From the NCBI GenBank assembly GCA_963825165.1, contig CAWGRY010000011.1:8642-72641 (forward strand): a stretch of DNA of 64,000 nucleotides, read 5' to 3'. The position numbers and the translations under genes are program-made. The stretch's first letter is position 1. Every line of letters starts with the position of its first letter. The notes under the pieces were generated by a model. The model saw nothing but the letters and a program-made list of their open reading frames with translations, did no database searches and was not told where the DNA came from. Of the stretch, positions 1-64,000 are shown in pieces. Source of the DNA: an uncultured Bacteroidales bacterium. GTDB taxonomy: Bacteria; Bacteroidota; Bacteroidia; Bacteroidales; VadinHA17.

Positions 1-212
1 ACTTTAAAGTTGACAAAGCCGGTATAGTACATGCTGCCATCGGAAAAGTATCATTCGAACCTCATAAGATCGTAGAGAACGCCAAAGAGTTTCTCGGAAT
101 GATCAACAAACTCAAACCCACCTCTGCTAAAGGAACATACATCAGAAGTATCTTCCTGTCAAGCACCATGAGCGCGGGACTGAAGGTTGATCCCAAGAGC
201 CTTGACGTGTAA
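1..212 (+). CDS. rplA: 50S ribosomal protein L1, C-terminal fragment (5' end lies outside the window)
   Basis: Open frame from position 3 to TAA at 210-212. It translates to [30 protein letters not shown]...[14 protein letters not shown], an L1-like C-terminus. The rplJ-rplL-rpoB-rpoC genes follow in the usual order. Confidence 0.85.
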
Positions 213-237
213 CTGAAAGCTAAACCTCAGAGAGATT

Positions 238-754
238 ATGAGAAAAGACGAAAAATCCGAAATAATTAACAGTCTGGCTGATATTCTGAAGGAATACAGT
301 CACTTTTACCTGACTGATACTGCACAGCTCAATGCTGCTGACACCAGTGATCTCAGAAGGAAGTGCTTTGAGAACCAGATAAGACTGGTTGTCGTGAAGA
401 ACACTCTCCTGAAGAGAGCATTGGAGCAGACAGGCCTTGATTGCGGAGAATTGTTCCCCGTGCTTAAAGGTTCGACTGCTGTTATGTTCTCGAATAACGG
501 AAATACTCCCGCAAAGATGATCAGGGAGTTCCGTAAATCGCACCCCAAACCTCTGATTAAAGGAGCGTACGTTGCAGAATTCGGTATATGTCGGTGAAAA
601 CCTTCTTGAGACCCTCGTGGCCCTCAAGTCAAAAGAGGAGCTCATCGGCGATATCTTAACCCTGCTCCAGTCGCCCGCGAAGAATGTTATCTCCGCGCTG
701 CAGTCAGGTGGTTCAAAAATTCATGGTGTTCTTGAAACACTGTCAAAGAAGTAA
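238..754 (+). CDS. rplJ: 50S ribosomal protein L10, with the frame broken by one extra T near position 580 (track ORFs 238..597 and 572..754 are its two halves)
   Basis: The first ORF ends ...PLIKGAYVAE-FGICR*. The second frame continues SVYVGENLLETLVALKSKEELIGDILTLLQSPAKNV..., which is the normal L10 C-terminus. Position between rplA and rplL supports the call. Confidence 0.85.
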
Positions 755-791
755 TCATTAATAGTAATCAAATTTAAAATTCAAAATAGAA

Positions 792-1169
792 ATGGCAGAT
801 CTTAAGAAATTTGCAGAAGAGTTGGTGAACTTAACCGTTAAAGAGGTTAATGAGCTTGCGAAAATACTGAAAGATGAGTATGGCATTGAACCTGCAGCCG
901 CAGCAGTGGCTGTCGCAGCAGCGTCAGGAAGCGGAGACGCTCCTGTAGTTGCTGAGAAAAGTTCTTTCGATGTCATCCTTAAAAATGCAGGCGGCCAGAA
1001 GCTTCAGATCGTTAAGCTGGTGAAAGATATCACAGGCCTCGGTCTTAAAGAAGCCAAAGCTGTCGTTGACGCCGCTCCGTCACCTGTTAAAGAAGGTGTC
1101 TCAAAAGAAGAGGCTGAGAACATTAAGAAGCAATTGGAAGATTCAGGAGCTGAAGTTGAACTTAAATAA
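792..1169 (+). CDS. rplL: 50S ribosomal protein L7/L12
   Basis: 125 aa with an Ala-rich hinge ([14 protein letters not shown]) and the C-terminal domain [24 protein letters not shown]...AEVELK. Confidence 0.95.
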
Positions 1170-1199
1170 GCTATACCTGACAACCGGGTTTACAGGTTT

Positions 1200-1231
1200 A
1201 GTTCCGCCATCCGGCGGAGCTAAGCCTTTTT
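1200..1231 (+). terminator. Stem-loop plus short T-run in the rplL-rpoB spacer (possible attenuator)
   Basis: AGTTCCGCC-ATCC-GGCGGAGCT forms a 9-bp stem with one G-U pair, followed by AAGCCTTTTT. Partial terminators at this position are known in other bacteria. Confidence 0.4.
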
Positions 1232-1265
1232 GGCATTTTTAATAAGTTCACTTAATCCTACCATA

Positions 1266-4200
1266 ATGTCCTCGAAAAATAACGAACGCGTAAGTTTCGC
1301 ATCCAAGAAAGATCAGCTCGAATATCCTGATTTTCTTGAGATTCAATTAAAATCCTTCGCCGATTTTTTCCAGCTCGGCACCACACCTGAGAACAGGAGG
1401 AAAGAAAACCTTTACCAGGTTTTCATGGAGAACTTCCCCATCACAGACACCAGGAACAATTTTGTGCTGGAGTTTCTGGATTATTCCATTGACCCTCCGA
1501 GATATACCATCGATGAGTGTATTGAGAGAGGCCTGACCTTCAGCGTTCCGCTGAAAGCCAAACTGAAATTATACTGCACCGATCCCGAGCATGAGGATTT
1601 TGACACGGTGATCCAGGATGTATACCTGGGTGTCATTCCTTACATGACCGAGCGCGGTACATTTGTCATCAACGGTGCTGAGAGGGTTGTCGTCTCACAG
1701 CTCCACAGGTCACCCGGCGTGTTCTTCGGACAGAGCATCCACGCCAACGGCACCAAGCTTTATTCAGCACGCATCATCCCGTTCAAGGGATCATGGATAG
1801 AGTTTGCCACCGACATCAACAATGTGATGTACGCCTATATCGACAGGAAGAAGAAACTGCCTGTCACAACCCTTCTCAGGGCTATCGGCTTCGAGGGCGA
1901 TAAGGATATCCTTGAGATCTTCAACCTTGCTGAAGAGCATAAGGTCTCAAAGGTGAACATCAAGAAGCTCGTCGGCCGCAAGCTCGCTGCGAGGGTTCTC
2001 CGTACATGGGTCGAGGATTTCGTTGACGAGGATACGGGTGAGGTTGTCTCCATCGAACGTAACGAAGTAGTGCTCGACAGGGAGACAGTGATTGAAAATG
2101 AACATATTGACCTGATAGTTGACTCAGGGGCAAAATCGATCCTGCTTCACCGTGAGGATGTGAGCCTGTCCGACTTTGCTATCATATACAATACTTTGCA
2201 GAAAGACCCCTGCAACTCTGAGAAAGAGGCTGTTATATACATTTACCGTCAGCTCCGCAATGCAGAGCCGCCGGATGAGGCCACGGCACGTGATGTCATC
2301 GACAAGCTCTTCTTCTCGGATAAACGTTATGATCTTGGCGAGGTGGGTCGCTTCCGGATAAACCGCAAGCTGAAGCTTAACATCGACATGAACACCAAGA
2401 TCCTGACAAGGGAGGATATTATCGCCATTATACGGTACCTGATAGAGCTCATCAACTCAAAGACTGATGTTGATGATATTGACCACCTGAGCAACAGAAG
2501 GGTGCGTACCGTTGGTGAACAGCTGTCAGCGCAGTTCAGTGTGGGCCTCGCCCGCATGGCACGTACGATACGTGAGCGCATGAACGTCAGGGACAATGAG
2601 GTCTTCACACCTGTTGACCTCATCAACTCAAAGACCCTGTCGTCAGTAATAAACTCATTCTTCGGCACCAACCAGCTGTCACAGTTCATGGATCAGACCA
2701 ACCCGCTGGCAGAGATGACCCACAAGCGTCGTCTCTCAGCCCTCGGTCCGGGCGGTCTTTCGCGTGAACGCGCAGGATTTGAGGTCCGTGACGTACACTA
2801 TACGCACTACGGCCGTCTCTGTCCCATCGAGACCCCTGAAGGACCGAATATCGGTCTTATATCTTCACTTTGTGTTTATGCCAAGATCAATAACCTCGGC
2901 TTCATAGAGACGCCATACCGTGACGTTGTCAACGGCAAGGTTGATCTCAGGAACGATGACGTAAAGTGGCTTACCGCAGAGGACGAAGAGTACCTGACCG
3001 TAGCTCAGGCCAATGCCCCGCTGAATGCAGACGGTACCTTCACGAACCCCAGGGCCAAGTCAAGGCTCGGGGCAGACTATCCCTACGAGGAGATAGCCAA
3101 GGTGCAGATGATGGATGTGGCGCCAAACCAGATCGCATCAATAGCTGCCTCACTTATACCGTTCCTCGAGCATGATGACGCCAACCGTGCACTCATGGGA
3201 TCGAACATGATGAGGCAGGCAGTGCCCCTGGTAAGGCCTGAAGCGCCAATTGTCGGCACCGGTCTGGAAGCACAGGTCATAAAAGACTCAAGGATACTGA
3301 TAGTCTCCGAAGGCGACGGCGTGATCGAATACGTTGATTCGAACGAGATAGTGGTAAGATACTCCAGGACAGATGAGGAAAAGTTCGTCAGCTTTGATGA
3401 TGACGTTAAACGCTACGTCCTGCCGAAGTACCACAAGACAAACCAGAATACAACCATCAACCTCGTTCCGATAGTCAAGAAAGGGGAGAAAGTTGTAAAA
3501 GGACAGGTGCTTACCGAAGGGTATGGTACCAAGAACGGTGAGCTGGCCCTGGGCCGTAACCTGAAGGTGGCTTTCATGCCATGGAAGGGATACAACTTTG
3601 AGGATGCCATCGTGCTGAGTGAAAAGGTAGTGCAGGAAGATATCTTCACTTCAGTGCACATAGATGAATACCTTCTTGAAGTCCGCGACACAAAACGCGG
3701 TATGGAAGAACTAACTTCCGATATCCCCAACGTGAGTGAAGAGGCAACGAAGAACCTTGATGAGAACGGTCTCATAAGAATAGGTGCCCAGATCAGACCC
3801 GGTGACATACTTATCGGAAAGATCACGCCAAAAGGCGAATCTGATCCGTCACCTGAGGAGAAGCTCCTCAGGGCCATCTTCGGTGACAAGGCCGGTGATG
3901 TTAAGGATGCCTCACTCAAGGCCGGACCGTCTCTTGAAGGTGTTGTCATAGACAAGAAGCTCTTTACCAGGGCCATCAAGGACCGCAAGGCCAAGACAGC
4001 GGAGAAACCTCTTCTTGACAAGATCGATGCTGATTTCAACAGAACGGCCGATGATCTGAAAGCACGCCTTGTGGACAAGCTGTTTATACTTGTGAACGGC
4101 AAGACCTCGCAGGGAGTGAAAGATTATCTGAACGTGGATGTAATCCCGAAAGGAGCCAAATTCACGCTGAAGCAGTTGCAGGAGATTGATTACCTGAATG

Positions 4201-5075
4201 TCAACCCCAACAAGTGGACGACAGACAAGAAAAAGAATGACAGCATCAAGCAGCTTCTCCATAACTACATCATCAAGCACAAGGAGATAGACGGTGTGTA
4301 CAAGAGGAAGAGGTACAACATCACCATCGGCGATGAGCTGCCTGCTGGCATTGTAAGGCTCGCCAAGGTATATATTGCCAAGAAGCGCAAGGTGAGGGTC
4401 GGTGACAAGATGGCCGGACGTCACGGTAACAAGGGTATTGTCGCCAAGATAGTACGTGCTGAAGACATGCCGTTCCTCGCTGACGGAACGCCGGTGGACA
4501 TCGTTCTCAACCCGCTGGGTGTGCCCTCAAGGATGAACCTCGGACAGATCTATGAGACTGTCCTGGGATGGGCAGGCAAGGAGCTTGGAATGCATTTCTC
4601 GACGCCGATATTCGACGGTGCGAAGCAGGATGAGATCCATGACCTGACGGAGAAGGCCGGCATACCGCGCAACGGCACCACCTACCTCTATGACGGAGGC
4701 ACAGGTGACAGGTTTGACCAGCCAGCCACCGTGGGAATGATCTACATGCTCAAACTCGGCCACATGGTTGATGACAAAATGCACGCCCGTTCAATAGGGC
4801 CGTATTCGCTCATCACCCAGCAGCCTCTCGGAGGCAAGGCACAGTTTGGCGGCCAGAGGTTTGGTGAGATGGAGGTGTGGGCGCTTGAAGCATTTGGCGC
4901 TGCACATATACTCCAGGAGATACTTACTATCAAGTCTGACGATGTGATAGGAAGGGCTAAAGCTTACGAGGCTATCGTCAAGGGTGAACCGATGCCGCTT
5001 CCGGGCATACCAGAGTCGCTTAACGTGCTTCTGCACGAGCTGAGAGGCCTGGGCCTGAGCATCAACCTTGAATAG
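1266..5075 (+). CDS. rpoB: DNA-directed RNA polymerase subunit beta
   Basis: Unmistakable RpoB sequence over about 1270 aa. I chose the ATG at 1266 ([11 protein letters not shown]) rather than the track's TTG at 1230. Confidence 0.97.
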
Positions 5076-5115
5076 ACCAGCCAAGTAAATAACCAGATAT
5101 AAAAAAATAAGATAT

Positions 5116-8100
5116 ATGTCATTCAGAAGGGATAACAAACAGAAGACCAGCTACACGAAAATATCGATAGGGCTGGCATCGCCTGAAGAGATTCTTGACA
5201 AATCAAGCGGAGAAGTCCTGAAGCCTGAGACAATCAACTACCGTACATATAAGCCTGAACGCGACGGCCTCTTCTGCGAGAGGATCTTCGGCCCGGTCAA
5301 AGACTATGAATGTCATTGCGGGAAATACAAAAGGATACGGTATAAGGGAATTGTCTGCGACCGTTGCGGTGTTGAAGTTACGGAAAAGAAGGTGAGACGT
5401 GAACGTATGGGACACATCGCACTTGTAGTGCCGGTAGCTCATATATGGTACTTCAGATCACTTCCCAACAAGATCGGATACCTCCTGGGATTGCCTACAA
5501 AAAAGCTTGACAGCATAATATACTATGAAAAGTACGTTGTCATCAATCCTGGTGTAAAAGCTGTTGACGGTGTCAAATATCTCGATTTTCTTTCTGAAGA
5601 AGAGTATATGGAGATTGTTGAGTCACTGCCAAAGGAGAACCAGTATCTTGATGATGATCATCCTGACAAGTTCGTGGCAGAGATGGGGGCTGAGGCTCTC
5701 TACAAGCTGCTGGGCAAGCTTGATCTCGATGAACTGTCATATTCACTCCGTCACCGGGCAAACACCGAGACCTCTCAGCAGCGCAAGAGCGAGGCTCTCA
5801 AGAGGCTCCAGGTGGTTGAGGCATTCAGGGAGTCAAAGAACATCAACAGACCTGAGTGGATGATAGTTAAGATAGTACCGGTCATCCCGCCGGAGCTGAG
5901 ACCGCTTGTTCCGCTCGACGGCGGACGATTCGCTACCAGTGACCTTAATGACCTGTACCGCAGGGTGATAATACGCAATAACCGTCTGAAGAGACTGATA
6001 GAGATCAAGGCTCCCGAAGTGATCCTTCGTAATGAGAAAAGGATGCTGCAGGAAGCTGTCGACTCACTGTTTGACAACTCGCGCAAGGCGAATGCAGTGA
6101 AGACTGACGCCAACAGGCCTCTGAAATCGCTGTCTGACAGCCTCAAGGGCAAGCAGGGACGATTCCGTCAGAACCTTCTCGGTAAGAGGGTTGACTATTC
6201 AGCCCGTTCGGTCATTGTCGTCGGGCCTGAGCTGCACCTTCATGAGTGCGGCATACCCAAAGACATGGCTGCAGAGCTCTACAAGCCGTTCATTATACGC
6301 AAGCTCATCGAGCGCGGTATAGTCAAGACTGTCAAGAGCGCGAAGAAGATTGTAGACCGCAAGGATCCGGTTGTGTGGGATATACTTGAGAATGTGCTCA
6401 AGGGTCATCCCGTGTTGCTCAACCGTGCTCCGACACTTCACAGGCTGGGTATCCAGGCTTTCCAGCCCAAGCTTATCGAGGGTAAGGCCATCCAGCTGCA
6501 CCCGCTTGTTTGTACAGCTTTCAACGCTGACTTCGACGGTGACCAGATGGCTGTGCATCTTCCGCTGGGTAACGCCGCCATTATTGAGGCACAGATGCTG
6601 ATGCTTGCATCACATAACATCCTCAATCCCGCCAACGGTGCGCCTATTACAGTGCCTTCACAGGACATGGTCCTCGGGTTATATTACATCACCAAGGCTC
6701 GCAAAAGCACAGAGCAGATAAAAGTAAAAGGTGAAGGTTCATCGTTTTACTCACCTGATGAGGTGCGTATAGCATATAACGAAGGTAAGATTGACCTTCA
6801 CGCGGTCATTAAGGTAAAAGTTAACGACATGGTTGACGGTCAGAAGGTCAACCACCTGATCGAAACTACCGTAGGCCGTGTGCTCTTCAACGAGTTTGTG
6901 CCCGAAGAGGTGGGTTATCTCAACGAGCTGCTGACAAAGAAGTCGCTCAGGGATATTATCGGTACCGTACTCAAGAAAGCCGGGACAGCTAAGACAGCTG
7001 ATTTCCTTGATTCCATCAAGGATCTGGGATTCCGTATGGCGTTCGTCGGAGGTCTGTCATTTAACCTCGATGACGTCATCATACCCAAGGAGAAAGAAAT
7101 GTTTGTGGCAGAGGGTTATGAGCAGGTCGAAGAGGTGATCTCGAACTACAGCATGGGTTTCATCACAAACAATGAGAGGTACAACCAGATCATTGATATA
7201 TGGACACATGTCAATGCACGACTGACGCAGAGCCTCATGAAGCAGCTTTCAACAGACAAGCAGGGCTTCAACTCAGTGTATATGATGCTTGACTCAGGCG
7301 CAAGGGGCTCCAAGGAGCAGATACGTCAGCTCTCAGGAATGAGAGGCCTTATGGCTAAACCGCAGAAATCCGGATCAGCAACTTCAGAGATCATTGAGAA
7401 CCCGATCCTCTCCAACTTCAAGGAGGGTCTTTCCGTTCTCGAGTATTTCATCTCCACACACGGTGCACGAAAGGGTCTTGCAGACACCGCACTCAAGACT
7501 GCTGATGCAGGTTATCTGACCCGCCGTCTCGTTGACGTATCGCAGGATGTGATCATCACCGAGGAGGATTGCGGCACACTGCGCGGTCTTGTGGCTACCG
7601 CCATCAAGAACAACGAGGAGGTGGTTGAATCTCTCTATGACAGGATTCTTGGCCGTACCACGGTTCATGATATTTATAATCCTCTCACCGGCGAGCTGAT
7701 CGTCTCAGCCGGAGAGGAAATCACCGAGGAACTTGCTAACCGCATAGACGAATCACCAATTGAGCAGGTCGAGATACGATCAGTGCTCACATGTGAGTCA
7801 AAGAAGGGCGTCTGTGCCAAGTGTTACGGACGTAACCTTGCTACGGGGAGAATGGTTCAGAAGGGTGAGGCATGCGGTGTTATTGCTGCACAGAGCATCG
7901 GCGAGCCGGGCACACAGCTTACACTTCGTACTTTCCACGTCGGTGGTACTGCATCAAACATCACGACAGAATCAAGCCTTATTGCCAGATACGGCGGTAT
8001 AGCAGCCATTGAGGAGGTCAGAACGGTCTCAAGGAAAGATCCTGAGAAAGGCAAGGTAGATGTGGTCATCGGCCGTCTCGGTGAACTGAGGATCATGGAC

Positions 8101-9414
8101 AAGAAAACAGGCATCGCACTCACTACCCATTCTATACCTTACGGCAGCAGGCTTTATATAAAGGCTAACCAGGAGATCGAAAAGGGACAGCTGATATGTG
8201 AATGGGATCCTTTCAACGCGGTTATCATATCCGAGGTTGCAGGCAAGGTGGCTTTTGACTACTTTATTGAGGGTGTCACCTTCCGTGAAGAGTCTGACGA
8301 GCAGACCGGTTTCAAGGAGAAGGTTATCATTGAGAGCAGGGACAAGACCAAGAACCCGGCTATAAAGATCATGTCTCCTGACGGAACCGAATTAAAATCG
8401 TACAACCTGCCCGTGGGCGCTCACCTGGTCACAGACCTTAACAAGCATGTAGTTGCAGGTGACACGATCGTGAAGATACCAAGATCAGTAGGCAAATCAG
8501 GTGACATCACCGGCGGTCTGCCACGTGTTACTGAACTGTTTGAAGCCCGCAACCCGTCTAACCCGGCCATTGTAACCGAGATTGACGGCGAGGTCACCTA
8601 CGGCAAGATCAAGAGAGGTAACAGGGAGATAACCATCACCTCCAAATCAGGAGAGATGAAGAAATACCTCGTGCCGCTGTCGAAACAGATACTGGTACAG
8701 GAAAATGACTATGTCAGGGCCGGTATAGCCCTCTCTGATGGTGCAATTACGCCGTCTGACATCCTTGCCATCAAGGGCCCGACAAAGGTGCAGGAGTACA
8801 TCGTGAACGAGATACAGGAGGTGTACCGGTTACAGGGTGTGAAAATCAATGACAAACACTTTGAGACTATCGTCAGACAGATGATGCGCAAGGTCGAGAT
8901 CATTGATCCGGGTGACACGAAATTTCTTGAACGTCAGGTTGTTGACAAGCTTGAGTTCATGGATGAGAACGACTGGGTTTATGGCAAGAAGATCGTGCTT
9001 GATTCCGGAGACAGCCAGACACTGAGACCGGGTCAGGTCATCACAGCGCGCAAGCTCCGTGATGAGAACTCGGTGCTCAAGCGCCGCGACCTGAAGGTGA
9101 TAGAAGCCAGGGATGCTATCCCGGCAACCTCTCAGCAGGTGCTGCAGGGTATCACCCGCGCTGCTCTTCAGACAAACAGTTTCTTCTCCGCAGCTTCATT
9201 CCAGGAGACCACCAAGGTTCTGAACGAAGCAGCCATACTGGGCAAGATCGACTTCCTTGAGGGACTTAAGGAGAATGTAATTGTCGGCCATCTTATTCCG
9301 GCCGGAACAGGACTCAGGGAGTACAACAATGTTATCGTCGGCTCGCTGGATGATTATGATAGCCTTGTTCATGCCGGACAGAACCCAGCTGAGGTGGAAC
9401 AGGAACAGGACTAA
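5116..9414 (+). CDS. rpoC: DNA-directed RNA polymerase subunit beta'
   Basis: 1432 aa with the zinc-binding [20 protein letters not shown] motif and the catalytic NADFDGDQM motif. Confidence 0.97.
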
Positions 9415-9425
9415 ATCACAGGATC

Positions 9426-9755
9426 ATGTCAGATAATAAGAATCAGAATCAGAACCAGAATCAGTTTAACATCGAACTCAGCGAGGATGTTGCTCAGGGC
9501 GTCTATTCGAACCTGGCAGTAATCACCCATTCACCTGCGGAGTTTGTTATTGATTTTATCCGGATAATGCCCGGAGTACCAAAATCAAAGGTTAAATCGA
9601 GGATCATACTTACACCTGAACATGCCAAAAGGTTAGTAGCAGCCCTGAATGACAATATCTCGAAGTATGAAGCTGTACATGGTACCATACGTGAGGTAAA
9701 GGGATCGGGGCCGGTGATGCCCGTGAACTTCGGGGGTCCAACGGCGCAGGCATGA
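9426..9755 (+). CDS. DUF3467-like small protein with an N-terminal NQ repeat
   Basis: 109 aa containing GVYSNLAVITHSPAEFVIDFIRIMPG. From memory this matches the DUF3467 family often found just downstream of rpoC in Bacteroidota. Needs an HMM check. Confidence 0.65.
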   Translation: MSDNKNQNQNQNQFNIELSEDVAQGVYSNLAVITHSPAEFVIDFIRIMPGVPKSKVKSRIILTPEHAKRLVAALNDNISKYEAVHGTIREVKGSGPVMPVNFGGPTAQA

Positions 9756-9776
9756 CTGATAACTGTTAAAAGAGAG

Positions 9777-9809
9777 GGCTGTGACAACCGTTACAGCCTT
9801 CCTTTTTTG
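9777..9809 (+). terminator. Rho-independent terminator after the rpoBC-DUF3467 unit
   Basis: GGCTGTGAC-AACC-GTTACAGCC stem-loop followed by TTCCTTTTTTG. Confidence 0.55.
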
Positions 9810-9858
9810 CAGGTAACAAAAATTAAGGTTATTTTGCAGATTGTTAATGGAGCGAATT

Positions 9859-10260
9859 ATGAACATGAAAAGAATTCTGGCAAACAGTGCATTGGCTCTC
9901 CTGGTTGTTGCAGGGGTGATTTCAATGGCAGGCTGCAAAAAACAGCCTAAGTGCGGGTGCGACGGAGACGCTCTTGATACTCTGAGTCAGGCTCATGTCC
10001 GTATCTCATATAATGCTGAAACCAAATCAGCCCAGTTCGTACCACTCTGGAGCAGTTATGACATATACTACTTCTGCAATCCTTCAGAGTTTATGGATGA
10101 ATTGAAAACATTTGAGCAGGGTACCGAGATACTCGTGTCAGGCGAATATTTCTATGAGTGCAATTATCTGATGAACGCCGGCAATGGAGGCTCATACAGC
10201 ATGTACAGGATCTATCAGATCCAGGTTACGGATGTGGCGGCTTACGATTACGGTAAATGA
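9859..10260 (+). CDS. Hypothetical lipoprotein
   Basis: Signal peptide with a lipobox (MNMKRILANSALALLVVAGVISMAGC). No recognisable domain. Confidence 0.55.
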   Translation: MNMKRILANSALALLVVAGVISMAGCKKQPKCGCDGDALDTLSQAHVRISYNAETKSAQFVPLWSSYDIYYFCNPSEFMDELKTFEQGTEILVSGEYFYECNYLMNAGNGGSYSMYRIYQIQVTDVAAYDYGK

Positions 10261-10297
10261 CCTCCTGAGCAGCTCAACTTTGTAAACACTGCCATAA

Positions 10298-11080
10298 ATG
10301 TCTACCCGCAACATATCCTTTATCGGTGCAGGAAATGTGGCGGAAGCGTTATGCCACGGGTTAACAGCCGCCGGTCACCGGATAATATCCGTTGCATCCC
10401 TTGGCGGCGACAGCGCCCGGGTTCTTGCCGGGGCAACAGGGGCCGTGTGGAGGAAAGATCTTTCCGTTCCTGACAATTGCGATATTCTCATTCTTGCGGT
10501 CACTGACACTGCCGTTGCTGAAGTAGCCCGGGAAGTAATTCTTCCGGACAGGACGGTTATAGTTCACACTGCAGGCAGTGTTCCTCTTGATGCGCTGGGG
10601 CGCAGCCGGCGGGCCGGCGTATTCTATCCCCTGCAGACATTCACAAAGGGCTTCATGCCTGAACTGAGGAAGGTGCCTTTTTTTATCGAGGCCACAGATG
10701 AGCCTGCCCTGAATGTTCTCAGAGAGCTGGCAAAAGATATCGGGGCCGGAGCCTGGGACTGTGACACCGAAAGGCGCAGGCACCTTCACGTGGCAGCAGT
10801 GTTCGCAAACAATTTCTCAAACTTCATGATGACGACCGGTGAAGCAATAGCAACAGAAGCAGGATTTGATCCGTCGCTTCTGCGGCCGCTGATGCAAGAG
10901 ACTTTGCGCAAGGCGATGCGCACCGGTCCGGAACGCGCCCAGACCGGACCAGCTGTCAGGCATGATGACAGGACTATAGAAAGTCACCTCGAATTGTTAT
11001 CTTTCTCACCCGAATACCGGGAACTGTACCGGCTGATCAGCAGCATGATCACCAGCCATTATAAGAACAGCGACAGATGA
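10298..11080 (+). CDS. Rossmann-fold NAD(P)-binding protein (DUF2520 / ProC-like family)
   Basis: N-terminal ISFIGAGNVAEALCHGL dinucleotide-binding motif. The 3' end overlaps kdsC by 4 nt (ATGA). Confidence 0.55.
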   Translation: MSTRNISFIGAGNVAEALCHGLTAAGHRIISVASLGGDSARVLAGATGAVWRKDLSVPDNCDILILAVTDTAVAEVAREVILPDRTVIVHTAGSVPLDALGRSRRAGVFYPLQTFTKGFMPELRKVPFFIEATDEPALNVLRELAKDIGAGAWDCDTERRRHLHVAAVFANNFSNFMMTTGEAIATEAGFDPSLLRPLMQETLRKAMRTGPERAQTGPAVRHDDRTIESHLELLSFSPEYRELYRLISSMITSHYKNSDR

Positions 11081-11598
11081 CCAACTTCAAGGAAGAGCTG
11101 CAGAATGTAAAAGCATTCGTCTTCGATATCGACGGTGTCCTCTCAACCCAGACCATCGCACTGTCTTTATGGGGTATCCCGCTGCGCACTGTAAACCTCA
11201 GGGACGGCTATGCCATACAGCTCGCTGTTAAAAAAGGATATCACGTAGGAGTGATCTCAGGAGCCAAATCAAAGGAGTATATCAAGCGTCTTAAAACGCT
11301 TGGCGTTAATGATATATACCTCAACTCACGGACGAAGAAGGAGAGTTTGACGGAGCTGGTGAGCAAGTGGGGTGTGGATATCAGGAATGTTCTTTATATG
11401 GGGGATGATATCCCTGACTATGAGGTGATGAAGATGGTCGGTTTGCCTGCCTGTCCGAGTGATGCGGACAGTGAAATAAAGCAGGTTGCCGTATATATCT
11501 CAGACAAACGCGGTGGCGAGGGATGTGTTCGTGATGTAATTGAACAGGCGCTAAGACTGCATAACAACTGGATGGATTATGAAGCTTTTTCCTGGTAA
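11077..11598 (+). CDS. kdsC: KDO 8-phosphate phosphatase-like HAD hydrolase
   Basis: 173 aa with the HAD motifs FVFDIDGVL and MGDDIPD, and a KdsC-like C-terminus (GGEGCVRDVIEQAL). Confidence 0.7.
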   Translation: MTNFKEELQNVKAFVFDIDGVLSTQTIALSLWGIPLRTVNLRDGYAIQLAVKKGYHVGVISGAKSKEYIKRLKTLGVNDIYLNSRTKKESLTELVSKWGVDIRNVLYMGDDIPDYEVMKMVGLPACPSDADSEIKQVAVYISDKRGGEGCVRDVIEQALRLHNNWMDYEAFSW

Positions 11599-12589
11599 CA
11601 GGCTGAGGGGCCTTCTGACACTTATCAGACTGCCTAACCTGCTTATCGTGGCTCTCACGATGCTGCTGATGAGGTATGCTGTTATGAGCCCCCTGCTTAA
11701 CGCCATGCCTGTTACAATGCTCGATTCTCCCCTTATCGTTACACGGATGACCTTCCAGCTCGGCTGGTTTGATTTCCTTATCCTCGTACTTTCGACGGTA
11801 CTGATTACTGCTGCCGGTTATGTTATCAACGATTACTTTGACATCCGTGCCGACCTTATCAACAGGGGTTCAATAATTGTGGGCAATACGATGACCAGGC
11901 GCATGGCAATGCTGTACCACAATATTTTCAATGTTCTTGGTGTGATCGGCGGCACTTATGTATCTGCACGCATAGGTTATTTCTGGCTGGGTATACTTTT
12001 TGTCCTGGTCTCGGGCCTACTTTACTTTTACTCTGCAACATACAAGAGGCAGTTTCTTATCGGCAACATCATCGTTGCATTCCTTACCGCCATGGTACCG
12101 ATGATGGTCGTTATCTATGACGCACCGGCCATCTTCATGCATTACGCTGGTTCGGTGTACGATTTCCCCGGTGTCGCCATTCTTTTTTACTGGGTGGGGG
12201 GATTTGCCCTGTTTGCCTTTATGACCACTTTTATCCGCGAGATAATCAAAGACATGGAAGATTATAAGGGTGATCTGGCCCTGGGACGCAAGACACTGCC
12301 TGTCACGGTAGGGAACTTTGCATCGGGCATTGTTGTTCTCCTCCTTTCACTTGTGACAATCTTTCTGCTCTACTTTATATGGTTCAGGTACCTTAACGAT
12401 AAGATAACATTAGCCTATATTACTCTTCTGGTCACAATCCCGATGATATGGGTGATATTTAAGGTTTTGACCGGAAAGGATCAGCGCACGCTTCATACCG
12501 CCAGCAGGCTGATGAAGCTGATTATGCTTGCAGGAATTCTCTATTCACTGGTTGCAGGCGGAATCATTACTTCCGGAAAGCTGTTCTGA
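11579..12589 (+). CDS. UbiA-family prenyltransferase (polytopic membrane protein)
   Basis: NDYFDIRADLIN Asp-rich motif, a second KDMEDYKGD motif, and about 8-9 hydrophobic segments. Confidence 0.7.
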   Translation: MKLFPGNRLRGLLTLIRLPNLLIVALTMLLMRYAVMSPLLNAMPVTMLDSPLIVTRMTFQLGWFDFLILVLSTVLITAAGYVINDYFDIRADLINRGSIIVGNTMTRRMAMLYHNIFNVLGVIGGTYVSARIGYFWLGILFVLVSGLLYFYSATYKRQFLIGNIIVAFLTAMVPMMVVIYDAPAIFMHYAGSVYDFPGVAILFYWVGGFALFAFMTTFIREIIKDMEDYKGDLALGRKTLPVTVGNFASGIVVLLLSLVTIFLLYFIWFRYLNDKITLAYITLLVTIPMIWVIFKVLTGKDQRTLHTASRLMKLIMLAGILYSLVAGGIITSGKLF

Positions 12590-12590
12590 G

Positions 12591-13190
12591 ATGATATCTG
12601 ACGGGCTTAAGGAGTACGATCTGATTCTTGCCTCTGCATCACCGCGCCGGAGACAGCTGCTCGATGAGGCCGGTTTCAGGTTTCATACAGCGGCAGTAGA
12701 TTTCAGCGAGGTATGGCCTTCGCATCTCCGGGGCAGGGAGATCGCAGAGTATCTGGCCGGAGGCAAGGCTGCAGCATGGAACGAAGAAATAAGACCTGGC
12801 CAGATAATCATTACAGCTGATACAGTGGTCTGGTGCCATGATACGGTACTCGGCAAGCCGGCGGATTCAGGAGAGGCAGCCCGGTTTCTCAGACTGCTGT
12901 CAGGCTGTGAGCATGAGGTCATAACCGGTATGTGCCTCAGGGACAGCAGTAAAAAGGATATCTTTTCGGTGACCACACGTGTGACATTCAGGGAGCTGTC
13001 AGATGAAGAGATCGGTTATTATGTCGAAAACTACCAACCTCTTGATAAGGCCGGAGCATACGGTATCCAGGAATGGATAGGACTCAGGGGCATAACCCGC
13101 ATTGAAGGATCATATTACAACGTCGTGGGCATGCCTGTCAGCGACCTTTATACCCGGTTGCTTGACTTTACAGGAAACAGAAAACTATAA
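12591..13190 (+). CDS. maf: Maf-like nucleoside-triphosphate pyrophosphatase
   Basis: LILASASPRRRQLL...ADTVV...GKP...KAGAYGIQE motifs. The ATG at 12591 follows the UbiA stop directly; the longer track start overlaps the UbiA gene. Confidence 0.8.
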   Translation: MISDGLKEYDLILASASPRRRQLLDEAGFRFHTAAVDFSEVWPSHLRGREIAEYLAGGKAAAWNEEIRPGQIIITADTVVWCHDTVLGKPADSGEAARFLRLLSGCEHEVITGMCLRDSSKKDIFSVTTRVTFRELSDEEIGYYVENYQPLDKAGAYGIQEWIGLRGITRIEGSYYNVVGMPVSDLYTRLLDFTGNRKL

Positions 13191-13192
13191 TT

Positions 13193-15349
13193 ATGATGAG
13201 GAAAAAACAGTCGTTGATGCTGGTTATGTTAATCACACTTCTGTCAGGCACGGCACGGGCCGACGAGGGAATGTGGATACCGGTACTGATAGAGAAGTAT
13301 AATATCAGGATCATGCAGGAAAACGGATTCAAGCTTACTTCTGAAGATATTTACAGTATCAACAAGGCATCTATGAAAGATGCCGTAGTGCTCTTTGGCG
13401 GCGGCTGCACAGGAGAATTCATATCAGACAAAGGTCTGATCCTGACCAACCACCATTGCGGTTTTGGCTCAATACAAAATCACTCAACTCTTGAACATGA
13501 CTACCTTACTGACGGTTTCTGGGCTTCGACCAAAGATGAAGAGCTGTCAAATCCCGGACTGTCAGTGACCATCATGAAGTATATGGAAGATGTCACCGAA
13601 AAGGTGCTTGAAGGTGTCACTGATGATATGGATGCGGAAAAGAGGGAGGCTCTGATTAACGCCAATATCACCGCCATTAACGCCGAAGCGGTCAGGGGAA
13701 CTCATTACGCTTCAATGGTCATGCCGTTCTTCCTGGGGAACCAGTATTTCCTGATTGTGAACGAAGTCTTCCGCGATGTGAGGCTTGTAGGCGCCCCGCC
13801 GTCGGCTATCGGCAAGTTCGGGGGAGATACTGACAACTGGGTATGGCCGCGCCATACAGGTGATTTTTCACTGTTCAGGGTCTATGCAGACAGCGCAAAT
13901 AAACCGGCTGCATATTCTGCCGGTAACGTACCTTATAAGCCTGCCTACCATTTTCCGGTCTCGCTGAAAGGAGTAAATGAAGGCGATTTTACAATGGTCT
14001 TCGGTTACCCGGCCAGAACGCAGGAATACGCTCCTTCAAACCATATCAGGATGCTTAAGGATGTGATTTACCCGAAACAGGTTGAGATACGAGGAACCAA
14101 GATCGGTATTATGGAGCAGGAGATGGCCGGGGACCCGCTGGTCAGAATAAAATATTCGGCGAAGGCATTCGGACTTTCCAACGGATGGAAAAAATGGATA
14201 GGGGAAATACAGAGCCTTAACAAAATAAACGGAATAGCCCGTAAGGAAGCCTTTGAGAAAGAATTCTCGGATTGGGCTGCAGCCGATCCGGTACGGACTG
14301 CGAAATACGGGACACTTTTTGGACAGTACGACGAAATATATAAAACCTACAGCACCCTGTCGCTTGTAAACAACTATACAGCGGAAGTCTTTTTTAACAA
14401 CGGAGCGGAGCCTGCCGAGCTTGCCGGCAGCTTCAGGAGTGCAGTCAAAATGGCCGGTGCGAAGAGCCCTGATCTGGAGAAGGAGCTGACGAGGCTGCAG
14501 GGAGTATCTGCCGACTTTTTCAAAGATTATGATGATGCAGTTGCCAGAAGGCTTTTTGTTGCCGTGATGGACCTGTATGGCAAAAATATCGACCCTGAAT
14601 GGCAGTCGCAGGCTTATAAAGAGCTTTATGCTTCATGCAACGGCGACTTTAACTCTGTCACGGACAAACTTTTTGACAGGTCTGTCTTCACCGATGCAAC
14701 GAAGGTCCACGGGCTGCTTGGCAAATTTGATGCGAAGAAGGTTCAGAAGGATCCGTTTTATCTCCTTGCCTCTTCTGCTTCTGACCTGCTGGATACGAAA
14801 GTCAGACCGGAACTGTCAGCGCTCAATGCCCGTCTCGCAGTCCTGAACCGGACATATATGGCGGGACAGATGGAACAGGGAAGCGGCAAGGTCTTTTATC
14901 CGGATGCGAATTTTACGCTCCGGCTCTCTTACGGCAAGGTCATGGGATATGATTCCAGGGACGCCGTTCATTATAAGCATTTCACCACTCTTACCGGAGT
15001 GATTGAAAAGGATAATCCGGACATATATGACTATGATGTCCCTGACAAACTTAAGGAGCTGTATCTGAAAAATGATTTCGGACGATATGCCGTTAACGGG
15101 GATGTGCCTGTTTGCTTTATTGCCAACAACCACACCACCGGAGGCAACTCCGGCAGTCCGGTTCTGAATGCAGAGGGTCAGCTGGTAGGCATCAATTTTG
15201 ACCGCGCATGGGAGGGGGTGGCCTCAGACATCATGTTCAACCCGCTTCAAAGCCGTAACATCAGCCTTGACATCAGGTATGTCCTGTTTATTATAGAGAA
15301 GTTCGCCGGGGCGGACTATCTTATACAGGAGATGACACTGGCTGAATAG
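13193..15349 (+). CDS. S46-family dipeptidyl-peptidase (DPP7/DPP11-like)
   Basis: Signal peptide followed by ADEGMW, catalytic His in TNHHCG and catalytic Ser in GGNSGSPV, about 718 aa. Confidence 0.8.
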   Translation: MMRKKQSLMLVMLITLLSGTARADEGMWIPVLIEKYNIRIMQENGFKLTSEDIYSINKASMKDAVVLFGGGCTGEFISDKGLILTNHHCGFGSIQNHSTLEHDYLTDGFWASTKDEELSNPGLSVTIMKYMEDVTEKVLEGVTDDMDAEKREALINANITAINAEAVRGTHYASMVMPFFLGNQYFLIVNEVFRDVRLVGAPPSAIGKFGGDTDNWVWPRHTGDFSLFRVYADSANKPAAYSAGNVPYKPAYHFPVSLKGVNEGDFTMVFGYPARTQEYAPSNHIRMLKDVIYPKQVEIRGTKIGIMEQEMAGDPLVRIKYSAKAFGLSNGWKKWIGEIQSLNKINGIARKEAFEKEFSDWAAADPVRTAKYGTLFGQYDEIYKTYSTLSLVNNYTAEVFFNNGAEPAELAGSFRSAVKMAGAKSPDLEKELTRLQGVSADFFKDYDDAVARRLFVAVMDLYGKNIDPEWQSQAYKELYASCNGDFNSVTDKLFDRSVFTDATKVHGLLGKFDAKKVQKDPFYLLASSASDLLDTKVRPELSALNARLAVLNRTYMAGQMEQGSGKVFYPDANFTLRLSYGKVMGYDSRDAVHYKHFTTLTGVIEKDNPDIYDYDVPDKLKELYLKNDFGRYAVNGDVPVCFIANNHTTGGNSGSPVLNAEGQLVGINFDRAWEGVASDIMFNPLQSRNISLDIRYVLFIIEKFAGADYLIQEMTLAE

Positions 15350-18300
15350 CAGCCTGAGCATACTCCTTAACCTGGAATATAAACGCCTGCAGCCTGGTGT
15401 CAAGTGATACCGTATCCTGTCCGTCATATGGAATATTTAAGAACGGGATATTATTGTAGTCCTTGCGGAATGAATCACTTACCGACGCAACAAGCGTCCC
15501 GGGCATACATGTGAAAGGCAGTATCGCTGCTATTCCTGCAACGCCCCTGGAGGCCAGTGCGGCAGATGATCCCATTGCTATTGGAGGATCACCGTCATAG
15601 AACTCACTGACGTATTTGTTACTCAGCTCAAGCATTTCCTCGAGGGAGACATCCAGGCTGGTATCAGTATATTTGTGAATGCCGTGAAGGAGGTAATCAA
15701 CAATAACTTCCTGTCCAACACCCTGGATCTTTGATTTTATCAGTCCTTTGGTGTCATTCTTCCATTTGCTGTCGCGCGTGTAGCGGTGGGTGGAATATGT
15801 TATCCATTCCGAGAACGGACCTATCAGGACCTCCGCACCAAGTGCCTCGAGCCTGTTGGCAATATTTCCGTTACAGCCTGCATTGTCACGCATGTAAACC
15901 TCTCCCAGGATAGCAACAACAGGTCTCCTGCGGCTTCTGTCTGCCCTGATAGCCATGAATTCGTTGGCTACCTCAACTAATACCTTACGAAGTCCCCTGG
16001 AGCCGTTTTCGATGGATCTTTCAATTTTTTTCAGTGCGGCTTCATAGACAGCATCCGTATCGCCCTTATTTATTTCATAAGGTCTTATCTCCCTGTAAAG
16101 TTTCCTTACATAGTCAAATGATACAAAGCCCTTCCATGCATTGATCCTGAACTTCTGGCTCTGATCACCGGCAAGATCAGCGTATGATGTGTCGTTGGAA
16201 GGGGTAACGAGCTCTGCATCCTTAAAACCGAGTCTGTCAAACAGTATCCTCTGGAACTGGTTATACTGGCCGAAACGGCACGGGCCGTTATGGTCGGGCA
16301 TGAAGAAGCTCATCCTCGATGGGTCAGCGCCAGGCTCCATCAGCTTTTTAAGGAAGCTGCCTGTTGTGCAGATCATCGGGAAGCACTCTTTTGAGGAGGT
16401 GTACTTTCTACCGAGAGCAATGTCTACCTCAGTCTGCTTGGGCAGTACTTCCGAAGGAATGCCGACGCTCCTGGCTGCGGCTGCGACAAAAGCTGCCCCG
16501 TCATGCATGTACGGAAAATAGAGTGTTCTGTTGGCAGGCGGAGCAGATGGACTGGGCCGCGGCCTGTGGATGGTCACGGCTTTCTTCTCATTCATCTCAG
16601 AGCCCCTGAGGCTGTCAAGGAACGCTTCTATGCGGGTTACCATGCCGGCATCGGCAGAGTGTTCATCCACTTCAAGGTGCAGGAAGGGCTTGCCCTTTAG
16701 TTCTTCAGTGACATAATGCCATATAAATAAATCAGGACCGCATCTGAAATTACTGATATATACTGCATACAAACCTTCTGTTTTAGCCACATGCTGCGCT
16801 GCAGCGATCATCTTCTGACCGTTTGGCCAGTACATGTTCCTGTAATTTCCGTAGATCTTGTATGATGACAGGTCAAGCATGTCAAGAGGGATAGGCATGA
16901 CATCCTGCACAAGCAGTTTTTCAGTCAGATCAAGGTTAAGATGCGGATCGGCACTGTTGTAAGGCCTTCCCAGGATCACCACCGGGCGGCAGTTCTCAGG
17001 GATATTCTTCAGCGCTTCCCTGCCGTATTCCACAAGACCCTTTTCAAATGCGACCTGAACTTCGTCAGCCTTATAGATGGCTTTTTTTATTTCTTCCTTT
17101 TTTAACCCGAACTTCTCATTGAAAAAAGCTGACAGCTCCTTTACCAGTGCGCGTTCAAAGTACCTGAAGTGCAGAGTAGGAGTGAGGAACTTTGATTCGT
17201 CAACCTTGCCTTTAAGGGCAGCCCTGACCATAAAGGGGAATGACTGTATCCACGGGCAGTTGGTGTTGGATGTCGTGTCTCCCTGACGGTATTTTCCGTT
17301 GACTACAAATGGCATGAAGACATAATCGACATTTTTCTCGAGGAGATCGATCACATGGCCGTGCATCAGCTCGACAGGGAGACAGGTCTCTGATGAGATT
17401 GTTTCAATTGAACGGGAGACCAGTGCCTTATCAGATTCCCTTGAAACGACCACGTTAAATCCAAGCTCCTGAAAGAAGGTCCTCCAGAACGGGAACTGCT
17501 GGTAATATACCATCAAAGCTCTCGGAATGCCTATGGTTGTTTTTCCGTTTGCTTCAGTTTCCTTATAATCACCCGCAAGCATCTCGAGTCTCTTTTTAAA
17601 GAGGTTTGGTATGTGCCCGGTATTCTTCTTGCGGCCGTCAGTCTCATATTTTTCACAGCGTCCGCCGTAGAACAGTGATTTCTTTTCGCCGGTGATGTTT
17701 ATCCGGCTTATTTCGCAGTTGTTGACGCAGCTCTTGCAGACAAACCTGCTCATTTCATACGTCACATTACGTACGCCAAAGCCCTTGAATGTGGTTTTCT
17801 GGCCTTCCGTCATTGATCTCTGTGCAAGAATGGCGGCGCCTATTGCCCCCGTGACGTCAAAGTGCGGCGGTATGGTGATTTTTTTTCCTGTCACCTGTTC
17901 GAATGCAGCTACGACAGCCTTATTATTTGTAACACCTCCCTGGAAAAAGATCTTGTTGCCGACCTTACGGTCTGCAACAACTTTCTGCAGGTAGTTGTAA
18001 ACGATCGAATAAGCGAGTCCTCCGACAAGATTATCATTCTTGGCGCCTTTCTGCATGAAGGAATTGAGGTCTGATTCCATAAACACGGTGCAGCGGTCAC
18101 CGAGCTTGACGGGTGTTTCTGACTTAAGGGCCATGTTCCCGAACTGCTCCACTATCCTGATGTTGAGCTTTTCAGCCTGCTCCTCGAGGAATGATCCGGT
18201 GCCGGCGGCACAGACCTTGTTCATCTCGAAGTCGACCACCACTCCGTTTTCAATGCTTATATATTTTGAATCCTGTCCGCCGATCTCGAATATTGTATCA

Positions 18301-19580
18301 ACCGTAGGATCATAGTCTATTGCGGCGGTTGCCTGCGCCGTTATTTCATTCTGGATTGTATCTGCCCCGATGAAATCACCCGTCAGGTACCGGCCTGAGC
18401 CCGTCGTCCCCGCACCGATTACCTCCACATGCTCTCCTATCTCGTCAAATATCTCTGTCATACCTCTCTGTATGGCTTCCAGCGGCTTGCCGGCTGTAGG
18501 GAGGTAGCGTCTTGCAACAACGTTGTGCTTTTTGTCAATCAGAACGACGTTGGTGCTCAGTGAGCCTACATCGATACCAAGGTAAACTGGCAGTTTATCG
18601 GTTCCGTTCTTGTGAAATTTTACTTCTTTATTGTAAACGGCCTCTGATTCTATCAGCTGTGGCAGGCTGACAAATTTAGATGCATGTTTCTTAAGGTAAG
18701 CCTGAAGCTCTTCAAGACCTTTAAAAGGTTTGACATCCAGATTGTTGACGTGACTGTACATCACTGCCCCGATGGCACCCATTGATGCATGGTGGGTGGG
18801 TATGATAAGCTCATCTCCTTTAAGGTCAAGCACTTCCCTGAATGCTCTTACCATTCCAATGTTTGCTGCCACGCCACCTGAGAAGAGGACAGGCTTCTTT
18901 ATCTCCTTGCTGCGGGCGACAGTGCTCCGGAAATTGCGTGCAAGTGCAAAGCACAGTCCTGCCACAATATCATGCAATGGGGTGGCTAACTGCTGGTGAT
19001 GAATCATGTCGCTCTTGGCGAACACGCTGCATCTGCCCGCAATACGCGGCGGGTTGACCGATTTCATAGCCATCTCACCGAACTCCTTCTCGATAGGGAC
19101 ACCTATTCTTTTTGCCTGCTGATCAAGGAATGACCCTGTACCTGCGGCACAGATGCTGTTCATCTCAAAGTCAACGAGTCTGGCGTGATCATCCTCAGGG
19201 TTTTTCTCAAGAGTAATGAGCTTTAAATCTTCGCCCCCGATCTCAATGACTGTACGGGCATCAGGATAGAGTCTGCCTGCAGAGGTTGCCTGTGCAATTA
19301 TTTCATTTACAAATACGCCTCCGATAAGTCCGGCGGCCAGCTTACCACCCGTGCCTGTCAGGGCAATTCCCTTTATAGTGACAGAGGGGTATTTTTTCAG
19401 AATGGATGAGAACCTGTCATAGAGCATATTGAAAGGTTTACCATGAACGTAGTCATAGTGATCTTCAATGATGTTATAGTTATCATCAAGTAGAACCGTA
19501 TTGAGAGAAACTGATCCGATATCAAGTCCGACATAAAATGACTGACCTGAATTGTCAGTAGAAGCTTCTTTATAAGTCAT
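15321..19580 (-). CDS. Large fusion protein with two BcrAD/BadFG-type ATPase ('CoA-enzyme activase') domains and a dehydratase-like C-terminal region
   Basis: Two repeats of the acetate/sugar-kinase-like pattern (GLDIGS.S..., CAAGTGSFLDQQA / CAAGTGSFLEEQA) followed by about 800 aa of Cys-containing region. Its 3' end overlaps the convergent S46 gene by 29 nt. Confidence 0.75.
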   Translation of the reverse strand: MTYKEASTDNSGQSFYVGLDIGSVSLNTVLLDDNYNIIEDHYDYVHGKPFNMLYDRFSSILKKYPSVTIKGIALTGTGGKLAAGLIGGVFVNEIIAQATSAGRLYPDARTVIEIGGEDLKLITLEKNPEDDHARLVDFEMNSICAAGTGSFLDQQAKRIGVPIEKEFGEMAMKSVNPPRIAGRCSVFAKSDMIHHQQLATPLHDIVAGLCFALARNFRSTVARSKEIKKPVLFSGGVAANIGMVRAFREVLDLKGDELIIPTHHASMGAIGAVMYSHVNNLDVKPFKGLEELQAYLKKHASKFVSLPQLIESEAVYNKEVKFHKNGTDKLPVYLGIDVGSLSTNVVLIDKKHNVVARRYLPTAGKPLEAIQRGMTEIFDEIGEHVEVIGAGTTGSGRYLTGDFIGADTIQNEITAQATAAIDYDPTVDTIFEIGGQDSKYISIENGVVVDFEMNKVCAAGTGSFLEEQAEKLNIRIVEQFGNMALKSETPVKLGDRCTVFMESDLNSFMQKGAKNDNLVGGLAYSIVYNYLQKVVADRKVGNKIFFQGGVTNNKAVVAAFEQVTGKKITIPPHFDVTGAIGAAILAQRSMTEGQKTTFKGFGVRNVTYEMSRFVCKSCVNNCEISRINITGEKKSLFYGGRCEKYETDGRKKNTGHIPNLFKKRLEMLAGDYKETEANGKTTIGIPRALMVYYQQFPFWRTFFQELGFNVVVSRESDKALVSRSIETISSETCLPVELMHGHVIDLLEKNVDYVFMPFVVNGKYRQGDTTSNTNCPWIQSFPFMVRAALKGKVDESKFLTPTLHFRYFERALVKELSAFFNEKFGLKKEEIKKAIYKADEVQVAFEKGLVEYGREALKNIPENCRPVVILGRPYNSADPHLNLDLTEKLLVQDVMPIPLDMLDLSSYKIYGNYRNMYWPNGQKMIAAAQHVAKTEGLYAVYISNFRCGPDLFIWHYVTEELKGKPFLHLEVDEHSADAGMVTRIEAFLDSLRGSEMNEKKAVTIHRPRPSPSAPPANRTLYFPYMHDGAAFVAAAARSVGIPSEVLPKQTEVDIALGRKYTSSKECFPMICTTGSFLKKLMEPGADPSRMSFFMPDHNGPCRFGQYNQFQRILFDRLGFKDAELVTPSNDTSYADLAGDQSQKFRINAWKGFVSFDYVRKLYREIRPYEINKGDTDAVYEAALKKIERSIENGSRGLRKVLVEVANEFMAIRADRSRRRPVVAILGEVYMRDNAGCNGNIANRLEALGAEVLIGPFSEWITYSTHRYTRDSKWKNDTKGLIKSKIQGVGQEVIVDYLLHGIHKYTDTSLDVSLEEMLELSNKYVSEFYDGDPPIAMGSSAALASRGVAGIAAILPFTCMPGTLVASVSDSFRKDYNNIPFLNIPYDGQDTVSLDTRLQAFIFQVKEYAQAAIQPVSSPV

Positions 19581-19712
19581 AATGAACTAGTTAGTTAAGG
19601 AAACCCGATTTGCCTCATTCAGGCCGTGAAGTTAAGAATTTTCAGGAAAAAATGCACATCCTTAGTATCAGTGTGATATATATCATGTCCTTCAGTTATG
19701 TCCTTCTGATGC

Positions 19713-19776
19713 GTGAATGATGTAAATCATTTAAGGAATCGTGTAACGTTTATAAGGGTAAGGCGCTCTACCTTGT
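19713..19776 (+). promoter_or_regulatory. 64-bp conserved promoter module, copy 1 (upstream of the 19801 gene)
   Basis: GTGAAT(19713)-ga-TGTAAA-N15-TGTAAC(19742)-N22-ACCTTGT(19770). Spacing is identical to the other seven copies. Confidence 0.7.
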
Positions 19777-19800
19777 GCCCTCATATTGGAATTTCATATC

Positions 19801-21402
19801 ATGGGGAAAAAGATCTTTTTAAAAATCCTGGTGTCGACGGTTGTTCTGTTGTTGGTGGCAAAAATTATTGCCATAATTTTTATCGAGCCGTGGATCGGGG
19901 GGAAAATACGTGCGGAACTGAATAAGGCGGACAGAAATTACATCGTTGAAATAGACAAGATTAAAGTATTGCTGATCAGGCCGGGAATAGAAATGGCAGG
20001 TATATCAATATTCTCAAATCCGGAAGTTGCAGGAGAACGTGGTTTAAGTGGCGAAATAGCGTCTGTAAAATTGGCAGGCATCAATCTCACCCGGGCATTA
20101 TTTAAACATGATATCTATGTAAGGAAAGTGACCTTTTCCAATAGTATTATTAAGGGTAAAATTCCAAATTCGGGAAGAGCAGTACAACCGGTAGTTTCAC
20201 CTCTGAGTTTCGGCATAGGCAGAATGCTGTTTGACAGAATGAACCTCGAAATGGAAGACGATTCAACGGGTCAGACTTATTCAGTAAAGGACGGGATGCT
20301 TAAAGTTTACGATTTGCAAGTCGGGAAACTTGATACTTTGCTCCCCGGATCGTTAAAGCTATTTGATTTTAATGCAGGAGAGGTAATTCTGGTATCGTCT
20401 GACAAAATGTATTCTTATGTAATAAAGGGGCTCAGCTATCCCGCAAATCTGAATACCTTATTTATAGACAGCCTGTTTATTCGTCCGGGTTACAGGGATT
20501 ATGATTTCACATCAAGGTATCCATTTCAAACGAACCGTATCGAAGCCGGCTTCACCGGCATTTATATTCACGGTATTGAATATGACGGTGATTTCAGATC
20601 AATGAGACTGAAAAGCCCGTACATCGAAATCGGGCAGATGGACATGAAAGTATTTCGTGATAAGAGGAAAGAATTCCGGCATCTGAATAAGCCCGCCTTC
20701 CAGGATTTACTTTACGACTTTCCCCACCCTTTTATGATTGATTCAGTAATTCTTATGAAAGGGAATGTAGCTTTTACAGTGCATGGTGAAGAGGCAAACG
20801 AGCCCGGAATGATAAGATTTAATGAAATCCATGCCAGGCTTTACAAATTAACAAACGACACCATCTACAAAACAGAAAAAGCCTTTTTGGAAATCAAAGC
20901 TGATGCCCTGTTAATGGGCAAAGGAAAGATGGCCGTTCATTTGAAAGAGAGAATATTTGACAACAGTAATACATTCTCACTGGAAGGTTCTCTTTCAGGT
21001 CTTGAAGCAAGTGAATTAAATCCCATCCTTGAGAAAAATGTATTTATTTATGCCACTTCCGGTAAAATAGATGAAATGAGTTTCACCTTCACTGCTGATA
21101 ATTACAGGTCAACAGGCAAAATGATAATGCTGTACCATGGGCTGGACATCGCAGTTAAGAACAGACAGACTGATGATACAACAGCGTTCAGAGAAAGATT
21201 TGTCTCATATATAGCCAACAGAAGAATACCGGATTCAAACCCTGTTAAGGGGGAAGACGTCAGAGAGGGGACAATAGATTATATAAGAGACCCTGAAAGA
21301 TCAGTTTTTCATTACTGCTTCCGATCTGTCCTGTCAGGAATTACTTCAACCCTGGCTGACGGCAACAAGAAAATGGAAGGCCGGCTGGCAGACAGGAGAT
21401 AA
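19801..21402 (+). CDS. Membrane-anchored hypothetical protein (AsmA/DUF748-like N-terminus, tentative)
   Basis: One N-terminal TM segment (KILVSTVVLLLVAKIIAIIF) followed by about 500 aa of beta-rich sequence. The ATG at 19801 lies downstream of module copy 1. Confidence 0.5.
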   Translation: MGKKIFLKILVSTVVLLLVAKIIAIIFIEPWIGGKIRAELNKADRNYIVEIDKIKVLLIRPGIEMAGISIFSNPEVAGERGLSGEIASVKLAGINLTRALFKHDIYVRKVTFSNSIIKGKIPNSGRAVQPVVSPLSFGIGRMLFDRMNLEMEDDSTGQTYSVKDGMLKVYDLQVGKLDTLLPGSLKLFDFNAGEVILVSSDKMYSYVIKGLSYPANLNTLFIDSLFIRPGYRDYDFTSRYPFQTNRIEAGFTGIYIHGIEYDGDFRSMRLKSPYIEIGQMDMKVFRDKRKEFRHLNKPAFQDLLYDFPHPFMIDSVILMKGNVAFTVHGEEANEPGMIRFNEIHARLYKLTNDTIYKTEKAFLEIKADALLMGKGKMAVHLKERIFDNSNTFSLEGSLSGLEASELNPILEKNVFIYATSGKIDEMSFTFTADNYRSTGKMIMLYHGLDIAVKNRQTDDTTAFRERFVSYIANRRIPDSNPVKGEDVREGTIDYIRDPERSVFHYCFRSVLSGITSTLADGNKKMEGRLADRR

Positions 21403-21444
21403 GTATTAAGGCTCTTTTCGCCTGTTTTTATTCCATTTTAATCC

Positions 21445-21508
21445 GTGAATTATGTAATAAGTATATACAATTATGTAACATTCTGTCAATAAATAACCAT
21501 CACCTTTA
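21445..21508 (+). promoter_or_regulatory. 64-bp conserved promoter module, copy 2 (upstream of the OMP at 21566)
   Basis: GTGAAT(21445)-ta-TGTAAT-N15-TGTAAC(21474)-N22-ACCTTTA(21502). Confidence 0.7.
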
Positions 21509-21565
21509 CAATTGATTATAAGCTCCTTAATAAGAAAGGTGACATCGAAAACTAATAATAAGCAA

Positions 21566-22132
21566 ATGAAAAAAACAATGAAATTTCTGATCGGATTAAT
21601 TACTGCGATTATGATTACGGGTGTTGTCAGTGCCCAGCACGGCAACGCACCTGCAGGGCACGTAACCATTGGGATAAAGGGCGGGCTGAATTTTTACAAC
21701 ATAAATAATGACAACAATACCAGTTACGACCAGAGAACTGGATATAATTTTGGTTTGCTTGGCCATATCCACCGCAACAGCCAGTGGGCATTTCAGCCTG
21801 AACTTGTATATTCCGCCCAGGGTGCAAAAAATTATAATCTGGGTTATATTAATATACCCGTCCTGATCCAGTATATGTTTGACAATGGATTCAGGATACA
21901 AGCCGGCCCGCAGCTAGGTTTTCTTGTCAGTTCAGACAATGATATTGATTATAATCCCGTTGACTTTGCATTAAGTGTTGGTGTGAGCTATGTAGTTCCA
22001 TCGACGGGGTTTGGTCTTGATTTAAGATATAATCATGGATTAAACGATATAAATAAAAGCAGTGAAGTAAAAGCAACCAACAGGGGAATTCAGTTTGGCC
22101 TGTTTTACCTTTTTGGCCATAACACAAGGTAG
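21566..22132 (+). CDS. Small outer-membrane beta-barrel protein (porin-family / OMP_b-brl-like)
   Basis: Signal peptide MKKTMKFLIGLITAIMITGVVSAQ, alternating beta-strand pattern, aromatic C-terminus (GIQFGLFYLF). Confidence 0.65.
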   Translation: MKKTMKFLIGLITAIMITGVVSAQHGNAPAGHVTIGIKGGLNFYNINNDNNTSYDQRTGYNFGLLGHIHRNSQWAFQPELVYSAQGAKNYNLGYINIPVLIQYMFDNGFRIQAGPQLGFLVSSDNDIDYNPVDFALSVGVSYVVPSTGFGLDLRYNHGLNDINKSSEVKATNRGIQFGLFYLFGHNTR

Positions 22133-22563
22133 TCCTCTGAAAGCCCTTGCTTTCGCTGAATCTTTTTATATCATTGAACTTGCCTGCCAGTACAGTGACA
22201 TCTTTTTTCCCGAGTGGTATATTAACACCATAAGACAGATCGGTTTTGTAGTTCCTCCTGAAGACAGAAGTAAAAACTCTCTCTTTTGGAGGAATTTTTA
22301 CAGCTATTAAATCCTTTCACCGGACATTTCTGTTTGCGGCTCAGGACCTCATGGGAAGTGCGCGGCTGAATGACTCAATCATCCAGTTATCGGATACGAT
22401 TTTTATTAAAGTCAGAAACATAGCGGGAACATAGGTGTTATATTTCTGGTGTGCATGGAAGCTTCTATCCTGGATTTTTGAGTCAGAGGCTGGCAAGCGG
22501 CCTTTGGGATTTTCAAAAAAATCTTAAATTTGAAGAAGTAACTTTCCCTGTATACCCGGCATA

Positions 22564-23124
22564 TTGAAACTCTACATCAAAAATATGGTCAGCCTCCGTT
22601 GCATAATGCTGGTGAAATCGGAGTTGGAAAATCTGGGATTGCATTATGGTTCAGTTGAATTGTGCGAAGCTGAAATAACGGAGGATATTTCACCGGAGCA
22701 GCGCGAAGACCTCGCAATAGCACTCAAAAAGACCGGGCTTGAACTGATGCAGGACAAAAAGAACATCCTGGTTGAAAGAATAAAAGCAGTCATCATTGAC
22801 CTGGTGCATAATACCGATGAGCAGATCAAAATAAACCTATCCGACCACCTGAGCCAAAAACTCAATCACAATTACACCTATCTGGGAAATCTTTTTTCAG
22901 AGGTAAAGGGGGTTACCATTGAGAAGTTTTACCTGTCGCACAAAATTGAAAAGGCAAAGGAACTGCTGATATATGATGAACTTAATCTCACCGAAATAGC
23001 CTGGAAACTGCACTACAGCAGTGTAGCCCACCTTTCAAACCAGTTCAGGAAGATGACAGGGCTTACACCCTCCCAGTTTAAGAAACTGAAGAACAAAAAG
23101 CCCCGGGCTCTGGAAGATGTGTGA
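22564..23124 (+). CDS. AraC-family transcriptional regulator with a small HMA-like N-terminal domain that lacks CxxC
   Basis: C-terminal HTH_18 pattern (LTEIAWKLHYSSVAHLSNQFRKMTGLTPSQFKK). The N-terminus reads KNMVSLRCIMLVKSELENLGL. Its TGA stop lies inside the GTGAAT box of module copy 3. Confidence 0.75.
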   Translation: MKLYIKNMVSLRCIMLVKSELENLGLHYGSVELCEAEITEDISPEQREDLAIALKKTGLELMQDKKNILVERIKAVIIDLVHNTDEQIKINLSDHLSQKLNHNYTYLGNLFSEVKGVTIEKFYLSHKIEKAKELLIYDELNLTEIAWKLHYSSVAHLSNQFRKMTGLTPSQFKKLKNKKPRALEDV

Positions 23125-23184
23125 ATGATGTAACTTTTTCCTGAAATAATGTAAAGTTTCTCAGAATAAAGGATTTCAACTTTG
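23121..23184 (+). promoter_or_regulatory. 64-bp conserved promoter module, copy 3 (upstream of the small ORF and the kai operon)
   Basis: GTGAAT(23121)-ga-TGTAAC-N15-TGTAAA(23150)-N22-AACTTTG(23178). Confidence 0.65.
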
Positions 23185-23221
23185 TATTGTAATTTGGAAT
23201 CACTTTATACCGACTTTGTCC

Positions 23222-23371
23222 ATGATCATGAAAGCAAGAGATGATTTACTTACTGAGGACTTTAAAGTCCGATCAAAGCTAAAGTATGCCATTTTGATTT
23301 CCTACAGCCTTTCAATGTGCGTATGTTTAGTATTGGGCTCTATTATTTTTTTGATAGCCAGATTAACGTAG
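23222..23371 (+). CDS. Possible 49-aa single-TM peptide (below the ORF-track size cutoff)
   Basis: ATG 38 nt after module copy 3. Translates to MIMKARDDLLTEDFKVRSKLKYAILISYSLSMCVCLVLGSIIFLIARLT*. No homology known to me. Confidence 0.3.
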   Translation: MIMKARDDLLTEDFKVRSKLKYAILISYSLSMCVCLVLGSIIFLIARLT

Positions 23372-23545
23372 TGTCAGTATTAATCCGGATAATCTGGTTT
23401 ATTGCCAAAAACTGACTAATTATAATAGTCGGTGACTTTAATCAGTTTTAACTGATCATTAGACCAGGAAAAGCCGGAATTTAGCGCTTGTTGTATAGCG
23501 ATACATTGCCCGTAATCTAATATGACTTTATGTAATTGATAATAA

Positions 23546-25279
23546 ATGAAAAAAGCAGACCGCAAACCGGCAATTAAAAATCTTCACAAGTCTCCCACCG
23601 GGATCCAGGGATTTGATGAAATTACTGGCGGTGGATTGCCGGCAGGCAGACCATCCCTCGTATGCGGTGGAGCAGGATGCGGAAAGACACTTTTCGGATT
23701 AGAGTATCTTGTGCGGGGTGCAACTCAGTTTAATGAACCGGGTGTATTTATGTCATTCGAGGAAACCAATGAAGAAATAATACAAAATGTTGCTTCACTG
23801 GGCTTCGATCTGGAAGACCTTATTAAAAATAAAAAAATTGCACTTGATCATGTTCATATTGAACGCAGTGAAATAGAAGAAACCGGTGAATACGACCTGG
23901 AAGGTTTATTCATACGCCTTAATTTTGCTATTGATTCCATTGGGGCAAAGCGTGTTGTTCTTGATACGATTGAATCACTGTTTGCCGGATTGCCAAATCA
24001 GCTCATACTGCGCGCTGAACTGCGGCGATTGTTTCGCTGGCTAAAAGAAAAAGGTGTTACTGCAATCATAACAGGTGAGCGCGGAGGGGAGACCCTTACC
24101 AGACAGGGGTTGGAAGAGTATGTTTCAGACTGCGTTATTATGCTCGACCATCGTGTTACAGAGCAGACTTCCACACGTCGTTTACGGGTAGTTAAGTACC
24201 GTGGTTCCTTGCATGGGACAAATGAGTATCCGTTTCTGATTGATGAAAGCGGTTTTTCAGTTTTACCGGTGACTTCGCTGGGGTTAGAACATATTGTATC
24301 AAACAAAAGAGTCTCAAGTGGTATAAAAGCGCTTGACAATATGCTTGAAGGAAAAGGTTATTACCGCGGCAGCACGGTACTGGTTTCAGGCACTGCGGGA
24401 GTAGGAAAAACAAGTGTTGCAGCTCACTTTGCAGAGGCGGCATGTAAACGTGGTGAACGTGTACTATATTTCTGTTTTGAAGAATCTCCAAACCAGTTGA
24501 TGCGCAATATGCGTTCCATTGGAATAAAATTGGAGCACTGGGTGCAGAAAGGACTTCTTCAATTTCAGGCTACCCGGCCAACATTTTACGGCCTTGAAAT
24601 GCATCTGGCAGTAACTCACAAAGCTGTAAAATCATTTAAGCCTGATGTTGTCATTCTGGACCCAATAAATACTTTCATCCTGGGTGATAAGGTAAACGAA
24701 GTGAAAACGATGCTGATGCGTATTGTCGATTTTCTTAAGTTGAATCAAATTACAGCCTTGTTTACCAGCCTGACCTCAACCGAGAGGGCACTGGAAAGCT
24801 CCGATGTCGGCATATCATCTCTTATAGATACCTGGCTATTACTTCGCGAAATCGAATTAAACGGTGAACGGAACAGGGGAATGTATGTTCTTAAATCGCG
24901 CGGCATGGCTAATTCTAACCAGATCCGCGAATTCATTCTCACTAATCACGGCGTGGAATTACGTGAGGCTTATATTGGTGCCAGTGGAGTTTTAACCGGC
25001 TCAGCCCGTATTGCACAGGAAGCTCTTGAAAATGCCGAAGTTTTAACCCGTAAACAGGATATTGAACGAAAAAAACGTGAACTGGAACGAAAGCGAAAGG
25101 CAATGGAGGCTCAGATTGCTTTATTGAATGCCGATTTTAAGTCAGCAGAATCCGAAGCTGTTAAAATGATAAAAGCTGAACAGGACATGATTAAACGACT
25201 GGAACAGGATAAAATAGAAATGGCAGTCAGCAGAAAATCTGTTTCCGAAAACAGGAAAACCAGCAAATTGAAAAGATAA
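23546..25279 (+). CDS. kaiC: KaiC homolog (double RecA-like ATPase) with a roughly 78-aa charged coiled-coil C-terminal extension
   Basis: CI Walker A GGAGCGKT with FMSFEE; CII Walker A GTAGVGKT with FCFEES. ISSLIDT aligns with the ISTITDT phosphosite segment of cyanobacterial KaiC. The tail reads RKQDIERKKRELERKRKAMEAQIALL... Confidence 0.9.
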   Translation: MKKADRKPAIKNLHKSPTGIQGFDEITGGGLPAGRPSLVCGGAGCGKTLFGLEYLVRGATQFNEPGVFMSFEETNEEIIQNVASLGFDLEDLIKNKKIALDHVHIERSEIEETGEYDLEGLFIRLNFAIDSIGAKRVVLDTIESLFAGLPNQLILRAELRRLFRWLKEKGVTAIITGERGGETLTRQGLEEYVSDCVIMLDHRVTEQTSTRRLRVVKYRGSLHGTNEYPFLIDESGFSVLPVTSLGLEHIVSNKRVSSGIKALDNMLEGKGYYRGSTVLVSGTAGVGKTSVAAHFAEAACKRGERVLYFCFEESPNQLMRNMRSIGIKLEHWVQKGLLQFQATRPTFYGLEMHLAVTHKAVKSFKPDVVILDPINTFILGDKVNEVKTMLMRIVDFLKLNQITALFTSLTSTERALESSDVGISSLIDTWLLLREIELNGERNRGMYVLKSRGMANSNQIREFILTNHGVELREAYIGASGVLTGSARIAQEALENAEVLTRKQDIERKKRELERKRKAMEAQIALLNADFKSAESEAVKMIKAEQDMIKRLEQDKIEMAVSRKSVSENRKTSKLKR

Positions 25280-25295
25280 TTAAATCAGGAACCCT

Positions 25296-25637
25296 ATGAA
25301 ACTAAAAAAAGAAAATTCAGGTAAAAAACTCAAAAAAGGGAAACCGGCTAACAAGGCAGATGATAAGTGGGTGCTTCGTTTATACGTTGCAGGTCAGTCT
25401 CCAAAAGCTCTTACCGCATTGGCAAATCTGAAAAAAATATGTGCAGAACAATTAGAAGGGAAATACGGCATTGAAGTAATTGACCTTTTGATAAACCCGC
25501 AATTGGGTAAAGAGGATCAGATTCTTGCGTTGCCAACCTTAGTAAGAAAATTGCCGGTGCCTGTTCGTAAGATAATAGGCGATCTCTCAGATACTGAACG
25601 TGTTCTTGTCGGATTGGATTTGAAGGCAGTCAATTGA
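25296..25637 (+). CDS. kaiB: KaiB homolog, copy 1, with a Lys-rich N-terminal extension
   Basis: [85 protein letters not shown], a close match to the canonical KaiB pattern. Confidence 0.88.
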
Positions 25638-25662
25638 TATTTAAATACAAAAATTATCAGTC

Positions 25663-26016
25663 ATGACGATGAAAGAGAAAAAAGCGAAAGGATCAATAAC
25701 AAAGGTTGATCTGGCAATGTCTGAGTTTGACAAGGACAAATATATTCTGCGCTTATATATCACTGGTACAACGAATCGGTCCGTCCTGGCTCTTTCGAAC
25801 CTGAAGAAGATTTGCGAAGAGTATCTTGAAGGGCGATACGAACTGGAAGTGATTGACCTGTATCGGATGCCATCCCTGGCAAAAGATGAACAGATAATTG
25901 CGGCTCCTACATTGATAAAAAAGCTGCCGCTTCCGTTCCGTCGCATTATTGGCGATATGTCAGATGTAGAAAAAGTACTTATGGGGTTAGACCTCAGAAA
26001 GATAAAAGCCCTGTAA
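25663..26016 (+). CDS. kaiB: KaiB homolog, copy 2 (tandem paralog)
   Basis: YILRLYITGTTNRSVLALSNLKKICEEYLEGRYELEVIDLYRMPSLAKDEQIIAAPTLIKKLPLPFRRIIGDMSDVEKVLMGLDL. Confidence 0.88.
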   Translation: MTMKEKKAKGSITKVDLAMSEFDKDKYILRLYITGTTNRSVLALSNLKKICEEYLEGRYELEVIDLYRMPSLAKDEQIIAAPTLIKKLPLPFRRIIGDMSDVEKVLMGLDLRKIKAL

Positions 26017-26052
26017 AATTTTGAGGAATTTTAGCACATTTGATTTAATATA

Positions 26053-26775
26053 ATGACTTCAATGACCAAAACAAGAGAACAGCTCATAACTGAGAATGGC
26101 GAATTGCATTCCCGACTGGCTGAAACTATAGAAACGCTTTCAGCAATTCAAAGAGGTGATGTGGATGCTATTGTGGTGTCTGGTACCAATGGAGAACAAG
26201 TCTACTCGATCAGCTCTGCTGAAACACCTTACCGTACTTTCATAGAAGAAATGAACGAGGGAGCAGTTACTCTTTCCAGAAAAGGGATAATTATCTATTG
26301 TAATCAGAGATTTGCTGATTTTGTGTGCGAACCTGTTGAGCATGTAATTGGTTCGTACTTTAAGCGTTTCATTATCCCAAATGATAAATCAAAATTTGAA
26401 AAAGCACTTACTCAAAAAACTGATAATGAAAATAATGTTCTGATAATTTCACTGGTCAACTCATTATATCTGAAACTATCCTTTCAGATTTTACCTGCTT
26501 ATCTGCAGGGTGATTATTGCATACTGGTAGCTACTGACGTATCAGAAATTAAGAAGGAAGCGAAAAAACTCTTTGAATTATCCGGCTTATTGGAACAAAA
26601 ATTAGGTGTAATACAGCGGTTACGGATGCAACTTGTTGACAGAGCGATTGATCTAAAAGTAGAAATAAACAAATTCAGGAAAACCAATAAGAAACTGGTA
26701 ATGGAGATCGCAAAACATAAGCTGGTCGAAACTTCCTTAAAACAAAAACTAAAGCAAAAGAAGGCGACAGCTTGA
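26053..26775 (+). CDS. PAS-domain protein flanked by coiled coils, with no kinase or other output domain
   Basis: LSAIQRGDVDAIVVSG..GEQVYSISSAETPYRTFIEEMNEGAVTLSRKGIIIYCNQRFADF is a PAS pattern typical of sensor kinases. The C-terminal 70 aa are heptad-like, and the protein ends at 240 aa. Confidence 0.7.
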   Translation: MTSMTKTREQLITENGELHSRLAETIETLSAIQRGDVDAIVVSGTNGEQVYSISSAETPYRTFIEEMNEGAVTLSRKGIIIYCNQRFADFVCEPVEHVIGSYFKRFIIPNDKSKFEKALTQKTDNENNVLIISLVNSLYLKLSFQILPAYLQGDYCILVATDVSEIKKEAKKLFELSGLLEQKLGVIQRLRMQLVDRAIDLKVEINKFRKTNKKLVMEIAKHKLVETSLKQKLKQKKATA

Positions 26776-26781
26776 ATTTCA

Positions 26782-28536
26782 ATGAAAAGACTTTTATTCA
26801 TTCTCCTTGCGTTCCTCTTGCTTAACAGTTGCGCCATTATCCGGTTCCCTGAGTTTGGCAAGGTCCCCAAAAACCCGGGCAACTACCCGAAGTTTACTGA
26901 GAGGGATTACCTGATCGGAAAGCTTGACGAAGACCGCGCCGGCTATGATGTAACTTTCTATGATCTGGACCTTATCCTTGATCCGGATAACAGAAAGCTT
27001 GGGGGTAGGGTAGATATTCATTTTAAAGCACTGGCAGAGCTTAGCAAGATCCGCATTGACCTTTATAAAAATCTTGACATCATCAGCCTGAAGGTGTCGG
27101 GACAGGAGATCCCTTTTTCACGAAATGACAGGGCAGTGATAGCATCTCTTCCTGATCCATTGGTTATTGGACGGGACTATACTATTATTGTCGAGTACGA
27201 TGGTAAACCAACCAGCGCAAAAAATCCCCCATGGAGCGGCGGTATGGTATGGAAAAAAGACGGGAATGACAACCCCTGGGTCGGTGTGACATGCGAAACG
27301 GAAGGGGGCAGCATCTGGTTTCCCTGCAAGGACCACCTTTCCGATGAACCCGACAGTGTCAGGCTCCGCATGACTGTTCCTGAAGGATTGCAGGTTGTTT
27401 CAAACGGTAAAATGAAGAGCCATACGTCAAATACTGGGAGTGAAACATTTACATGGGGCACCAATTATCCTGTCAATATCTACAATATGACCTTCTATGC
27501 AGGGAAATTTGCACATTTCAGCGACACAATGCTTACTCCGCAAGGCATCCTTAACCTTAACTATTATGTTTTGCCCCAAAACCTGGAAAGAGCAAAAAAG
27601 CAATTTGTACAGGTAAAGGATATTATCAATCTCTATGCCAGGTCTTTCGGACCCTACCCGTGGATTAATGATGGATTCCGGCTTGTTGAGGCACCATTTG
27701 AAGGAATGGAGCATCAAACAGCTATAGCTTACGGAAGCGGCTTTTCAAACCGGGCATGGCTGGGAGGCGATTATGTAATCATACATGAAGCTGCCCATGA
27801 GTGGTGGGGTAATGCCGTATCAGTCAGCGACTTCAGCGATATATGGCTGCAGGAGGGATTTGCCACATACTCCGAAATGCTCTTTGCAGAACATAAAATG
27901 GGATACGAAAACTCGTTGTTGTATGCCAGGTACTTTATAGCCGGCTCGATAAAGAATAAACTGCCGGTTGTGGGTCCTGCGAGTGTCAGCTATTGGAACA
28001 GCAGGGACAATGATGTATACAATAAGGGAGCCATGGTGCTGCACACAATACGTAACGTCCTGAACGACAGCACTCTTTTCTTTGATATACTGCAGACATT
28101 CTATCATGAGCATGCATTATCATCGCATGTGACAACCACCGATTTCAAAGAGGTTGTTGAGAGGAAGACTGGGAAGGACTGGGATAAATTCTTTGAAGCA
28201 TACCTTTACCGCCGCGAGGTTCCGGTTCTTTACTGGTATTATGACCCTGCCGGCATAGATGAAGGTTACCCAACGGCTGAAAAGAATGTGGTGCCCGTTA
28301 TTGCGGCAAAATGGCTGAATGCTCCTGATGGCTTCAGCATGCCTGTTGAATTATATTGTAAGGAAGAGAATGTCTCATTTAGGATAGAGGTGACAACAAA
28401 ACCAACACTTTTTTACTTTGAGGATATGACAGGATGCGGTAAGCTGATCTGTAATAAGAAACTTTCTTACTGCGATGCTGTGACGGATATCAGCGTGCTG
28501 GCTGAAGCCAGGTCTTCCGGAACGGGAGATCAATAA
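26782..28536 (+). CDS. M1-family metallopeptidase (aminopeptidase N-like) lipoprotein
   Basis: Lipobox LLLNSC, HEAAHEWWG zinc motif (HExxH) and downstream WLQEGFATYSE. It starts 6 nt after the PAS gene stop. Confidence 0.8.
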   Translation: MKRLLFILLAFLLLNSCAIIRFPEFGKVPKNPGNYPKFTERDYLIGKLDEDRAGYDVTFYDLDLILDPDNRKLGGRVDIHFKALAELSKIRIDLYKNLDIISLKVSGQEIPFSRNDRAVIASLPDPLVIGRDYTIIVEYDGKPTSAKNPPWSGGMVWKKDGNDNPWVGVTCETEGGSIWFPCKDHLSDEPDSVRLRMTVPEGLQVVSNGKMKSHTSNTGSETFTWGTNYPVNIYNMTFYAGKFAHFSDTMLTPQGILNLNYYVLPQNLERAKKQFVQVKDIINLYARSFGPYPWINDGFRLVEAPFEGMEHQTAIAYGSGFSNRAWLGGDYVIIHEAAHEWWGNAVSVSDFSDIWLQEGFATYSEMLFAEHKMGYENSLLYARYFIAGSIKNKLPVVGPASVSYWNSRDNDVYNKGAMVLHTIRNVLNDSTLFFDILQTFYHEHALSSHVTTTDFKEVVERKTGKDWDKFFEAYLYRREVPVLYWYYDPAGIDEGYPTAEKNVVPVIAAKWLNAPDGFSMPVELYCKEENVSFRIEVTTKPTLFYFEDMTGCGKLICNKKLSYCDAVTDISVLAEARSSGTGDQ

Positions 28537-28587
28537 AACCACCTGTTAATTGTCTCATGCATTCCGTAGCTGAAATTTATGGAATGT

Positions 28588-28651
28588 GTGAATTATGTAA
28601 TTATTTCTCAAAATAATGTAACGGTTTGCCAGACCGGGTGGTGTATTTTTA
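28588..28651 (+). promoter_or_regulatory. 64-bp conserved promoter module, copy 4 (upstream of the 28731-31836 gene string)
   Basis: GTGAAT(28588)-ta-TGTAAT-N15-TGTAAC(28617)-N22-ATTTTTA(28645). Confidence 0.7.
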
Positions 28652-28730
28652 CAATTGTAATCTTTAAAGGATTAAAGCGAAATTGATATTATAAATAACT
28701 ATTAAATCATACTTACACAAATCAGGTATC

Positions 28731-29060
28731 ATGAAAAAGTTTGCTTTTTGTTTAATGGCGACAGTGTTGTCATTAACTTTTATCCCACTTTCATTAAGCG
28801 CTGCACCCAGGGCCGCGCCTTCCTCATCGGCTAACACCAATCCCGTAAGCCCGGCAGATGCTGCTAAAGCTAACGAATTACTGCTCAGGTTAAACGAAAT
28901 TAAGACATCGGACAAATCTGAACTGACAGCGTCAGAAAAGAAGGAACTGCGAAAAGAGGTTCGTTCAATCAGCAGTGAACTTAAGGCAGTAAGTGGCGGC
29001 ATTTACATTTCAGCAGCCGTACTGCTTATTATTGTTATTCTGTTAATCGTTCTGTTGTAA
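28731..29060 (+). CDS. Hypothetical secreted, C-terminally TM-anchored protein
   Basis: Signal peptide MKKFAFCLMATVLSLTFIPLSLSAA, a charged helical middle region, and a C-terminal TM segment (ISAAVLLIIVILLIVLL). Confidence 0.5.
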   Translation: MKKFAFCLMATVLSLTFIPLSLSAAPRAAPSSSANTNPVSPADAAKANELLLRLNEIKTSDKSELTASEKKELRKEVRSISSELKAVSGGIYISAAVLLIIVILLIVLL

Positions 29061-29080
29061 AAAATTAAAAATAAAGATCA

Positions 29081-29235
29081 TGAGAGATTTACTTTATGTA
29101 GTTGCGGTAATACTGATCATTGCATGGGCAGTAGGCTTTATCGGGTTCCATGTCGGAGGCCTGATACACATTCTGCTTGTCATTGCAATCATTGCAGTTT
29201 TAGTGAGAGTCATCCAGGGGAAAAAAGTCCTCTAG
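29081..29235 (+). pseudogene. lmo0937-family-like small membrane protein, interrupted by a 1-nt deletion at about 29161
   Basis: Frame 1 gives MRDLLYVVAVILIIAWAVGFIGFHVGG then TGA. The next frame continues LIHILLVIAIIAVLVRVIQGKKVL*. Joined, they resemble the roughly 50-aa lmo0937-type family. This is from memory and needs an HMM check. Confidence 0.55.
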
Positions 29236-29373
29236 GTCAATCGTTATATAAATAATCATTAAGTCCACTCTGAAAACTTCCTGTGTAATCTCTTCTGGCT
29301 GAAATACAAACTGATCAGTTATTGGGGTTTAAAACAGGATAATCCGGGACGGGCTTACTAAATTAAAGAAATC

Positions 29374-29652
29374 ATGAGCTCAGGAAAAGTAGTATTAGCA
29401 TTATTGGCCGGCGTCGCTGCCGGTGCAGTGTTAGGGATTCTGTTTGCCCCGGAAAAGGGGTCTGAAACACGAAAAAAGATAGCCGGAGAAGGAAATGACC
29501 TCAAGGAATCGATGAAAGAAAAATTCAACCAGTTTCTTGATGACATATCTGAAAAATATGAAAATGTAAAGGAAGAAGTTACTGATCTTACTGAAAAGGA
29601 CAAGACGACAAAAGACGAGGCTGACAAGAAAGCAAAGACTGCTCCGGGTTAA
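29374..29652 (+). CDS. YtxH-domain protein
   Basis: GKVVLALLAGVAAGAVLGILFAPEKGSETRKKIA is the characteristic YtxH N-terminus, followed by a charged helical tail. Confidence 0.65.
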   Translation: MSSGKVVLALLAGVAAGAVLGILFAPEKGSETRKKIAGEGNDLKESMKEKFNQFLDDISEKYENVKEEVTDLTEKDKTTKDEADKKAKTAPG

Positions 29653-29688
29653 TAACCGTCAGGGGATAAGATCATCACTAATGATATT

Positions 29689-30042
29689 ATGACCAGGGGC
29701 ATGGAAGACAATGTAAAAGTACTGGAGGATCTGCTGGAGAAAGTCACTGAATACGGCAAGACGGAATTTCAGTTGGCTAAACTTAAAATCCTGGATAAAA
29801 CATCGGACGCTGTTTCTACAGTCGTGCCTCACCTGATCGTGATTGTCCTGGCCTTGATTTTTTTGCTTTTTGTCAACCTGGGCATTGCCTTCTGGCTGGG
29901 AGGTATTCTGGGTAGTATCTATTATGGATTTTTTGCAGTAGCTGCTTTTTATGGAATCACGACTCTTGTCTTACGTCTCTTTATGTATAAATGGCTCAAA
30001 AGACAGGTCGGCAATTACATCATCAGGCATGTGCTTAAATAA
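29689..30042 (+). CDS. Holin-X / 'phage holin family' type two-TM membrane protein
   Basis: N-terminal amphipathic helix (VLEDLLEKVTEYGKTEFQLAKLKILDK) followed by two TM segments. The size and layout match proteins annotated as Phage_holin_3_6 in Bacteroidota. Confidence 0.5.
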   Translation: MTRGMEDNVKVLEDLLEKVTEYGKTEFQLAKLKILDKTSDAVSTVVPHLIVIVLALIFLLFVNLGIAFWLGGILGSIYYGFFAVAAFYGITTLVLRLFMYKWLKRQVGNYIIRHVLK

Positions 30043-30048
30043 AATTGT

Positions 30049-30447
30049 ATGCAAAAAATAACTTCAACAGCGGCCCTTAAAGAAGCAATTCAATTACTGG
30101 AAGCGGAGAAGGCTGCCAGCAGAAAACTGTTGAAAGTGCAATTCGTCAGCACCTATGAAAGTTTCAAACCAGCCAGCCTGCTCCGTAGTACGTTACAAGA
30201 TATTTCTTCATCGCCAAATCTGGTTGAAAATATCATTGGAACGGCCCTGGGTTTAGGTGCCGGATATCTTTCAAGAAGTATCCTGCCGGGAGTAACCGCG
30301 ATGAGGTTTGGGAAACTTCTCGGCCCTGTTTTGCAGCTCGGCGTTATAAAAGTTGTCTCTAAGCAATCCGGCAATCTCAGGTCATTGGGAGAAGTTGCCC
30401 TTCTTCGTATTTTCCGTAAAAAAAGAGTTAAAATACGGAAGCCGTGA
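30049..30447 (+). CDS. Hypothetical protein
   Basis: 132-aa ORF packed tightly between the holin-like gene and the AI-2E gene. No domain recognised. Confidence 0.45.
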   Translation: MQKITSTAALKEAIQLLEAEKAASRKLLKVQFVSTYESFKPASLLRSTLQDISSSPNLVENIIGTALGLGAGYLSRSILPGVTAMRFGKLLGPVLQLGVIKVVSKQSGNLRSLGEVALLRIFRKKRVKIRKP

Positions 30448-30465
30448 CACTTCAATCCAGGTGCC

Positions 30466-31587
30466 ATGACAAATGAAGGGCTGAAACTACCGGCGTATAT
30501 TAAGGTGAGCATTTTGTTAATTGGAATTGCGGTTCTGTTGACAATGCTCTACATTGCAAGGAGCATCCTTGTACCTGTGGTTTTCGCAACCATTTTAGCC
30601 ATAGTACTCCATCCGGTAGTAAACTTCTTTATAGAGAAAAAAGTTAACAGAGTTTTAGCAATCATCTTAACAATGTTGCTGACCTTTCTGGTAATAGCAG
30701 CAATTGGAGCGCTTATCTTTTCGCAGGCAAGCCGCTTGGGTGATTCATTGCCCGTACTGGCTGACAAATTCAACGAGATGATTAACCAGGCCATCACCTG
30801 GGTTTCCGGCCACTTCGATATAAACACTCACAAGTTAAATGATTGGATCATAAAAGTCCGGGGTGAACTAATTAATTCCAGCAGCGCTATGATCGGAAAC
30901 ACCCTTGTCTCCCTCGGCAACCTGTTAATAGTGATTTTTTTGATCCCGGTTTACATCTTTATGCTCTTGTTTTACAATCCGATCCTGATTGAGTTTATTC
31001 ACAGGCTCTTTAGCTCAGGACAGCAGAGCAAGGTGAGCGCAATAGTTACTGAGACAAAGACAGTTATTCAGCGATATCTCGTCGGCCTGATCATTGAGGC
31101 TGGAATAGTAGCTGCTATGAACACCATTGCTCTTCTGGCTCTCGGGATTGAATATGCTCTGCTACTCGGTATTATAGGCGCATTGCTGAATATCATTCCT
31201 TATATAGGAGGATTGGTTGCGGTAGCATTACCGATGCTCGTCGCCTTGATCACCAAGGAATCCGGATGGTACCCCGTTTATATTATGGTGATATACTATA
31301 TCATCCAGCTTATTGACAACAATTACATCGTTCCCAAAATAGTTGCTTCAAAAGTAAAACTCAATGCGCTGTTCTCCCTTCTGGTGGTTTTTGCGGGTAA
31401 TGCATTATGGGGGATTCCCGGCATGTTTATCTCCATACCGCTGCTGGCCATAGTAAAACTTGTCTGTGACCACGTCGAACCTCTGAAGCCATGGGGCTTC
31501 CTGTTAGGAGATACCATGCCATCTCCTCTTAAGATCAAATCTATTTTTAAGAAACACACTACCCGGGTTGGTAAAACCAAAACCTGA
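30466..31587 (+). CDS. AI-2E family transporter (PerM/YhhT-like permease)
   Basis: 373 aa with about 8 TM segments and the family-typical C-terminal region (IPYIGGLVAVALP...DNNYIVPKIV...GIPGMFISIPLLAIVK). Confidence 0.75.
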   Translation: MTNEGLKLPAYIKVSILLIGIAVLLTMLYIARSILVPVVFATILAIVLHPVVNFFIEKKVNRVLAIILTMLLTFLVIAAIGALIFSQASRLGDSLPVLADKFNEMINQAITWVSGHFDINTHKLNDWIIKVRGELINSSSAMIGNTLVSLGNLLIVIFLIPVYIFMLLFYNPILIEFIHRLFSSGQQSKVSAIVTETKTVIQRYLVGLIIEAGIVAAMNTIALLALGIEYALLLGIIGALLNIIPYIGGLVAVALPMLVALITKESGWYPVYIMVIYYIIQLIDNNYIVPKIVASKVKLNALFSLLVVFAGNALWGIPGMFISIPLLAIVKLVCDHVEPLKPWGFLLGDTMPSPLKIKSIFKKHTTRVGKTKT

Positions 31588-31626
31588 AATGTGTGATATT
31601 ACAAAATAACCATAAAAAAGAATCAA

Positions 31627-31836
31627 ATGAAAAAACCTGGCATCATCATTTTAATCCTTGGTCTGATTTTGACCATTTTTACGACAGTTACTTACTTTAC
31701 AAAAGAGAAAGTGGTTGACTTAGGGGACATAGAGATCAACGCAAACAAGCGTCACCACGTTAGCTGGTCGCCGCTTATCGGCGTTGCCGTAATGGCGGTT
31801 GGAGGAGTCATGTTATTGGTTCCTTTTAAAAAGTAA
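31627..31836 (+). CDS. Small two-TM membrane protein
   Basis: 69 aa with hydrophobic N- and C-terminal segments. It is the last gene of the co-oriented string. Confidence 0.45.
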   Translation: MKKPGIIILILGLILTIFTTVTYFTKEKVVDLGDIEINANKRHHVSWSPLIGVAVMAVGGVMLLVPFKK

Positions 31837-31858
31837 TTAATAGTATTCAGTTGATTTT

Positions 31859-31896
31859 AGCCTGGGCTGCGTAATTCTAAGCGGCCCGGGCTTTTT
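31859..31896. terminator. Bidirectional stem-loop between convergent genes
   Basis: AGCCTGGGC ... GCCCGGGCT gives a 9-bp stem with one G-U pair, followed by TTTTTG. It overlaps the last codons of the minus-strand ORF 31877..32488. Confidence 0.5.
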
Positions 31897-32488
31897 GTGC
31901 CTGGAAATAAATAAGTTCGTCCTGCTCGGTCATGTCCAGTACTTTGAAACCGTAATCTTTAAGCAGAAATGAAATACTGTTCTTTGACATGAAAGTATTG
32001 GTCCTTGAATCCATTATGCTGTATAACCTGTTGATAAACGGAACAGCTGAAACAATACCACTTTCTATAGGGTCAAAATCTTTCCTGAACATAGTCGGGG
32101 AGGAGTTGTTTCTTAATCTGTATCTGGGGATATTCTTATTATCAACGAAACACCCGATTAAATAACTCTTCTGAGGCATAATCTGATAGCATGTATGCAG
32201 AAAATCCACAATCCGTTTAACCTGGTTGAGTTCAGTCAGATTCACGAGGGCTTTTATTTTACTCAGTTCTTCAGCGTCATAATAAAAGTGGCGCAGGGAA
32301 GAAATAACAACTATATCAGGGTCGCTTTCAAGGCCAAGCCGTCTTATATAATTATAAAAATTCGATCCCCCTTCGGCATGCAAAGTATCACTAGCTCTGC
32401 CGCTCTCTGGTGAACCACTCTGACCGGATATGACGTTCAGGTTTGTACTAATACTCCTGTTCGATATGATGACGGTCTTTTCAGCCAC
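31877..32488 (-). CDS. Hypothetical cytoplasmic protein (methyltransferase-fold-like C-terminal half, no SAM-binding glycine motif seen)
   Basis: 203-aa ORF preceded by module copy 8. PDIVVISSLRHFYYDAEEL...IMPQKSYLIGCF resembles post-motif-II regions of class I methyltransferases, but no GxGxG is present. Confidence 0.45.
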   Translation of the reverse strand: MAEKTVIISNRSISTNLNVISGQSGSPESGRASDTLHAEGGSNFYNYIRRLGLESDPDIVVISSLRHFYYDAEELSKIKALVNLTELNQVKRIVDFLHTCYQIMPQKSYLIGCFVDNKNIPRYRLRNNSSPTMFRKDFDPIESGIVSAVPFINRLYSIMDSRTNTFMSKNSISFLLKDYGFKVLDMTEQDELIYFQAQKARAA

Positions 32489-32532
32489 TTTTTGGGGGTT
32501 TTTTAAGCAGACTTTGCTTTAATTCTCTTATA

Positions 32533-32596
32533 CAAAGATGAACCCTGTTTCGAGAAACAGAGTTACATCTTTCGATGAAAGAATTACATAATTCAC
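32533..32596 (-). promoter_or_regulatory. 64-bp conserved promoter module, copy 8 (minus strand, upstream of 32488)
   Basis: Read on the minus strand: GTGAAT(32596)-ta-TGTAAT-N15-TGTAAC(32567)-N22-ATCTTTG(32539). Confidence 0.7.
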
Positions 32597-32691
32597 ATAC
32601 GGTAGAAATGATTGCCACGGATAAGGTTTCACCGCATAAAAAAAAGCCGTCACTATCCTGCGACGGCCCATTTTGATTAATAAAGTCCTTA

Positions 32692-33384
32692 CTAAAAACG
32701 GTATCCGATTGAAAGTCCGAAACCTGTATTCTTGTATGAGGTCTCATCTTCGCTATCCCATGAATGTACAGGATTTATTTTCAGCATGCCGAGCTGCGCA
32801 TTCAGCTGCAGGAATACCCCCATTGGTATTTCATAGCCGAAGAATATATTTGCCCCGGCATCAAACCGTCTGAAATAGGCATTATCCAGATCAAAAAAAT
32901 CGCTCTCCGTAATCTCGTTTTTGAAGGCAATTTTTTGTTCATAAGCCAACGTTCCGCTTTCAAACTTCTGGCTGCCGCCAATGCCAAAGGCAATATAAGG
33001 ACCAAACCCGAGAAGTATATGTCCGTCTCCAACCTGCGGCCTGTACAAAAAGCTCAGTGGAATCTCGATATAAGAAATCCTTGTAGTCGTATTATAATCG
33101 TCATTCGCCGCTTTGCCAGGCATGTTAAAGAAGTTATTCCTGGCGCCTTTTACAGAGAACAGAAGCCCTGGCTGAAAATAAAAGTCCTCAACAACAGGGA
33201 TATTAGCATTTACTCCTAAGTGAAACCCTACCAATAGGCCATTTTCAAGTTTATCGCCATTACTTTCTTTCCCGTTAATATTCTGGAAATTCAAACCCCC
33301 CAATAGACCGAAGCCAATCTGGGCCTGCAGAGCAAGTGATGAGAAAAGGAGGATTGCAGATATAGTTAACAATTTCGTTTTCAT
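32692..33384 (-). CDS. Outer-membrane beta-barrel protein (porin-family / OMP_b-brl-like)
   Basis: Signal peptide MKTKLLTISAILLFSSLALQA, alternating strands, terminal GLSIGYRF. Confidence 0.65.
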   Translation of the reverse strand: MKTKLLTISAILLFSSLALQAQIGFGLLGGLNFQNINGKESNGDKLENGLLVGFHLGVNANIPVVEDFYFQPGLLFSVKGARNNFFNMPGKAANDDYNTTTRISYIEIPLSFLYRPQVGDGHILLGFGPYIAFGIGGSQKFESGTLAYEQKIAFKNEITESDFFDLDNAYFRRFDAGANIFFGYEIPMGVFLQLNAQLGMLKINPVHSWDSEDETSYKNTGFGLSIGYRF

Positions 33385-33434
33385 ATTCTTCTGATTTTGT
33401 TATTTACAATATTATTATGTCTGATTGTTTATTA

Positions 33435-34106
33435 CTATTTGGCTGCTTCCTTCGCGGCTTCAGCCTTCATCTTCTCATTCGCAGTGATCAGAAACTCAAC
33501 CCTTCGGTTTCCGGCACGGCCTTCATCAGTTTTATTTTCATATTTTGGGGCAGTTTCGCCATATCCCTTAACTGTTAAACGGCTGGCTGCTATGCCTTTA
33601 CCATCGAGATAAGCAGTTACTGCATTAGCCCGTCTCAGAGACAGGGCCTGGTTATACGATACACTGCCTTTACTGTCTGTATGACCCTGCACTTCAATAT
33701 CCGTGTCGGCATAAGAGTTAAGGACTTTCACCAGTTTATCAAGGCTGATCTTAGCATCATCAGAAAGATTCAATTCGTCAAATCCAAAAAGGACGTTGCT
33801 GTTGAATTCCACAATTATTCCTTCACCCACGCGTTCAACCGTGGCATCAGGAACGGTATTCTTAATTTCCTCAGCCTGCTTGTCCATCTGATGGCCAATA
33901 ACAGCACCCGTGGCACCACCGACCGTGGCTCCGATGATTGCACCCAGGGCAGTGTTGCCTGAGGCTCTGCCAATTACGGCACCCATCGCACCGCCTGCGG
34001 CAGTTCCGACAACAGCACCTTTCTGGGTTTTATTCCACGATGCGCAGCCGGACAAAATCAGAACCGAACTTACGATAATGATCAAACCAATTCTTAACTG
34101 TTTCAT
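33435..34106 (-). CDS. OmpA-family lipoprotein with an N-terminal glycine-zipper
   Basis: Lipobox LILSGC, glycine zipper (GAVVGTAAGGAMGAVIGRASGNTALGAIIGATVGGATGAVIG), and an OmpA_C domain (GHTDSKGS..YNQALSLRRANAV...GYGETAP...NRRVEF). Confidence 0.8.
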   Translation of the reverse strand: MKQLRIGLIIIVSSVLILSGCASWNKTQKGAVVGTAAGGAMGAVIGRASGNTALGAIIGATVGGATGAVIGHQMDKQAEEIKNTVPDATVERVGEGIIVEFNSNVLFGFDELNLSDDAKISLDKLVKVLNSYADTDIEVQGHTDSKGSVSYNQALSLRRANAVTAYLDGKGIAASRLTVKGYGETAPKYENKTDEGRAGNRRVEFLITANEKMKAEAAKEAAK

Positions 34107-34157
34107 AATTTATGTATTTAGTTGTTAATGAGCTGTTTTTCAGTATTTATATTTTCC

Positions 34158-34221
34158 GAAAGGTAGGGCTCTGACAGATTACAAGCGTTATACAAAAAGA
34201 TATATGATTTACATGATTCAC
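34158..34221 (-). promoter_or_regulatory. 64-bp conserved promoter module, copy 7 (minus strand, upstream of the OmpA-like gene)
   Basis: Read on the minus strand: GTGAAT(34221)-ca-TGTAAA-N15-TATAAC(34192)-N22-ACCTTTC(34164). Confidence 0.65.
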
Positions 34222-34342
34222 ACATAAATAAGCTTCAAATCCTCATTCATAAAACGTGAGTTTGAATTCTTTTGTTCAAATGGGCAGGTACTACGCTGAT
34301 ACGGCAAAAGCATTAACGACCAATGACCGTCAGGTCAAATGT

Positions 34343-34406
34343 GTGAATGATGTAACTTATTTCCAGTGTTATGTAACACATTTTGGCATCAGCGGATCAA
34401 CCTTTG
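34343..34406 (+). promoter_or_regulatory. 64-bp conserved promoter module, copy 5 (upstream of mlaE)
   Basis: GTGAAT(34343)-ga-TGTAAC-N15-TGTAAC(34372)-N22-ACCTTTG(34400). The mlaE ATG is at 34423. Confidence 0.7.
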
Positions 34407-34422
34407 TATTCGGCATTTTACT

Positions 34423-35259
34423 ATGAAAATAATCAACCCTGTTATCAAAGTAAAAAAAATAGCAACGGATCAATCTGTAAGACTCGTCGAAAAAACTATA
34501 GCAACAACCGTTGAAGCAGGCAACTTTCTGACAAATATTGCCGATGCCTTCCTGTTTATAACAAGAGTCACAAAAGAAACATTTTCGCGCAACTTTGAAT
34601 TTAAGGAGTTCCTGCGTCAGTGCTTTCAGATCGGCAATAAAACGCTGCCACTTATTTCAGTAACAGGGCTCATTATCGGCCTGGTGCTTACTATTCAGAT
34701 GAGGCCTGCTTTATTGAGTTTCGGGGCTGTCAGCCTGCTTCCCGGAATGGTAACTGTTTCTCTCATCAGGGAAATGGGGCCGGTCATCACTGCCTTGATA
34801 TGTGCAGGGAAAATCAGCTCAGGCATGGGCGCAGAGCTTGGTTCAATGAGAGTGTCGGAGCAGATTGATGCCATGGAGGTATCATCTGTCAATCCAATAA
34901 GATTTTTAGTTGTGACAAGAGTACTGGCAGCCACGCTGATGATACCCTTACTGGTACTATATGCCGATGCTCTGGGCATATTAGGATGCTGGGCCGGAGC
35001 AAACATAAGAGGAGATGTGACCTTTGTCCTGTTTTTCTCGCAGGCATTCGGCTATATCGGATTTATCGATTTTATACCGGCGCTTGTCAAAACCTTCTTT
35101 TTTGGTGCAGTGATCGGCTTTGTCGGATGCTATAAAGGATATACGGCAGGACGCGGGACTGAGAGTGTGGGTATTGCTGCAAACTCAGCCGTGGTTCTGG
35201 CCTCATTGCTGGTGATAATTCTTGATTTAATTGCCGTGCAAATCACCGATATGATATGA
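34423..35259 (+). CDS. mlaE: MlaE-family ABC transporter permease
   Basis: Typical MlaE pattern (REMGPVITALICAGKISSGMGAELGSMRVSEQIDAMEV). I chose the ATG at 34423 because the track start at 34366 lies inside the promoter module. Confidence 0.8.
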   Translation: MKIINPVIKVKKIATDQSVRLVEKTIATTVEAGNFLTNIADAFLFITRVTKETFSRNFEFKEFLRQCFQIGNKTLPLISVTGLIIGLVLTIQMRPALLSFGAVSLLPGMVTVSLIREMGPVITALICAGKISSGMGAELGSMRVSEQIDAMEVSSVNPIRFLVVTRVLAATLMIPLLVLYADALGILGCWAGANIRGDVTFVLFFSQAFGYIGFIDFIPALVKTFFFGAVIGFVGCYKGYTAGRGTESVGIAANSAVVLASLLVIILDLIAVQITDMI

Positions 35260-36035
35260 ATGCTACATCCACAGCAACCGTTGCTTCTGCCAAAACAGAA
35301 AGCCCTGAACAGGTTATTGAAATCAATAACCTCAGGAAAGGGTTCGGAACGGAGGATGTTCTGGTGGATGTATCCCTGGAACTTTTTAATGGTGAAAACC
35401 TTGTTGTGCTCGGGAAATCAGGTTCAGGAAAATCAGTCCTGATAAAATGTATTGTTCGGTTACTGGATCCCGATGACGGAACAATCAGGGTCCTGGGAGA
35501 GGATCTGAATACCCTTAACCAGAAGGAGTTGGGAGAGTTGCGGAAGAAAATAGGTTTCCTTTTTCAGAGTGGCGCATTGTATGATTCAATGACCGTCAGA
35601 CAAAATCTGGAATTTCCCCTGCGAAGGATAAAAAAGAATCTTAATCAAAAAGAAATAAACGAAAAAGTGGCAGAAGTTCTTGAGAATGTCGGTTTATCTG
35701 ATGCCCTAAATAAAATGCCGTCACAATTATCAGGCGGAATGCGCAAGCGGATCAGCCTGGCACGAACCCTTGTCGTTGACCCGAGGATAATGCTGTATGA
35801 TGAGCCGACGACAGGTCTTGATCCGGTGACATCAGATGAGATAAGCATGCTTATTAATGACGTTCAGAAAAAATATAAAACTTCTTCAATCATCATCACA
35901 CATGATATTGAATGTGCCCGGACAACTGCAAACCGGATCATTATGTTACTCGACGGCGAAGTTTATAAGGTGGGAGGACTGGACGAGTTTGAAAAGTCAG
36001 CTGACCCGTCAATAAAATCATTCTTTAAAGGATAA
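35256..36035 (+). CDS. mlaF: MlaF-like ABC transporter ATP-binding protein
   Basis: Walker A GKSGSGKS, ABC signature LSGGMRKR, Walker B IMLYDEPTTGLD. Overlaps mlaE by 4 nt. Confidence 0.85.
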   Translation: MNATSTATVASAKTESPEQVIEINNLRKGFGTEDVLVDVSLELFNGENLVVLGKSGSGKSVLIKCIVRLLDPDDGTIRVLGEDLNTLNQKELGELRKKIGFLFQSGALYDSMTVRQNLEFPLRRIKKNLNQKEINEKVAEVLENVGLSDALNKMPSQLSGGMRKRISLARTLVVDPRIMLYDEPTTGLDPVTSDEISMLINDVQKKYKTSSIIITHDIECARTTANRIIMLLDGEVYKVGGLDEFEKSADPSIKSFFKG

Positions 36036-36039
36036 GAAT

Positions 36040-36798
36040 ATGGAAAAGCACACAAAAAAATTTAAAGTAAGTCTGGGGCTTTTTATTATCGGAGGGCTGG
36101 TGATTTTCGTCATCGCCATTTTTATAATAGGGAAGCAGGAAAATTTATTCGATCCTGTTTTTAAGATCACTACGACTTTCAATAATGTAAGCGGGCTGCA
36201 GGCTGGAAGCAATATCCGTTTTTCAGGTATCAATGTCGGTACTGTTGATGACATACGGATCATCAATGATACGACAGTGCGCGTTGATATGTTAATAAAA
36301 AGAAGCGTTCAGCAGTTCATTAAAAGTGATTGTGAAGCTGGCATTGGTTCTGCAGGGATAATCGGTGACCGCATTTTAATCATTACCCAGGGAAGCGAGG
36401 GTAACCCCATAGTAAAAGAAGGGGCGTACATCAGGTCAAAAGAACCTGTCGAATCAGACGCTATTATGGAAAGTATGCAGGTAACTGCAGATAATGCCGC
36501 AATCATTTCATATCAGCTGGCAGACATTATGGTTAATATAAACAGTGGAAACGGAACACTCGGGAGACTAATCCAGGATTCAACAATTGCAGAAAATATT
36601 GACAGGACAATCGTAAATCTCAAGAACAGCAGCAATGGATTAAATGAAAACATGAATGCGGCCAAGGAGAATTTCCTTCTGAAAGGTTACTTCAACAGGA
36701 AAGCAAAAGCAGCTGAAAAAGCAGCACAAAAATCGACCCAGGATTCTTTGGCAATAAAGGAAGATGAACAAAAAGCAATTGAGGATAAAAAAAAATGA
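36040..36798 (+). CDS. mlaD: MlaD/MCE-domain protein
   Basis: N-terminal TM segment, then an MCE-like core (FNNVSGLQAGSNIRFSGINVGTVDDI). Confidence 0.75.
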   Translation: MEKHTKKFKVSLGLFIIGGLVIFVIAIFIIGKQENLFDPVFKITTTFNNVSGLQAGSNIRFSGINVGTVDDIRIINDTTVRVDMLIKRSVQQFIKSDCEAGIGSAGIIGDRILIITQGSEGNPIVKEGAYIRSKEPVESDAIMESMQVTADNAAIISYQLADIMVNINSGNGTLGRLIQDSTIAENIDRTIVNLKNSSNGLNENMNAAKENFLLKGYFNRKAKAAEKAAQKSTQDSLAIKEDEQKAIEDKKK

Positions 36799-36829
36799 TC
36801 TCCAGGATATAAAACATTAATAATGGTAA

Positions 36830-38677
36830 ATGCAGGTATCTCTCAAAAATATTTTCTTGCTTTTTGTTTTGTCATTTTTAATAAGTGATCCTGCAAGTGC
36901 TCAGCAAACACCTGTCAAAACAGATTCCACCAGCCTTTATAAGAATATTGAAACCTATTCCAGACAAAGCAAATTTAAAACATTTGTCTACAGGCTGATC
37001 TTCAAACCGGCTACCCCGGAAACAAAGAACAAAGCAGTCAGGAAGAAGACATATAAAAACCTGATACAGAAGCCATACGGTACCTTTGAAGGGAAAATCA
37101 TCAGGAATATTAATGTTGTAACTTTCGATCCTTTTGGTTACTCGGTAACTGACACGATTGTTGCAAACCAAAATTTCGTGCTTAAGGCGGGAAACGGAGT
37201 GCATATAAAAACACGTGGTTTAGCGATCCGGAACCTGCTGCTTTTCCATAAGAATCAACCTTTCAATTCGCTGCTGGTGAAGGAATCTGAGCGCCTGATC
37301 AGGGCACAGAAATATGTTCATGACGTCGCTTTTTCAATTATAGCAACCGGGGAAGATTCTGATTCAGTAGATGTCTTTATCCGTGAACTGGACAGATGGA
37401 GCATAACCCCGGCAGGTACTGCTTCAAACAGAAGAATGACCGCCAGCATAACCGACATTAACTTTTTGGGATCAGGTCATGAGTTTCAAAATACCTTTTC
37501 AAGGAATTTCATCACCGGTGTTAATTCATTTAATACTGATTATTTCATCCCGAATATCCGGAACACCTGGATAAACGCAAAGCTTCATTATGGCTTTGAC
37601 GGGAACGGAAATTTTACAAGGGGTCTGGCTGTTGACCGTCCGTTTTTTTCTCCCCTGGCTAAGTGGGCAGCAGGCGTGATCGTCCTGTCTGAGTTTAAGG
37701 AAGACACCCTGAATGCCATAAATCCGGACTTTGTCCCTTATAGTTTAAGATTCAATACACAGGATGTCTGGGCAGGAAAAGCGATACGGATCTTTCAAAA
37801 CGGCAGGGATGATGAACTTATCTCCAATTTAATTTTTACGGCACGATACCTGCGGGTCCGCTTTTCTGAAAAACCACTGGCACAAAATGATCCGTTCCAT
37901 ATTTATTCCGATGAAGATTTTTATCTGGGCAGCATAGGTATTACTTCCCGGAAATATGTTCAGGATAAATTAATCTTCAAATTTGGTGTTATCGAAGATG
38001 TGCCGGAAGGGAGAGTCTTTAACCTGACAGCCGGCTACCAGGTAAGAAACAATACCGGGCGTCTCTATTTAGGGATGCGCTTTTCATTTGGCAACTATCA
38101 TGAATGGGGTTACCTGAGCTCAAACATTGAATATGGAACTTTTTTTAATGCATCACATGCTGAACAGGGGATATTTACCGCGGGTATAAGTTATTCCACA
38201 GTATTATTCAAGATCGGGAAATGGAATTTCAGACAATTTGTAAAACCTCAGATGACTATCGGCATAAACTGGTTTCCCTACGATAGTTTGACACTTAATG
38301 ATGGCGGTGGACTGGAGGGATTTAAGAGCCCTGTCCTCTCAGGAACAAAGCGTCTGCTACTTACTTTGCAGACACAATCGTACGCCCCCTGGAGTTTTCT
38401 CGGATTTCGTTTTGGGCCCTTTCTTAATTGTTCTTTTGGAATGATTGGCGATGATGCAGGCGGGTTAAAAAACAGCAAAGTGTATTCACAATTAGGGCTG
38501 GGAGTTATGATTAATAATGAACACCTGGTTTACAGTACATTCCAGGTATCAATTTCATTTTACCCGTCAATCCCGGGTATCGGCCGGGGAATTTTCAGAA
38601 TGAATTCAATCAGGACAACTGATTTCGGATTCAGGGATTTTGAAATTGAAAAACCGGGAAGGATACAATATCAATAA
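36830..38677 (+). CDS. Outer-membrane protein, Omp85/BamA-like (tentative)
   Basis: Signal peptide ending SDPASAQQ, a POTRA-like N-terminal region (GKIIRNINVVTFDPFGY...) and about 400 aa of beta-barrel-like sequence. Co-oriented directly after mlaD. Confidence 0.45.
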   Translation: MQVSLKNIFLLFVLSFLISDPASAQQTPVKTDSTSLYKNIETYSRQSKFKTFVYRLIFKPATPETKNKAVRKKTYKNLIQKPYGTFEGKIIRNINVVTFDPFGYSVTDTIVANQNFVLKAGNGVHIKTRGLAIRNLLLFHKNQPFNSLLVKESERLIRAQKYVHDVAFSIIATGEDSDSVDVFIRELDRWSITPAGTASNRRMTASITDINFLGSGHEFQNTFSRNFITGVNSFNTDYFIPNIRNTWINAKLHYGFDGNGNFTRGLAVDRPFFSPLAKWAAGVIVLSEFKEDTLNAINPDFVPYSLRFNTQDVWAGKAIRIFQNGRDDELISNLIFTARYLRVRFSEKPLAQNDPFHIYSDEDFYLGSIGITSRKYVQDKLIFKFGVIEDVPEGRVFNLTAGYQVRNNTGRLYLGMRFSFGNYHEWGYLSSNIEYGTFFNASHAEQGIFTAGISYSTVLFKIGKWNFRQFVKPQMTIGINWFPYDSLTLNDGGGLEGFKSPVLSGTKRLLLTLQTQSYAPWSFLGFRFGPFLNCSFGMIGDDAGGLKNSKVYSQLGLGVMINNEHLVYSTFQVSISFYPSIPGIGRGIFRMNSIRTTDFGFRDFEIEKPGRIQYQ

Positions 38678-38712
38678 TCTTAGCGCAGGGAAATGCCAGC
38701 GTCTTTAAATGT

Positions 38713-38776
38713 GTGAATCTTGTAATTCTTTGTTATAGTTATGTAACAGGTACAGACTGACACCTTACTACCTTTG
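38713..38776 (+). promoter_or_regulatory. 64-bp conserved promoter module, copy 6 (upstream of the M48 peptidase)
   Basis: GTGAAT(38713)-ct-TGTAAT-N15-TGTAAC(38742)-N22-ACCTTTG(38770), preceded by T to give TACCTTTG. Confidence 0.7.
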
Positions 38777-38804
38777 AAATCAACAATATAATTATTCCGA
38801 GATC

Positions 38805-39608
38805 ATGAAAAAAATAGTCTGTTTATTGCTGACGGTTGTGATTTTGACCGGATGCGCTTTAAATATACTTACCGGACGCAAACAGCTGAACCTTGTGCAG
38901 GAATCTGAACTGCAACTGATGGCTAAAGAACAATACAACACATTCTTGTCGGAAAATAAGGTATTAAACCCCGGTTCAAGCAGGGAAGCAGCATCTGTCG
39001 ACCGTGTAGGGGCGAGGATATCAAAGGCAATCACACAGTATTTTGCCAGCCAGGGACAGGAATCGCTGCTCGAAGGCTATAAGTGGGAGTTCAACACGGT
39101 TGAAAGTAAAGATATCAATGCCTGGTGCATGCCCGGGGGGAAGGTCGTCGTATATACGGGTTTGCTTCCTGTTACTAAAAATGAAGCAGCACTCGCGATC
39201 GTTATGGGTCATGAGATAGCTCATTCAGTCGCCAAACATGGTAACGAAAGAATGAGTCAGGCCCTTGTTCAGCAAATGGGAGGTATGGCACTGGGAATAG
39301 CTTTGGCCGAGAAGCCTCAGGAGACACAGGATCTTTTTATGATGACTTATGGCATTGGAAGCCAGGTAGGAGCAATATTACCGTGGTCACGGCAACAGGA
39401 AACCGAGGCCGATCAGTACGGACTGATATTTTCAGCATTGGCGGGTTATGATCCCCGGGAAGCAATTCCGTTCTGGCAGAGAATGTCCACAACAGGAGGT
39501 GCTACACCTCCGGAATTTCTAAGCACTCACCCTTCCAATGAAACAAGATTAAAGAAACTTGAAAAGTTCATGCCGGAAGCCATGAAGTATTATAATGCCA
39601 GTAGATAG
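38805..39608 (+). CDS. M48-family metallopeptidase lipoprotein (LoiP/YcaL/BepA-like)
   Basis: Lipobox ILTGC, INAWCMPGGKVVVYTGLL, HEIAHSVAKH zinc motif, downstream ETEADQYGL. Confidence 0.8.
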   Translation: MKKIVCLLLTVVILTGCALNILTGRKQLNLVQESELQLMAKEQYNTFLSENKVLNPGSSREAASVDRVGARISKAITQYFASQGQESLLEGYKWEFNTVESKDINAWCMPGGKVVVYTGLLPVTKNEAALAIVMGHEIAHSVAKHGNERMSQALVQQMGGMALGIALAEKPQETQDLFMMTYGIGSQVGAILPWSRQQETEADQYGLIFSALAGYDPREAIPFWQRMSTTGGATPPEFLSTHPSNETRLKKLEKFMPEAMKYYNASR

Positions 39609-39838
39609 TTGCCGGGTTCCAATTTATGTTAAAAGATAGTGGCTGAATGGGAATAAAAACATCCGGCATGGTGTTTTGGGAACAGCATTTTATTATTTAT
39701 TTTGTAATAATAGTCCATTGCATATGAACCAATTCAGTTGCATTCATATTCAGGATGAGGTACCCGGAGCCAATAATGAAAACCCGTACAGGTAAGAAGT
39801 ACTCCGCACCTTTTTATAAATAGAAATTAACTTTATTT

Positions 39839-42766
39839 ATGCGAGTGAAATCCAGCAAACCTGTATTGAAGTCATCATCAGAAAGAAAGACTTCTGTCAG
39901 GAATACCGAAAAGTTCCCGATAATTGGCATAGGAGCATCTGCGGGCGGACTTGAAGCATTGGAGCAGTTCCTGAGTAATGTGCCCGAGAAAAGCGGAATG
40001 GCCTTTATTGTGATCCAGCATCTTGATCCTACCCAAAAGGGAATGTTGCCGGAATTGCTGCAGAGGATTACCAGTATGAAAGTGCATCAGGTAACAGACC
40101 GTATTCCGGTCATGATAAACTCTGTATATGTAATCCCTCCGAACACCAGCATGTCAATATTAAATGGGATGCTGCACCTGTTTGAGCCTGTCGAATCACG
40201 GGGAATGCGGCTCCCGATTGATTATTTCTTTCGCTCTCTGGCAGATGACAGGAAGGATCTCAGTATAGGTATTATTCTCTCAGGGATGGGATCTGATGGC
40301 AGTGCCGGCCTCCGTGCCATTAAAGAAAAAAACGGGCTGGTGATGGTGCAGGATCCTTCCGATGCCAAATTCGACAGTATGCCACGCAGTGCTATCGATG
40401 CCGTGACCATTGATATAGTCGCTGCAGCCCGGGAGCTGCCTGCCAGGCTTATTGAATGCCTGAAGCATATCCCCGCTATCAGGTCAGATCTTAGTAACGT
40501 GCTGAAAGATAAAAGCTCGCTTGAAAAGATTATTATTCTCCTCCGGAATCAGACTGGTAACGACTTTTCCTTATATAAGAAAAATACACTCTACCGTCGG
40601 ATAGAAAGACGCATGAGCGTCCACAAAATTGATAGAATTGTCTCATATGTACACTTCTTACAGGGAAATCCCAAAGAAGTAGAGATCCTTTTCAAAGAAT
40701 TATTGATTGGCGTAACCAATTTCTTCAGGGATGCTCCGGTATGGGAAAAACTGAAAGAAAAGATCTTGCCGGCCGTGATTTCCAGGGCCCAGCCGGGTTC
40801 AATATTAAGAGCGTGGATTCCGGGGTGTTCAACAGGTGAAGAGGCATATTCGCTGGCAATAATATTTAAAGAGGCGCTTGCAAAGAGTAATCAGCATGGA
40901 GGACCTTCATTACAGATATTTGCTACTGATGTTGATGCCGATGTTATAGATATTGCAAGAAAAGGATCGTTCACGGCAAATATTGCAGCCGATGTATCTC
41001 CTGATCGCCTTGATCGCTTCTTCATTTCATCCGACGAAGGCTACCGGATAAAAACGGAAATAAGGGAAATGGTTGTGTTTGCACAACATAATATTATCCT
41101 GCATCCGCCTTTTACCCGGCTTGATATCCTCTCATGCCGTAATCTGCTGATATACATGGATGCTGAGCTGCAAAAGAAGCTTATCGGAATGTTTTACTAC
41201 AGCATCAATCCGGATGGAATAATGTTGTTGGGCAGCTCCGAAACTCCCGGAAACCAGAATCATCTTTTTGCCACTGTGGATGGCAGGTTGAAGATCTACA
41301 AGAGAACTCCTACAAGCCATCTGCCCGAGGTATTTGATTTTCCGTCTTCGTTTTCCAGATCCAGATCATCCATAGCGAAAAACCCGGTGCCAGACTGGCA
41401 AGGCCTCAATATTCAAACACTTGCCGACCAGATTTTGCTGGAACATTACGGACCCTCCGGTGTGCTTGTAAATGAGTACGGTGATATTATCTATATAAAC
41501 GGACATACAGGTAAATATCTGGAACCGGCTGTCGGCAAGGCAAACCTGAATATTTTTGCCATGTTGCGGGAAGACCTGCGCAACGAATTTCATACTGCCT
41601 TTCATCGGACGGTTACAAAAAAAGAAACAGTTGTTCTGCGCAACCTCAGAGTGAAAACAAATGGCATCACCCATACCGTAAATATCGACATTAAATGGAT
41701 TGATAAACCGGAGCTTTTGTACGGTACGGTGATGATAATTTTTACTGATGTAAAGGAGCCTGAAGACCTCCGTTTGCTTCCAAAAACAGGTAAGAAAAGT
41801 GTGCATGGTATCAGACAGAAGGAGATGGAAAACGAACTGCAGCGAATGCGTGACACGATGCAGAATACTCTGGAAGAAGTGCAGACTTCTCAGGAAGAAC
41901 TGAGATCCACAAATGAGGAGCTACAGTCCACAAATGAAGAACTGCAGTCTACTAATGAAGAACTTACCACGTCCAAGGAAGAAATGCAGAGTCTGAATGA
42001 AGAACTTCAGACCGTGAATGCAGAATTACAGGCAAAGGTAGATGATTATTCGCGGGTCAACAATGACATGAAAAACCTGCTCAACAGCACCGAAATTGCC
42101 ACACTGTTTCTCGACAAAGAGTTAAATATCCGTCGCTTTACCCTTGCCGCGACTAAAATATTCAAACTTATAAAAAGCGACATAGGACGACCTTTCACAG
42201 ACCAGGTATCAGACCTTTATTATCCGGGATTGGCTGACGATGCCATCGAAGTATTAAGAACACTGGTATTTATACAGAAAGAAATTCCTGCCAGAGACGA
42301 GCGGTGGTTTTTGGTTCGTATAATGCCATACCGAACTCACGATGACAGAATAGATGGACTTGTCATCACTTTTATCAATATCACAGATCATAAGAGGCTT
42401 GAAGAAAAATTACTTGAATACGAGAAGAAGTTCCATCTTTTGCTGGACGCTTCCCCGGATATAAAAGTAATATTGTCAGATGACATGAAAGTATTGGAAT
42501 TTAATCCTGAAGCTGAATTGTTCTTCGGTAAAAAACGTGATGATTGCATAAATAAGAATTTTATTCAGATGTTTGTTCCCGGGGAATCTCAGAAAAGCAC
42601 TGAAAGAAAAATAAAAGAACTGCTGTGCAAAGGTTTGAATGACAAACTGAAAATGAAGATAACTGCCGCCAATGGGAATATATCAGGTGTCGAATGTTTC
42701 GTTGCGGTTTCTCTTAATAACCTGAATAAGGCAGAAGGAATGATATTATCAATTAAAAATCAATAA
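39839..42766 (+). CDS. CheB-methylesterase / CheR-methyltransferase fusion followed by PAS domains and a coiled coil, with no kinase domain
   Basis: CheB-like IIGIGASAGGLEALEQF..FIVIQHLDP. CheR-like LRAWIPGCSTGEEAYSLAI...FATDVD...ILSCRNLLIY. EELxSTN heptads, then PAS (LNSTEIATLFLDKELNIRRFT) and a second PAS. Ends at 975 aa. Confidence 0.8.
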   Translation: MRVKSSKPVLKSSSERKTSVRNTEKFPIIGIGASAGGLEALEQFLSNVPEKSGMAFIVIQHLDPTQKGMLPELLQRITSMKVHQVTDRIPVMINSVYVIPPNTSMSILNGMLHLFEPVESRGMRLPIDYFFRSLADDRKDLSIGIILSGMGSDGSAGLRAIKEKNGLVMVQDPSDAKFDSMPRSAIDAVTIDIVAAARELPARLIECLKHIPAIRSDLSNVLKDKSSLEKIIILLRNQTGNDFSLYKKNTLYRRIERRMSVHKIDRIVSYVHFLQGNPKEVEILFKELLIGVTNFFRDAPVWEKLKEKILPAVISRAQPGSILRAWIPGCSTGEEAYSLAIIFKEALAKSNQHGGPSLQIFATDVDADVIDIARKGSFTANIAADVSPDRLDRFFISSDEGYRIKTEIREMVVFAQHNIILHPPFTRLDILSCRNLLIYMDAELQKKLIGMFYYSINPDGIMLLGSSETPGNQNHLFATVDGRLKIYKRTPTSHLPEVFDFPSSFSRSRSSIAKNPVPDWQGLNIQTLADQILLEHYGPSGVLVNEYGDIIYINGHTGKYLEPAVGKANLNIFAMLREDLRNEFHTAFHRTVTKKETVVLRNLRVKTNGITHTVNIDIKWIDKPELLYGTVMIIFTDVKEPEDLRLLPKTGKKSVHGIRQKEMENELQRMRDTMQNTLEEVQTSQEELRSTNEELQSTNEELQSTNEELTTSKEEMQSLNEELQTVNAELQAKVDDYSRVNNDMKNLLNSTEIATLFLDKELNIRRFTLAATKIFKLIKSDIGRPFTDQVSDLYYPGLADDAIEVLRTLVFIQKEIPARDERWFLVRIMPYRTHDDRIDGLVITFINITDHKRLEEKLLEYEKKFHLLLDASPDIKVILSDDMKVLEFNPEAELFFGKKRDDCINKNFIQMFVPGESQKSTERKIKELLCKGLNDKLKMKITAANGNISGVECFVAVSLNNLNKAEGMILSIKNQ
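41894..42034 (+). repeat. In-frame 21-nt periodic coding repeat (about 6-7 heptads, the first three nearly identical)
   Basis: GAAGAACTGAGATCCACAAAT / GAGGAGCTACAGTCCACAAAT / GAAGAACTGCAGTCTACTAAT, encoding EELRSTN EELQSTN EELQSTN EELTTSK EEMQSLN EELQTVN AELQ. Confidence 0.75.
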
Positions 42767-42770
42767 AGCC

Positions 42771-43319
42771 ATGAGTAAGAAAGCTCAGAATCTTACAGAT
42801 ACTCAACTACTGCGTCTGAACGCCGAAGAAAAACTGAAGGAAAAACCCAAAAGAACTGGCACCAGGGTTTTGGAAGCAGATACAAAGAAGCTCCTCCATG
42901 AACTACAGGTGCACCAGATAGAACTGGAAATGCAGAATGAGGAGTTGCGGCAGGCAAATGAAAGAGCAGAGGAAGCCCTTAGAAAGTATACAATGCTGTA
43001 TGATTTTGCCCCGATGGGCTATTTTACCCTTGACAGTGACGGCAGTATCAGTGAGCTTAATTTTACAGGGGCTGAAATGCTGGGCGATAAACGCTTTAGT
43101 CTGCTAAACAGTAATTTTAAACTGTTCGTTTCCGAATCTTCCAAATCTGTATTTAATAAGTTTTTCAAAAATGTATATACCAGTGAGGCTAAAGTGTCAT
43201 GTGAGCTGATGCTCGGTTATAATGGCAAGCCTTTGTGCCAGGTATATATGGAGGGAATAGTTTTAGGAGATGACCGCAAATGCCTCTTGTCAGTAGTCGA
43301 TATCTCGGGATTCAAATGA
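42771..43319 (+). CDS. Coiled-coil plus single PAS domain protein (looks like the N-terminal module of a sensor kinase, no output domain)
   Basis: LHELQVHQIELEMQNEELRQANERAEEA followed by YDFAPMGYFTLDSDGSISELNFTGAEMLG. Starts 4 nt after the CheB/CheR gene stop. Confidence 0.6.
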   Translation: MSKKAQNLTDTQLLRLNAEEKLKEKPKRTGTRVLEADTKKLLHELQVHQIELEMQNEELRQANERAEEALRKYTMLYDFAPMGYFTLDSDGSISELNFTGAEMLGDKRFSLLNSNFKLFVSESSKSVFNKFFKNVYTSEAKVSCELMLGYNGKPLCQVYMEGIVLGDDRKCLLSVVDISGFK

Positions 43320-43387
43320 CCTGATAAAACTGGATGAGAAAGCTCTGGTAGTCTTAAATTAAAAGCCTGAAGCTGCAAAGGCCAGAT

Positions 43388-44104
43388 CTATGTCTTTGTT
43401 ATAGGATGTATTTTCCTGATGATGTGTGAATTATATGTATAGTCGGGTATGGGTGCATAAATGAATAAACATGAGCCGCCCTTAATGGTTTTGATAATGT
43501 CCTCACTGAGTTCGACAGGAACAGCGGGACAGCCCTGACTGCGGCCAAGCCTTCCGTGAGCCCTGATAAAATCATCGGATACGTAATCTGCCCCATGAAT
43601 GACGATGGCACGTGCCCGTGCCTTATCATTTATACCTGTTTCCAGACCATCGAGTGCAAGAGATAAGCCGTGCCTGCCAATATAAGTCTCACCGGTAACA
43701 TAGAAACCGGGACTGCTTTCATATGAACCGGGAGTGTTGGAAAAACTCTCAGCCATAAGTTCCCCGGAATTACGACCATGAGAGACAAGACAGTGGTACA
43801 GGACTTTTCCCTGATGCAGGTCGATCACCCAAAGCCTTTCCCTGTCAGACTGAAGGCTGAAATCAATTATGGTGATCACTTCAGGACGGTTTATCGACTT
43901 TTCTTCGACAAGTAATTCATAACCCGCCAGGGCTGTCTGAAGCAAATATGACGGAGGAAATTCAGTACTATCTGCAGGTTGCGGGAACATATACTTCAGG
44001 ACAGGTCGGTCAGGAACGCTGTCAGGGTTTTCTATAATCGCCTGTGCACCAGGCAAAGAAAAAGGGAAAAACGATATAAAGACTAACAACAGGGTTTTTA
44101 ACAT
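43388..44104 (-). CDS. L,D-transpeptidase catalytic-domain family protein (YkuD-like)
   Basis: Signal peptide, then HGRNSG...AIVIHGADYV...GRLGRSQGCPAV, the catalytic Cys motif pattern of the murein L,D-transpeptidase-like family. Confidence 0.7.
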   Translation of the reverse strand: MLKTLLLVFISFFPFSLPGAQAIIENPDSVPDRPVLKYMFPQPADSTEFPPSYLLQTALAGYELLVEEKSINRPEVITIIDFSLQSDRERLWVIDLHQGKVLYHCLVSHGRNSGELMAESFSNTPGSYESSPGFYVTGETYIGRHGLSLALDGLETGINDKARARAIVIHGADYVSDDFIRAHGRLGRSQGCPAVPVELSEDIIKTIKGGSCLFIYAPIPDYTYNSHIIRKIHPITKT

Positions 44105-44255
44105 CGGAGGTAAAAATAATTATAAATCAATATAATACGTTTCCCGACCGGGTTTTATTATCCTTTTTTCTTAATTATTTTCTGTCTGATGCCATGAACC
44201 TGCACCCGGGCTTTCTCATCCGGCTTACCGCCGGTACACCGTAATTTTTGTTACT

Positions 44256-44969
44256 TCAGATCCATTCATCCTTCAGGATCTTCCCGTCAATGCTTACTAT
44301 CACGGCTTTTACAGGCACTTTTCGTGTTGCTCTGGCGACAGCGCTTCTTACCATCTGCAGGAGACCCCCGCAACAGGGCACTTCCATCATCATAACTGTT
44401 ATGGTATTGACTTTTGCAGTATCAATCAAAGCCACCAGTTTGTCGATATAGGTTTCCGTTCCATGGTCGAGCTTGGGACATGCAATTGCCAGCGACCTGT
44501 TCTTCAGAAAAGTCTGGTGGAACGACCCCAGGGAAAATGCAACGCAGTCGGCTGCAAGCAGGAGGTCAGCGTCTCTGTAAACGGGTGAATTTGGATTGAT
44601 AAGGTGCATCTGCACCGGCCAGTGAGTAAGCTGTGAAGGTGTGTCGGCCGCCATGGCTGAGACAGGTGGAGGTGCTATTATCCTTTCTTTGCTTCCGGGA
44701 CAACCTTCTCCATTATGCAAATGCATATCGACGGGCTCTTTTTTGCTCATCACTGCAACCTCATCAAACGGTTGTGCATCACGTTTCTCAATAGTAATGG
44801 CGCCTTCAGGACAATATCCGAGGCATGCGCCCAGGCCGTCACACATCAGCTCTGATACCAGCCTGACCTTGCCGTCAATAACCTGAAGGGCTCCTTCATG
44901 GCAGTTCGGTACACATTCACCGCAACCGGTGCACTTCTCTTCGTCTATTTTTATTATTTCTCTTTGCAT
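44256..44969 (-). CDS. 4Fe-4S dicluster-domain protein with a Cys-containing C-terminal domain of unknown function
   Basis: CTGCGECVPNC ... CDGLGACLGYCP ferredoxin-type motifs. The C-terminus carries CVAF, ACPKL and EVPCCGG. Located 18 nt downstream of the histidine kinase gene on the same strand. Confidence 0.65.
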   Translation of the reverse strand: MQREIIKIDEEKCTGCGECVPNCHEGALQVIDGKVRLVSELMCDGLGACLGYCPEGAITIEKRDAQPFDEVAVMSKKEPVDMHLHNGEGCPGSKERIIAPPPVSAMAADTPSQLTHWPVQMHLINPNSPVYRDADLLLAADCVAFSLGSFHQTFLKNRSLAIACPKLDHGTETYIDKLVALIDTAKVNTITVMMMEVPCCGGLLQMVRSAVARATRKVPVKAVIVSIDGKILKDEWI

Positions 44970-44987
44970 TACTTTTCCTGTTTGGTT

Positions 44988-47087
44988 TCACTTTAGTCCT
45001 CTTGTTTTTCCCGCAGGCGCTGCTGAGGGCAGGCTCACCGTGAAGCAGCTTCCGCTCTCCAATTTGCTCTCCACACTGATTGTGCCCTTGCTGATGGTGA
45101 CAAGCTCGTGCACCAGCTTAAGTCCGATCCCTGTTCCTTTTTCAGAATCAGTACCGGCCGTGGTATCTATCTCTGCTCCCGTGAACAGCTTCTTCTGCCG
45201 TTCTTCGCTGATACCCACCCCGTTGTCGCATATTTTTATTACCACTCCCGCATTATTCTTTTCCTGCTCCCTGACGCTGATAGTCACCTTTCCCCCGGGA
45301 TTGGTATATTTAATGGCGTTTGAAAGGAGGTTTCTTACCACAATATCAATAAGATCCCTGTCAATCCATCCTACCGCTTTTCCCACCTGTGTGAAGTTGA
45401 GCGATATGTTTTTCCTGTCTGCGGTCTCCTTCAGGATACTGATGTTGGTAAGAACAATATCAGCAAGGTCATTTTCTGAAGGTGCAAACCTGATCATATC
45501 TTCCTGTCCTCTTCCCCAGACAAGCATATTCTCTATCAGGCTTATAAGCAACTGGGAGTACTGTATACAAGAGTTAGCCATTGCTTCCGTCTTGTCCCCG
45601 TCCTTCTCCTCTCTGAGCATATGAAGGGTATAAAGGATGTTCACCACAGGGCTGCGGAGGTCATGCGCTATCACGGAGAAGACCTTATTCTTAAGATGAA
45701 TGGTCTCCGAGAGCTTTTTATTCTGGAGCGCGATCTGTTCATTTCTCGTATTAATCTCCATGCTCTTCGACTTCAGCTCCTTCGTTCTTTCTTCGACCCT
45801 GTCCTCAAGGCTGCGGTTCAGCTCTTCAAGCTGAAAGGCGAGCTTCTCCCTTTCCCTGCCCGACTTTACCCATTCGCGGATCAGCAGTGCTGCCTGTACA
45901 AAGACGAACAGCATCATCAGGAATGACAGTATGTAAATCTGCTGATTATTCTCAAAGCCGTTAGACAGCATGACGTCTGCGACAGCACCTGCACCAATGG
46001 CAAGTATGGCAACGAAATAGATAATATCGATCCAGTTCTTCCTTAACGATCCCCTGAGGCTCATGACAAGTGCATATACCAGCATAAAGAGGGCCACAGC
46101 CTGTATGACCCAAACTGAATAAGCAAAGATGTATACGGGAGCAGCAAGCACCAGGATGATGCCGGCAAGAAATATAAAATCAACAGCCAGGACTACCTTT
46201 CTGAACCATGCTGCCGGATATATGTAGTACACGAGCCATGCTCCTGATGCTATCATCAGGTAAAGCAGGATGTACTCGCCTTTCACGATCAGGTTCCAGT
46301 TGGTGACATCCAGTATTGATATCAGGAAAGGAGGGGAGAGAAACGGTCTGAGGGCAAGACACAGGGCAAGCAGGGAGAACATCAGAAGCTTATGGTTCTT
46401 CCTGTCATAAAGGTAAAAAGTAAAGAAGAAAATAAATGCTGCGAAGAGCATACCGTTCACTGCAATTGAGATGAACCACTGATTGGAGAAGTTTGTCTGT
46501 ATGGTATGAAACGTTCCTACCTTAAGTGGCAGCCAGAACCCTCCCCTGCGATGTTCGTAGTTCGATACCCTTATCAGTAGTTCAAGAGTATCATTATTAG
46601 GTACATAACTAAAGAAAAGTGGTTCATAGGCGGGTATTGATTCAGCCCTGCTGCGTGCCGGGGTGCCGTTCCTGGCGGTGGTGACACCGTTTACAGCGAT
46701 CTCGTAGGAACTGTCGAAAACAGGCATGTCGAACCCCAGCCGGTCACGATATCCGTCAGGCAAGAGAATGACTGCCCTATATGTACCATAGCCAAACCGC
46801 GGAAGCCTCTTCCCGCCGACGCTGTATTCAGACCAGTAACCAGGTACAGTACCGTAGCAGTCGGGAGTAAGGGTGTCAGTGATGTGACCTGGTTTTCCAT
46901 AAAGAAATTTGCCGAAATAGAACTCCCATTCGCCGTTCATCCTCAGGGTGAAATCATCTCCCTGCTGAATTTTTCTGAGATCAAGCACACCTTTGTCCAC
47001 CTTCACGGGTGCGCCTGTAACAAGACCTTGCAGAAGGCAGAGTGACACCAGTACCGTAATTGTCCTTCTCAGCTTGCTTAATGACAT
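44988..47087 (-). CDS. 7TMR-DISM-type sensor histidine kinase
   Basis: Signal peptide, about 190-aa extracytoplasmic domain, seven hydrophobic segments, coiled coil, HisKA (FSVIAHDLRSP) and HATPase_c (NAIKYT..GG...DNGVGIS...GTGIGL). Confidence 0.8.
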   Translation of the reverse strand: MSLSKLRRTITVLVSLCLLQGLVTGAPVKVDKGVLDLRKIQQGDDFTLRMNGEWEFYFGKFLYGKPGHITDTLTPDCYGTVPGYWSEYSVGGKRLPRFGYGTYRAVILLPDGYRDRLGFDMPVFDSSYEIAVNGVTTARNGTPARSRAESIPAYEPLFFSYVPNNDTLELLIRVSNYEHRRGGFWLPLKVGTFHTIQTNFSNQWFISIAVNGMLFAAFIFFFTFYLYDRKNHKLLMFSLLALCLALRPFLSPPFLISILDVTNWNLIVKGEYILLYLMIASGAWLVYYIYPAAWFRKVVLAVDFIFLAGIILVLAAPVYIFAYSVWVIQAVALFMLVYALVMSLRGSLRKNWIDIIYFVAILAIGAGAVADVMLSNGFENNQQIYILSFLMMLFVFVQAALLIREWVKSGREREKLAFQLEELNRSLEDRVEERTKELKSKSMEINTRNEQIALQNKKLSETIHLKNKVFSVIAHDLRSPVVNILYTLHMLREEKDGDKTEAMANSCIQYSQLLISLIENMLVWGRGQEDMIRFAPSENDLADIVLTNISILKETADRKNISLNFTQVGKAVGWIDRDLIDIVVRNLLSNAIKYTNPGGKVTISVREQEKNNAGVVIKICDNGVGISEERQKKLFTGAEIDTTAGTDSEKGTGIGLKLVHELVTISKGTISVESKLESGSCFTVSLPSAAPAGKTRGLK

Positions 47088-47094
47088 TCTTCAG

Positions 47095-49191
47095 TTATTG
47101 TTTTAAAAGACCACGGTTCTCAAGAAGTGCTTCGATGCCCGGCTCACGGCCTCTGAATGCGATATACATCTCGAGCTCATCTCTGGATCCTTTGCGCGAC
47201 AGTATCTCTTTCTCAAAACGTGACGCAACCTCCCGGTTGAAGATATCTCCCGTCTCCTTAAATGCTTTGAAGGCATCGGCGTCAAGTACTTCGCACCAGA
47301 TATAGCTGTAATATCCTGCAGAATAGCCTCCTGAAAAGATATGACTGAAATATGTGGAGCGGTAGCGGGGAATTATCTCGCTGATAAGCCCGTATTTCTC
47401 CATCGACTTCTGCTCAAACTCACCCACATTGATTTCGGCCGGTTCGGTAAGCGAATGGTACTCCATATCAAGAGATGAGGCAGCCAGGTACTCAACCGTT
47501 GTGAAACCGGTATTAAATTTGGAGGCCTTCTCAATCTTCTCAATGAGTTCATCAGGTATCACCTCGCCGGTCTGCCAGTGTTTTGCATAAACCTTCAGGA
47601 CCTCAGGTTCGAATACCCAGTGTTCCATGATCTGTGAAGGAAGTTCCACGAAGTCGCGTGACACCCCGCTGGTATATACGGTATTGGAGAGGAGATTATG
47701 CAGGGCATGCCCGAACTCATGGAAAAGTGTGCTGGCTTCTTCGGGTGAGAGCAGGGCAGGGCCGTCGCCGGAAGGAGGTGTGAAGTTGGTGACCATGCTT
47801 ACCAGCGGTGTGACCTGTGCACCTTTTTCATCGAGCCTCTGTGCACGCATGCCGCTGCACCAGGCACCGCCACGCTTAGAAGCGCGCGGATAATAGTCGA
47901 GCATCAATATGCCCACATGCTTGTTGTTCCTCTTCACCTCAAAGGTTTTAACGTCAGGATGATACCTGGGGATGTCGGTGCGTTCGCTGAACTCCAGCCC
48001 GTAAAGTTTATTGGCGACAAAGAACAGTCCGTCGGTGACATTATTTACCGAGAAATAGGGTCTTGTCTCTTCGTCACTGATATTATATTTCTCCTTGCGG
48101 ATCTTTTCGGTGTAATAAAACCAGTCCCATGGCTCCAGCTTGAATTTTCCGCCTTCACTGTCAATCATTGCCTGCTGTGCGGCAGCTTCCGTTTTGGCCA
48201 CCGGCAGCGCGGCATCCCAAATCTGTGCCAGGAAGCTCAAAACCTTTTCAGGTTCTTTTGCCATGTTGCGTTCAAGGACGTAATCGGCGTGGCTCCGGTA
48301 GCCCAGAAGCTTTGCTTTCTCGACCCGAAGCCTGACAATATCTGCAGCGATCTTGTTGTTGTCTCTTTCGTTGCCGTTGTTCCCGCGCATCATATAACCC
48401 CTGAACATCTTCTCCCTGAGATCCCTGTTGTCAGAATAGGTCATGAACGGGAAGTAGCTTGGAGCCTGGAGGGTGAAGAGCCATTTGCCTTCCTGATCTT
48501 TTGCTTTGGCTGCTGCTGCTGCCTGAGCCCTGACGCCTTCGGGCAGTCCTGAAAGATCATTTTCATTGTCGATCACAAGGGCAAAGCTGTTGGTCTCAGC
48601 CAGCAGATTCTCTCCGAATTTTACTGAAAGCAGCGACAGTTCGCCGTTCAGTTTGCGCAGCTTAGCCTTATCCTCCGATGAGAGTCCAATACCGTTACGG
48701 ATAAATCCCAGGTACTGATCCTCAAGCAGCTTGCTTTCCTCAGGTGTGAGATTGAACTTTTCCCTGTTATCATATACCGACTTAACTCTCTCGAAGAGTT
48801 TTTCATTGAGAGAGATATCGTCCCTGTGCTTTGAGAACAGGGGAGACATTTCTCTCTGCAGAGCCTGGATGGAATCATTTGTATTTGCTCCGCTGAGTGG
48901 TCCGAAAGCCCGCTGTACCTTATCAAACAGTTTCCCGGTGAACTGCATGGCTTTGATAGTGTTTTCAAAGGTCGGCTCCTCAGTATTGCTGATAATGGTA
49001 TTCACTTCAGCCATCTCTTCTTCCATTCCTTTCAGGAAGGCTGGCTTGAAGTGTTCAAATTTTATGACGTCGTACGGGGGAACTTCAAAGGGGGTGTCCC
49101 ACTTGCAGTAAAAAGGATTTTCGCATACCTCTTTCATGCATGAGGTGACGCTGAATAAAACGATTAAAAGCATAAGAAATAGTTTTTTCAT
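47095..49191 (-). CDS. M3-family metallopeptidase (peptidyl-dipeptidase Dcp-like) lipoprotein
   Basis: HEFGHALH zinc motif and M3 length and pattern. I chose the start at MKKLFLMLLIVLFSVTSC (lipobox) rather than the longer track start. Confidence 0.8.
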   Translation of the reverse strand: MKKLFLMLLIVLFSVTSCMKEVCENPFYCKWDTPFEVPPYDVIKFEHFKPAFLKGMEEEMAEVNTIISNTEEPTFENTIKAMQFTGKLFDKVQRAFGPLSGANTNDSIQALQREMSPLFSKHRDDISLNEKLFERVKSVYDNREKFNLTPEESKLLEDQYLGFIRNGIGLSSEDKAKLRKLNGELSLLSVKFGENLLAETNSFALVIDNENDLSGLPEGVRAQAAAAAKAKDQEGKWLFTLQAPSYFPFMTYSDNRDLREKMFRGYMMRGNNGNERDNNKIAADIVRLRVEKAKLLGYRSHADYVLERNMAKEPEKVLSFLAQIWDAALPVAKTEAAAQQAMIDSEGGKFKLEPWDWFYYTEKIRKEKYNISDEETRPYFSVNNVTDGLFFVANKLYGLEFSERTDIPRYHPDVKTFEVKRNNKHVGILMLDYYPRASKRGGAWCSGMRAQRLDEKGAQVTPLVSMVTNFTPPSGDGPALLSPEEASTLFHEFGHALHNLLSNTVYTSGVSRDFVELPSQIMEHWVFEPEVLKVYAKHWQTGEVIPDELIEKIEKASKFNTGFTTVEYLAASSLDMEYHSLTEPAEINVGEFEQKSMEKYGLISEIIPRYRSTYFSHIFSGGYSAGYYSYIWCEVLDADAFKAFKETGDIFNREVASRFEKEILSRKGSRDELEMYIAFRGREPGIEALLENRGLLKQ

Positions 49192-49294
49192 AACGTAGGT
49201 GTTTGGATTCAGGCCGTTAAAATATCTATAAATACTATTAAATTCAAGCCGGTGAAAAAATGTCTCCGGCCTTTTAAGTATAATTAACTGCCTG

Positions 49295-51034
49295 TTAAAT
49301 GAATTCAACCAGCGGATCTCCCTTTTTGACCTTGTCCCCGCTTTTCACCATTACCTTTTTTATTTTTCCGTCGCGGTCTGATTCCACGGCGCTGAATGTC
49401 CTGTGGATCATAATATACATCAGTATATCTCCCTTTTTGACTTCTTCTCCAACGTCAAGGTCGTCATCGGAGTAATATGTGGCCGTAGTTCCCGAATAAA
49501 TAAATGCTATGCCGGGCTCAGGCGCGAAGAGAAGTTTTTTCTCAGATACTTTTACCGTTGCGGGGTTTGACAGCTCGGCTTTCCTGTCTTCCACCTCCTT
49601 CAGGAACCGTGTCTTTGCCACGCCCGACTTATAATCGCGGTACTGCCTGTCATGCATTGCCAGTTCGAACAGTTCCTCATCATCCTGTCCGGCAGGCCAG
49701 TTCTTCTCTTCCATCTCCTTCCTGTAGCTGTCGAGCGCATCAGGGTAGTTATCCTGCGGAGTGCCTTCATAGAACTCCCTGCCTTCCTTCTTTGCCAGTT
49801 CGATGAGTTCCGGTGCAAGCGGTCCGGGCAGTTTACCGGCTCGGCCGAGCAGCATATCCCAGGTGTTTGCATCGATCATGGCAAACCGCTCCTTGCCATT
49901 GACAAGTGATACGATATTCATCAGCGCCACATTCTTGACATACTGGCTGAACGGTGTTACCAGGGGCGGATAGCCCATCATGGGCCATATATTTTCCACC
50001 TCTTTAAAGAGCCATACGACGAGCTCATCTTCTGACAGTTCAGGTTTGCCTTGTGCCTTCAGCGCTGCGTTGATGCCCTGGTGCACCCCCTTGAGGTCGG
50101 CCATCATGCTTCCCATCATACCTCCGGGAAGTCCTGATCCGATCAGCAGCGATGTCATCAGTTTGTTGCGCGGGTCAATAAAGTAACCAAGGAAATCATC
50201 GATAAACTCCTGTGTCATCGATCTGACCTTCATATAGGCATCCATGTTTATTTCAGGTACATCGAACCCGGCGTCCTTCATAATAGCCTGTATCGCTATC
50301 ACGTCAGGGTGAACCATACCCCAGCTGAGAGGTTCCATGGCGACGTCGAGGTAATCAGCGCCTGCCCTTGCCACCTCGAGCATCGAAGCAACGGACATCC
50401 CCGGGCCGCTGTGTCCGTGGTACTGGACAATGATACCGGGGTAATTGGTTTTGATTCTTTTTACCAGTTCCCCGAGGGTTGCCGGTCTGCCTACACCTGC
50501 CATATCTTTAAGGCATATTTCATCAGCTCCGTATTCAACCACTTTGTCGACCACCCCCATGTAGTAATCAATGGTATGAACCGGTGAAGAGGTTATCGAT
50601 AGTGCTGCCTGCGAGATCATGCCTGCCTCGCGTGCGTATTTTACCGACAGTTCAAGGTTACGGTGGTCATTCAGCCCGCAGAATGAACGTGAAATATCTA
50701 CTCCCTGAGCTTTCTTAACCTTGTACATCAGGCGCCTGACGTCTGCCGGCACAGGATACATTCTTATTCCGTTAAGGGCGCGCTCGAGCATGTGGGTCTG
50801 AATGCCTGCCTCGTTAAAAGGTCTGGTCCATTCCCTCACAGCTTCGTTCGGATTTTCACCGTAAAGAAGCTGTACCTGTTCAAACGCGCCGCCGTTGGTC
50901 TCGATTCGGTCAAAGCATCCCATCTCAATGATATGCGGTGCAACGGCTTTCAGCTGGTCAACCCTTGGCTGGTACTTGCCTGAAGACTGCCACATATCAC
51001 GGTACAGGAGGCTGAATTTGATCTTATTTTTCAT
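49295..51034 (-). CDS. Oxaloacetate decarboxylase alpha / pyruvate carboxylase B-like carboxyltransferase with a C-terminal biotinyl-like domain that lacks the biotinyl lysine
   Basis: Carboxyltransferase motifs (RD...; ICLKDMAGVG; QYHGHSGPG). The C-terminal lipoyl/biotinyl fold reads GDILMYIMIHRTFSAVESDRDGKIKKV, where the canonical sequence is E-A-M-K-M. Confidence 0.75.
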   Translation of the reverse strand: MKNKIKFSLLYRDMWQSSGKYQPRVDQLKAVAPHIIEMGCFDRIETNGGAFEQVQLLYGENPNEAVREWTRPFNEAGIQTHMLERALNGIRMYPVPADVRRLMYKVKKAQGVDISRSFCGLNDHRNLELSVKYAREAGMISQAALSITSSPVHTIDYYMGVVDKVVEYGADEICLKDMAGVGRPATLGELVKRIKTNYPGIIVQYHGHSGPGMSVASMLEVARAGADYLDVAMEPLSWGMVHPDVIAIQAIMKDAGFDVPEINMDAYMKVRSMTQEFIDDFLGYFIDPRNKLMTSLLIGSGLPGGMMGSMMADLKGVHQGINAALKAQGKPELSEDELVVWLFKEVENIWPMMGYPPLVTPFSQYVKNVALMNIVSLVNGKERFAMIDANTWDMLLGRAGKLPGPLAPELIELAKKEGREFYEGTPQDNYPDALDSYRKEMEEKNWPAGQDDEELFELAMHDRQYRDYKSGVAKTRFLKEVEDRKAELSNPATVKVSEKKLLFAPEPGIAFIYSGTTATYYSDDDLDVGEEVKKGDILMYIMIHRTFSAVESDRDGKIKKVMVKSGDKVKKGDPLVEFI

Positions 51035-51210
51035 TTTTATACACGGAGTTGATACCTGTCTGGTTTATTTCTGGAAATAATCATTCAAAGATAGTCCGGT
51101 TACATATCATACACGTGATAAAAATCAATATAAGCATTTTCAATGTAAAAAGAGAGAGGGAAACTGCATAATATAAACAAACAAACTTTTGATTTATCTT
51201 TGTACTGTTT

Positions 51211-51522
51211 ATGGAAAAAATCATACGTATTATTATATCCCTGTCAATTATTTTTATCTCATTCTATTTTATTGATGGAGGTAAGACTATAATGCTTATT
51301 GGCACTAATGTTCAAATCCATTTGAACCATGATCAAAATAGTGAACGTGAAATTCCTCATCAGCATAATCTTAATAAATATGACGATGAGGGAAAATGGA
51401 TGAAATCAAATTCATTTGAACTTTTATGCTTATTTGAGAGGCCTGTTCATTTTCATTATTATCTAAATGTAAAATCGACGGAATATGCCGGATCAGTCTG
51501 GCAACCTCCGAAATCTCTATAA
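51211..51522 (+). CDS. Small TM-anchored His-rich protein ending in WQPPKSL
   Basis: 103 aa with N-terminal TM segment IIISLSIIFISFYFI, His-rich HLNHDQNSEREIPHQHN, and C-terminus SVWQPPKSL. This C-terminus is shared with ORF 55534..55842. Confidence 0.45.
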   Translation: MEKIIRIIISLSIIFISFYFIDGGKTIMLIGTNVQIHLNHDQNSEREIPHQHNLNKYDDEGKWMKSNSFELLCLFERPVHFHYYLNVKSTEYAGSVWQPPKSL

Positions 51523-51653
51523 GGCAAATCGCTTTTATTACAGGATTTTCCTCAAAAATAACTTTTCTATCATCCGGAATATATGGTGGCTTGTGTACTA
51601 TTCAGGTATTACTCAGTAATTTATTGATACGAACCAAAATAAATCTTATTATA

Positions 51654-54050
51654 ATGGACCTGTCATTTCAAACAGAAGAGCTTAAAGGGTTATCACAAAA
51701 AGAGGCATTAGAGATACTTCAGAAAGAAGGATACAATGAACTGCCTTCCTCGAAACCAAAAAGTGTATTTAAAATCGCCCTGGGTGTGGTAAAAGAACCT
51801 ATGTTTCTTCTGCTTGTAGCTTGTGGAACCTTGTACTTATTCCTTGGTGATATACAGGAAGGATTTATGCTTCTAAGTTTTGTATTTGTAATAATGGGGA
51901 TCGAGTTTTACCAGGAGAAGAAAACTGAAAAAGCTCTTGATGCGCTGAAAGATCTTGCAAGTCCGAGAGCCCTTGTTATCCGAGATGGAGAAACAATCAG
52001 GGTACCGGGAAAAGAAGTTGTAAAAGGAGATATTGTGGTCTTGCAGGAAGGAGACAGAGTCCCTGCTGATGCTTTGGTTCTGAGGAGTAACAATCTCTTG
52101 GCCGATGAGTCTCTTTTAACCGGAGAATCAGTTCCCGTAAGTAAAAGGGAATGGAGAGAGGGTGATACTACGATCTTGCCGGGAGGGGATGATCTTCCAT
52201 TTGTATATTCAGGATCTATGATTGTTCAGGGAAATGGATTGGTAAAGGTTACTGCCATAGCATTAAATACTGAAATCGGGAAAATCGGGAAAGCACTCGA
52301 ATCAGTTAAAGAGGAACCTACCCAGTTGAAAAAGGAAATGGGAACTTTAGTGAAACGCCTGGCTGTTATTGGTATTCTTTTATGTATTCTGGTTATTGCC
52401 GTTTATACAATTACAAGGGGTGATTTACTAAAAGGTTTTCTGGCAGGAATTACCCTTGCAATGGCTATGCTGCCGGAGGAATTTCCGGTTGTCTTAACCA
52501 TTTTTCTTGCCCTTGGAGCATGGCGAATGTCAAAAAAATCAGTATTAACACGTAAACCTGCGGCAATTGAGACTCTTGGCTCTGCCACAGTTCTTTGTAC
52601 GGACAAAACAGGCACTCTGACCCAGAATAAAATGACCGTTACCCGACTCTTTAATGGTACTGATTATTCAAGTGTAGTATCTGGTGATACCTTTACTGAA
52701 CCATTCCACGAAATTATTGAATATGGGATTTTGTCGAGTCAGGTAAATCCTTTTGATCCTATGGAAAGGGCCATCATCAATACCGGTGACCGGTATCTTC
52801 GGAATTCCGAACATATCCATGCCGACTGGGTGATGGAAAAGGAATACCCTTTATCTAAAGACCTGTTGGCCATGTCAAGGGTCTTTTCAAATACCGGTAC
52901 CAAAGAATTGGTCATTGCCGTTAAGGGTGCCCCTGAAGCAATTTTTGATCTTTGTCACCTGAATGGTGAAAGAATATCACATTATGAGAAGGCGGTAGCA
53001 GAAATGGCCTCAGATGGATTAAGAGTTTTGGGAGTAGCCAGGGCAACTATAATATCTGATGATCTTCCGCCGGTCCAGCACGATTTTGATCTTGAGTTTG
53101 TAGGACTGATAGGATTGTCAGATCCAATCAGGAAAAATGTCCCTGTTGCAGTAAAGGAATGCTACAATGCTGGTATAAGGGTAATTATGATTACGGGTGA
53201 TTACCCTGTCACAGCAACCAATATAGGAAAGGAAATTGGAATTAAGAATCCTGAACTTTTCATTTCAGGATCTGAATTAAAGGAAATGACAGAAGAAGAA
53301 CTTTGTGAAAGGATCAAAGGCGTAAATATTTTTGCTCGTGTGATTCCGGAGCAGAAGCTTAAAATTGTCAATGCCCTTAAAAGAAACAGGGAAATTGTTG
53401 CCATGACCGGCGACGGAATTAATGATGCTCCTGCCCTTAAGGCTTCAAATATTGGTATTGCCATGGGCGAAAAGGGTACTGATGTTGCAAGAGAGGCATC
53501 CTCACTTGTATTAATGGATGATAATTTTGCATCAATCGTAGGCGCAGTGAAAATGGGGCGAAAAATATTTGATAACCTTCAGAAAGCTCTTGGGTATATT
53601 TTTGCAATCCATGTTCCTATTGCAGGATTATCTTTGATTCCGGTATTATTTGCTGACTTACCTCTGATCCTTTGGCCGGTTCATATAGTTTTCCTGGAAT
53701 TAATAATTGATCCGGCCTGTACCATGATCTTTGAAGCAGAAAAAGAGGAGAAAAATGTAATGTCCCGACCGCCAAAAAATATCAATGAACCATTTTTCGG
53801 TGCAAAGAAAATACTGTTCAGCTGCATGCAGGGAGTAGGGATCATTGTTATGTGTCTGCTCGTATATTTTATAGGACTTAAAATGGGATACTCAGAAAAA
53901 GGTGTCAGGACACTTACTTTCGTTACATTAATAGTCTCAAATATTTCTGTTATTCTTTCAAACCGCTCATGGACCTCCGGAATTTTTAAGATCCTTTCTA
54001 CTCCAAACAAAGCAGTTACATGGATTGTCGGTGGGGCAATAATCTTCTGA
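51654..54050 (+). CDS. Cation-translocating P-type ATPase (P2-like; substrate cannot be assigned)
   Basis: DKTGTLT phosphorylation motif, TGES, MTGDGINDAPAL. The TM4 motif reads LPEEFPV, which is neither PEGL nor CPC. I chose the ATG at 51654 (MDLSFQTEELKGLS). The annotated stop at 54048 is premature; see the next feature. Confidence 0.85.
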   Translation: MDLSFQTEELKGLSQKEALEILQKEGYNELPSSKPKSVFKIALGVVKEPMFLLLVACGTLYLFLGDIQEGFMLLSFVFVIMGIEFYQEKKTEKALDALKDLASPRALVIRDGETIRVPGKEVVKGDIVVLQEGDRVPADALVLRSNNLLADESLLTGESVPVSKREWREGDTTILPGGDDLPFVYSGSMIVQGNGLVKVTAIALNTEIGKIGKALESVKEEPTQLKKEMGTLVKRLAVIGILLCILVIAVYTITRGDLLKGFLAGITLAMAMLPEEFPVVLTIFLALGAWRMSKKSVLTRKPAAIETLGSATVLCTDKTGTLTQNKMTVTRLFNGTDYSSVVSGDTFTEPFHEIIEYGILSSQVNPFDPMERAIINTGDRYLRNSEHIHADWVMEKEYPLSKDLLAMSRVFSNTGTKELVIAVKGAPEAIFDLCHLNGERISHYEKAVAEMASDGLRVLGVARATIISDDLPPVQHDFDLEFVGLIGLSDPIRKNVPVAVKECYNAGIRVIMITGDYPVTATNIGKEIGIKNPELFISGSELKEMTEEELCERIKGVNIFARVIPEQKLKIVNALKRNREIVAMTGDGINDAPALKASNIGIAMGEKGTDVAREASSLVLMDDNFASIVGAVKMGRKIFDNLQKALGYIFAIHVPIAGLSLIPVLFADLPLILWPVHIVFLELIIDPACTMIFEAEKEEKNVMSRPPKNINEPFFGAKKILFSCMQGVGIIVMCLLVYFIGLKMGYSEKGVRTLTFVTLIVSNISVILSNRSWTSGIFKILSTPNKAVTWIVGGAIIF

Positions 54051-54190
54051 TACTGATCCTGAACATACCATTTCTTTGAACCTGTTCAGTTTGAAAAAAT
54101 CGGTTACCTGGAATTAATAATATGCACACTGGCAGGTTTTTTCAGCATTACTCACAAGGATCTGACAAATCTGAACATTCATTGCAGATG
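54047..54190 (+). pseudogene. Frameshifted 3' continuation of the P-type ATPase (last TM helices)
   Basis: After ...WIVGGAIIF* the sequence continues in shifted frames as LILILNIPFL / NLFSLKK / IGYLELIICTLAGFFSIT.... This matches the usual P-type ATPase terminal helices. At least 3 single-nt shifts lie within about 60 nt. The exact end is uncertain. Confidence 0.5.
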
Positions 54191-54300
54191 CTTATATGAT
54201 TTTGAAAAAAAGAACTATCATCAAAGCTGATACTGGCCCAAACCAGGTTAAGGCTGAGAGCCAGGATCAGAAAAGATATCTGTTGCACCGTCTTTTTCAT
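54148..54300 (-). pseudogene. Truncated paralog (N-terminal 50 codons) of the small Cys-rich WQPPK protein at 55534..55842
   Basis: MKKTVQQISFLILALSLNLVWASISFDDSSFFQNHISICNECSDLSDPCE* aligns with MGKAIKQISVLTLVLSLNLVWVNSSFADIAFFNNQLCISGECQDSSD.... A 23-nt stretch is identical between 54237-54259 and 55779-55801. Confidence 0.5.
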
Positions 54301-54395
54301 TTATACAAAGCTGACCAAAATAGGCTAATAATCACGACTGCAAAAAAAAGGGTGCAGCCGGATTATTGCCAGGTAAGGCGGGAAATCTAAAAGAA

Positions 54396-55250
54396 TTAGT
54401 CTTCACAATCTACATCATCAAGGTCAAAGCATCCGGTCACGGCTTTGAGAATTGCACCTGCCCAAGCCTTATTTCCGTCGGTATCATTATTCCCGATCTC
54501 GATATAACCGTTATTATTGCCATCGGCCGCGGCAACGAGATTTATTACTCCCATGTTGGCTATTATCTTTTCTAAACTGATGTCTATATAGAGCTTAATC
54601 GTTTCACCGGTAAGATTTACTGCACTCTGGTCGTGAAATTCAATCTCGATTTCCTTCGTCTTGTTGGTCCATAGTTTAAAACGGTTTCCGTTCATTGTAC
54701 CAGCAATATAAATTGAACGACCAAGCATTTTAGTGTTATCAGAAAGCTCATAAACGGCAAGATCAAATTCAATCTCATCATAAACGGCATTTGGCAATGA
54801 GAAATTATCAATCACCTTACCATTTAATACATCGGGCGAAAGCACATTTATAAGATATGGGCCTTTGGATTGAAGGTCAGTATAGGTGCTGTCATTACAA
54901 TCATCGTTGCAGAGGCAGTCGCCTGATTTAGCATCACCGTCGCAATCATCATTACAATCATCATTACAATCATCACTGCAACTATCTGGTTTAATTTCTG
55001 CATTGCTTTCATCAAATTCAAACTTAATGTCTTTGATATTTATGAGGAAAGTATCAAGAACAATAATATCGGAACCTGCTGAAGCAGGCATTGTAGCCGG
55101 TGAAGTGACGGCAGAAACAGATTTTAGCGCCGTTGAGTTAGTTGCTTTAATAATTAGCTGTGCATTGGAATTGTCACTTACCTTCTGGCATGAAGACAAA
55201 AAAATTGCTGCTATCACTGCGACACTTAAAAAAGCTGTAATTCGTTTCAT
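54396..55250 (-). CDS. Lipoprotein with an Asp/Cys-rich repeat insert (DUF4382-like, tentative)
   Basis: Lipobox FLSSC. The insert reads CSDDCNDDCNDDCDGDAKSGDCLCNDDCND and the C-terminus ends CFDLDDVDCED. Confidence 0.6.
   Translation of the reverse strand: MKRITAFLSVAVIAAIFLSSCQKVSDNSNAQLIIKATNSTALKSVSAVTSPATMPASAGSDIIVLDTFLINIKDIKFEFDESNAEIKPDSCSDDCNDDCNDDCDGDAKSGDCLCNDDCNDSTYTDLQSKGPYLINVLSPDVLNGKVIDNFSLPNAVYDEIEFDLAVYELSDNTKMLGRSIYIAGTMNGNRFKLWTNKTKEIEIEFHDQSAVNLTGETIKLYIDISLEKIIANMGVINLVAAADGNNNGYIEIGNNDTDGNKAWAGAILKAVTGCFDLDDVDCED
54942..54977 (-). repeat. Three tandem 12-nt coding repeats (CNDD/CSDD units)
   Basis: Plus strand GCAATCATCATT ACAATCATCATT ACAATCATCACT. A fourth dispersed copy, ACAATCATCGTT, lies at 54897-54908. 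Confidence 0.7.
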
Positions 55251-55319
55251 AGTTATTGATTTTGTTAATATTATTTTAAATAAGTCTTTGCGTTTAAACC
55301 GCACAGAATCTGGTTTTTA

Positions 55320-55412
55320 TTATTTACAGATGCATTCACACTCGTGACAGACAGGACATTCGTCTCTGTCGCAACCGGTAATGGTTACTGAAAACAATAC
55401 TACTAATACCAT
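55320..55412 (-). CDS. Possible 30-aa Cys-rich mini-lipoprotein (below the ORF-track cutoff)
   Basis: MVLVVLFSVTITGC-DRDECPVCHECECICK*, a lipobox-like TGC followed by 6 Cys in 16 aa. An upstream in-frame MNKL is cut off by a TAA. Confidence 0.3.
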   Translation of the reverse strand: MVLVVLFSVTITGCDRDECPVCHECECICK

Positions 55413-55533
55413 CAATGATACTTATAATTTATTCATGATAAAATGGAGATTTAAAATATTAATCTCCTGGTTACAGATATGTAACCTGAAGCTTAATAAT
55501 CTCTGCAAACACCAGGAAATACTATCCGGTGGA

Positions 55534-55842
55534 TCAGGATAATTTTGGAGGCTGCCAGATGTTGTTCAGATAATTGTTCTCAAAATTGCCGTTAAAGACA
55601 GGAACCTTTTCCTTCTCTGTGGTAAATATATTTGACTGAACTTTTGAATAACACATACTGACATCATCTTCGCAACACCATATATGGCAATATTCAAGAA
55701 AATCTGAAGAATCCTGACATTCGCCTGATATACATAATTGATTATTAAAAAAAGCAATGTCGGCAAAACTGCTGTTAACCCAAACCAGGTTAAGGCTGAG
55801 AACAAGAGTCAGTACTGATATCTGTTTTATTGCTTTTCCCAT
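55534..55842 (-). CDS. Small secreted or TM-anchored Cys-rich protein ending in WQPPKLS
   Basis: 102 aa with an N-terminal hydrophobic segment, Cys cluster CISGEC...YCHIWCCEDD..MC, and C-terminus NNIWQPPKLS. A -7-like box (TATTTTTG) lies just upstream. Confidence 0.5.
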   Translation of the reverse strand: MGKAIKQISVLTLVLSLNLVWVNSSFADIAFFNNQLCISGECQDSSDFLEYCHIWCCEDDVSMCYSKVQSNIFTTEKEKVPVFNGNFENNYLNNIWQPPKLS

Positions 55843-56108
55843 GGCTGCTAATTTACAAAAATATATAAATAACCGGAATAAGCAGATTTATTAGAAATCA
55901 TCTAACACTAGTGTCCGGTTAAGGACGGTTAATATTAACGTAAATTATTAATATATAATACCTTAATTAGGGTCAGAATATTTTACGATTTAAATTTATA
56001 CATTCGCTCATATCATATATTGAGCGATCTTGCATATTGGGAAAACGGTGTTTGTATAGATGCGTGAAATACTGGCCACTCATAAAGGGATCCTGTATAC
56101 CTGTGGTT

Positions 56109-56142
56109 AAAAAAGAGAGGCTGCCCTCGTGAGACAGCCCCT
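56109..56142 (-). terminator. Rho-independent terminator for the minus-strand gene 56204..56668
   Basis: On the minus strand GGGGCTG-TCTCACGAGGG-CAGCCTC is followed by TCTTTTTT. Confidence 0.5.
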
Positions 56143-56203
56143 TGTCAACCTAAACCTGATCGTAGAAAGGCCGGATGGCCTTATTAAGGAAGGAAAAAAT
56201 CTT

Positions 56204-56668
56204 TTATTCGCTCTCTTTGATGAGCATCGGAAAATACGATGCTATGAGCAAAGCTGCATCCTGTTCCTCGGTGACACCCTGGCTGATAACTTTCTGACGG
56301 AAGTAGCCAGTCCTGTCAAGCTGGCTGTCATCTGTGCGTATCCCATCGACCCTGTATTTTTTGTCAACCTTGTTAACGCCAAAAAACTTGCCGTTGCATG
56401 AATACATAACTGACAGATCATCAGATACAACCACATAGTTTTTACAATTCTTTTCTTTATCCACATAGATCTTCACCTTAACAGGTGAATTTTCATACGA
56501 GAGCAGGTAACATTTTACCGTTTCACCTGCCAAAGTGAGAGGCTGATCAACAACCTCCAGAATGTAGCTTCCGAAGGGAGTGTTGGATTCACCCTTCAAA
56601 ATAACCCTGCCGTATGACATTGCTGCCACACCGGCAAAAAGCACCAGAACAAGAATAATTCTTTTCAT
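56204..56668 (-). CDS. Hypothetical secreted protein
   Basis: I chose the start at MKRIILVLVLFAGVAAMSYG (signal peptide). No domain recognised. Confidence 0.5.
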   Translation of the reverse strand: MKRIILVLVLFAGVAAMSYGRVILKGESNTPFGSYILEVVDQPLTLAGETVKCYLLSYENSPVKVKIYVDKEKNCKNYVVVSDDLSVMYSCNGKFFGVNKVDKKYRVDGIRTDDSQLDRTGYFRQKVISQGVTEEQDAALLIASYFPMLIKESE

Positions 56669-56992
56669 GACTAACCCGTTTTTGTTTAACACCAAACTGC
56701 CGATTGCAAAAAGAGGAACTGTCCTTTTCACTCTTTTTCATAAGTAAAGACCGGCCAGAAACCCTTTCGCTGCAATCTTTTGTGTTAAACTTGCGTTAAT
56801 AAAAGTTAAATGGTAATTTTGCCTTTTAGTACAGTATGTTACAGGATTTGGAACACGGGTTTATGATGAACCGCCTCGGACGGAGGCTGTATCACTGCCT
56901 TATGTTCTATCACAAATAGCCTTTCGCCTGCAGCCCACGCGGCGGCGGCCATTCCCTTCATTCAGTATCATCAGTAACTTCACGGACTTTTT

Positions 56993-57793
56993 ATGAAAGG
57001 CTTGATATTCAGTATAAAGAGATATGCAATTCATGACGGCCCCGGTATCAGGGTCACCTTTTTCATGAAAGGATGTCCTCTTGACTGCTGGTGGTGCCAT
57101 AATCCCGAAGGAAAATCGGCGGAGCAGAACTCTGTAGAGCGTATTGACAGGGTAGGTGAGAAGGAGTTCAGGTCTGTTGAAATGGTGGGAAAGGAATATT
57201 CTCCGGATGAACTTGTAAAGAAAGCTGAGAAAGACAGGGTCTTCATGGAGCAGTCGGGCGGAGGGGTCACCTTCTCAGGAGGCGAGCCATTGATGCAGTT
57301 TGACTTCCTCCTTAAGACACTGCAGGCAATGAAGAGAGCAGGGTTCCACACTGCCGTCGATACCTCAGGATACACATCACCGGAAAGACTTCGGGCCATC
57401 CTCCCATACACCGACCTCTTCCTCTATGACATCAAGCACCTGGACCCTGAGACGCACCTGAAATTCACTGGTATATCCAATGATCTTATTCTCTCAAATT
57501 TTGACATGCTTCTGGATGCCGGGGCAAAGATGATGATAAGGGTACCCGTTATTCCCGGAGTAACGGCAGATAAAGAGTACATGGAACTTTTCGGGAGTTT
57601 CATTGAAAGACGTAAGACAAATAAAATAAAAGAGATAAATCTTTTGCCGTATCATAAGACCGGCAGCTCGAAATACCGCCGTTTTGGCCTTCCTGACCGC
57701 ATGACCGGAGTCGGCCCGATTTCGAACAGTCACCTCGATGAGTATGTTGAAATTTTAAAACCGTTGGGCATCCACATCAAAAAAGGCGGATGA
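56993..57793 (+). CDS. Glycyl-radical enzyme activating protein (radical SAM), short form
   Basis: YAIHDGPGIRVTFFMKGCPLDCWWCHNPE (CxxxCxxC) and GGGVTFSGGEPLMQ. There are no additional Cys clusters between these motifs. Overlaps the GRE gene by 4 nt. Confidence 0.85.
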   Translation: MKGLIFSIKRYAIHDGPGIRVTFFMKGCPLDCWWCHNPEGKSAEQNSVERIDRVGEKEFRSVEMVGKEYSPDELVKKAEKDRVFMEQSGGGVTFSGGEPLMQFDFLLKTLQAMKRAGFHTAVDTSGYTSPERLRAILPYTDLFLYDIKHLDPETHLKFTGISNDLILSNFDMLLDAGAKMMIRVPVIPGVTADKEYMELFGSFIERRKTNKIKEINLLPYHKTGSSKYRRFGLPDRMTGVGPISNSHLDEYVEILKPLGIHIKKGG

Positions 57794-60192
57794 ACAAAAA
57801 AGCAAATGAAAAAAACACAAATATGAAAATGACTGAAAGAGTTCTCATGCTCAGAGAACAGAGTCTTAACGCTAAGGAGACCATTACTGCCGAAAGGGCG
57901 CAGCTGATCACCCGCTTTTATGCCAGTGACGAGGCACGCGGATTATCAGCTCCGGTTACCAGGGCACGCGCTTTCGAGTATCTTCTGAGACACAAAGCCA
58001 TATGCATCAATGAGGGTGAGATGATTGTCGGCGAGAGAGGGCCGGCACCGAAGGCGACACCGACCTACCCGGAGATCTGCCTGCATTCGCTGCAGGATCT
58101 TGAAATCCTCGACGGACGCGCAAAAGTGTCGTTTAAGGTCAGTGACGAGGTAAAGCGTGTATATGAAAATGAGATCATTCCTTTCTGGAAGGGGCACAGT
58201 AACCGTGACCGCATCATGGAACGCATGACACCGGAGTGGCTCAATGCCTACAAGGCTGGTATCTTCACCGAGTTCCAGGAACAGAGGGCTCCGGGCCACA
58301 CTGTCCTCGGCTACAAAATGTTTCATACCGGGTTTCTGGATCTCAAGAAAGAAATAACCGAAGCAGCCGCGAAGATTGATTACTTTAATGACCCTGATGC
58401 CTTTGACAGGAGCGAGGAGCTCAGGGCCATGGATATAGCCTGCGATGCAATAATAATGTACGCCGGCAGGCATGCCGATGCTATTGAAAAGCTTGCAGAG
58501 GCAGAGAAGGATAAGAAGCGCGGCGCAGAGCTGACAAAGATGGCAGCGGTCTGCCGCCGTGTGCCTGCTCATGCACCTGAGACCTTCCACGAGATGCTGC
58601 AGCACTACTGGTTTATCCACCTTGGGGTGGTAACAGAGCTTAACCCGTGGGATTCATTTAACCCCGGCCGTCTCGACCAGCACCTGTGGCCTGTTTATAA
58701 AAAGGAGACAGAGGCAGGTACTCTTTCACCCGAAAAAGCTTATGAGCTGCTGGGCTGTTTCTGGGTCAAGTTCAATAACCATCCTTCACCTCCGAAGATG
58801 GGTGTCACGGCACAGGAGAGCAACACCTACACCGACTTCTGTCTTATAAACCTCGGAGGCGTCAAGCCAGATGGCACGGATGCCGTGAACGGGATGTCAT
58901 ATATTCTCCTCGATGTGATCAGGGAGATGCGCATCGTTCAGCCCAGCTCGATGGTTCAGGTGAGCCGCAAAGGTCCTGACGCCTTTATACACAAGACGCT
59001 GGATATTGTCAGAACGGGCTTTGGACAGCCGTCAATATTCAATACCGAGTCAATCATACAGGAGCTACTGAGGCAGGGAAAGAGCCTCGTTGATGCCCGC
59101 AACGGCGGCGCCTCCGGGTGTGTGGAGACAGGAGCCTTCGGAACTGAATGTTACTGGCTGACAGGATATTTTAACCTGGTGAAAATTCTCGAGGTGACAC
59201 TGAACAACGGATTTGACCCCCGCACGGGAGTGCAGCTGGGACCAGAGACAGGTGATCCTTCGCTTTTCGCTTCGTTTGATGAGTTAATGCTCGCCTACAA
59301 AGAGCAGGTGAACCATTTTGCGGATATCAAGGTAAGAGGCAACAATGTCATCGAGAAAACATTTGCCAGTCACCTCCCGGTGCCGTTCCTGTCACTCCTG
59401 CTTGAAGACTGTATTTCCAGCGGGAAAGACTACAATGCCGGAGGAGCGAGATATAACACCACATATATACAGGGTGTGGGACTTGGCAGCATTACCGACA
59501 TCCTTACATCGATAAGATACAATATCTATGAAAAGCGCCGGTTCACATGGGATGAGATGCTTGCCGCTCTGAAGAACAATTTTGAAGGACAGGAGGAGAT
59601 GCAGTACGAAATGATTTACAATACTCCCAAGTACGGTAACGATGATGATTATGCAGATGAGCAGGCTGTGGCGGTGTTTGAAATGTTCTACGATGCAGTC
59701 AACGGCAGGCCTGCTCCGCGCGGAGGAGTTCACCGGATCAATATGCTGCCGACGACATCGCATGTTTATTTCGGGAACGTCACCGGCGCCACGCCTGACG
59801 GCCGAAAAGCGTATGTGCCACTCTCGGAAGGGATCTCACCTTTCCAGGGTGTGGACAGGCAGGGGCCTACTGCAGTGATTAAATCGGCATCAAAGATTGA
59901 TCATCTCAGAACGGGAGGGACACTCCTTAACCAGAAATTCTCACCGGAGTTCTTCGAGGACGAGGGAAGCTATCAGAAACTGACGGCGCTGATAAGGAGC
60001 TATTTCAGCCTTGACGGGCACCACATTCAATTCAATGTGGTCAATGCCGAAACGCTCCGGGAGGCTCAGAAGCATCCTGAGCTTCACCGCGATCTGATAG
60101 TTCGCGTTGCGGGCTACAGCGATTATTTCAATGACCTGGGAGAAGACCTTCAGAATGAGATAATCAGGCGAACGGAGCACAGCGGTTTGTAA
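57790..60192 (+). CDS. Glycyl radical enzyme of the PFL2 / glycerol-dehydratase-like (1,2-eliminase) class; substrate unassigned
   Basis: 800 aa with the C-terminal glycyl-radical motif IVRVAGYSDYF and the active-site loop GGASGCVETGAFG (Cys-x-Glu, as in dehydratase-type GREs). Confidence 0.85.
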   Translation: MNKKANEKNTNMKMTERVLMLREQSLNAKETITAERAQLITRFYASDEARGLSAPVTRARAFEYLLRHKAICINEGEMIVGERGPAPKATPTYPEICLHSLQDLEILDGRAKVSFKVSDEVKRVYENEIIPFWKGHSNRDRIMERMTPEWLNAYKAGIFTEFQEQRAPGHTVLGYKMFHTGFLDLKKEITEAAAKIDYFNDPDAFDRSEELRAMDIACDAIIMYAGRHADAIEKLAEAEKDKKRGAELTKMAAVCRRVPAHAPETFHEMLQHYWFIHLGVVTELNPWDSFNPGRLDQHLWPVYKKETEAGTLSPEKAYELLGCFWVKFNNHPSPPKMGVTAQESNTYTDFCLINLGGVKPDGTDAVNGMSYILLDVIREMRIVQPSSMVQVSRKGPDAFIHKTLDIVRTGFGQPSIFNTESIIQELLRQGKSLVDARNGGASGCVETGAFGTECYWLTGYFNLVKILEVTLNNGFDPRTGVQLGPETGDPSLFASFDELMLAYKEQVNHFADIKVRGNNVIEKTFASHLPVPFLSLLLEDCISSGKDYNAGGARYNTTYIQGVGLGSITDILTSIRYNIYEKRRFTWDEMLAALKNNFEGQEEMQYEMIYNTPKYGNDDDYADEQAVAVFEMFYDAVNGRPAPRGGVHRINMLPTTSHVYFGNVTGATPDGRKAYVPLSEGISPFQGVDRQGPTAVIKSASKIDHLRTGGTLLNQKFSPEFFEDEGSYQKLTALIRSYFSLDGHHIQFNVVNAETLREAQKHPELHRDLIVRVAGYSDYFNDLGEDLQNEIIRRTEHSGL

Positions 60193-60350
60193 GTCAGGTA
60201 CATTTGCCCGGTCATTTCATATGCCCTGCCTGAGATGATAATATTTTTCCGGATTAATTTGACTTTGTCATTAAAATTCAGTATATTTTGTAAAAATTAA
60301 TTCTGCTGTTCCGGTCGTGGCCATGACTTCAGCCGGCGGCAATTAATGCC

Positions 60351-61049
60351 TTGGCCGTGAAGAAGATATTCGATTATTTTGACACACGCTACAGGGCGGA
60401 GATGCTTGGCAGGCCTATTGACCAGACTGGTCCGGTTATAACCATATCACGTCTTACCGGCTGTGACGGGAGGGAAGTCGCAGCAGCCCTTGTGGCGCAG
60501 CTCAATCTCAGGTATAACACAAATAAATGGAGGTGGATCGATAAGGATATCATCTACCATGCTGCCCATGAACTGAAGACTGATACCAACCGGGTGGAGA
60601 CCTATTACCAGGGTATGACAATGAATGATATGTCAGAGATGATTATGGCTTTCTCCGGTTCATTTGTAAGTGACAGTTCGGTGAAGAAGGCTATCAGGGA
60701 GGTGGTTCTTTCAATCGCACGCGAGGGTCATGCGGTGATTATCGGGCGGGGTGGCGTGGCGATAACGCGCGATATGACCAATGCTCTGCATATCAGGCTT
60801 GTGGCACCGTTATACTGGAGGGTGGAAAATGTGATGAAGAAGAAGGGCATGATCATTGAAAAAGCAGAGGAATATGTGATAGAAACAGATGAGAAGAGGA
60901 ATAAGATGATTGTGAGCTTCCTTGACAAGAAGCCGCAGACTCTCGATTATCTCTTTGACTCAACGCTTAACAGAAGCAGTTTTTCGATTGACCAGCTCTC
61001 GGCACTCATACTTGACATGTATGAGTCCAAGCTGGGAAAGATGACATAA
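60351..61049 (+). CDS. Cytidylate-kinase-like family protein (P-loop-like, degenerate)
   Basis: GPVITISRLTGCDGREVAAALVAQL and HAVIIGRGG patterns typical of the cytidylate kinase-like family. The start codon is uncertain: TTG at 60351 or ATG at 60402. Confidence 0.55.
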   Translation: MAVKKIFDYFDTRYRAEMLGRPIDQTGPVITISRLTGCDGREVAAALVAQLNLRYNTNKWRWIDKDIIYHAAHELKTDTNRVETYYQGMTMNDMSEMIMAFSGSFVSDSSVKKAIREVVLSIAREGHAVIIGRGGVAITRDMTNALHIRLVAPLYWRVENVMKKKGMIIEKAEEYVIETDEKRNKMIVSFLDKKPQTLDYLFDSTLNRSSFSIDQLSALILDMYESKLGKMT

Positions 61050-61159
61050 CAGTATTGCCATGCTGTTTTAAGAGTTTGGGCATGGCTGGTTGGTTGATTG
61101 GTGAGGAGGGTAATGAAAGGGCCGGTACCTGAAGAGGACCGGCCCTTTCTTTCGCTGTT

Positions 61160-62467
61160 TCAGAGACAGCAGATCTGCGCAATCCTTTTAATGTGATCGG
61201 AAGTGCGTTTATCAAGTGATTTCATGTACGCATCCCAGTCATCTATCCTGAACTTTGCCACGCCGGTTTCGATGGCAGCCCTGGCAACTGCTGAGGCTAC
61301 ACGGGAGATAAGCCGCGGATCGAGCGGCTTGGGAATGATATAATCGCGGCCAAACTCCAGTTTTTCGAGATCATAGGCTACAAGGACCTCAACAGGAACA
61401 GTCTCTTTTGCAAGCGTTGCAAGGGCCCTCGTGGCCGCCAGTTTCATCTCCTCATTGATGGTGGTTGCCCTTACGTCAAGCGCACCCCTGAAGATGAACG
61501 GAAAACCGAGGACATTGTTTATCTGGTTGGGATAGTCTGATCTTCCCGTTGCAAAGATAAGATCATTGCGGGTCGACATGGCATCTTCATAGCTGATTTC
61601 CGGGTCAGGATTGGCCATGGCGAAGACGACAGGATTGGGGGCCATGGTGTTGAGCATCTCCTTACTCAGCATTTTGGCTACTGAAAGGCCCAGGAAGACG
61701 TCAGCGTCTTTAACTGCCTCTGCCAGTGTGTTGACATCACGGTCAGTAATCCATTCTTTCTTGTATTTGTTAAGGTCAGTCCTTTTTTTATTTATAACTC
61801 CTTTGCTGTCGACCATGACGATGTTTTCCTTTTTTACCCCGAGGGCTACATATAGGCGCGTGCACGAGTTGGCGGCAGCTCCGGCGCCGCAAACGACAAC
61901 CCTTATGTCGGAGATCTTTTTCCCGTTAATATCCAGTGCATTCAGAAGACCTGCAGATGAGATAATGGCAGTCCCGTGCTGGTCATCATGAAACACGGGT
62001 ATATCAAGCATCGCCTTCAGCCTTGTCTCGACCTCAAAACACTCCGGGGCTTTAATATCCTCGAGGTTAATGCCTCCGAAGGTGGGGGCGATCCTGGCAC
62101 ATATCTCGATCAGCTTTTCAGGGTCTTTCTCATCCACCTCGATATCAAATACATCCACATCAGCGAAAACCTTGAAAAGAAGACCCTTGCCCTCCATCAC
62201 GGGTTTACCTGCCAAAGCACCAATATCACCAAGACCGAGCACGGCGGTGCCATTTGAAATCACCGCAACAAGATTGGCCTTTGATGTATACAGATAGGCA
62301 TCCTCAGGATTCTTCTCAATCTCAAGGCAGGGATATGCTACCCCAGGAGTATATGCGAGACCGAGATCATTCTGTGTGCAATAAGGCTTAGTCGGGATAA
62401 CCTCAATCTTACCCCTGCGTCCGCGACTGTGATAAAGGAGCGCGTCTTCTTTCGTGATTTTTGACAT
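61160..62467 (-). CDS. NAD(P)-dependent malic enzyme (short form, no PTA-like domain)
   Basis: [53 protein letters not shown] dinucleotide motif, 435 aa. Confidence 0.85.
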
Positions 62468-62682
62468 ATCGGGAAATTTAGTTGATTTTGAATTACTCTG
62501 TGAAAAGGAATTAGTACAACGAATTTAGGGCATTTCTCAGACTACTCCAACTTAATTGTAGAATAATAATCTGAATTCATTTGGCACTAAATTGAAAATT
62601 AGATATTTTAATTGCGGCAAAAAACGGAACGGGCCTGAAACATTACAGATGTGTTCCTGGCTAAACCAACAGACGAAAGGAA

Positions 62683-64000
62683 ATGAGGCACATTGCGGTT
62701 TTAATCATACTGATGGCGCTGTGGTCATGCAAAGGTAAAGAGACAGTGCATCCGAATATTATCTTCATTATGACTGATGATCATGGGTATCAGGCATTGA
62801 GCGCTTACGGAAGCGGGCTCAACTCGACGCCCAATCTTGACCGTATCGGCGATGAAGGAATCATCTTCAGAAACAGCTTCGTATGTAACTCAATCTGTGC
62901 TCCGAGCAGGGCTGCCCTTCTCACCGGCAAGCACAGCCATGCCAATGGTCAGCTCGACAACAGGCAGAGGTTTGACAGCTCCCAGGTGACGTTCCCGAAG
63001 CTACTGCAGGATGCCGGTTATCAGACTGCCCTGATAGGCAAATGGCACCTGAAGAGTGATCCTACAGGCTTCGATTACTGGAATATTCTACCCGGGCAGG
63101 GAAGTTACTATAACCCTGATTTCATTGAAATGGGCCGCACATACCGTGAGAAAGGGTATGCTACCACCATCATCACCGATATGGCTATAGAGTGGCTCAG
63201 CAACAGGGATACCACAAAACCTTTCTGCCTGATGGTGCATCACAAAGCCCCTCACCGCAACTGGATGCCTGATACTGTTGATTTTGACCTGTTCGACGGT
63301 GCTTCCTTCCCGGTACCGGAAACTTTCTTTGATGATTATAAGGGAAGACAGGCTGCCGGGCTGCAGGAGATGAGCATCATGCACGACATGCGCATGTCTT
63401 CCGACCTTAAAATTACAGGCGCTGACGGCGACAGCGTTTCCCAGGCAGAGAAAGACTACCTGTGGTACCTAAATCACAGACTCAGTCCGGATCAGTATAA
63501 AGCATGGGCCGGGGAATATGAAAAAATAAGCCAGGATTACAATGAGCATCCTCTGAGCGGGGATTCGCTTGCCATATACAAACTGAACAGGTATCTGACC
63601 GATTATCTGAGGACCATTCAATCGGTTGACCGCAATACGGGCAGGCTGATGGATTATATTGATGCTTCAGGACTGAAAGACAATACGCTGGTGGTATATA
63701 CCTCAGATCAGGGTTTTTATCTCGGCGAACACGGCTGGTTTGACAAACGCTTCATGTATGAAGAGTCCTTCCGGACCCCTCTCATGATGAGGCTGCCTGC
63801 CGGATATAAGACCAGGGGAGACATAGGTGAGATGGTTCAGAACATTGATCTTGCACCCACTTTTCTTGAAATGGCGGGCGTCACTCCGCCGGAAGCGATG
63901 CAGGGTATTTCGATGGTTCCTCTGCTCAGGGGGGATAACCCGAAGAAATGGCGCGACGCCCTTTACTATCAGTATTATGAGTACCCGGCCGAACATGCCG
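62683..64000 (+). CDS. Sulfatase (formylglycine-dependent), 3' end outside the window; absent from the ORF track because it has no stop in the window
   Basis: Starts MRHIAVLIILMALWSC (lipobox), then IIFIMTDDHGYQALSAYG and the C-A-P-S-R FGly motif (CAPSRAALLTGK). The frame stays open to position 64000 (...YYQYYEYPAEHA). Confidence 0.85.
   Translation, partial: MRHIAVLIILMALWSCKGKETVHPNIIFIMTDDHGYQALSAYGSGLNSTPNLDRIGDEGIIFRNSFVCNSICAPSRAALLTGKHSHANGQLDNRQRFDSSQVTFPKLLQDAGYQTALIGKWHLKSDPTGFDYWNILPGQGSYYNPDFIEMGRTYREKGYATTIITDMAIEWLSNRDTTKPFCLMVHHKAPHRNWMPDTVDFDLFDGASFPVPETFFDDYKGRQAAGLQEMSIMHDMRMSSDLKITGADGDSVSQAEKDYLWYLNHRLSPDQYKAWAGEYEKISQDYNEHPLSGDSLAIYKLNRYLTDYLRTIQSVDRNTGRLMDYIDASGLKDNTLVVYTSDQGFYLGEHGWFDKRFMYEESFRTPLMMRLPAGYKTRGDIGEMVQNIDLAPTFLEMAGVTPPEAMQGISMVPLLRGDNPKKWRDALYYQYYEYPAEHA

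Follow-up and report, generated by a model that had tools for sequence, protein, structure and literature searches.

Eight copies of a rigidly spaced intergenic DNA module, the gene for a small AraC-type protein, a kaiC-kaiB-kaiB operon and genes for envelope proteins and peptidases lie together in the window, i.e. the whole stretch of 64,000 nt that was analysed (Table 1). On both strands of the window, the pattern GTGAAT-N2-TGTAA-N16-TRTAAM has exactly eight matches, six on the plus and two on the minus strand, at the very positions where an initial annotation of this DNA had placed eight copies with exactly fixed spacing; none of 100 dinucleotide-preserving shuffles of the window contained a match (0 expected vs. 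8 observed). The third box reads TGTAAC in six of the eight copies and TGTAAA or TATAAC in one each, a recount that agrees with the earlier tally, and a last element, A-n-(C/T)-T-T, stands exactly 22 nt 3' of the third box in all eight. In a matrix built from these eight sites, their own scores range from 64 to 77 bits, as against 5.9 bits for the runner-up in the 64 kb; neither this matrix nor a phylum-wide one yielded a ninth copy in the window. All eight copies are, as was originally stated, intergenic and oriented toward a gene. The likely start codon follows the module end after 16-79 nt for the copies other than that of kaiC, whose start lies 361 nt past the module end, the small ORF beginning after 31 nt.

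Table 1. Module copies, associated genes and candidate regulatory proteins in the window.
Feature	Position	Strand	Downstream gene(s) or content	Evidence
Module copy 1	19713..19776	+	538-aa protein, family not recognised (19786/19801-21402)	Pattern, matrix
Module copy 2	21445..21508	+	Outer-membrane beta-barrel protein (ATG 21566-22132)	Pattern, matrix, Pfam
Candidate activator	22564..23124	+	186 aa; HMA-like N-domain and AraC/XylS DNA-binding domain	Pfam HTH_18, alignments, AF2/Foldseek, linkage
Module copy 3	23121..23184	+	Small ORF (23216-23371), then kaiC (23546-25279)	
Genes after kaiC	25296-25637; 25663-26016; 26053-26775; 26782-28536	+	kaiB; kaiB; PAS protein; M1 peptidase	
Module copy 4	28588..28651	+	Gene string 28731-31587	
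Copy-4 gene string	28731-31587		109-aa protein without recognised family, DUF5670, YtxH, holin-X-like, 132-aa protein without recognised family, AI-2E transporter	
Module copy 5	32533..32596	-	203-aa protein, family not recognised (32488-31877)	
Module copy 6	34158..34221	-	OmpA/glycine-zipper (34106-33435) and OMP beta-barrel (33384-32692)	
Module copy 7	34343..34406	+	mlaE, mlaF, mlaD, 615-aa protein without recognised family (to 38677)	
Module copy 8	38713..38776	+	M48 peptidase (38805-39608)	
CheB-CheR-PAS fusion protein and small PAS protein	39839..43319	+	Possible signal-input proteins	Role inferred

The gene labels first assigned proved correct, except for 'AsmA-like' (19786-21402) and 'Omp85-like' (36830-38677), which found no support in Pfam, NCBIfam, PDB sequence search or BLASTP. 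Copies 6 and 7 are mutually divergent, the true start of mlaE is probably the ATG at 34423, and a strong terminator-like hairpin (32669-32644) lies between copy 5 and the upstream OMP gene. The gene string behind copy 4, in which a 69-aa ORF is possibly also included, is found after modules in other members of the phylum.

A 20-base pattern scanned over 185,579 species genomes matches at least 120 genomic stretches, and among the matches listed nearly all are from Bacteroidota, spread over several orders and classes. A rescan of the 120 loci listed gave 207 sites, on which the phylum-wide counts are based. For the sites from these loci, the spacing between boxes is invariant (N2 in 170/170, N16 in 187/187), and from the third box to the last element it is N22 in 116 sites vs. 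N21 in 6. Across the 207 sites, conservation extends to positions that the pattern left unspecified, namely AATGT at -4 to 0, A8, T15, T18, A25, T27-28, A36, C60, T63 and G64. The conserved block thus exceeds the 64 bp originally given, as it also comprises a preceding AAATGT, AATT and a T-rich stretch in the interval from box 2 to box 3, and the A that follows TGTAAC. As many as 182 of the 207 sites (88%) are intergenic, compared to 20% of random 64-mers; the start codon lies at a median of 43 nt downstream of module position 70. The contiguous regulon of about 20 kb proposed at the outset would be one clustered instance of a phylum-wide regulon, not the whole of it.

The occurrence of several clustered copies per genome could also be that of a dispersed repeat or mobile miniature element devoid of regulatory function, a reading whose probability is practically nil. 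The boxes alone are conserved, spacers and flanks differing in every copy, the copies keep a set orientation and distance relative to start codons, as in promoters, and the conservation holds over several Bacteroidota orders and classes, by which a mobile element is effectively refuted. Nor is there a hairpin signal or two-column covariation. Likewise for a structured RNA, no paired covariation was detected among the 207 sites, and nothing in Rfam matched 19000-40000 at E<=1. The same pattern of divergence is seen at close range: between the window and two related contexts, L121 and L122, boxes are kept and spacers and leader diverge, as for copy 3, whose boxes persist in both with a divergent leader; an orthologue of copy 1 is present in L121.

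In Bacteroidota, primary-sigma promoters carry a -33 TTTG element about 19 nt 5' of the -7 box. The consensus of the latter, TAnnTTTG at -12 to -5 (PMC9723704), is fitted except at its first T by the 3' element of the module, yAnCTTTG, in agreement with the Bacteroidota-type -7 box first recognised in the window copies. Phylum-wide, its conservation amounts to 99% for A58, 71% for C60, 100% for T61-T62, 88% for T63 and 68% for G64, A58, T61 and T62 being fixed by the search pattern in the site retrieving each locus; the first T of the TA is poorly conserved (33% T, 44% C), which counts against reading the element as a -7 box. Start codons follow this box at the distance expected for such a promoter. 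The initial annotation had also remarked on the lack of a normal -33 element, and across the 207 sites TTTG is indeed not conserved, positions 35-41 reading C-A-c-t-t-n-n with a weak TT at 38-39. Directly 5' of the -33 position, at about -41 to -35, stands TGTAACA, and 22 nt separate the end of TGTAAC from the A of the -7 box. Such rigid spacing fits direct contact with polymerase, and the missing -33 element fits a promoter needing an activator.

Upstream of the -7 box, positions 4-14 (AATnATGTAAC) and 25-35 (AaTTrTGTAAC) can be read as two direct repeats with a 21-bp period. The distal site, AATGTGTGAATnATGTAAC, which can also be written AATGTGTGAAT-n-ATGTAAC, is a strong one; next to the -35-equivalent comes the weaker proximal site, (n)AaTT-r-TGTAAC. 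Only 8-9 bp separate the starts of boxes 1 and 2, for which reason two tandem bipartite sites are preferred here over the three repeats on one helix face envisaged earlier. A tandem pair of direct repeats spaced at 21 bp, of which the proximal overlaps the -35 region, is the classic layout of AraC I1-I2, XylS and RhaS, so that the module has the layout of a candidate class II tandem operator of the AraC/XylS type. The recognition helices of AraC-type domains are usually about 10.5 bp apart, and the shorter offset of boxes 1 and 2 counts against this assignment.

Two other readings of the same architecture have to be weighed. In the first, an alternative sigma factor would take TGTAAC as its -35 and CTTTG as its -10, the upstream boxes being accessory. 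The AAC within TGTAAC is typical of -35 elements of ECF sigma factors, and a distribution over the whole phylum, such as the element has, is frequent among sigma regulons. ECF promoters, however, have a conserved -10 (often CGT) 16-17 nt after an AAC-containing -35, and here the information content 16-17 nt after TGTAAC is 0.05-0.27 bits, the next conserved base being 22 nt off, too far for promoters of this type. In addition, the 3' element resembles a primary-sigma -7 box, and no sigma-factor family appears among the top 25 first-downstream Pfam families or the annotated neighbour clusters, which makes this reading very unlikely. In the second, the AraC protein or another factor would repress an otherwise constitutive promoter until stress. 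Some AraC-family proteins do repress, and occupancy of the proximal box, which abuts the polymerase-binding region, could occlude polymerase; repression nevertheless seems improbable, as the lack of a full -33 TTTG argues for a weak bare promoter, the rigid phasing of distal sites about 60-75 bp upstream is typical of activation, and MarA, SoxS and Rob, which are small stand-alone AraC-family proteins, are activators. An activator-dependent primary-sigma promoter is thus the reading retained.

The candidate for the activator is the 186-aa protein encoded upstream of copy 3. It starts at TTG (MKLYIKNMVSLRC...), and its stop codon is the TGA within the GTGAAT of that copy. Its C-terminus matches Pfam HTH_18 (1.6e-17) and also HTH_AraC, with PDB sequence matches to 3oou, 3lsg and 6swi, and the AF2 model of this part has seven helices, for which Foldseek retrieved AraT, YesN, MarA, SoxS, Rob and AdpA; these roughly 100 residues, with their two helix-turn-helix motifs, are a genuine AraC DNA-binding domain. 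No named and characterised orthologue group was found, all NCBIfam scores being far below cut-offs; the best 120 of more than 8000 homologous clusters bear no more than a generic AraC-family name, and some homologues are labelled 'YesN/AraC family two-component response regulator' at JGI.

The N-domain, 60 residues followed by a linker helix, is modelled by AF2 (pLDDT 88.5) as beta-alpha-beta-beta-alpha-beta, an HMA-like ferredoxin fold. Among its 12 top Foldseek matches, 11 are HMA proteins (probability 0.96-1.0, TM 0.58-0.68, E-values only 0.02-0.06), and its match to Pfam HMA is sub-threshold (E 0.16-0.62), so the predicted structure points to an HMA-like fold. Metal binding is doubtful, because the MxCxxC motif is absent, the window protein having MVSLRC, and because in the family alignments R-C alone is invariant in the motif, the first Cys being often Ser or Thr.

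The adjacent AraC protein had been the first suspect of the initial annotation, and its family turns out to be the one DNA-binding family that recurs in the annotated neighbour gene clusters. Full-length homologues with 50-73% identity occur in 24 of the 120 loci listed, more than for any other window gene; these loci were fetched by DNA pattern alone, and this part of the linkage evidence thus comes from loci chosen for having the module. In 19 of 33 copies, the AraC stop codon lies inside box 1, an arrangement seen across orders, and in 8 of 33 a module lies 91-326 bp upstream of the AraC gene, which suggests autoregulation; in the window itself, no module precedes the AraC gene. Conversely, when contexts were selected solely by identity of the protein (L121, L122, L124 and L126, all fairly close relatives with 73-96% identity), the module was found at the AraC stop codon in 4/4, with 1-6 further modules nearby.

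The AraC linkage could be mere conserved regulon membership, the module being a real promoter/operator bound by another factor, i.e. a kinase-fed response regulator or a regulator encoded elsewhere. The AraC genes with a module upstream are placed like ordinary regulon members, and PAS/kinase/receiver genes form the largest neighbour cluster (74 proteins in 32 loci), a separate 143-aa receiver being often encoded beside the AraC homologue. Yet the receivers examined lack a DNA-binding output, occurring either as separate 143-aa domains or within hybrid kinases, the annotated gene clusters show no second recurrent DNA-binding family, and the stop codon embedded in box 1 is most simply explained by a regulator kept beside its own site; control by another factor is therefore considered unlikely, with more weight than repression or an alternative sigma factor.

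Genes downstream of the module throughout the phylum include OmpA/glycine-zipper, CsbD, YtxH, Usp, CbpA/CbpM-like DnaJ with MerR_2, Mla, ice-binding-like and P-type ATPase proteins, besides BrkB and M48, OmpA/glycine-zipper being the commonest first gene after the module in the loci listed. The resemblance to stress and envelope regulons perceived in the window hence extends to the phylum. Such content is typical of general stress responses and, together with the linked AraC regulator, makes the module the mark of a candidate general stress regulon, to which kaiC-kaiB-kaiB would also belong in the lineage of the window.

Altogether, comparative genomics supports the core of the initial reading, and we consider it rather probable, from sequence comparison, that the module is an activator-dependent primary-sigma promoter whose tandem sites are bound by the AraC protein and which drives a stress/envelope regulon. 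Each copy would be a complete promoter for the Bacteroidota primary sigma factor, with yAnCTTTG as the -7 box and the two bipartite sites upstream; the small HMA-like/AraC protein would occupy both sites and recruit or activate RNA polymerase, as class II activators of the AraC/XylS/MarA type do, thereby turning on a regulon of stress and envelope genes, clustered in the window and conserved across the phylum. Input would probably come via the co-encoded PAS/hybrid-kinase/single-receiver and CheB-CheR-PAS proteins; proteins of the CheB-CheR-PAS and PAS types adjoin the AraC homologue, or share an operon with it, in other genomes. In this scheme, the module itself, its rigid spacing, conservation, placement and gene content, and its genomic linkage to the AraC family are observed; that the AraC protein binds it, that it activates and does not repress, where transcription starts and which signals feed in are what we infer. 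More speculatively, and with less than even confidence, the HMA-like/AraC activator on its two-site module could be the master switch of a phylum-wide general stress response of Bacteroidota, doing without the alternative sigma factor on which such responses are based in Firmicutes, Proteobacteria and Alphaproteobacteria, and fed by a PAS hybrid-kinase/single-receiver relay and CheB-CheR-PAS proteins, that drives, and is perhaps timed by, KaiC-KaiB-KaiB in some anaerobes.

Mechanistically, a transcription-factor site joined to a promoter is an ordinary object, and the value of the module resides in its breadth, its rigidity and the gap that it may fill in Bacteroidota stress biology. RpoS, sigma-B and EcfG, the classical sigma factors of general stress, are to our knowledge absent from Bacteroidota. 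The literature searched contained no description of the module, in keeping with the initial statement that no Bacteroidota regulon of such architecture was known, and no general stress regulator or regulon for this phylum. A 70-bp signature recognisable by eye, combined with a named candidate regulator, would allow regulon prediction in any Bacteroidota genome, would give a physiological context to many domains without assigned function (DUF5670, DUF6600 and the 109-, 127- and 132-aa families), and would yield promoter parts responsive to stress in a phylum whose expression signals are unusual. Besides, it would make an anaerobe's kaiC-kaiB-kaiB operon part of a defined transcriptional circuit.

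Among known systems, the AraC I1-I2, XylS, RhaS/RhaR and MelR promoters share with the module an AraC-type domain, two direct repeats with a 21-bp period, a proximal site at the -35-equivalent, a strong distal and a weaker proximal site, and rigid spacing to polymerase. They differ in that the module belongs to a promoter of the Bacteroidota -33/-7 type and has an unrelated operator sequence, the candidate regulator has an HMA-like domain and linker helix instead of a cupin or sugar-binding dimerisation domain, and a large regulon would be served rather than one catabolic operon. In Enterobacteria, MarA, SoxS and Rob control a dispersed stress regulon via asymmetric sites some 20 bp long, whose orientation and distance from the promoter are fixed (class I/II marboxes), MarA and SoxS having no sensor domain and being controlled by abundance. 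The window protein is, like them, a small AraC-family protein, and Foldseek matches their DNA-binding domains; sequence-level orthology to the three was not found, NCBIfam scores being far below cut-offs, and unlike MarA and SoxS, the system at hand has an additional N-domain, a tandem pair of sites and a recurring association with PAS kinases and receivers. YesN/AraT-type response regulators provide the best sequence and structure matches to the AraC DNA-binding domain (3lsg, 6swi), but the window protein carries the HMA-like N-domain in place of a receiver. Compared to the ordinary Bacteroidota -33/-7 promoter, yAnCTTTG (but for its first T) and the start-codon distance are common, whereas the conserved -33 TTTG is absent. 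Finally, the regulons of sigma-B in Bacillus, RpoS in Enterobacteria and EcfG/PhyR in Alphaproteobacteria overlap in content (CsbD, YtxH, Usp, OmpA/glycine-zipper, CbpA-CbpM-like DnaJ/MerR_2, membrane and envelope proteins), and the PAS/hybrid-kinase/single-receiver genes beside the AraC regulator are reminiscent of the kinase-PhyR input; those regulons are defined by an alternative sigma factor, whereas the module combines a primary-sigma-like -7 box with a transcription-factor-like site.

The initial annotation had counted by hand eight copies of the promoter module (boxes GTGAAT, TGTAA and TGTAAC followed by an A-n-n-TT element), and a pattern search of the 64-kb window with GTGAAT-N2-TGTAA-N16-TRTAAM returned precisely these copies at the same coordinates and on the same strands; none of 100 dinucleotide-preserving shuffles of the window contained a match. 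Once aligned, A-n-(C/T)-T-T lies exactly 22 nt 3' of the third box in all eight. Scored with their own matrix, the copies reach 64-77 bits, the runner-up site in the window being at 5.9 bits, and a matrix built from other genomes recovers the same eight sites and no others. Every copy is intergenic and aimed at a gene. Copies 6 and 7 form a divergent back-to-back promoter pair, with GTGAAT starts 122 bp apart, copy 6 serving OmpA/glycine-zipper and copy 7 mlaEFD. A strong terminator-like hairpin, with 10 pairs and a T-run, lies between copy 5 and the OMP gene, directly 3' of the latter, which favours an independent transcription unit for copy 5; this terminator was the only useful output of a sigma-70 consensus scan of the window, the consensus being uninformative for this phylum.

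Coordinates of the module copies and associated features in the window, with the distance between the end of each module and the probable start codon
Feature	Position	Strand	Distance (nt)	Remark
Module copy 1	19713	+	24	
Module copy 2	21445	+	57	
Module copy 3	23121	+	31	distance to small ORF; 361 nt to kaiC
Module copy 4	28588	+	79	
Module copy 5	32596	-	44	
Module copy 6	34221	-	51	
Module copy 7	34343	+	16	
Module copy 8	38713	+	28	
Divergent pair, copies 6 and 7	34158-34406			
rplL-rpoB-rpoC	792-9414			
ORF	19713-19925			spurious
538-aa protein	19786-21402			
OMP gene start	21566			ATG, probable
Region upstream of AraC gene	22132-22564			searched for a degenerate module; none found
AraC gene	22564-23124	+		186 aa
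AraC gene 3' end	23119-23126	+		GAT GTG TGA
kaiC leader	23185-23545			361 nt, from copy 3
51-aa ORF in kaiC leader	23216-23371			
kaiC-kaiB-kaiB-PAS-M1 peptidase	23546-28536			apparent operon behind a module
Terminator-like hairpin	32669-32644	-		
Longest mlaE ORF, first codon	34366			GTG, within copy 7
mlaE start	34423			ATG, probable
615-aa protein	36830-38677			
CheB-CheR-PAS fusion, then PAS protein	39839-43319			975 aa (39839-42766), then 182 aa; just 3' of last module-driven gene
7TMR-DISM histidine kinase	44988-47087	-		
P-type cation ATPase	51591-54050			no module in window

Beyond the window, a set of 185,579 genomes, each representing one species, was scanned for the 20 specified bases of GTGAAT-N2-TGTAA-N16-TGTAAC-N22-A-N2-TT, and at least 120 genomic stretches matched. 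Among the matches listed, record titles are almost all Bacteroidota, namely Bacteroidales, Prolixibacteraceae, Marinilabiliaceae, Lentimicrobiaceae, Chitinophagaceae, Saprospiraceae, Lewinellaceae, Flavobacteriaceae, Cytophagales and Sphingobacteriales, including two cultured isolates (Maribellus sp. YY47 and Carboxylicivirga sp. RSCT41), with one record each labelled Ignavibacteriae, FCB group and Syntrophales, the last a 3.7-kb MAG contig. The contigs labelled Syntrophales (L092) and Ignavibacteriae (L062) could owe their labels to misbinning; alternatively, the module could reach sister lineages of the FCB group.

When the 120 listed stretches (each of 8 kb at most) were rescanned with the window matrix, 228 sites exceeded 20 bits and 207 scored at least 28 bits, often two to seven per stretch. 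The consensus of the 207 reads aAATGTGTGAAT-n-ATGTAAc-TttTt-nnnn-aAaTT-r-TGTAACA-ctt-N18-yAnCTTTG; since part of it is fixed by the search pattern, the claim of conservation is limited to the free positions, among which AATGT before box 1, A8, T15, T18, A25, T27-28, A36, C60, T63 and G64 are strongly conserved. Spacing is rigid throughout these loci, i.e. N2 in 170/170 and N16 in 187/187 sites, with a last spacer of N22 in 116 vs. N21 in 6. Regarding the check proposed at the outset, whether matrix matches fall upstream of or inside genes, 182 of the 207 sites share no more than 12 bp with any ORF of 100 aa or longer, as do 20% of random 64-mers drawn from these loci, and the median distance from module position 70 to the start codon is 43 nt. 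The module is thus almost certainly a real, conserved promoter/operator, and a repeat or mobile element, the probability of which is negligible, was rejected on the intergenic bias and on the spacers and flanks, which vary from copy to copy. A structured RNA or riboswitch was likewise rejected: no covarying column pair exists among the module sites and the module region matches no Rfam family, so that the signal is read as DNA rather than RNA structure; an impression of a C14/G26 palindrome vanished in the full covariation table.

Among the 149 first-downstream ORFs of the 120 listed loci, scanned against Pfam, the commonest families are OmpA (13), ice-binding-like (9), glycine zippers (8), type-IX secretion tails (7), OMP beta-barrels (6), AraC HTH_18 (6), DUF748/AsmA (6), CsbD (5) and cupin (4), with rarer ones including YtxH and BrkB. 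Clustering of all ORFs of these loci, with annotation of the larger clusters, adds a P-type cation ATPase, a universal stress protein, a CbpA-like DnaJ with a CbpM-like MerR_2, GT4 and GH130 enzymes, a B12/radical-SAM enzyme, a low-affinity iron permease and PIG-L, and recovers as conserved the window's string 109-aa unknown-DUF5670-YtxH-holin-X-132-aa unknown-AI-2E. The stress-type gene content noted from the window alone is thereby matched elsewhere, and the gene set suggests a regulon of the general-stress or envelope-stress type. Homologues of the window's P-type cation ATPase adjoin the AraC gene or a module in three loci (L124, L118 and L066) and in one gene cluster of 11 members (cluster 7).

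The window itself, which carries rplL-rpoB-rpoC, is chromosomal, from a seemingly anaerobe-like uncultured Bacteroidota. Pfam upheld most of the gene labels first given to it (OMP beta-barrels, AraC HTH_18, KaiC, two KaiB, PAS, M1 peptidase, DUF5670, YtxH, holin-X-like, AI-2E, OmpA/glycine-zipper, MlaE/F/D and M48); no support for calling the 538-aa protein "AsmA-like" or the 615-aa protein "Omp85-like" came from Pfam, NCBIfam, PDB sequence search or BLASTP. Against the NCBIfam model PRK09302, whose cut-off is 408, KaiC reaches 746 bits. The probable mlaE start is preferred to that of the longest ORF because homologues align from residue 20. No Rfam match was found for the kaiC leader, which is kept together with its 51-aa ORF in a 96%-identity relative (L121) and not in a second relative (L122), for which reason no role is claimed for the small ORF; the kaiC-kaiB-kaiB-PAS-M1 peptidase operon stands 3' of the AraC gene in both relatives.

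Which protein reads the module? The tblastn search with every window protein against the 120 listed loci, which were fetched by DNA pattern alone, returned the AraC protein as the most frequent co-located window gene (26 full-length copies in 24 loci, at 50-73% identity), and the AraC family is the sole DNA-binding family among the annotated recurrent gene clusters, both of which speak for the adjacent AraC protein that the initial annotation had suspected first. The stop TGA of the window AraC gene is the TGA within GTGAAT of copy 3, and this overlap (G-TGA-AT, GTGAAT starting at the last codon) recurs in 19 of 33 AraC gene copies from several orders; the stop codon lying inside GTGAAT explains the conserved C-terminal (D/N)(V/M) residues. 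In another 8 of the 33 a module lies 91-326 bp upstream of the gene, which suggests that it may be autoregulated there. Two arrangements recur, AraC gene, module and regulon genes on the one hand, and module, AraC gene, hybrid PAS-HisKA-HATPase-receiver kinase and 143-aa stand-alone receiver on the other. At one locus (L044) a CheB-CheR-PAS fusion of the window's type takes the kinase's place directly 3' of the module-driven AraC homologue.

In a reciprocal test, contexts were fetched by protein identity only, the DNA motif being ignored, and all four independent ones (L121, L122, L124 and L126) carry a module at the stop codon and one to six more within 10 kb; as these proteins are 73-96% identical to that of the window, the test covers relatively close lineages only. 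When the region 3' of the AraC gene is aligned for the window, L121 and L122, the boxes are kept and the spacers and kaiC leader have diverged. In L121 (6100-9707 and 18996), trkA-trkH is inserted between the OMP and AraC genes, and two extra modules absent from the window lie at 6445 (minus strand) before a 71-aa gene and at 18996 before the 69-aa ORF. The metagenomic contig L126 holds three AraC-subfamily copies (5085-6327, 10001-10540), of which 5085-5614 is apparently frameshifted, one is module-driven and followed by PAS kinase, receiver and CsbD, and one has a module at its stop codon; these paralogues might read module subtypes. On the whole, it is rather likely that the module is bound and activated by the 186-aa AraC protein. 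That some other factor binds it, the AraC protein being merely a member of the regulon, is unlikely, and repression in place of activation, a reading that overlaps with the preferred one, appears quite improbable.

The AraC protein has more than 8000 homologue clusters, the best 120 listed bearing generic AraC-family names at most, and no specific NCBIfam or PDB relative was found beyond the generic AraC DNA-binding domain. Its AlphaFold2 (AF2) model (pLDDT 84) contains a seven-helix AraC domain matching AraT, YesN, MarA, SoxS, Rob and AdpA. A separate model of the N-terminal 85 residues (pLDDT 88.5) shows a beta-alpha-beta-beta-alpha-beta fold plus a long helix, and 11 of the 12 top structural matches are heavy-metal-associated domains, CopZ, Atx1, GolB, HAH1 and CopA among them, with high match probabilities (0.96-1.0) and TM of 0.58-0.68, at E-values of only 0.02-0.06; Pfam HMA is sub-threshold. 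Longer family members, as well as the window protein read from a TTG start, have an extra first strand, MK(L/I)YI(K/Q)(N/Y)-MV(C/S)xRC. The MxCxxC motif is not kept in the family, Arg-Cys being its sole invariant part; in the window protein, Ser replaces the first Cys. A weaker match to the CheY-binding P2 domain of CheA (1ffg_B, probability 0.75, TM 0.55), noted since a stand-alone receiver is often encoded beside the AraC gene, is far too weak to rely on.

Regarding the mechanism, a TTTG element at -33 is known from promoter studies in Bacteroides and Flavobacterium; at the corresponding position the module consensus has a weakly conserved TT and nothing more. The 3' element of the module would be the primary-sigma -7 box, fitting the TAnnTTTG reported at -12 to -5 in Flavobacterium (PMC9723704). 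With G64 at about -5 to -7, TGTAAC would fall at about -41 to -34, beside the expected -33 TTTG. The upstream part would comprise two bipartite sites with a 21-bp period, the strong AATGTGTGAAT-n-ATGTAAC and AaTT-r-TGTAAC with its weaker first half, and the rigid spacing up to the -7 box would fit direct contact with polymerase. A promoter read by an ECF or other alternative sigma factor is very unlikely given the spacing, the missing -10 signal (no conservation 16-17 nt after TGTAAC) and the annotated recurrent gene clusters of the 120 listed loci, which include no sigma factor. A LytTR-type regulator, which uses 9-bp repeats and was considered for its 21-bp period, was rejected as no such gene recurs among those annotated near modules.

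A search of openly accessible full-text literature turned up no description of the motif, of this subfamily of regulators or of any general stress regulon in Bacteroidota. The breadth and rigidity of the module, the unusual N-domain, the regulator stop codon inside the operator, and the links to kinases and KaiBC make an experiment worthwhile. By mechanism, the system would add one member to a familiar class, the AraC-family activators with tandem sites: in AraC I1-I2, XylS, RhaS and MelR the sites stand in tandem with the proximal one touching polymerase, an arrangement which the two-site module, by analogy, would resemble.

Follow-up and report, generated by a model that had tools for sequence, protein, structure and literature searches.

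A conserved kaiC-kaiB-kaiB-PAS cassette with a kinase-less partner protein in Bacteroidales

Introduction

A kaiC gene followed by two kaiB genes and a gene for a PAS protein, in the genome of an uncultured Bacteroidales bacterium, raises the question of what kind of Kai system this is, and how it could be read out by a partner that appears to have no kinase. The window (the whole 64,000-nucleotide stretch of DNA that was analysed) encodes a pyruvate formate-lyase and a BcrAD-type activase, and its source looks like a non-phototrophic anaerobe (sediment and wetland samples), for which a day-night cue is therefore not obvious. The cassette is chromosomal, with rpoB/rpoC nearby. Other PAS or kinase proteins encoded in the window are a 7TMR-DISM kinase (44988–47087) and a kinase-less CheB-CheR-PAS protein (39839–42766).

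Several elements of this locus have precedents. Pitsawong et al. (2023, PMC10076222) described a clade of KaiC2 proteins with a tail, and the KaiBC system of Rhodobacter sphaeroides, with structures for KaiC (8DBA, 8FWI) and KaiB (8FWJ), is a KaiA-independent hourglass timer (PMC10076222). Schmelling et al. (2017, PMC5520375) define a KaiB2/KaiC2 subgroup with two serines and an extension, and state that Bacteroidetes encode only KaiB2/KaiC2-like proteins; De Luca et al. (2011, PMC3164672) report that in non-cyanobacteria a histidine kinase (or GGDEF/EAL) gene is syntenic with kaiC-kaiB. The clade with the tail, the Bacteroidetes KaiC2/KaiB2 proteins and the synteny with a kinase gene were thus already in print; less known so far are the two-KaiB cassette, a clade with a kinase-less partner, and the activator-type promoter shared in that clade. 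The original prediction for this locus, made from the DNA sequence, held that Kai function was not known to have been tested in Bacteroidota, and a literature search found no paper reporting such a test.

Results and Discussion

A KaiC with a coiled-coil tail

The open reading frames predicted for KaiC, two KaiBs, the PAS protein and an M1 peptidase are all present at their coordinates. The features of the first gene are as follows.

23546–25279, plus strand: KaiC of the KaiC2/RsKaiC type, 577 aa (NF006799, PF06745, alignment to 8DBA)
23666–23689, plus strand: CI Walker A motif GGAGCGKT, residues 41–48 (read from the translation, aligned to 8DBA)
23747–23764, plus strand: CI EE motif FMSFEE, residues 68–73 (read from the translation, aligned to 8DBA)
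24389–24412, plus strand: CII Walker A motif GTAGVGKT, residues 282–289 (read from the translation, aligned to 8DBA)
24470–24487, plus strand: CII EE motif FCFEES, residues 309–314 (read from the translation, aligned to 8DBA)
24815–24820, plus strand: phosphosite pair S424/S425, in ISSLIDT (alignment to 8DBA)
25004–25276, plus strand: C-terminal extension, residues 487–577 (8DBA tail alignment, 81 homologues, heptad test)

The NCBIfam KaiC model NF006799 (cut-off 408 bits) is matched with 745.9 bits over positions 7–515 of its 515, and the Pfam KaiC domain PF06745 is found twice (E 7e-106). That the protein is a generic RecA-, RadA- or DnaB-like ATPase misread as KaiC has next to no probability: weak secondary matches to RadA, DnaB_C and RecA models do occur, but they lie far under their cut-offs (55 bits against 403 for TIGR00416), and the alignments to solved KaiC structures run from one end to the other. 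A RadA/Sms or RecA identity was accordingly rejected, and the profile comparison proposed with the original prediction came out in favour of KaiC. Judged by these matches, the protein is a true double-domain KaiC. The equivalog of the cyanobacterial oscillator type, KaiC1, is not reached (TIGR02655 circ_KaiC, 354.6 bits against a cut-off of 546.25).

The best solved relative is R. sphaeroides KaiC (8DBA, 686.7 bits), in an alignment that spans residues 13–547 of 577 and includes the coiled-coil tail; over residues 15–499, identity to the KaiC of R. sphaeroides KD131 is 61%. Both CI and CII possess a Walker A motif and a catalytic Glu-Glu pair, and S424/S425 stand opposite R. sphaeroides S413/S414, the residues mutated to EE in 8FWI. 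All of these motifs had been predicted, and all were read at the sites listed above. The phosphosite is Ser-Ser, as against the Ser-Thr pair of the KaiC1 type.

The tail forms a predicted heptad-repeat helix over approximately residues 499–566, without any Pro or Gly and with 46% charged residues. Its a/d positions are 60% hydrophobic versus 15% elsewhere, a contrast matched by 2 of 2000 shuffles. It aligns without gaps in 81 homologues, with conserved hydrophobic residues at positions 500, 506, 513, 520, 524, 527, 531, 538, 541/542, 552 and 559. Together with the 8DBA alignment, these features mark it as a homologue of the coiled-coil joining two RsKaiC hexamers, and bear out the earlier description of a charged-heptad tail of the type known from KaiA-independent hourglass KaiC. 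By homology, this is a KaiC in which both ATPase domains look active, the phosphosite is a pair of serines, and a heptad helix lies at the C-terminus.

Two position-specific KaiB paralogues

Two kaiB genes follow, as had been predicted.

25296–25637, plus strand: KaiB-a, position-1 paralogue, 113 aa (PF07689, NF006798, 8FWJ_M, paralogue clades)
25663–26016, plus strand: KaiB-b, position-2 paralogue, 117 aa (PF07689, NF006798, NJ tree)

The KaiB domain PF07689 is matched by both (87.9 bits for KaiB-a and 86.6 for KaiB-b; cut-off 27). Two KaiB equivalog cut-offs are missed, narrowly for NF006798 (109.4 and 100.5 bits; cut-off 110) and also for TIGR02654 (104.2 and 95.7 bits; cut-off 145.3), and by these scores both are KaiB-family proteins just under equivalog level. 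KaiB-a matches R. sphaeroides KaiB (8FWJ_M) with 110 bits and is nearer to it than is KaiB-b, which evolves faster and is 58% identical to KaiB-a. The N-terminal extensions had both been called basic; this holds clearly for that of KaiB-a (26 aa, Lys-rich, ending in DKW, with 10 K/R and 3 D/E), but that of KaiB-b (28 aa) is only mildly so, with 7 K/R against 5 D/E, and carries a semi-conserved (S/T)xxF(E/D)xA(L/M)-like motif. The equivalents of Synechococcus elongatus G88 and D90, implicated in fold switching, are found in both proteins (VGLDL in KaiB-a and MGLDL in KaiB-b, for IGLDL in S. elongatus); at the position of K57, each has Gln instead.

The position-2 KaiB clade is monophyletic in an NJ tree, and KaiB position is kept by 130 of 130 nearest neighbours. 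By this evidence the tandem KaiBs are an old position-specific paralogue pair conserved across phyla, and not a peculiarity of this genome. In Pararhizobium, PGAP gives the kaiB name to the first gene only and labels the second just 'KaiB family'.

The kaiC-kaiB-kaiB-PAS cassette is conserved in about 80 genomes, spanning many phyla and archaea, and in the present survey a cassette with a tail-bearing KaiC usually has both KaiBs. A scan of approximately 50 proteins of the 64-kb window found nothing resembling KaiA, SasA or CikA, in agreement with the original prediction.

A Kai-linked PAS protein without kinase domains

The fourth gene of the cassette encodes the partner protein.

26053–26775, plus strand: Kai-linked PAS protein, 240 aa (PF00989, hhalign, AF2, heptad test)

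Gene callers start it at ATG 26062, giving 237 aa. In other lineages the partner is usually a PAS histidine kinase, as had been claimed (HATPase_c in 42/48), whereas 58 loci of the Bacteroidales-type clade have a PAS-only partner. The 240-aa protein matches the PAS model PF00989 (27.8 bits, cut-off 22.6), and profile searches of it for HisKA and HATPase_c found neither. Its layout consists of an N-terminal helix and PAS module (residues 1–176), followed by a clade-specific heptad C-helix (residues ∼166–236). An AF2 model shows a confident helix at 164–239, the PAS core being poorly modelled (pLDDT 61), and the heptad contrast of the C-helix is matched by 37 of 2000 shuffles. The prediction of a PAS plus coiled-coil protein with no transmitter domain is upheld by these results.

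The N-terminal module is shared with the kinases, and has the motif LxxRLxExEExLxAIRxGEVDAxVV ... YR ... EGA ... YxN. Profile-profile alignment (hhalign) of the PAS-only family with the Kai-linked kinase family gives a probability of 100% (E 9e-52) over positions 4–181 only; the C-helix has no similarity to the kinase-family linker or DHp region detectable by hhalign. To the R. sphaeroides HWE kinase, the N-terminus shows 40% identity over 84 aa (E 7e-16). With HisKA and HATPase_c absent, and with the sole His of the C-helix (H222 in the window protein) not conserved, the PAS protein is not a histidine kinase.

It could still be one component of a sensor kinase divided between two proteins, with a C-helix that pairs with the signalling helix of an effector, such as a kinase, encoded elsewhere, so that a phosphorelay output is kept. 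The long heptad repeat with its invariant Asn212, as in dimeric signalling helices, is consistent with this, as are an N-module equal to that of true kinases and the other PAS/kinase proteins in the window (44988–47087; 39839–42766). I nevertheless consider it doubtful: none of the 58 PAS-only loci has a conserved kinase gene beside the cassette, downstream neighbours vary, and the C-helix and its histidine do not resemble a kinase as noted above.

A second alternative is that the gene is a functionless, decaying kinase remnant and that the output of the cassette has been lost. It does diverge faster than kaiC in the same genomes (47–70% versus 79–88% identity), and shortened partners occur in a few other lineages (296 aa in locus L031, 362 aa in L042). 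Against this, the partner measures 232–260 aa in 58/58 Bacteroidales-type loci, the reading frame is intact at this length in all 37 complete metagenome copies and in every genome copy, and 46 columns, some of them in the C-helix, are invariant across 20 genomes. The best 120 of 575 homologue clusters are uniformly 226–244 aa, and these 120 contain no kinase domain, their precomputed domains being PAS only. More than simple truncation must have occurred, since a new conserved C-terminal helix stands where the kinase region was. Decay, largely refuted by this conservation, is highly improbable. The PAS-only gene lies directly behind kaiB in 35/35 testable metagenome loci; in the Bacteroidales-type clade the absence of the kinase is fixed, and the PAS-only protein occurs strictly with Kai.

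Promoter module and flanking genes

The cassette is flanked by the following features.

22564–23124, plus strand: AraC/XylS-family regulator, 186 aa, candidate activator of the promoter module (Pfam HTH_18, 64 bits)
23116–23184, plus strand: promoter module upstream of kaiC (exact-copy count, consensus of 50 instances)
23216–23371, plus strand: small ORF, 51 aa, with a hydrophobic C-terminal half (ORF list, tblastn)
26782–28536, plus strand: M1-family peptidase with a lipoprotein-type signal, MKRLLFILLAFLLLNSC (Pfam M1, 68.6 bits)

Within the module, an AATnATGTAAC-type site is directly repeated at a distance of 21 bp (TGTAA at 23129 and 23150), followed by a −7-box-like CAACTTTG at 23177–23184; the transcription start is predicted near 23190. 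The string GTGAATnATGTAA-N-TGTAA has six exact copies in the window versus 0 expected (0 in shuffles). One of these, at 23121, lies upstream of kaiC with the 51-aa small ORF between, and the module precedes kaiC on the same strand in 16/27 related loci, which sustains the claim that the kai operon sits behind a module copy. In the consensus of 50 unique instances the TGTAA repeat starts are 21 nt apart without length variation, and a (T/c)AnnTTTG box follows 27 nt after the second TGTAA start, or 21 nt past the end of TGTAAC, with fixed spacing in all 50. AraC/XylS-activated promoters carry a pair of directly repeated sites spaced by about 21 bp, of which the proximal site overlaps the −35/−33 element used by the housekeeping sigma factor, and the Bacteroidetes promoter consensus, to which the −7 box was compared, is −33/−7. 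The geometry of the module is best read as that of an activator-type promoter whose −7 box is of the Bacteroidetes kind.

The AraC-like regulator has its HTH_18 domain at residues 96–174, preceded by ∼90 uncharacterised residues. Its gene adjoins 14 of 26 well-flanked PAS-only cassettes versus none of 36 PAS-kinase cassettes, and its stop codon overlaps a module copy in the window and in loci L003, L009 and L021; this linkage makes it a candidate activator of the module.

The small ORF has tblastn matches (43–75% identity) at the same position in L025, L085, L103, L106 and L107, is uncalled in the public record L081, and probably heads the transcript in the subclade of the window. Because a weak terminator-like hairpin (23385–23397) and a 175-nt gap separate it from kaiC, the latter may also have its own promoter. 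At the other end, the M1 gene starts 6 nt past the PAS stop codon, exactly as predicted, and is probably co-transcribed in the subclade of the window; this adjacency is local synteny and no conserved part of the cassette, the gene behind the PAS gene being M1, AraC-like or OMP, and the M1 gene of L003 having its own module copy.

A model for the cassette

I consider it moderately probable that the cassette encodes a KaiBC phospho-timer that needs no KaiA and belongs to the KaiC2/R. sphaeroides type, with docking through the PAS module, a kinase-free readout and a shared activator-dependent promoter. As in R. sphaeroides, the C-terminal helix would join two KaiC hexamers into a dodecamer in which the A-loop stays exposed, and KaiC is therefore proposed to autophosphorylate without KaiA. 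When ATP:ADP falls, KaiB on the CI ring would speed ATP hydrolysis and dephosphorylation, making an hourglass set by the energy state rather than a free-running clock. For the Bacteroidales-type clade, I infer dodecamer formation, autophosphorylation and KaiB binding by this analogy. The N-terminal helix-plus-PAS module would dock on the KaiB/KaiC complex, by analogy with KidA and Pseudomonas (see below); a mirror-tree test pointed to neither KaiB as the PAS partner. In this clade a dimeric coiled-coil would have replaced the transmitter, so that readout would proceed by protein-protein contact or sequestration, without phosphotransfer. The same module also precedes YtxH, holin-X-like, OMP, OmpA, Mla and M48 genes in the window; lying on an activator-dependent promoter of envelope and stress genes, the cassette would be made together with that regulon.

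This shared promoter also fits a stress-response switch without timing, in which KaiC phosphorylation reports energy or redox stress and tunes resistance but measures no intervals. KaiC2 homologues are tied to stress response in Legionella (PMC5520375), and KaiC homologues to stress in Pseudomonas (bioRxiv 10.1101/2022.01.26.477890); a universal stress protein is found near the R. sphaeroides cassette, and the host looks like a dark-living anaerobe. However, the closest characterised relative, at 61% identity, acts as an hourglass timer, and the timer-relevant residues and tail are all conserved. I regard such a switch as unlikely, though a serious contender; it is not sharply separate from a timer, since an hourglass run by the ATP:ADP ratio at the same time senses energy.

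Within the favoured timer model, one speculative and rather improbable extension is a Kai timer without two-component output, whose PAS/coiled-coil protein passes on the KaiC/KaiB state by directly contacting the transcription factor that drives both the envelope/stress regulon and the kai operon. The best candidate for this contact is the AraC-like regulator travelling with the cassette, whose gene ends in a module copy. Such an output would place a transcription-coupled feedback loop round an energy-driven hourglass in bacteria of dark, anoxic sediment. Possibly, the second KaiB paralogue, which R. sphaeroides lacks, is an adaptor for the output arm in most Kai-bearing non-cyanobacteria.

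The structural picture of non-cyanobacterial Kai timers rests on R. sphaeroides alone, with its single KaiB and full kinase. The N-terminal module of the partner protein is common to bacteria and archaea. As the Bacteroidales form drops the kinase and keeps this module, the presumed Kai-docking part is isolated in a small protein of 240 aa, whose expression for binding and structural studies should pose little difficulty. A likely anaerobic, non-phototrophic host with a shared envelope/stress promoter is a setting in which to ask what a Kai hourglass measures without light, and genetics may be feasible, since the same cassette occurs in relatives that have been cultured (Mariniphaga, Draconibacterium and Maribellus; MAG assignments).

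Comparison with known systems

The R. sphaeroides system resembles that of the window in having no KaiA, a kaiB behind kaiC, a Ser-Ser phosphosite, and a gene after kaiB that begins with the same helix-plus-PAS module. It differs in possessing one KaiB of 89 aa without N-extension, as against two with extensions, and in having N and K (VNLKM) at the G88/D90 equivalents where the window KaiBs keep G and D. There the partner is a complete HWE histidine kinase and the cassette lies on a plasmid of a phototroph, whereas that of the window is kinase-less and chromosomal in a likely anaerobe. The synteny and KaiC2 features in the accessible text of De Luca et al. (2011) and Schmelling et al. (2017) are the same as those of the window, but that text does not contain the position-specific KaiB pair, the shared partner N-module or the kinase-less Bacteroidales form.

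Legionella pneumophila likewise has a KaiC2/KaiB2-type pair, in a stress-linked non-phototroph, although its KaiB (4KUN) is far more distant from the window KaiBs (60–62 bits, versus 96–110 for R. sphaeroides KaiB). In Pseudomonas putida, the N-terminal PAS of a neighbouring kinase suffices to bind KaiC, with a stress-resistance phenotype (bioRxiv 10.1101/2022.01.26.477890); unlike the window, the Pseudomonas groups in that study have no KaiB in the cassette and a complete kinase. Finally, KidA of S. elongatus is a multi-PAS protein whose PAS binds fold-switched KaiB, and its authors remark that PAS genes adjoin kaiBC in many non-cyanobacteria (PMC9478674). With GGDEF and EAL domains in addition to its four PAS domains, and with a gene outside the kai operon, KidA differs from the PAS protein of the window, whose gene lies in the cassette; the likeness is that of a PAS protein that would act on a Kai oscillator by binding, without phosphotransfer.

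Identity of the kai genes

The five open reading frames (ORFs) described in the original prediction are all present in the ORF list at the coordinates below, with intergenic gaps of 16, 25, 36 and 6 nt along the series.

23546-25279, plus strand: KaiC, 577 aa; PF06745 twice, NF006799
25296-25637, plus strand: KaiB-a, 113 aa; PF07689, 87.9 bits against a cut-off of 27
25663-26016, plus strand: KaiB-b, 117 aa; PF07689, 86.6 bits against a cut-off of 27
26053-26775, plus strand: PAS protein, 240 aa; PF00989, 27.8 against 22.6, and TIGR00229, 27.6 against 22.9
26782-28536, plus strand: M1 peptidase, 584 aa; family scan

The two PF06745 matches of the 577-aa protein reach an E-value of 7e-106, and its NF006799 score is 745.9 bits (cut-off 408). 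The case named against its identification as KaiC, a RadA-, DnaB- or RecA-type protein, is ruled out, as those models score far under their cut-offs (TIGR00416, for example, 55 bits against 403). The motifs quoted for KaiC are found at residues 41-48, 68-73, 282-289, 309-314 and 423-429, and the catalytic and phosphosite residues are kept. Family scans identified neither HisKA nor HATPase_c in the 240-aa PAS protein. I consider these family assignments close to certain.

No KaiA-, SasA- or CikA-like protein was found in the window, and its sole histidine kinase, of the 7TMR-DISM type, lies ∼18 kb from the cassette. The window also contains rplL, rpoB and rpoC, so the Kai locus is chromosomal. 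Pyruvate formate-lyase and its activase, a BcrAD/2-hydroxyglutaryl-CoA-dehydratase-type activase and ferredoxin-like proteins are encoded as well, and the nearest genomes are MAGs from sediment, wetland and soil; these enzymes and habitats suggest an anaerobic, non-phototrophic host. The G+C content is 0.40-0.45 at about 20000-44000, a region that holds all copies of the promoter module described below and the kai cassette, against 0.46-0.51 in the flanks with rpoBC and metabolic genes, and this region may be an island of distinct composition. The G+C content is lowest (0.36) in a part of the window where a 302-aa minus-strand ORF, unmatched in Pfam, lies between the two copies of a 140-nt direct repeat (54145-54284 and 55687-55826; 71% identity, 1542 nt apart).

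The C-terminal tail of KaiC

The closest solved structure to the window KaiC is the R. sphaeroides dodecamer 8DBA (686.7 bits), for which the alignment covers window residues 13-547 and therefore extends well into the tail. Cyanobacterial KaiCs score ∼330 bits, with alignments ending near residues 490-509. Identity to the KaiC of R. sphaeroides KD131 is 61% over residues 15-499. S424 and S425 align with the two serines changed to Glu in the phosphomimetic structure 8FWI, which correspond to S413/S414 in Pitsawong et al. (PMC10076222).

The tail had been described as a series of charged heptads, and this periodicity is borne out. Within residues 499-566, 60% of the a/d positions are hydrophobic against 15% of the others, a contrast equalled by 2 of 2000 shuffles, and the segment contains no Pro or Gly and 46% charged residues. 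Residues 487-566 are essentially gap-free across 81 aligned homologs, with hydrophobic positions kept at 500, 506, 513, 520, 524, 527, 531, 538, 541/542, 552 and 559. Because of the 8DBA alignment, the gap-free conservation and the heptad contrast, the tail is, on sequence grounds, a real conserved heptad helix, homologous to the helix that bundles two R. sphaeroides KaiC hexamers.

Conservation of the cassette and of the KaiB pair

Scanning one genome per species identified 80 loci with a KaiC 60-88% identical to that of the window, spanning Bacteroidota, Planctomycetota, Acidobacteriota, Pseudomonadota, Chloroflexota, Verrucomicrobiota, Thermodesulfobacteriota and others, as well as the archaea Methanoperedens and Bathyarchaeota. 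KaiC is about 560-665 aa long in all loci, so the tail is present throughout. I mapped the window proteins onto these loci, and the order kaiC-kaiB-kaiB-PAS gene was found in the great majority. Two kaiB copies are present in 64 loci and one in 14, four of which are cut by a contig end. A Planctomycetota MAG (L035) has four tandem kaiB genes between kaiC and a PAS kinase (6727-8182), and a Rikenellaceae MAG (L017) has three solely through a frameshift splitting one copy. In the latter, kaiC and the first kaiB each appear in two tblastn pieces (7593-7598 and 7958); these split genes are most likely assembly indels, not pseudogenes.

The two KaiBs were compared in the 65 loci with two complete genes (130 proteins). 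Median identity is 74.7% among position-1 proteins and 61.4% among position-2 proteins; identity between positions is 56.6%, about equal to that within loci (57.8%). Each of the 130 proteins has its nearest relative from another locus at the same position. This result is independent of the neighbour-joining tree, computed without support values, in which the position-2 KaiBs form one clade whose only extra leaves come from L035 (its last kaiB) and L017 (its last piece). By these comparisons, the two KaiBs are old paralogs, forming position-specific groups. Most single KaiBs group with position 1, and the R. sphaeroides KaiB is 63.9% identical to position 1 against 54.2% to position 2. Of the four L035 copies, two group with position 1 and one with position 2 in this tree, and the fourth (B3) lies between the two clades.

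The N-terminal extension of position-2 KaiBs has a recurring (S/T)xxF(E/D)xA(L/M)-like motif across phyla. Those of position-1 KaiBs vary, usually ending in an acidic residue, one further residue and Trp. The role of KaiB-b is speculative. Searches of open-access papers and preprints returned no paper on a position-specific KaiB pair, and as far as they show this widespread pair is undescribed.

A kinase-less PAS partner

The partner encoded after the second kaiB is 232-250 aa long where KaiC is at least 79% identical to that of the window, and 296-1077 aa elsewhere. Loci with the short form are assigned to Bacteroidales, Rikenellaceae, Prolixibacteraceae, Lentimicrobium, Mariniphaga and Draconibacterium, among others. 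Among 48 long partners, HATPase_c is found in 42, HisKA in 36 (HWE, HisKA_2 or HisKA_3 in others) and a receiver domain in 20, and their consensus contains an H-box, SHELxxPL. All partners have a common N-terminal module, LxxRLxEAEETLxAIRxGEVDALVV ... QVYTL ... PYR ... EGAxTL ... ILYCNxRFA. Profile-profile comparison of the short with the long family (probability 100%, E 9e-52) gave an alignment confined to positions 4-181 of the latter. As judged from these alignments, the transmitter has been lost in one clade, and the N-terminal module is shared by the partners. A few shortened kinase-less partners also occur outside this clade (loci L031 and L042).

An artefact can be rejected as the source of the short form. 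The homologs of the PAS protein comprise 575 clusters, and the best 120 of these are all 226-244 aa long; in metagenome contigs seeded with it, 37 of 37 complete copies are 232-260 aa long, and in all 35 contigs whose upstream flank is at least 350 nt, kaiB immediately precedes the PAS gene. A total of 58 such PAS-only loci were seen.

The short family ends with a C-terminal helix of ∼70 residues (AF2 pLDDT 85-91 at residues 164-239). The AF2 model, based on a 38-sequence alignment, has a mean pLDDT of 61 and a PAS core below 50, and its terminal helices alone were used. The heptad periodicity of the C-terminal helix is equalled by 37 of 2000 shuffles; its invariant positions include L190, R191, N212 and L215, and the lone His within this helix is not conserved. 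A profile search of the PDB matched a generic PAS core only (3MFX, E 2e-5), plus spurious coiled-coil hits, with no solved structure spanning the N-terminal module. Correlation of each KaiB with the PAS module (mirror-tree and partial Mantel) was positive for both KaiB-a and KaiB-b (r 0.35 and 0.21), with no discrimination between them. A strictly Kai-linked, kinase-less PAS/coiled-coil protein appears to be undescribed within the reach of my searches.

Two loci, one of Geobacteraceae (L042, 11901-12410) and one of Methylococcaceae (L058, 10333-10929), have a second gene with this N-terminal helix-plus-PAS module a few kb downstream from the first; the Kai-linked module can be duplicated inside one locus. 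The window also encodes a second kinase-less PAS signalling protein, a 975-aa CheB-CheR-PAS_10-PAS fusion with no output domain at its end (39839-42766), followed 4 nt later by a 182-aa ORF with no Pfam match (42771-43319). The Kai-linked PAS protein has no similarity to this fusion, though JGI calls some of its homologs 'CheB/CheR fusion'.

Promoter module and putative regulon

The pattern GTGAATnATGTAA-N(12-18)-TGTAA has six copies in the window against none in shuffles, and a looser copy is present at 38708. The copies and the genes that follow them are listed here.

Module copies: 19713, 21445, 23121, 28588, 32596 (minus strand), 34343, 38708 (seven, including the looser one)
Downstream: unknown 538-aa protein
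Downstream: OMP beta-barrel
Downstream: small ORF and kaiC
Downstream: 109-aa protein, then YtxH, holin-X-like protein and AI-2E transporter
Downstream: 203-aa protein, minus strand
Downstream: MlaE, MlaF, MlaD
Downstream: M48 peptidase

A gap-free alignment of 50 unique instances, from the window and related loci, gave a consensus in which two AATnATGTAAC-like direct repeats are spaced 21 nt apart. Strong conservation also marks a (T/c)AnnTTTG that begins 27 nt past the start of the second TGTAA, that is, 21 nt past the end of TGTAAC. In Bacteroidetes promoters, TAnnTTTG is the -7 element, and a -33 element precedes it by about 19-21 nt. With TAnnTTTG taken as the -7 element, the proximal repeat would coincide with the -33 position and the distal repeat would lie at about -55 to -60, which would be the arrangement of a class II activator site such as those of AraC/XylS-family proteins. 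From the second repeat to the start codon the distance is 40-110 nt. A sigma-70 and terminator scan of 22000-29500, unsuited to Bacteroidetes promoters, was near background (22 found, 16.4 expected).

The module precedes kaiC, in the same orientation, in 16 of the 27 PAS-only loci with enough flank, and in none of 36 PAS-kinase loci. Of 26 well-flanked PAS-only loci, 14 have a gene for a 186-aa AraC-family protein directly adjoining the cassette and 17 have it somewhere in the locus; it is absent from all PAS-kinase loci. This linkage is one of genomic position only and is confounded by phylogeny. In the window, as in the related loci L003, L009 and L021, the AraC-family gene ends in a stop codon that overlaps a module copy. 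This AraC-like gene is a candidate for the activator of the module. The promoter architecture is shared, and the genes behind it look like an activator-dependent envelope and stress regulon. I found no earlier description of an activator-type stress promoter on a Kai cassette in the literature searched.

The M1 peptidase was considered as a part of the Kai system and rejected: only part of the clade has it after the PAS gene, and in L003 it stands behind a module copy of its own. It is therefore treated as a further regulon member that happens to join the operon in the window. With a lipoprotein-type signal (LLLNSC) encoded at its start (26782-26832), it is probably exported as an enzyme of the envelope, which fits the regulon and not a Kai function.

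A 51-aa small ORF (23216-23371), hydrophobic in its C-terminal half, separates the module from kaiC in the window and, at the same position with 43-75% identity, in five relatives (L025, L085, L103, L106, L107); it is uncalled in the public record. Downstream of it (23385-23397), a weak hairpin precedes a T-run. The distance from module to kaiC is 99-164 nt in most other loci. An Rfam scan of the whole window gave no match, so the long kaiC leader contains no known riboswitch.

Proposed mechanism

In S. elongatus, the PAS domains of KidA bind fold-switched KaiB and alter the period, and the same study (PMC9478674) noted that many bacteria have PAS genes adjoining kaiBC. For the kinase encoded next to kaiC in Pseudomonas putida, the N-terminal PAS domain suffices for KaiC binding (bioRxiv 10.1101/2022.01.26.477890). 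By analogy, and because of its strict linkage and conservation, the common N-terminal module would dock the partner onto the KaiB/KaiC complex; the Bacteroidales form would have kept docking and lost phosphotransfer. From the work on R. sphaeroides, dodecamer formation and KaiA-independent autophosphorylation would be expected, with KaiB speeding dephosphorylation and the ATP:ADP ratio as driver. Output through the AraC-like regulator is speculative.

I regard this explanation of the locus, taken as a whole, as reasonably probable. The main rival, a stress switch without timing, seems unlikely, though it overlaps with the explanation preferred here. The original observation is upheld and its interpretation supported. 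The locus should be useful to Kai specialists and is directly testable; it nowhere contradicts current understanding.

Comparison with known Kai systems

A large KaiC clade, mainly KaiC2, with a ∼50-residue extension and two serines has been described (Pitsawong et al., PMC10076222), and according to a passage in Schmelling et al. (PMC5520375) one group within the Bacteroidetes has only KaiB2/KaiC2-like proteins. The KaiBC core of the KaiC2 type is already known, and in its basic identity the locus therefore belongs to a known kind.

The crystallised R. sphaeroides kaiC is plasmid-borne (KD131 plasmid pRSKD131A, L130, 4477-8674), with a universal stress protein gene two genes past the kinase. 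An AI-2E family transporter is encoded near the cassette on Pararhizobium plasmid p3 (L131) and also in the module regulon of the window (30466-31587). With two cases only, these neighbours may be a coincidence.

The HWE kinase of R. sphaeroides carries the partner module at its N-terminus (40% identity over 84 aa, E 7e-16). The KaiB of this species has Asn and Lys at the sites equivalent to S. elongatus G88 and D90; the matching Gly and Asp are retained in both KaiBs of the window. The Pararhizobium plasmid encodes kaiC, kaiB, a 'KaiB family protein' and then a hybrid kinase. The annotated KD131 record lists kaiC, a single 89-aa KaiB-family gene and the HWE histidine kinase; with one KaiB there and two in most relatives, the sole structurally studied system therefore lacks a component common among its relatives.
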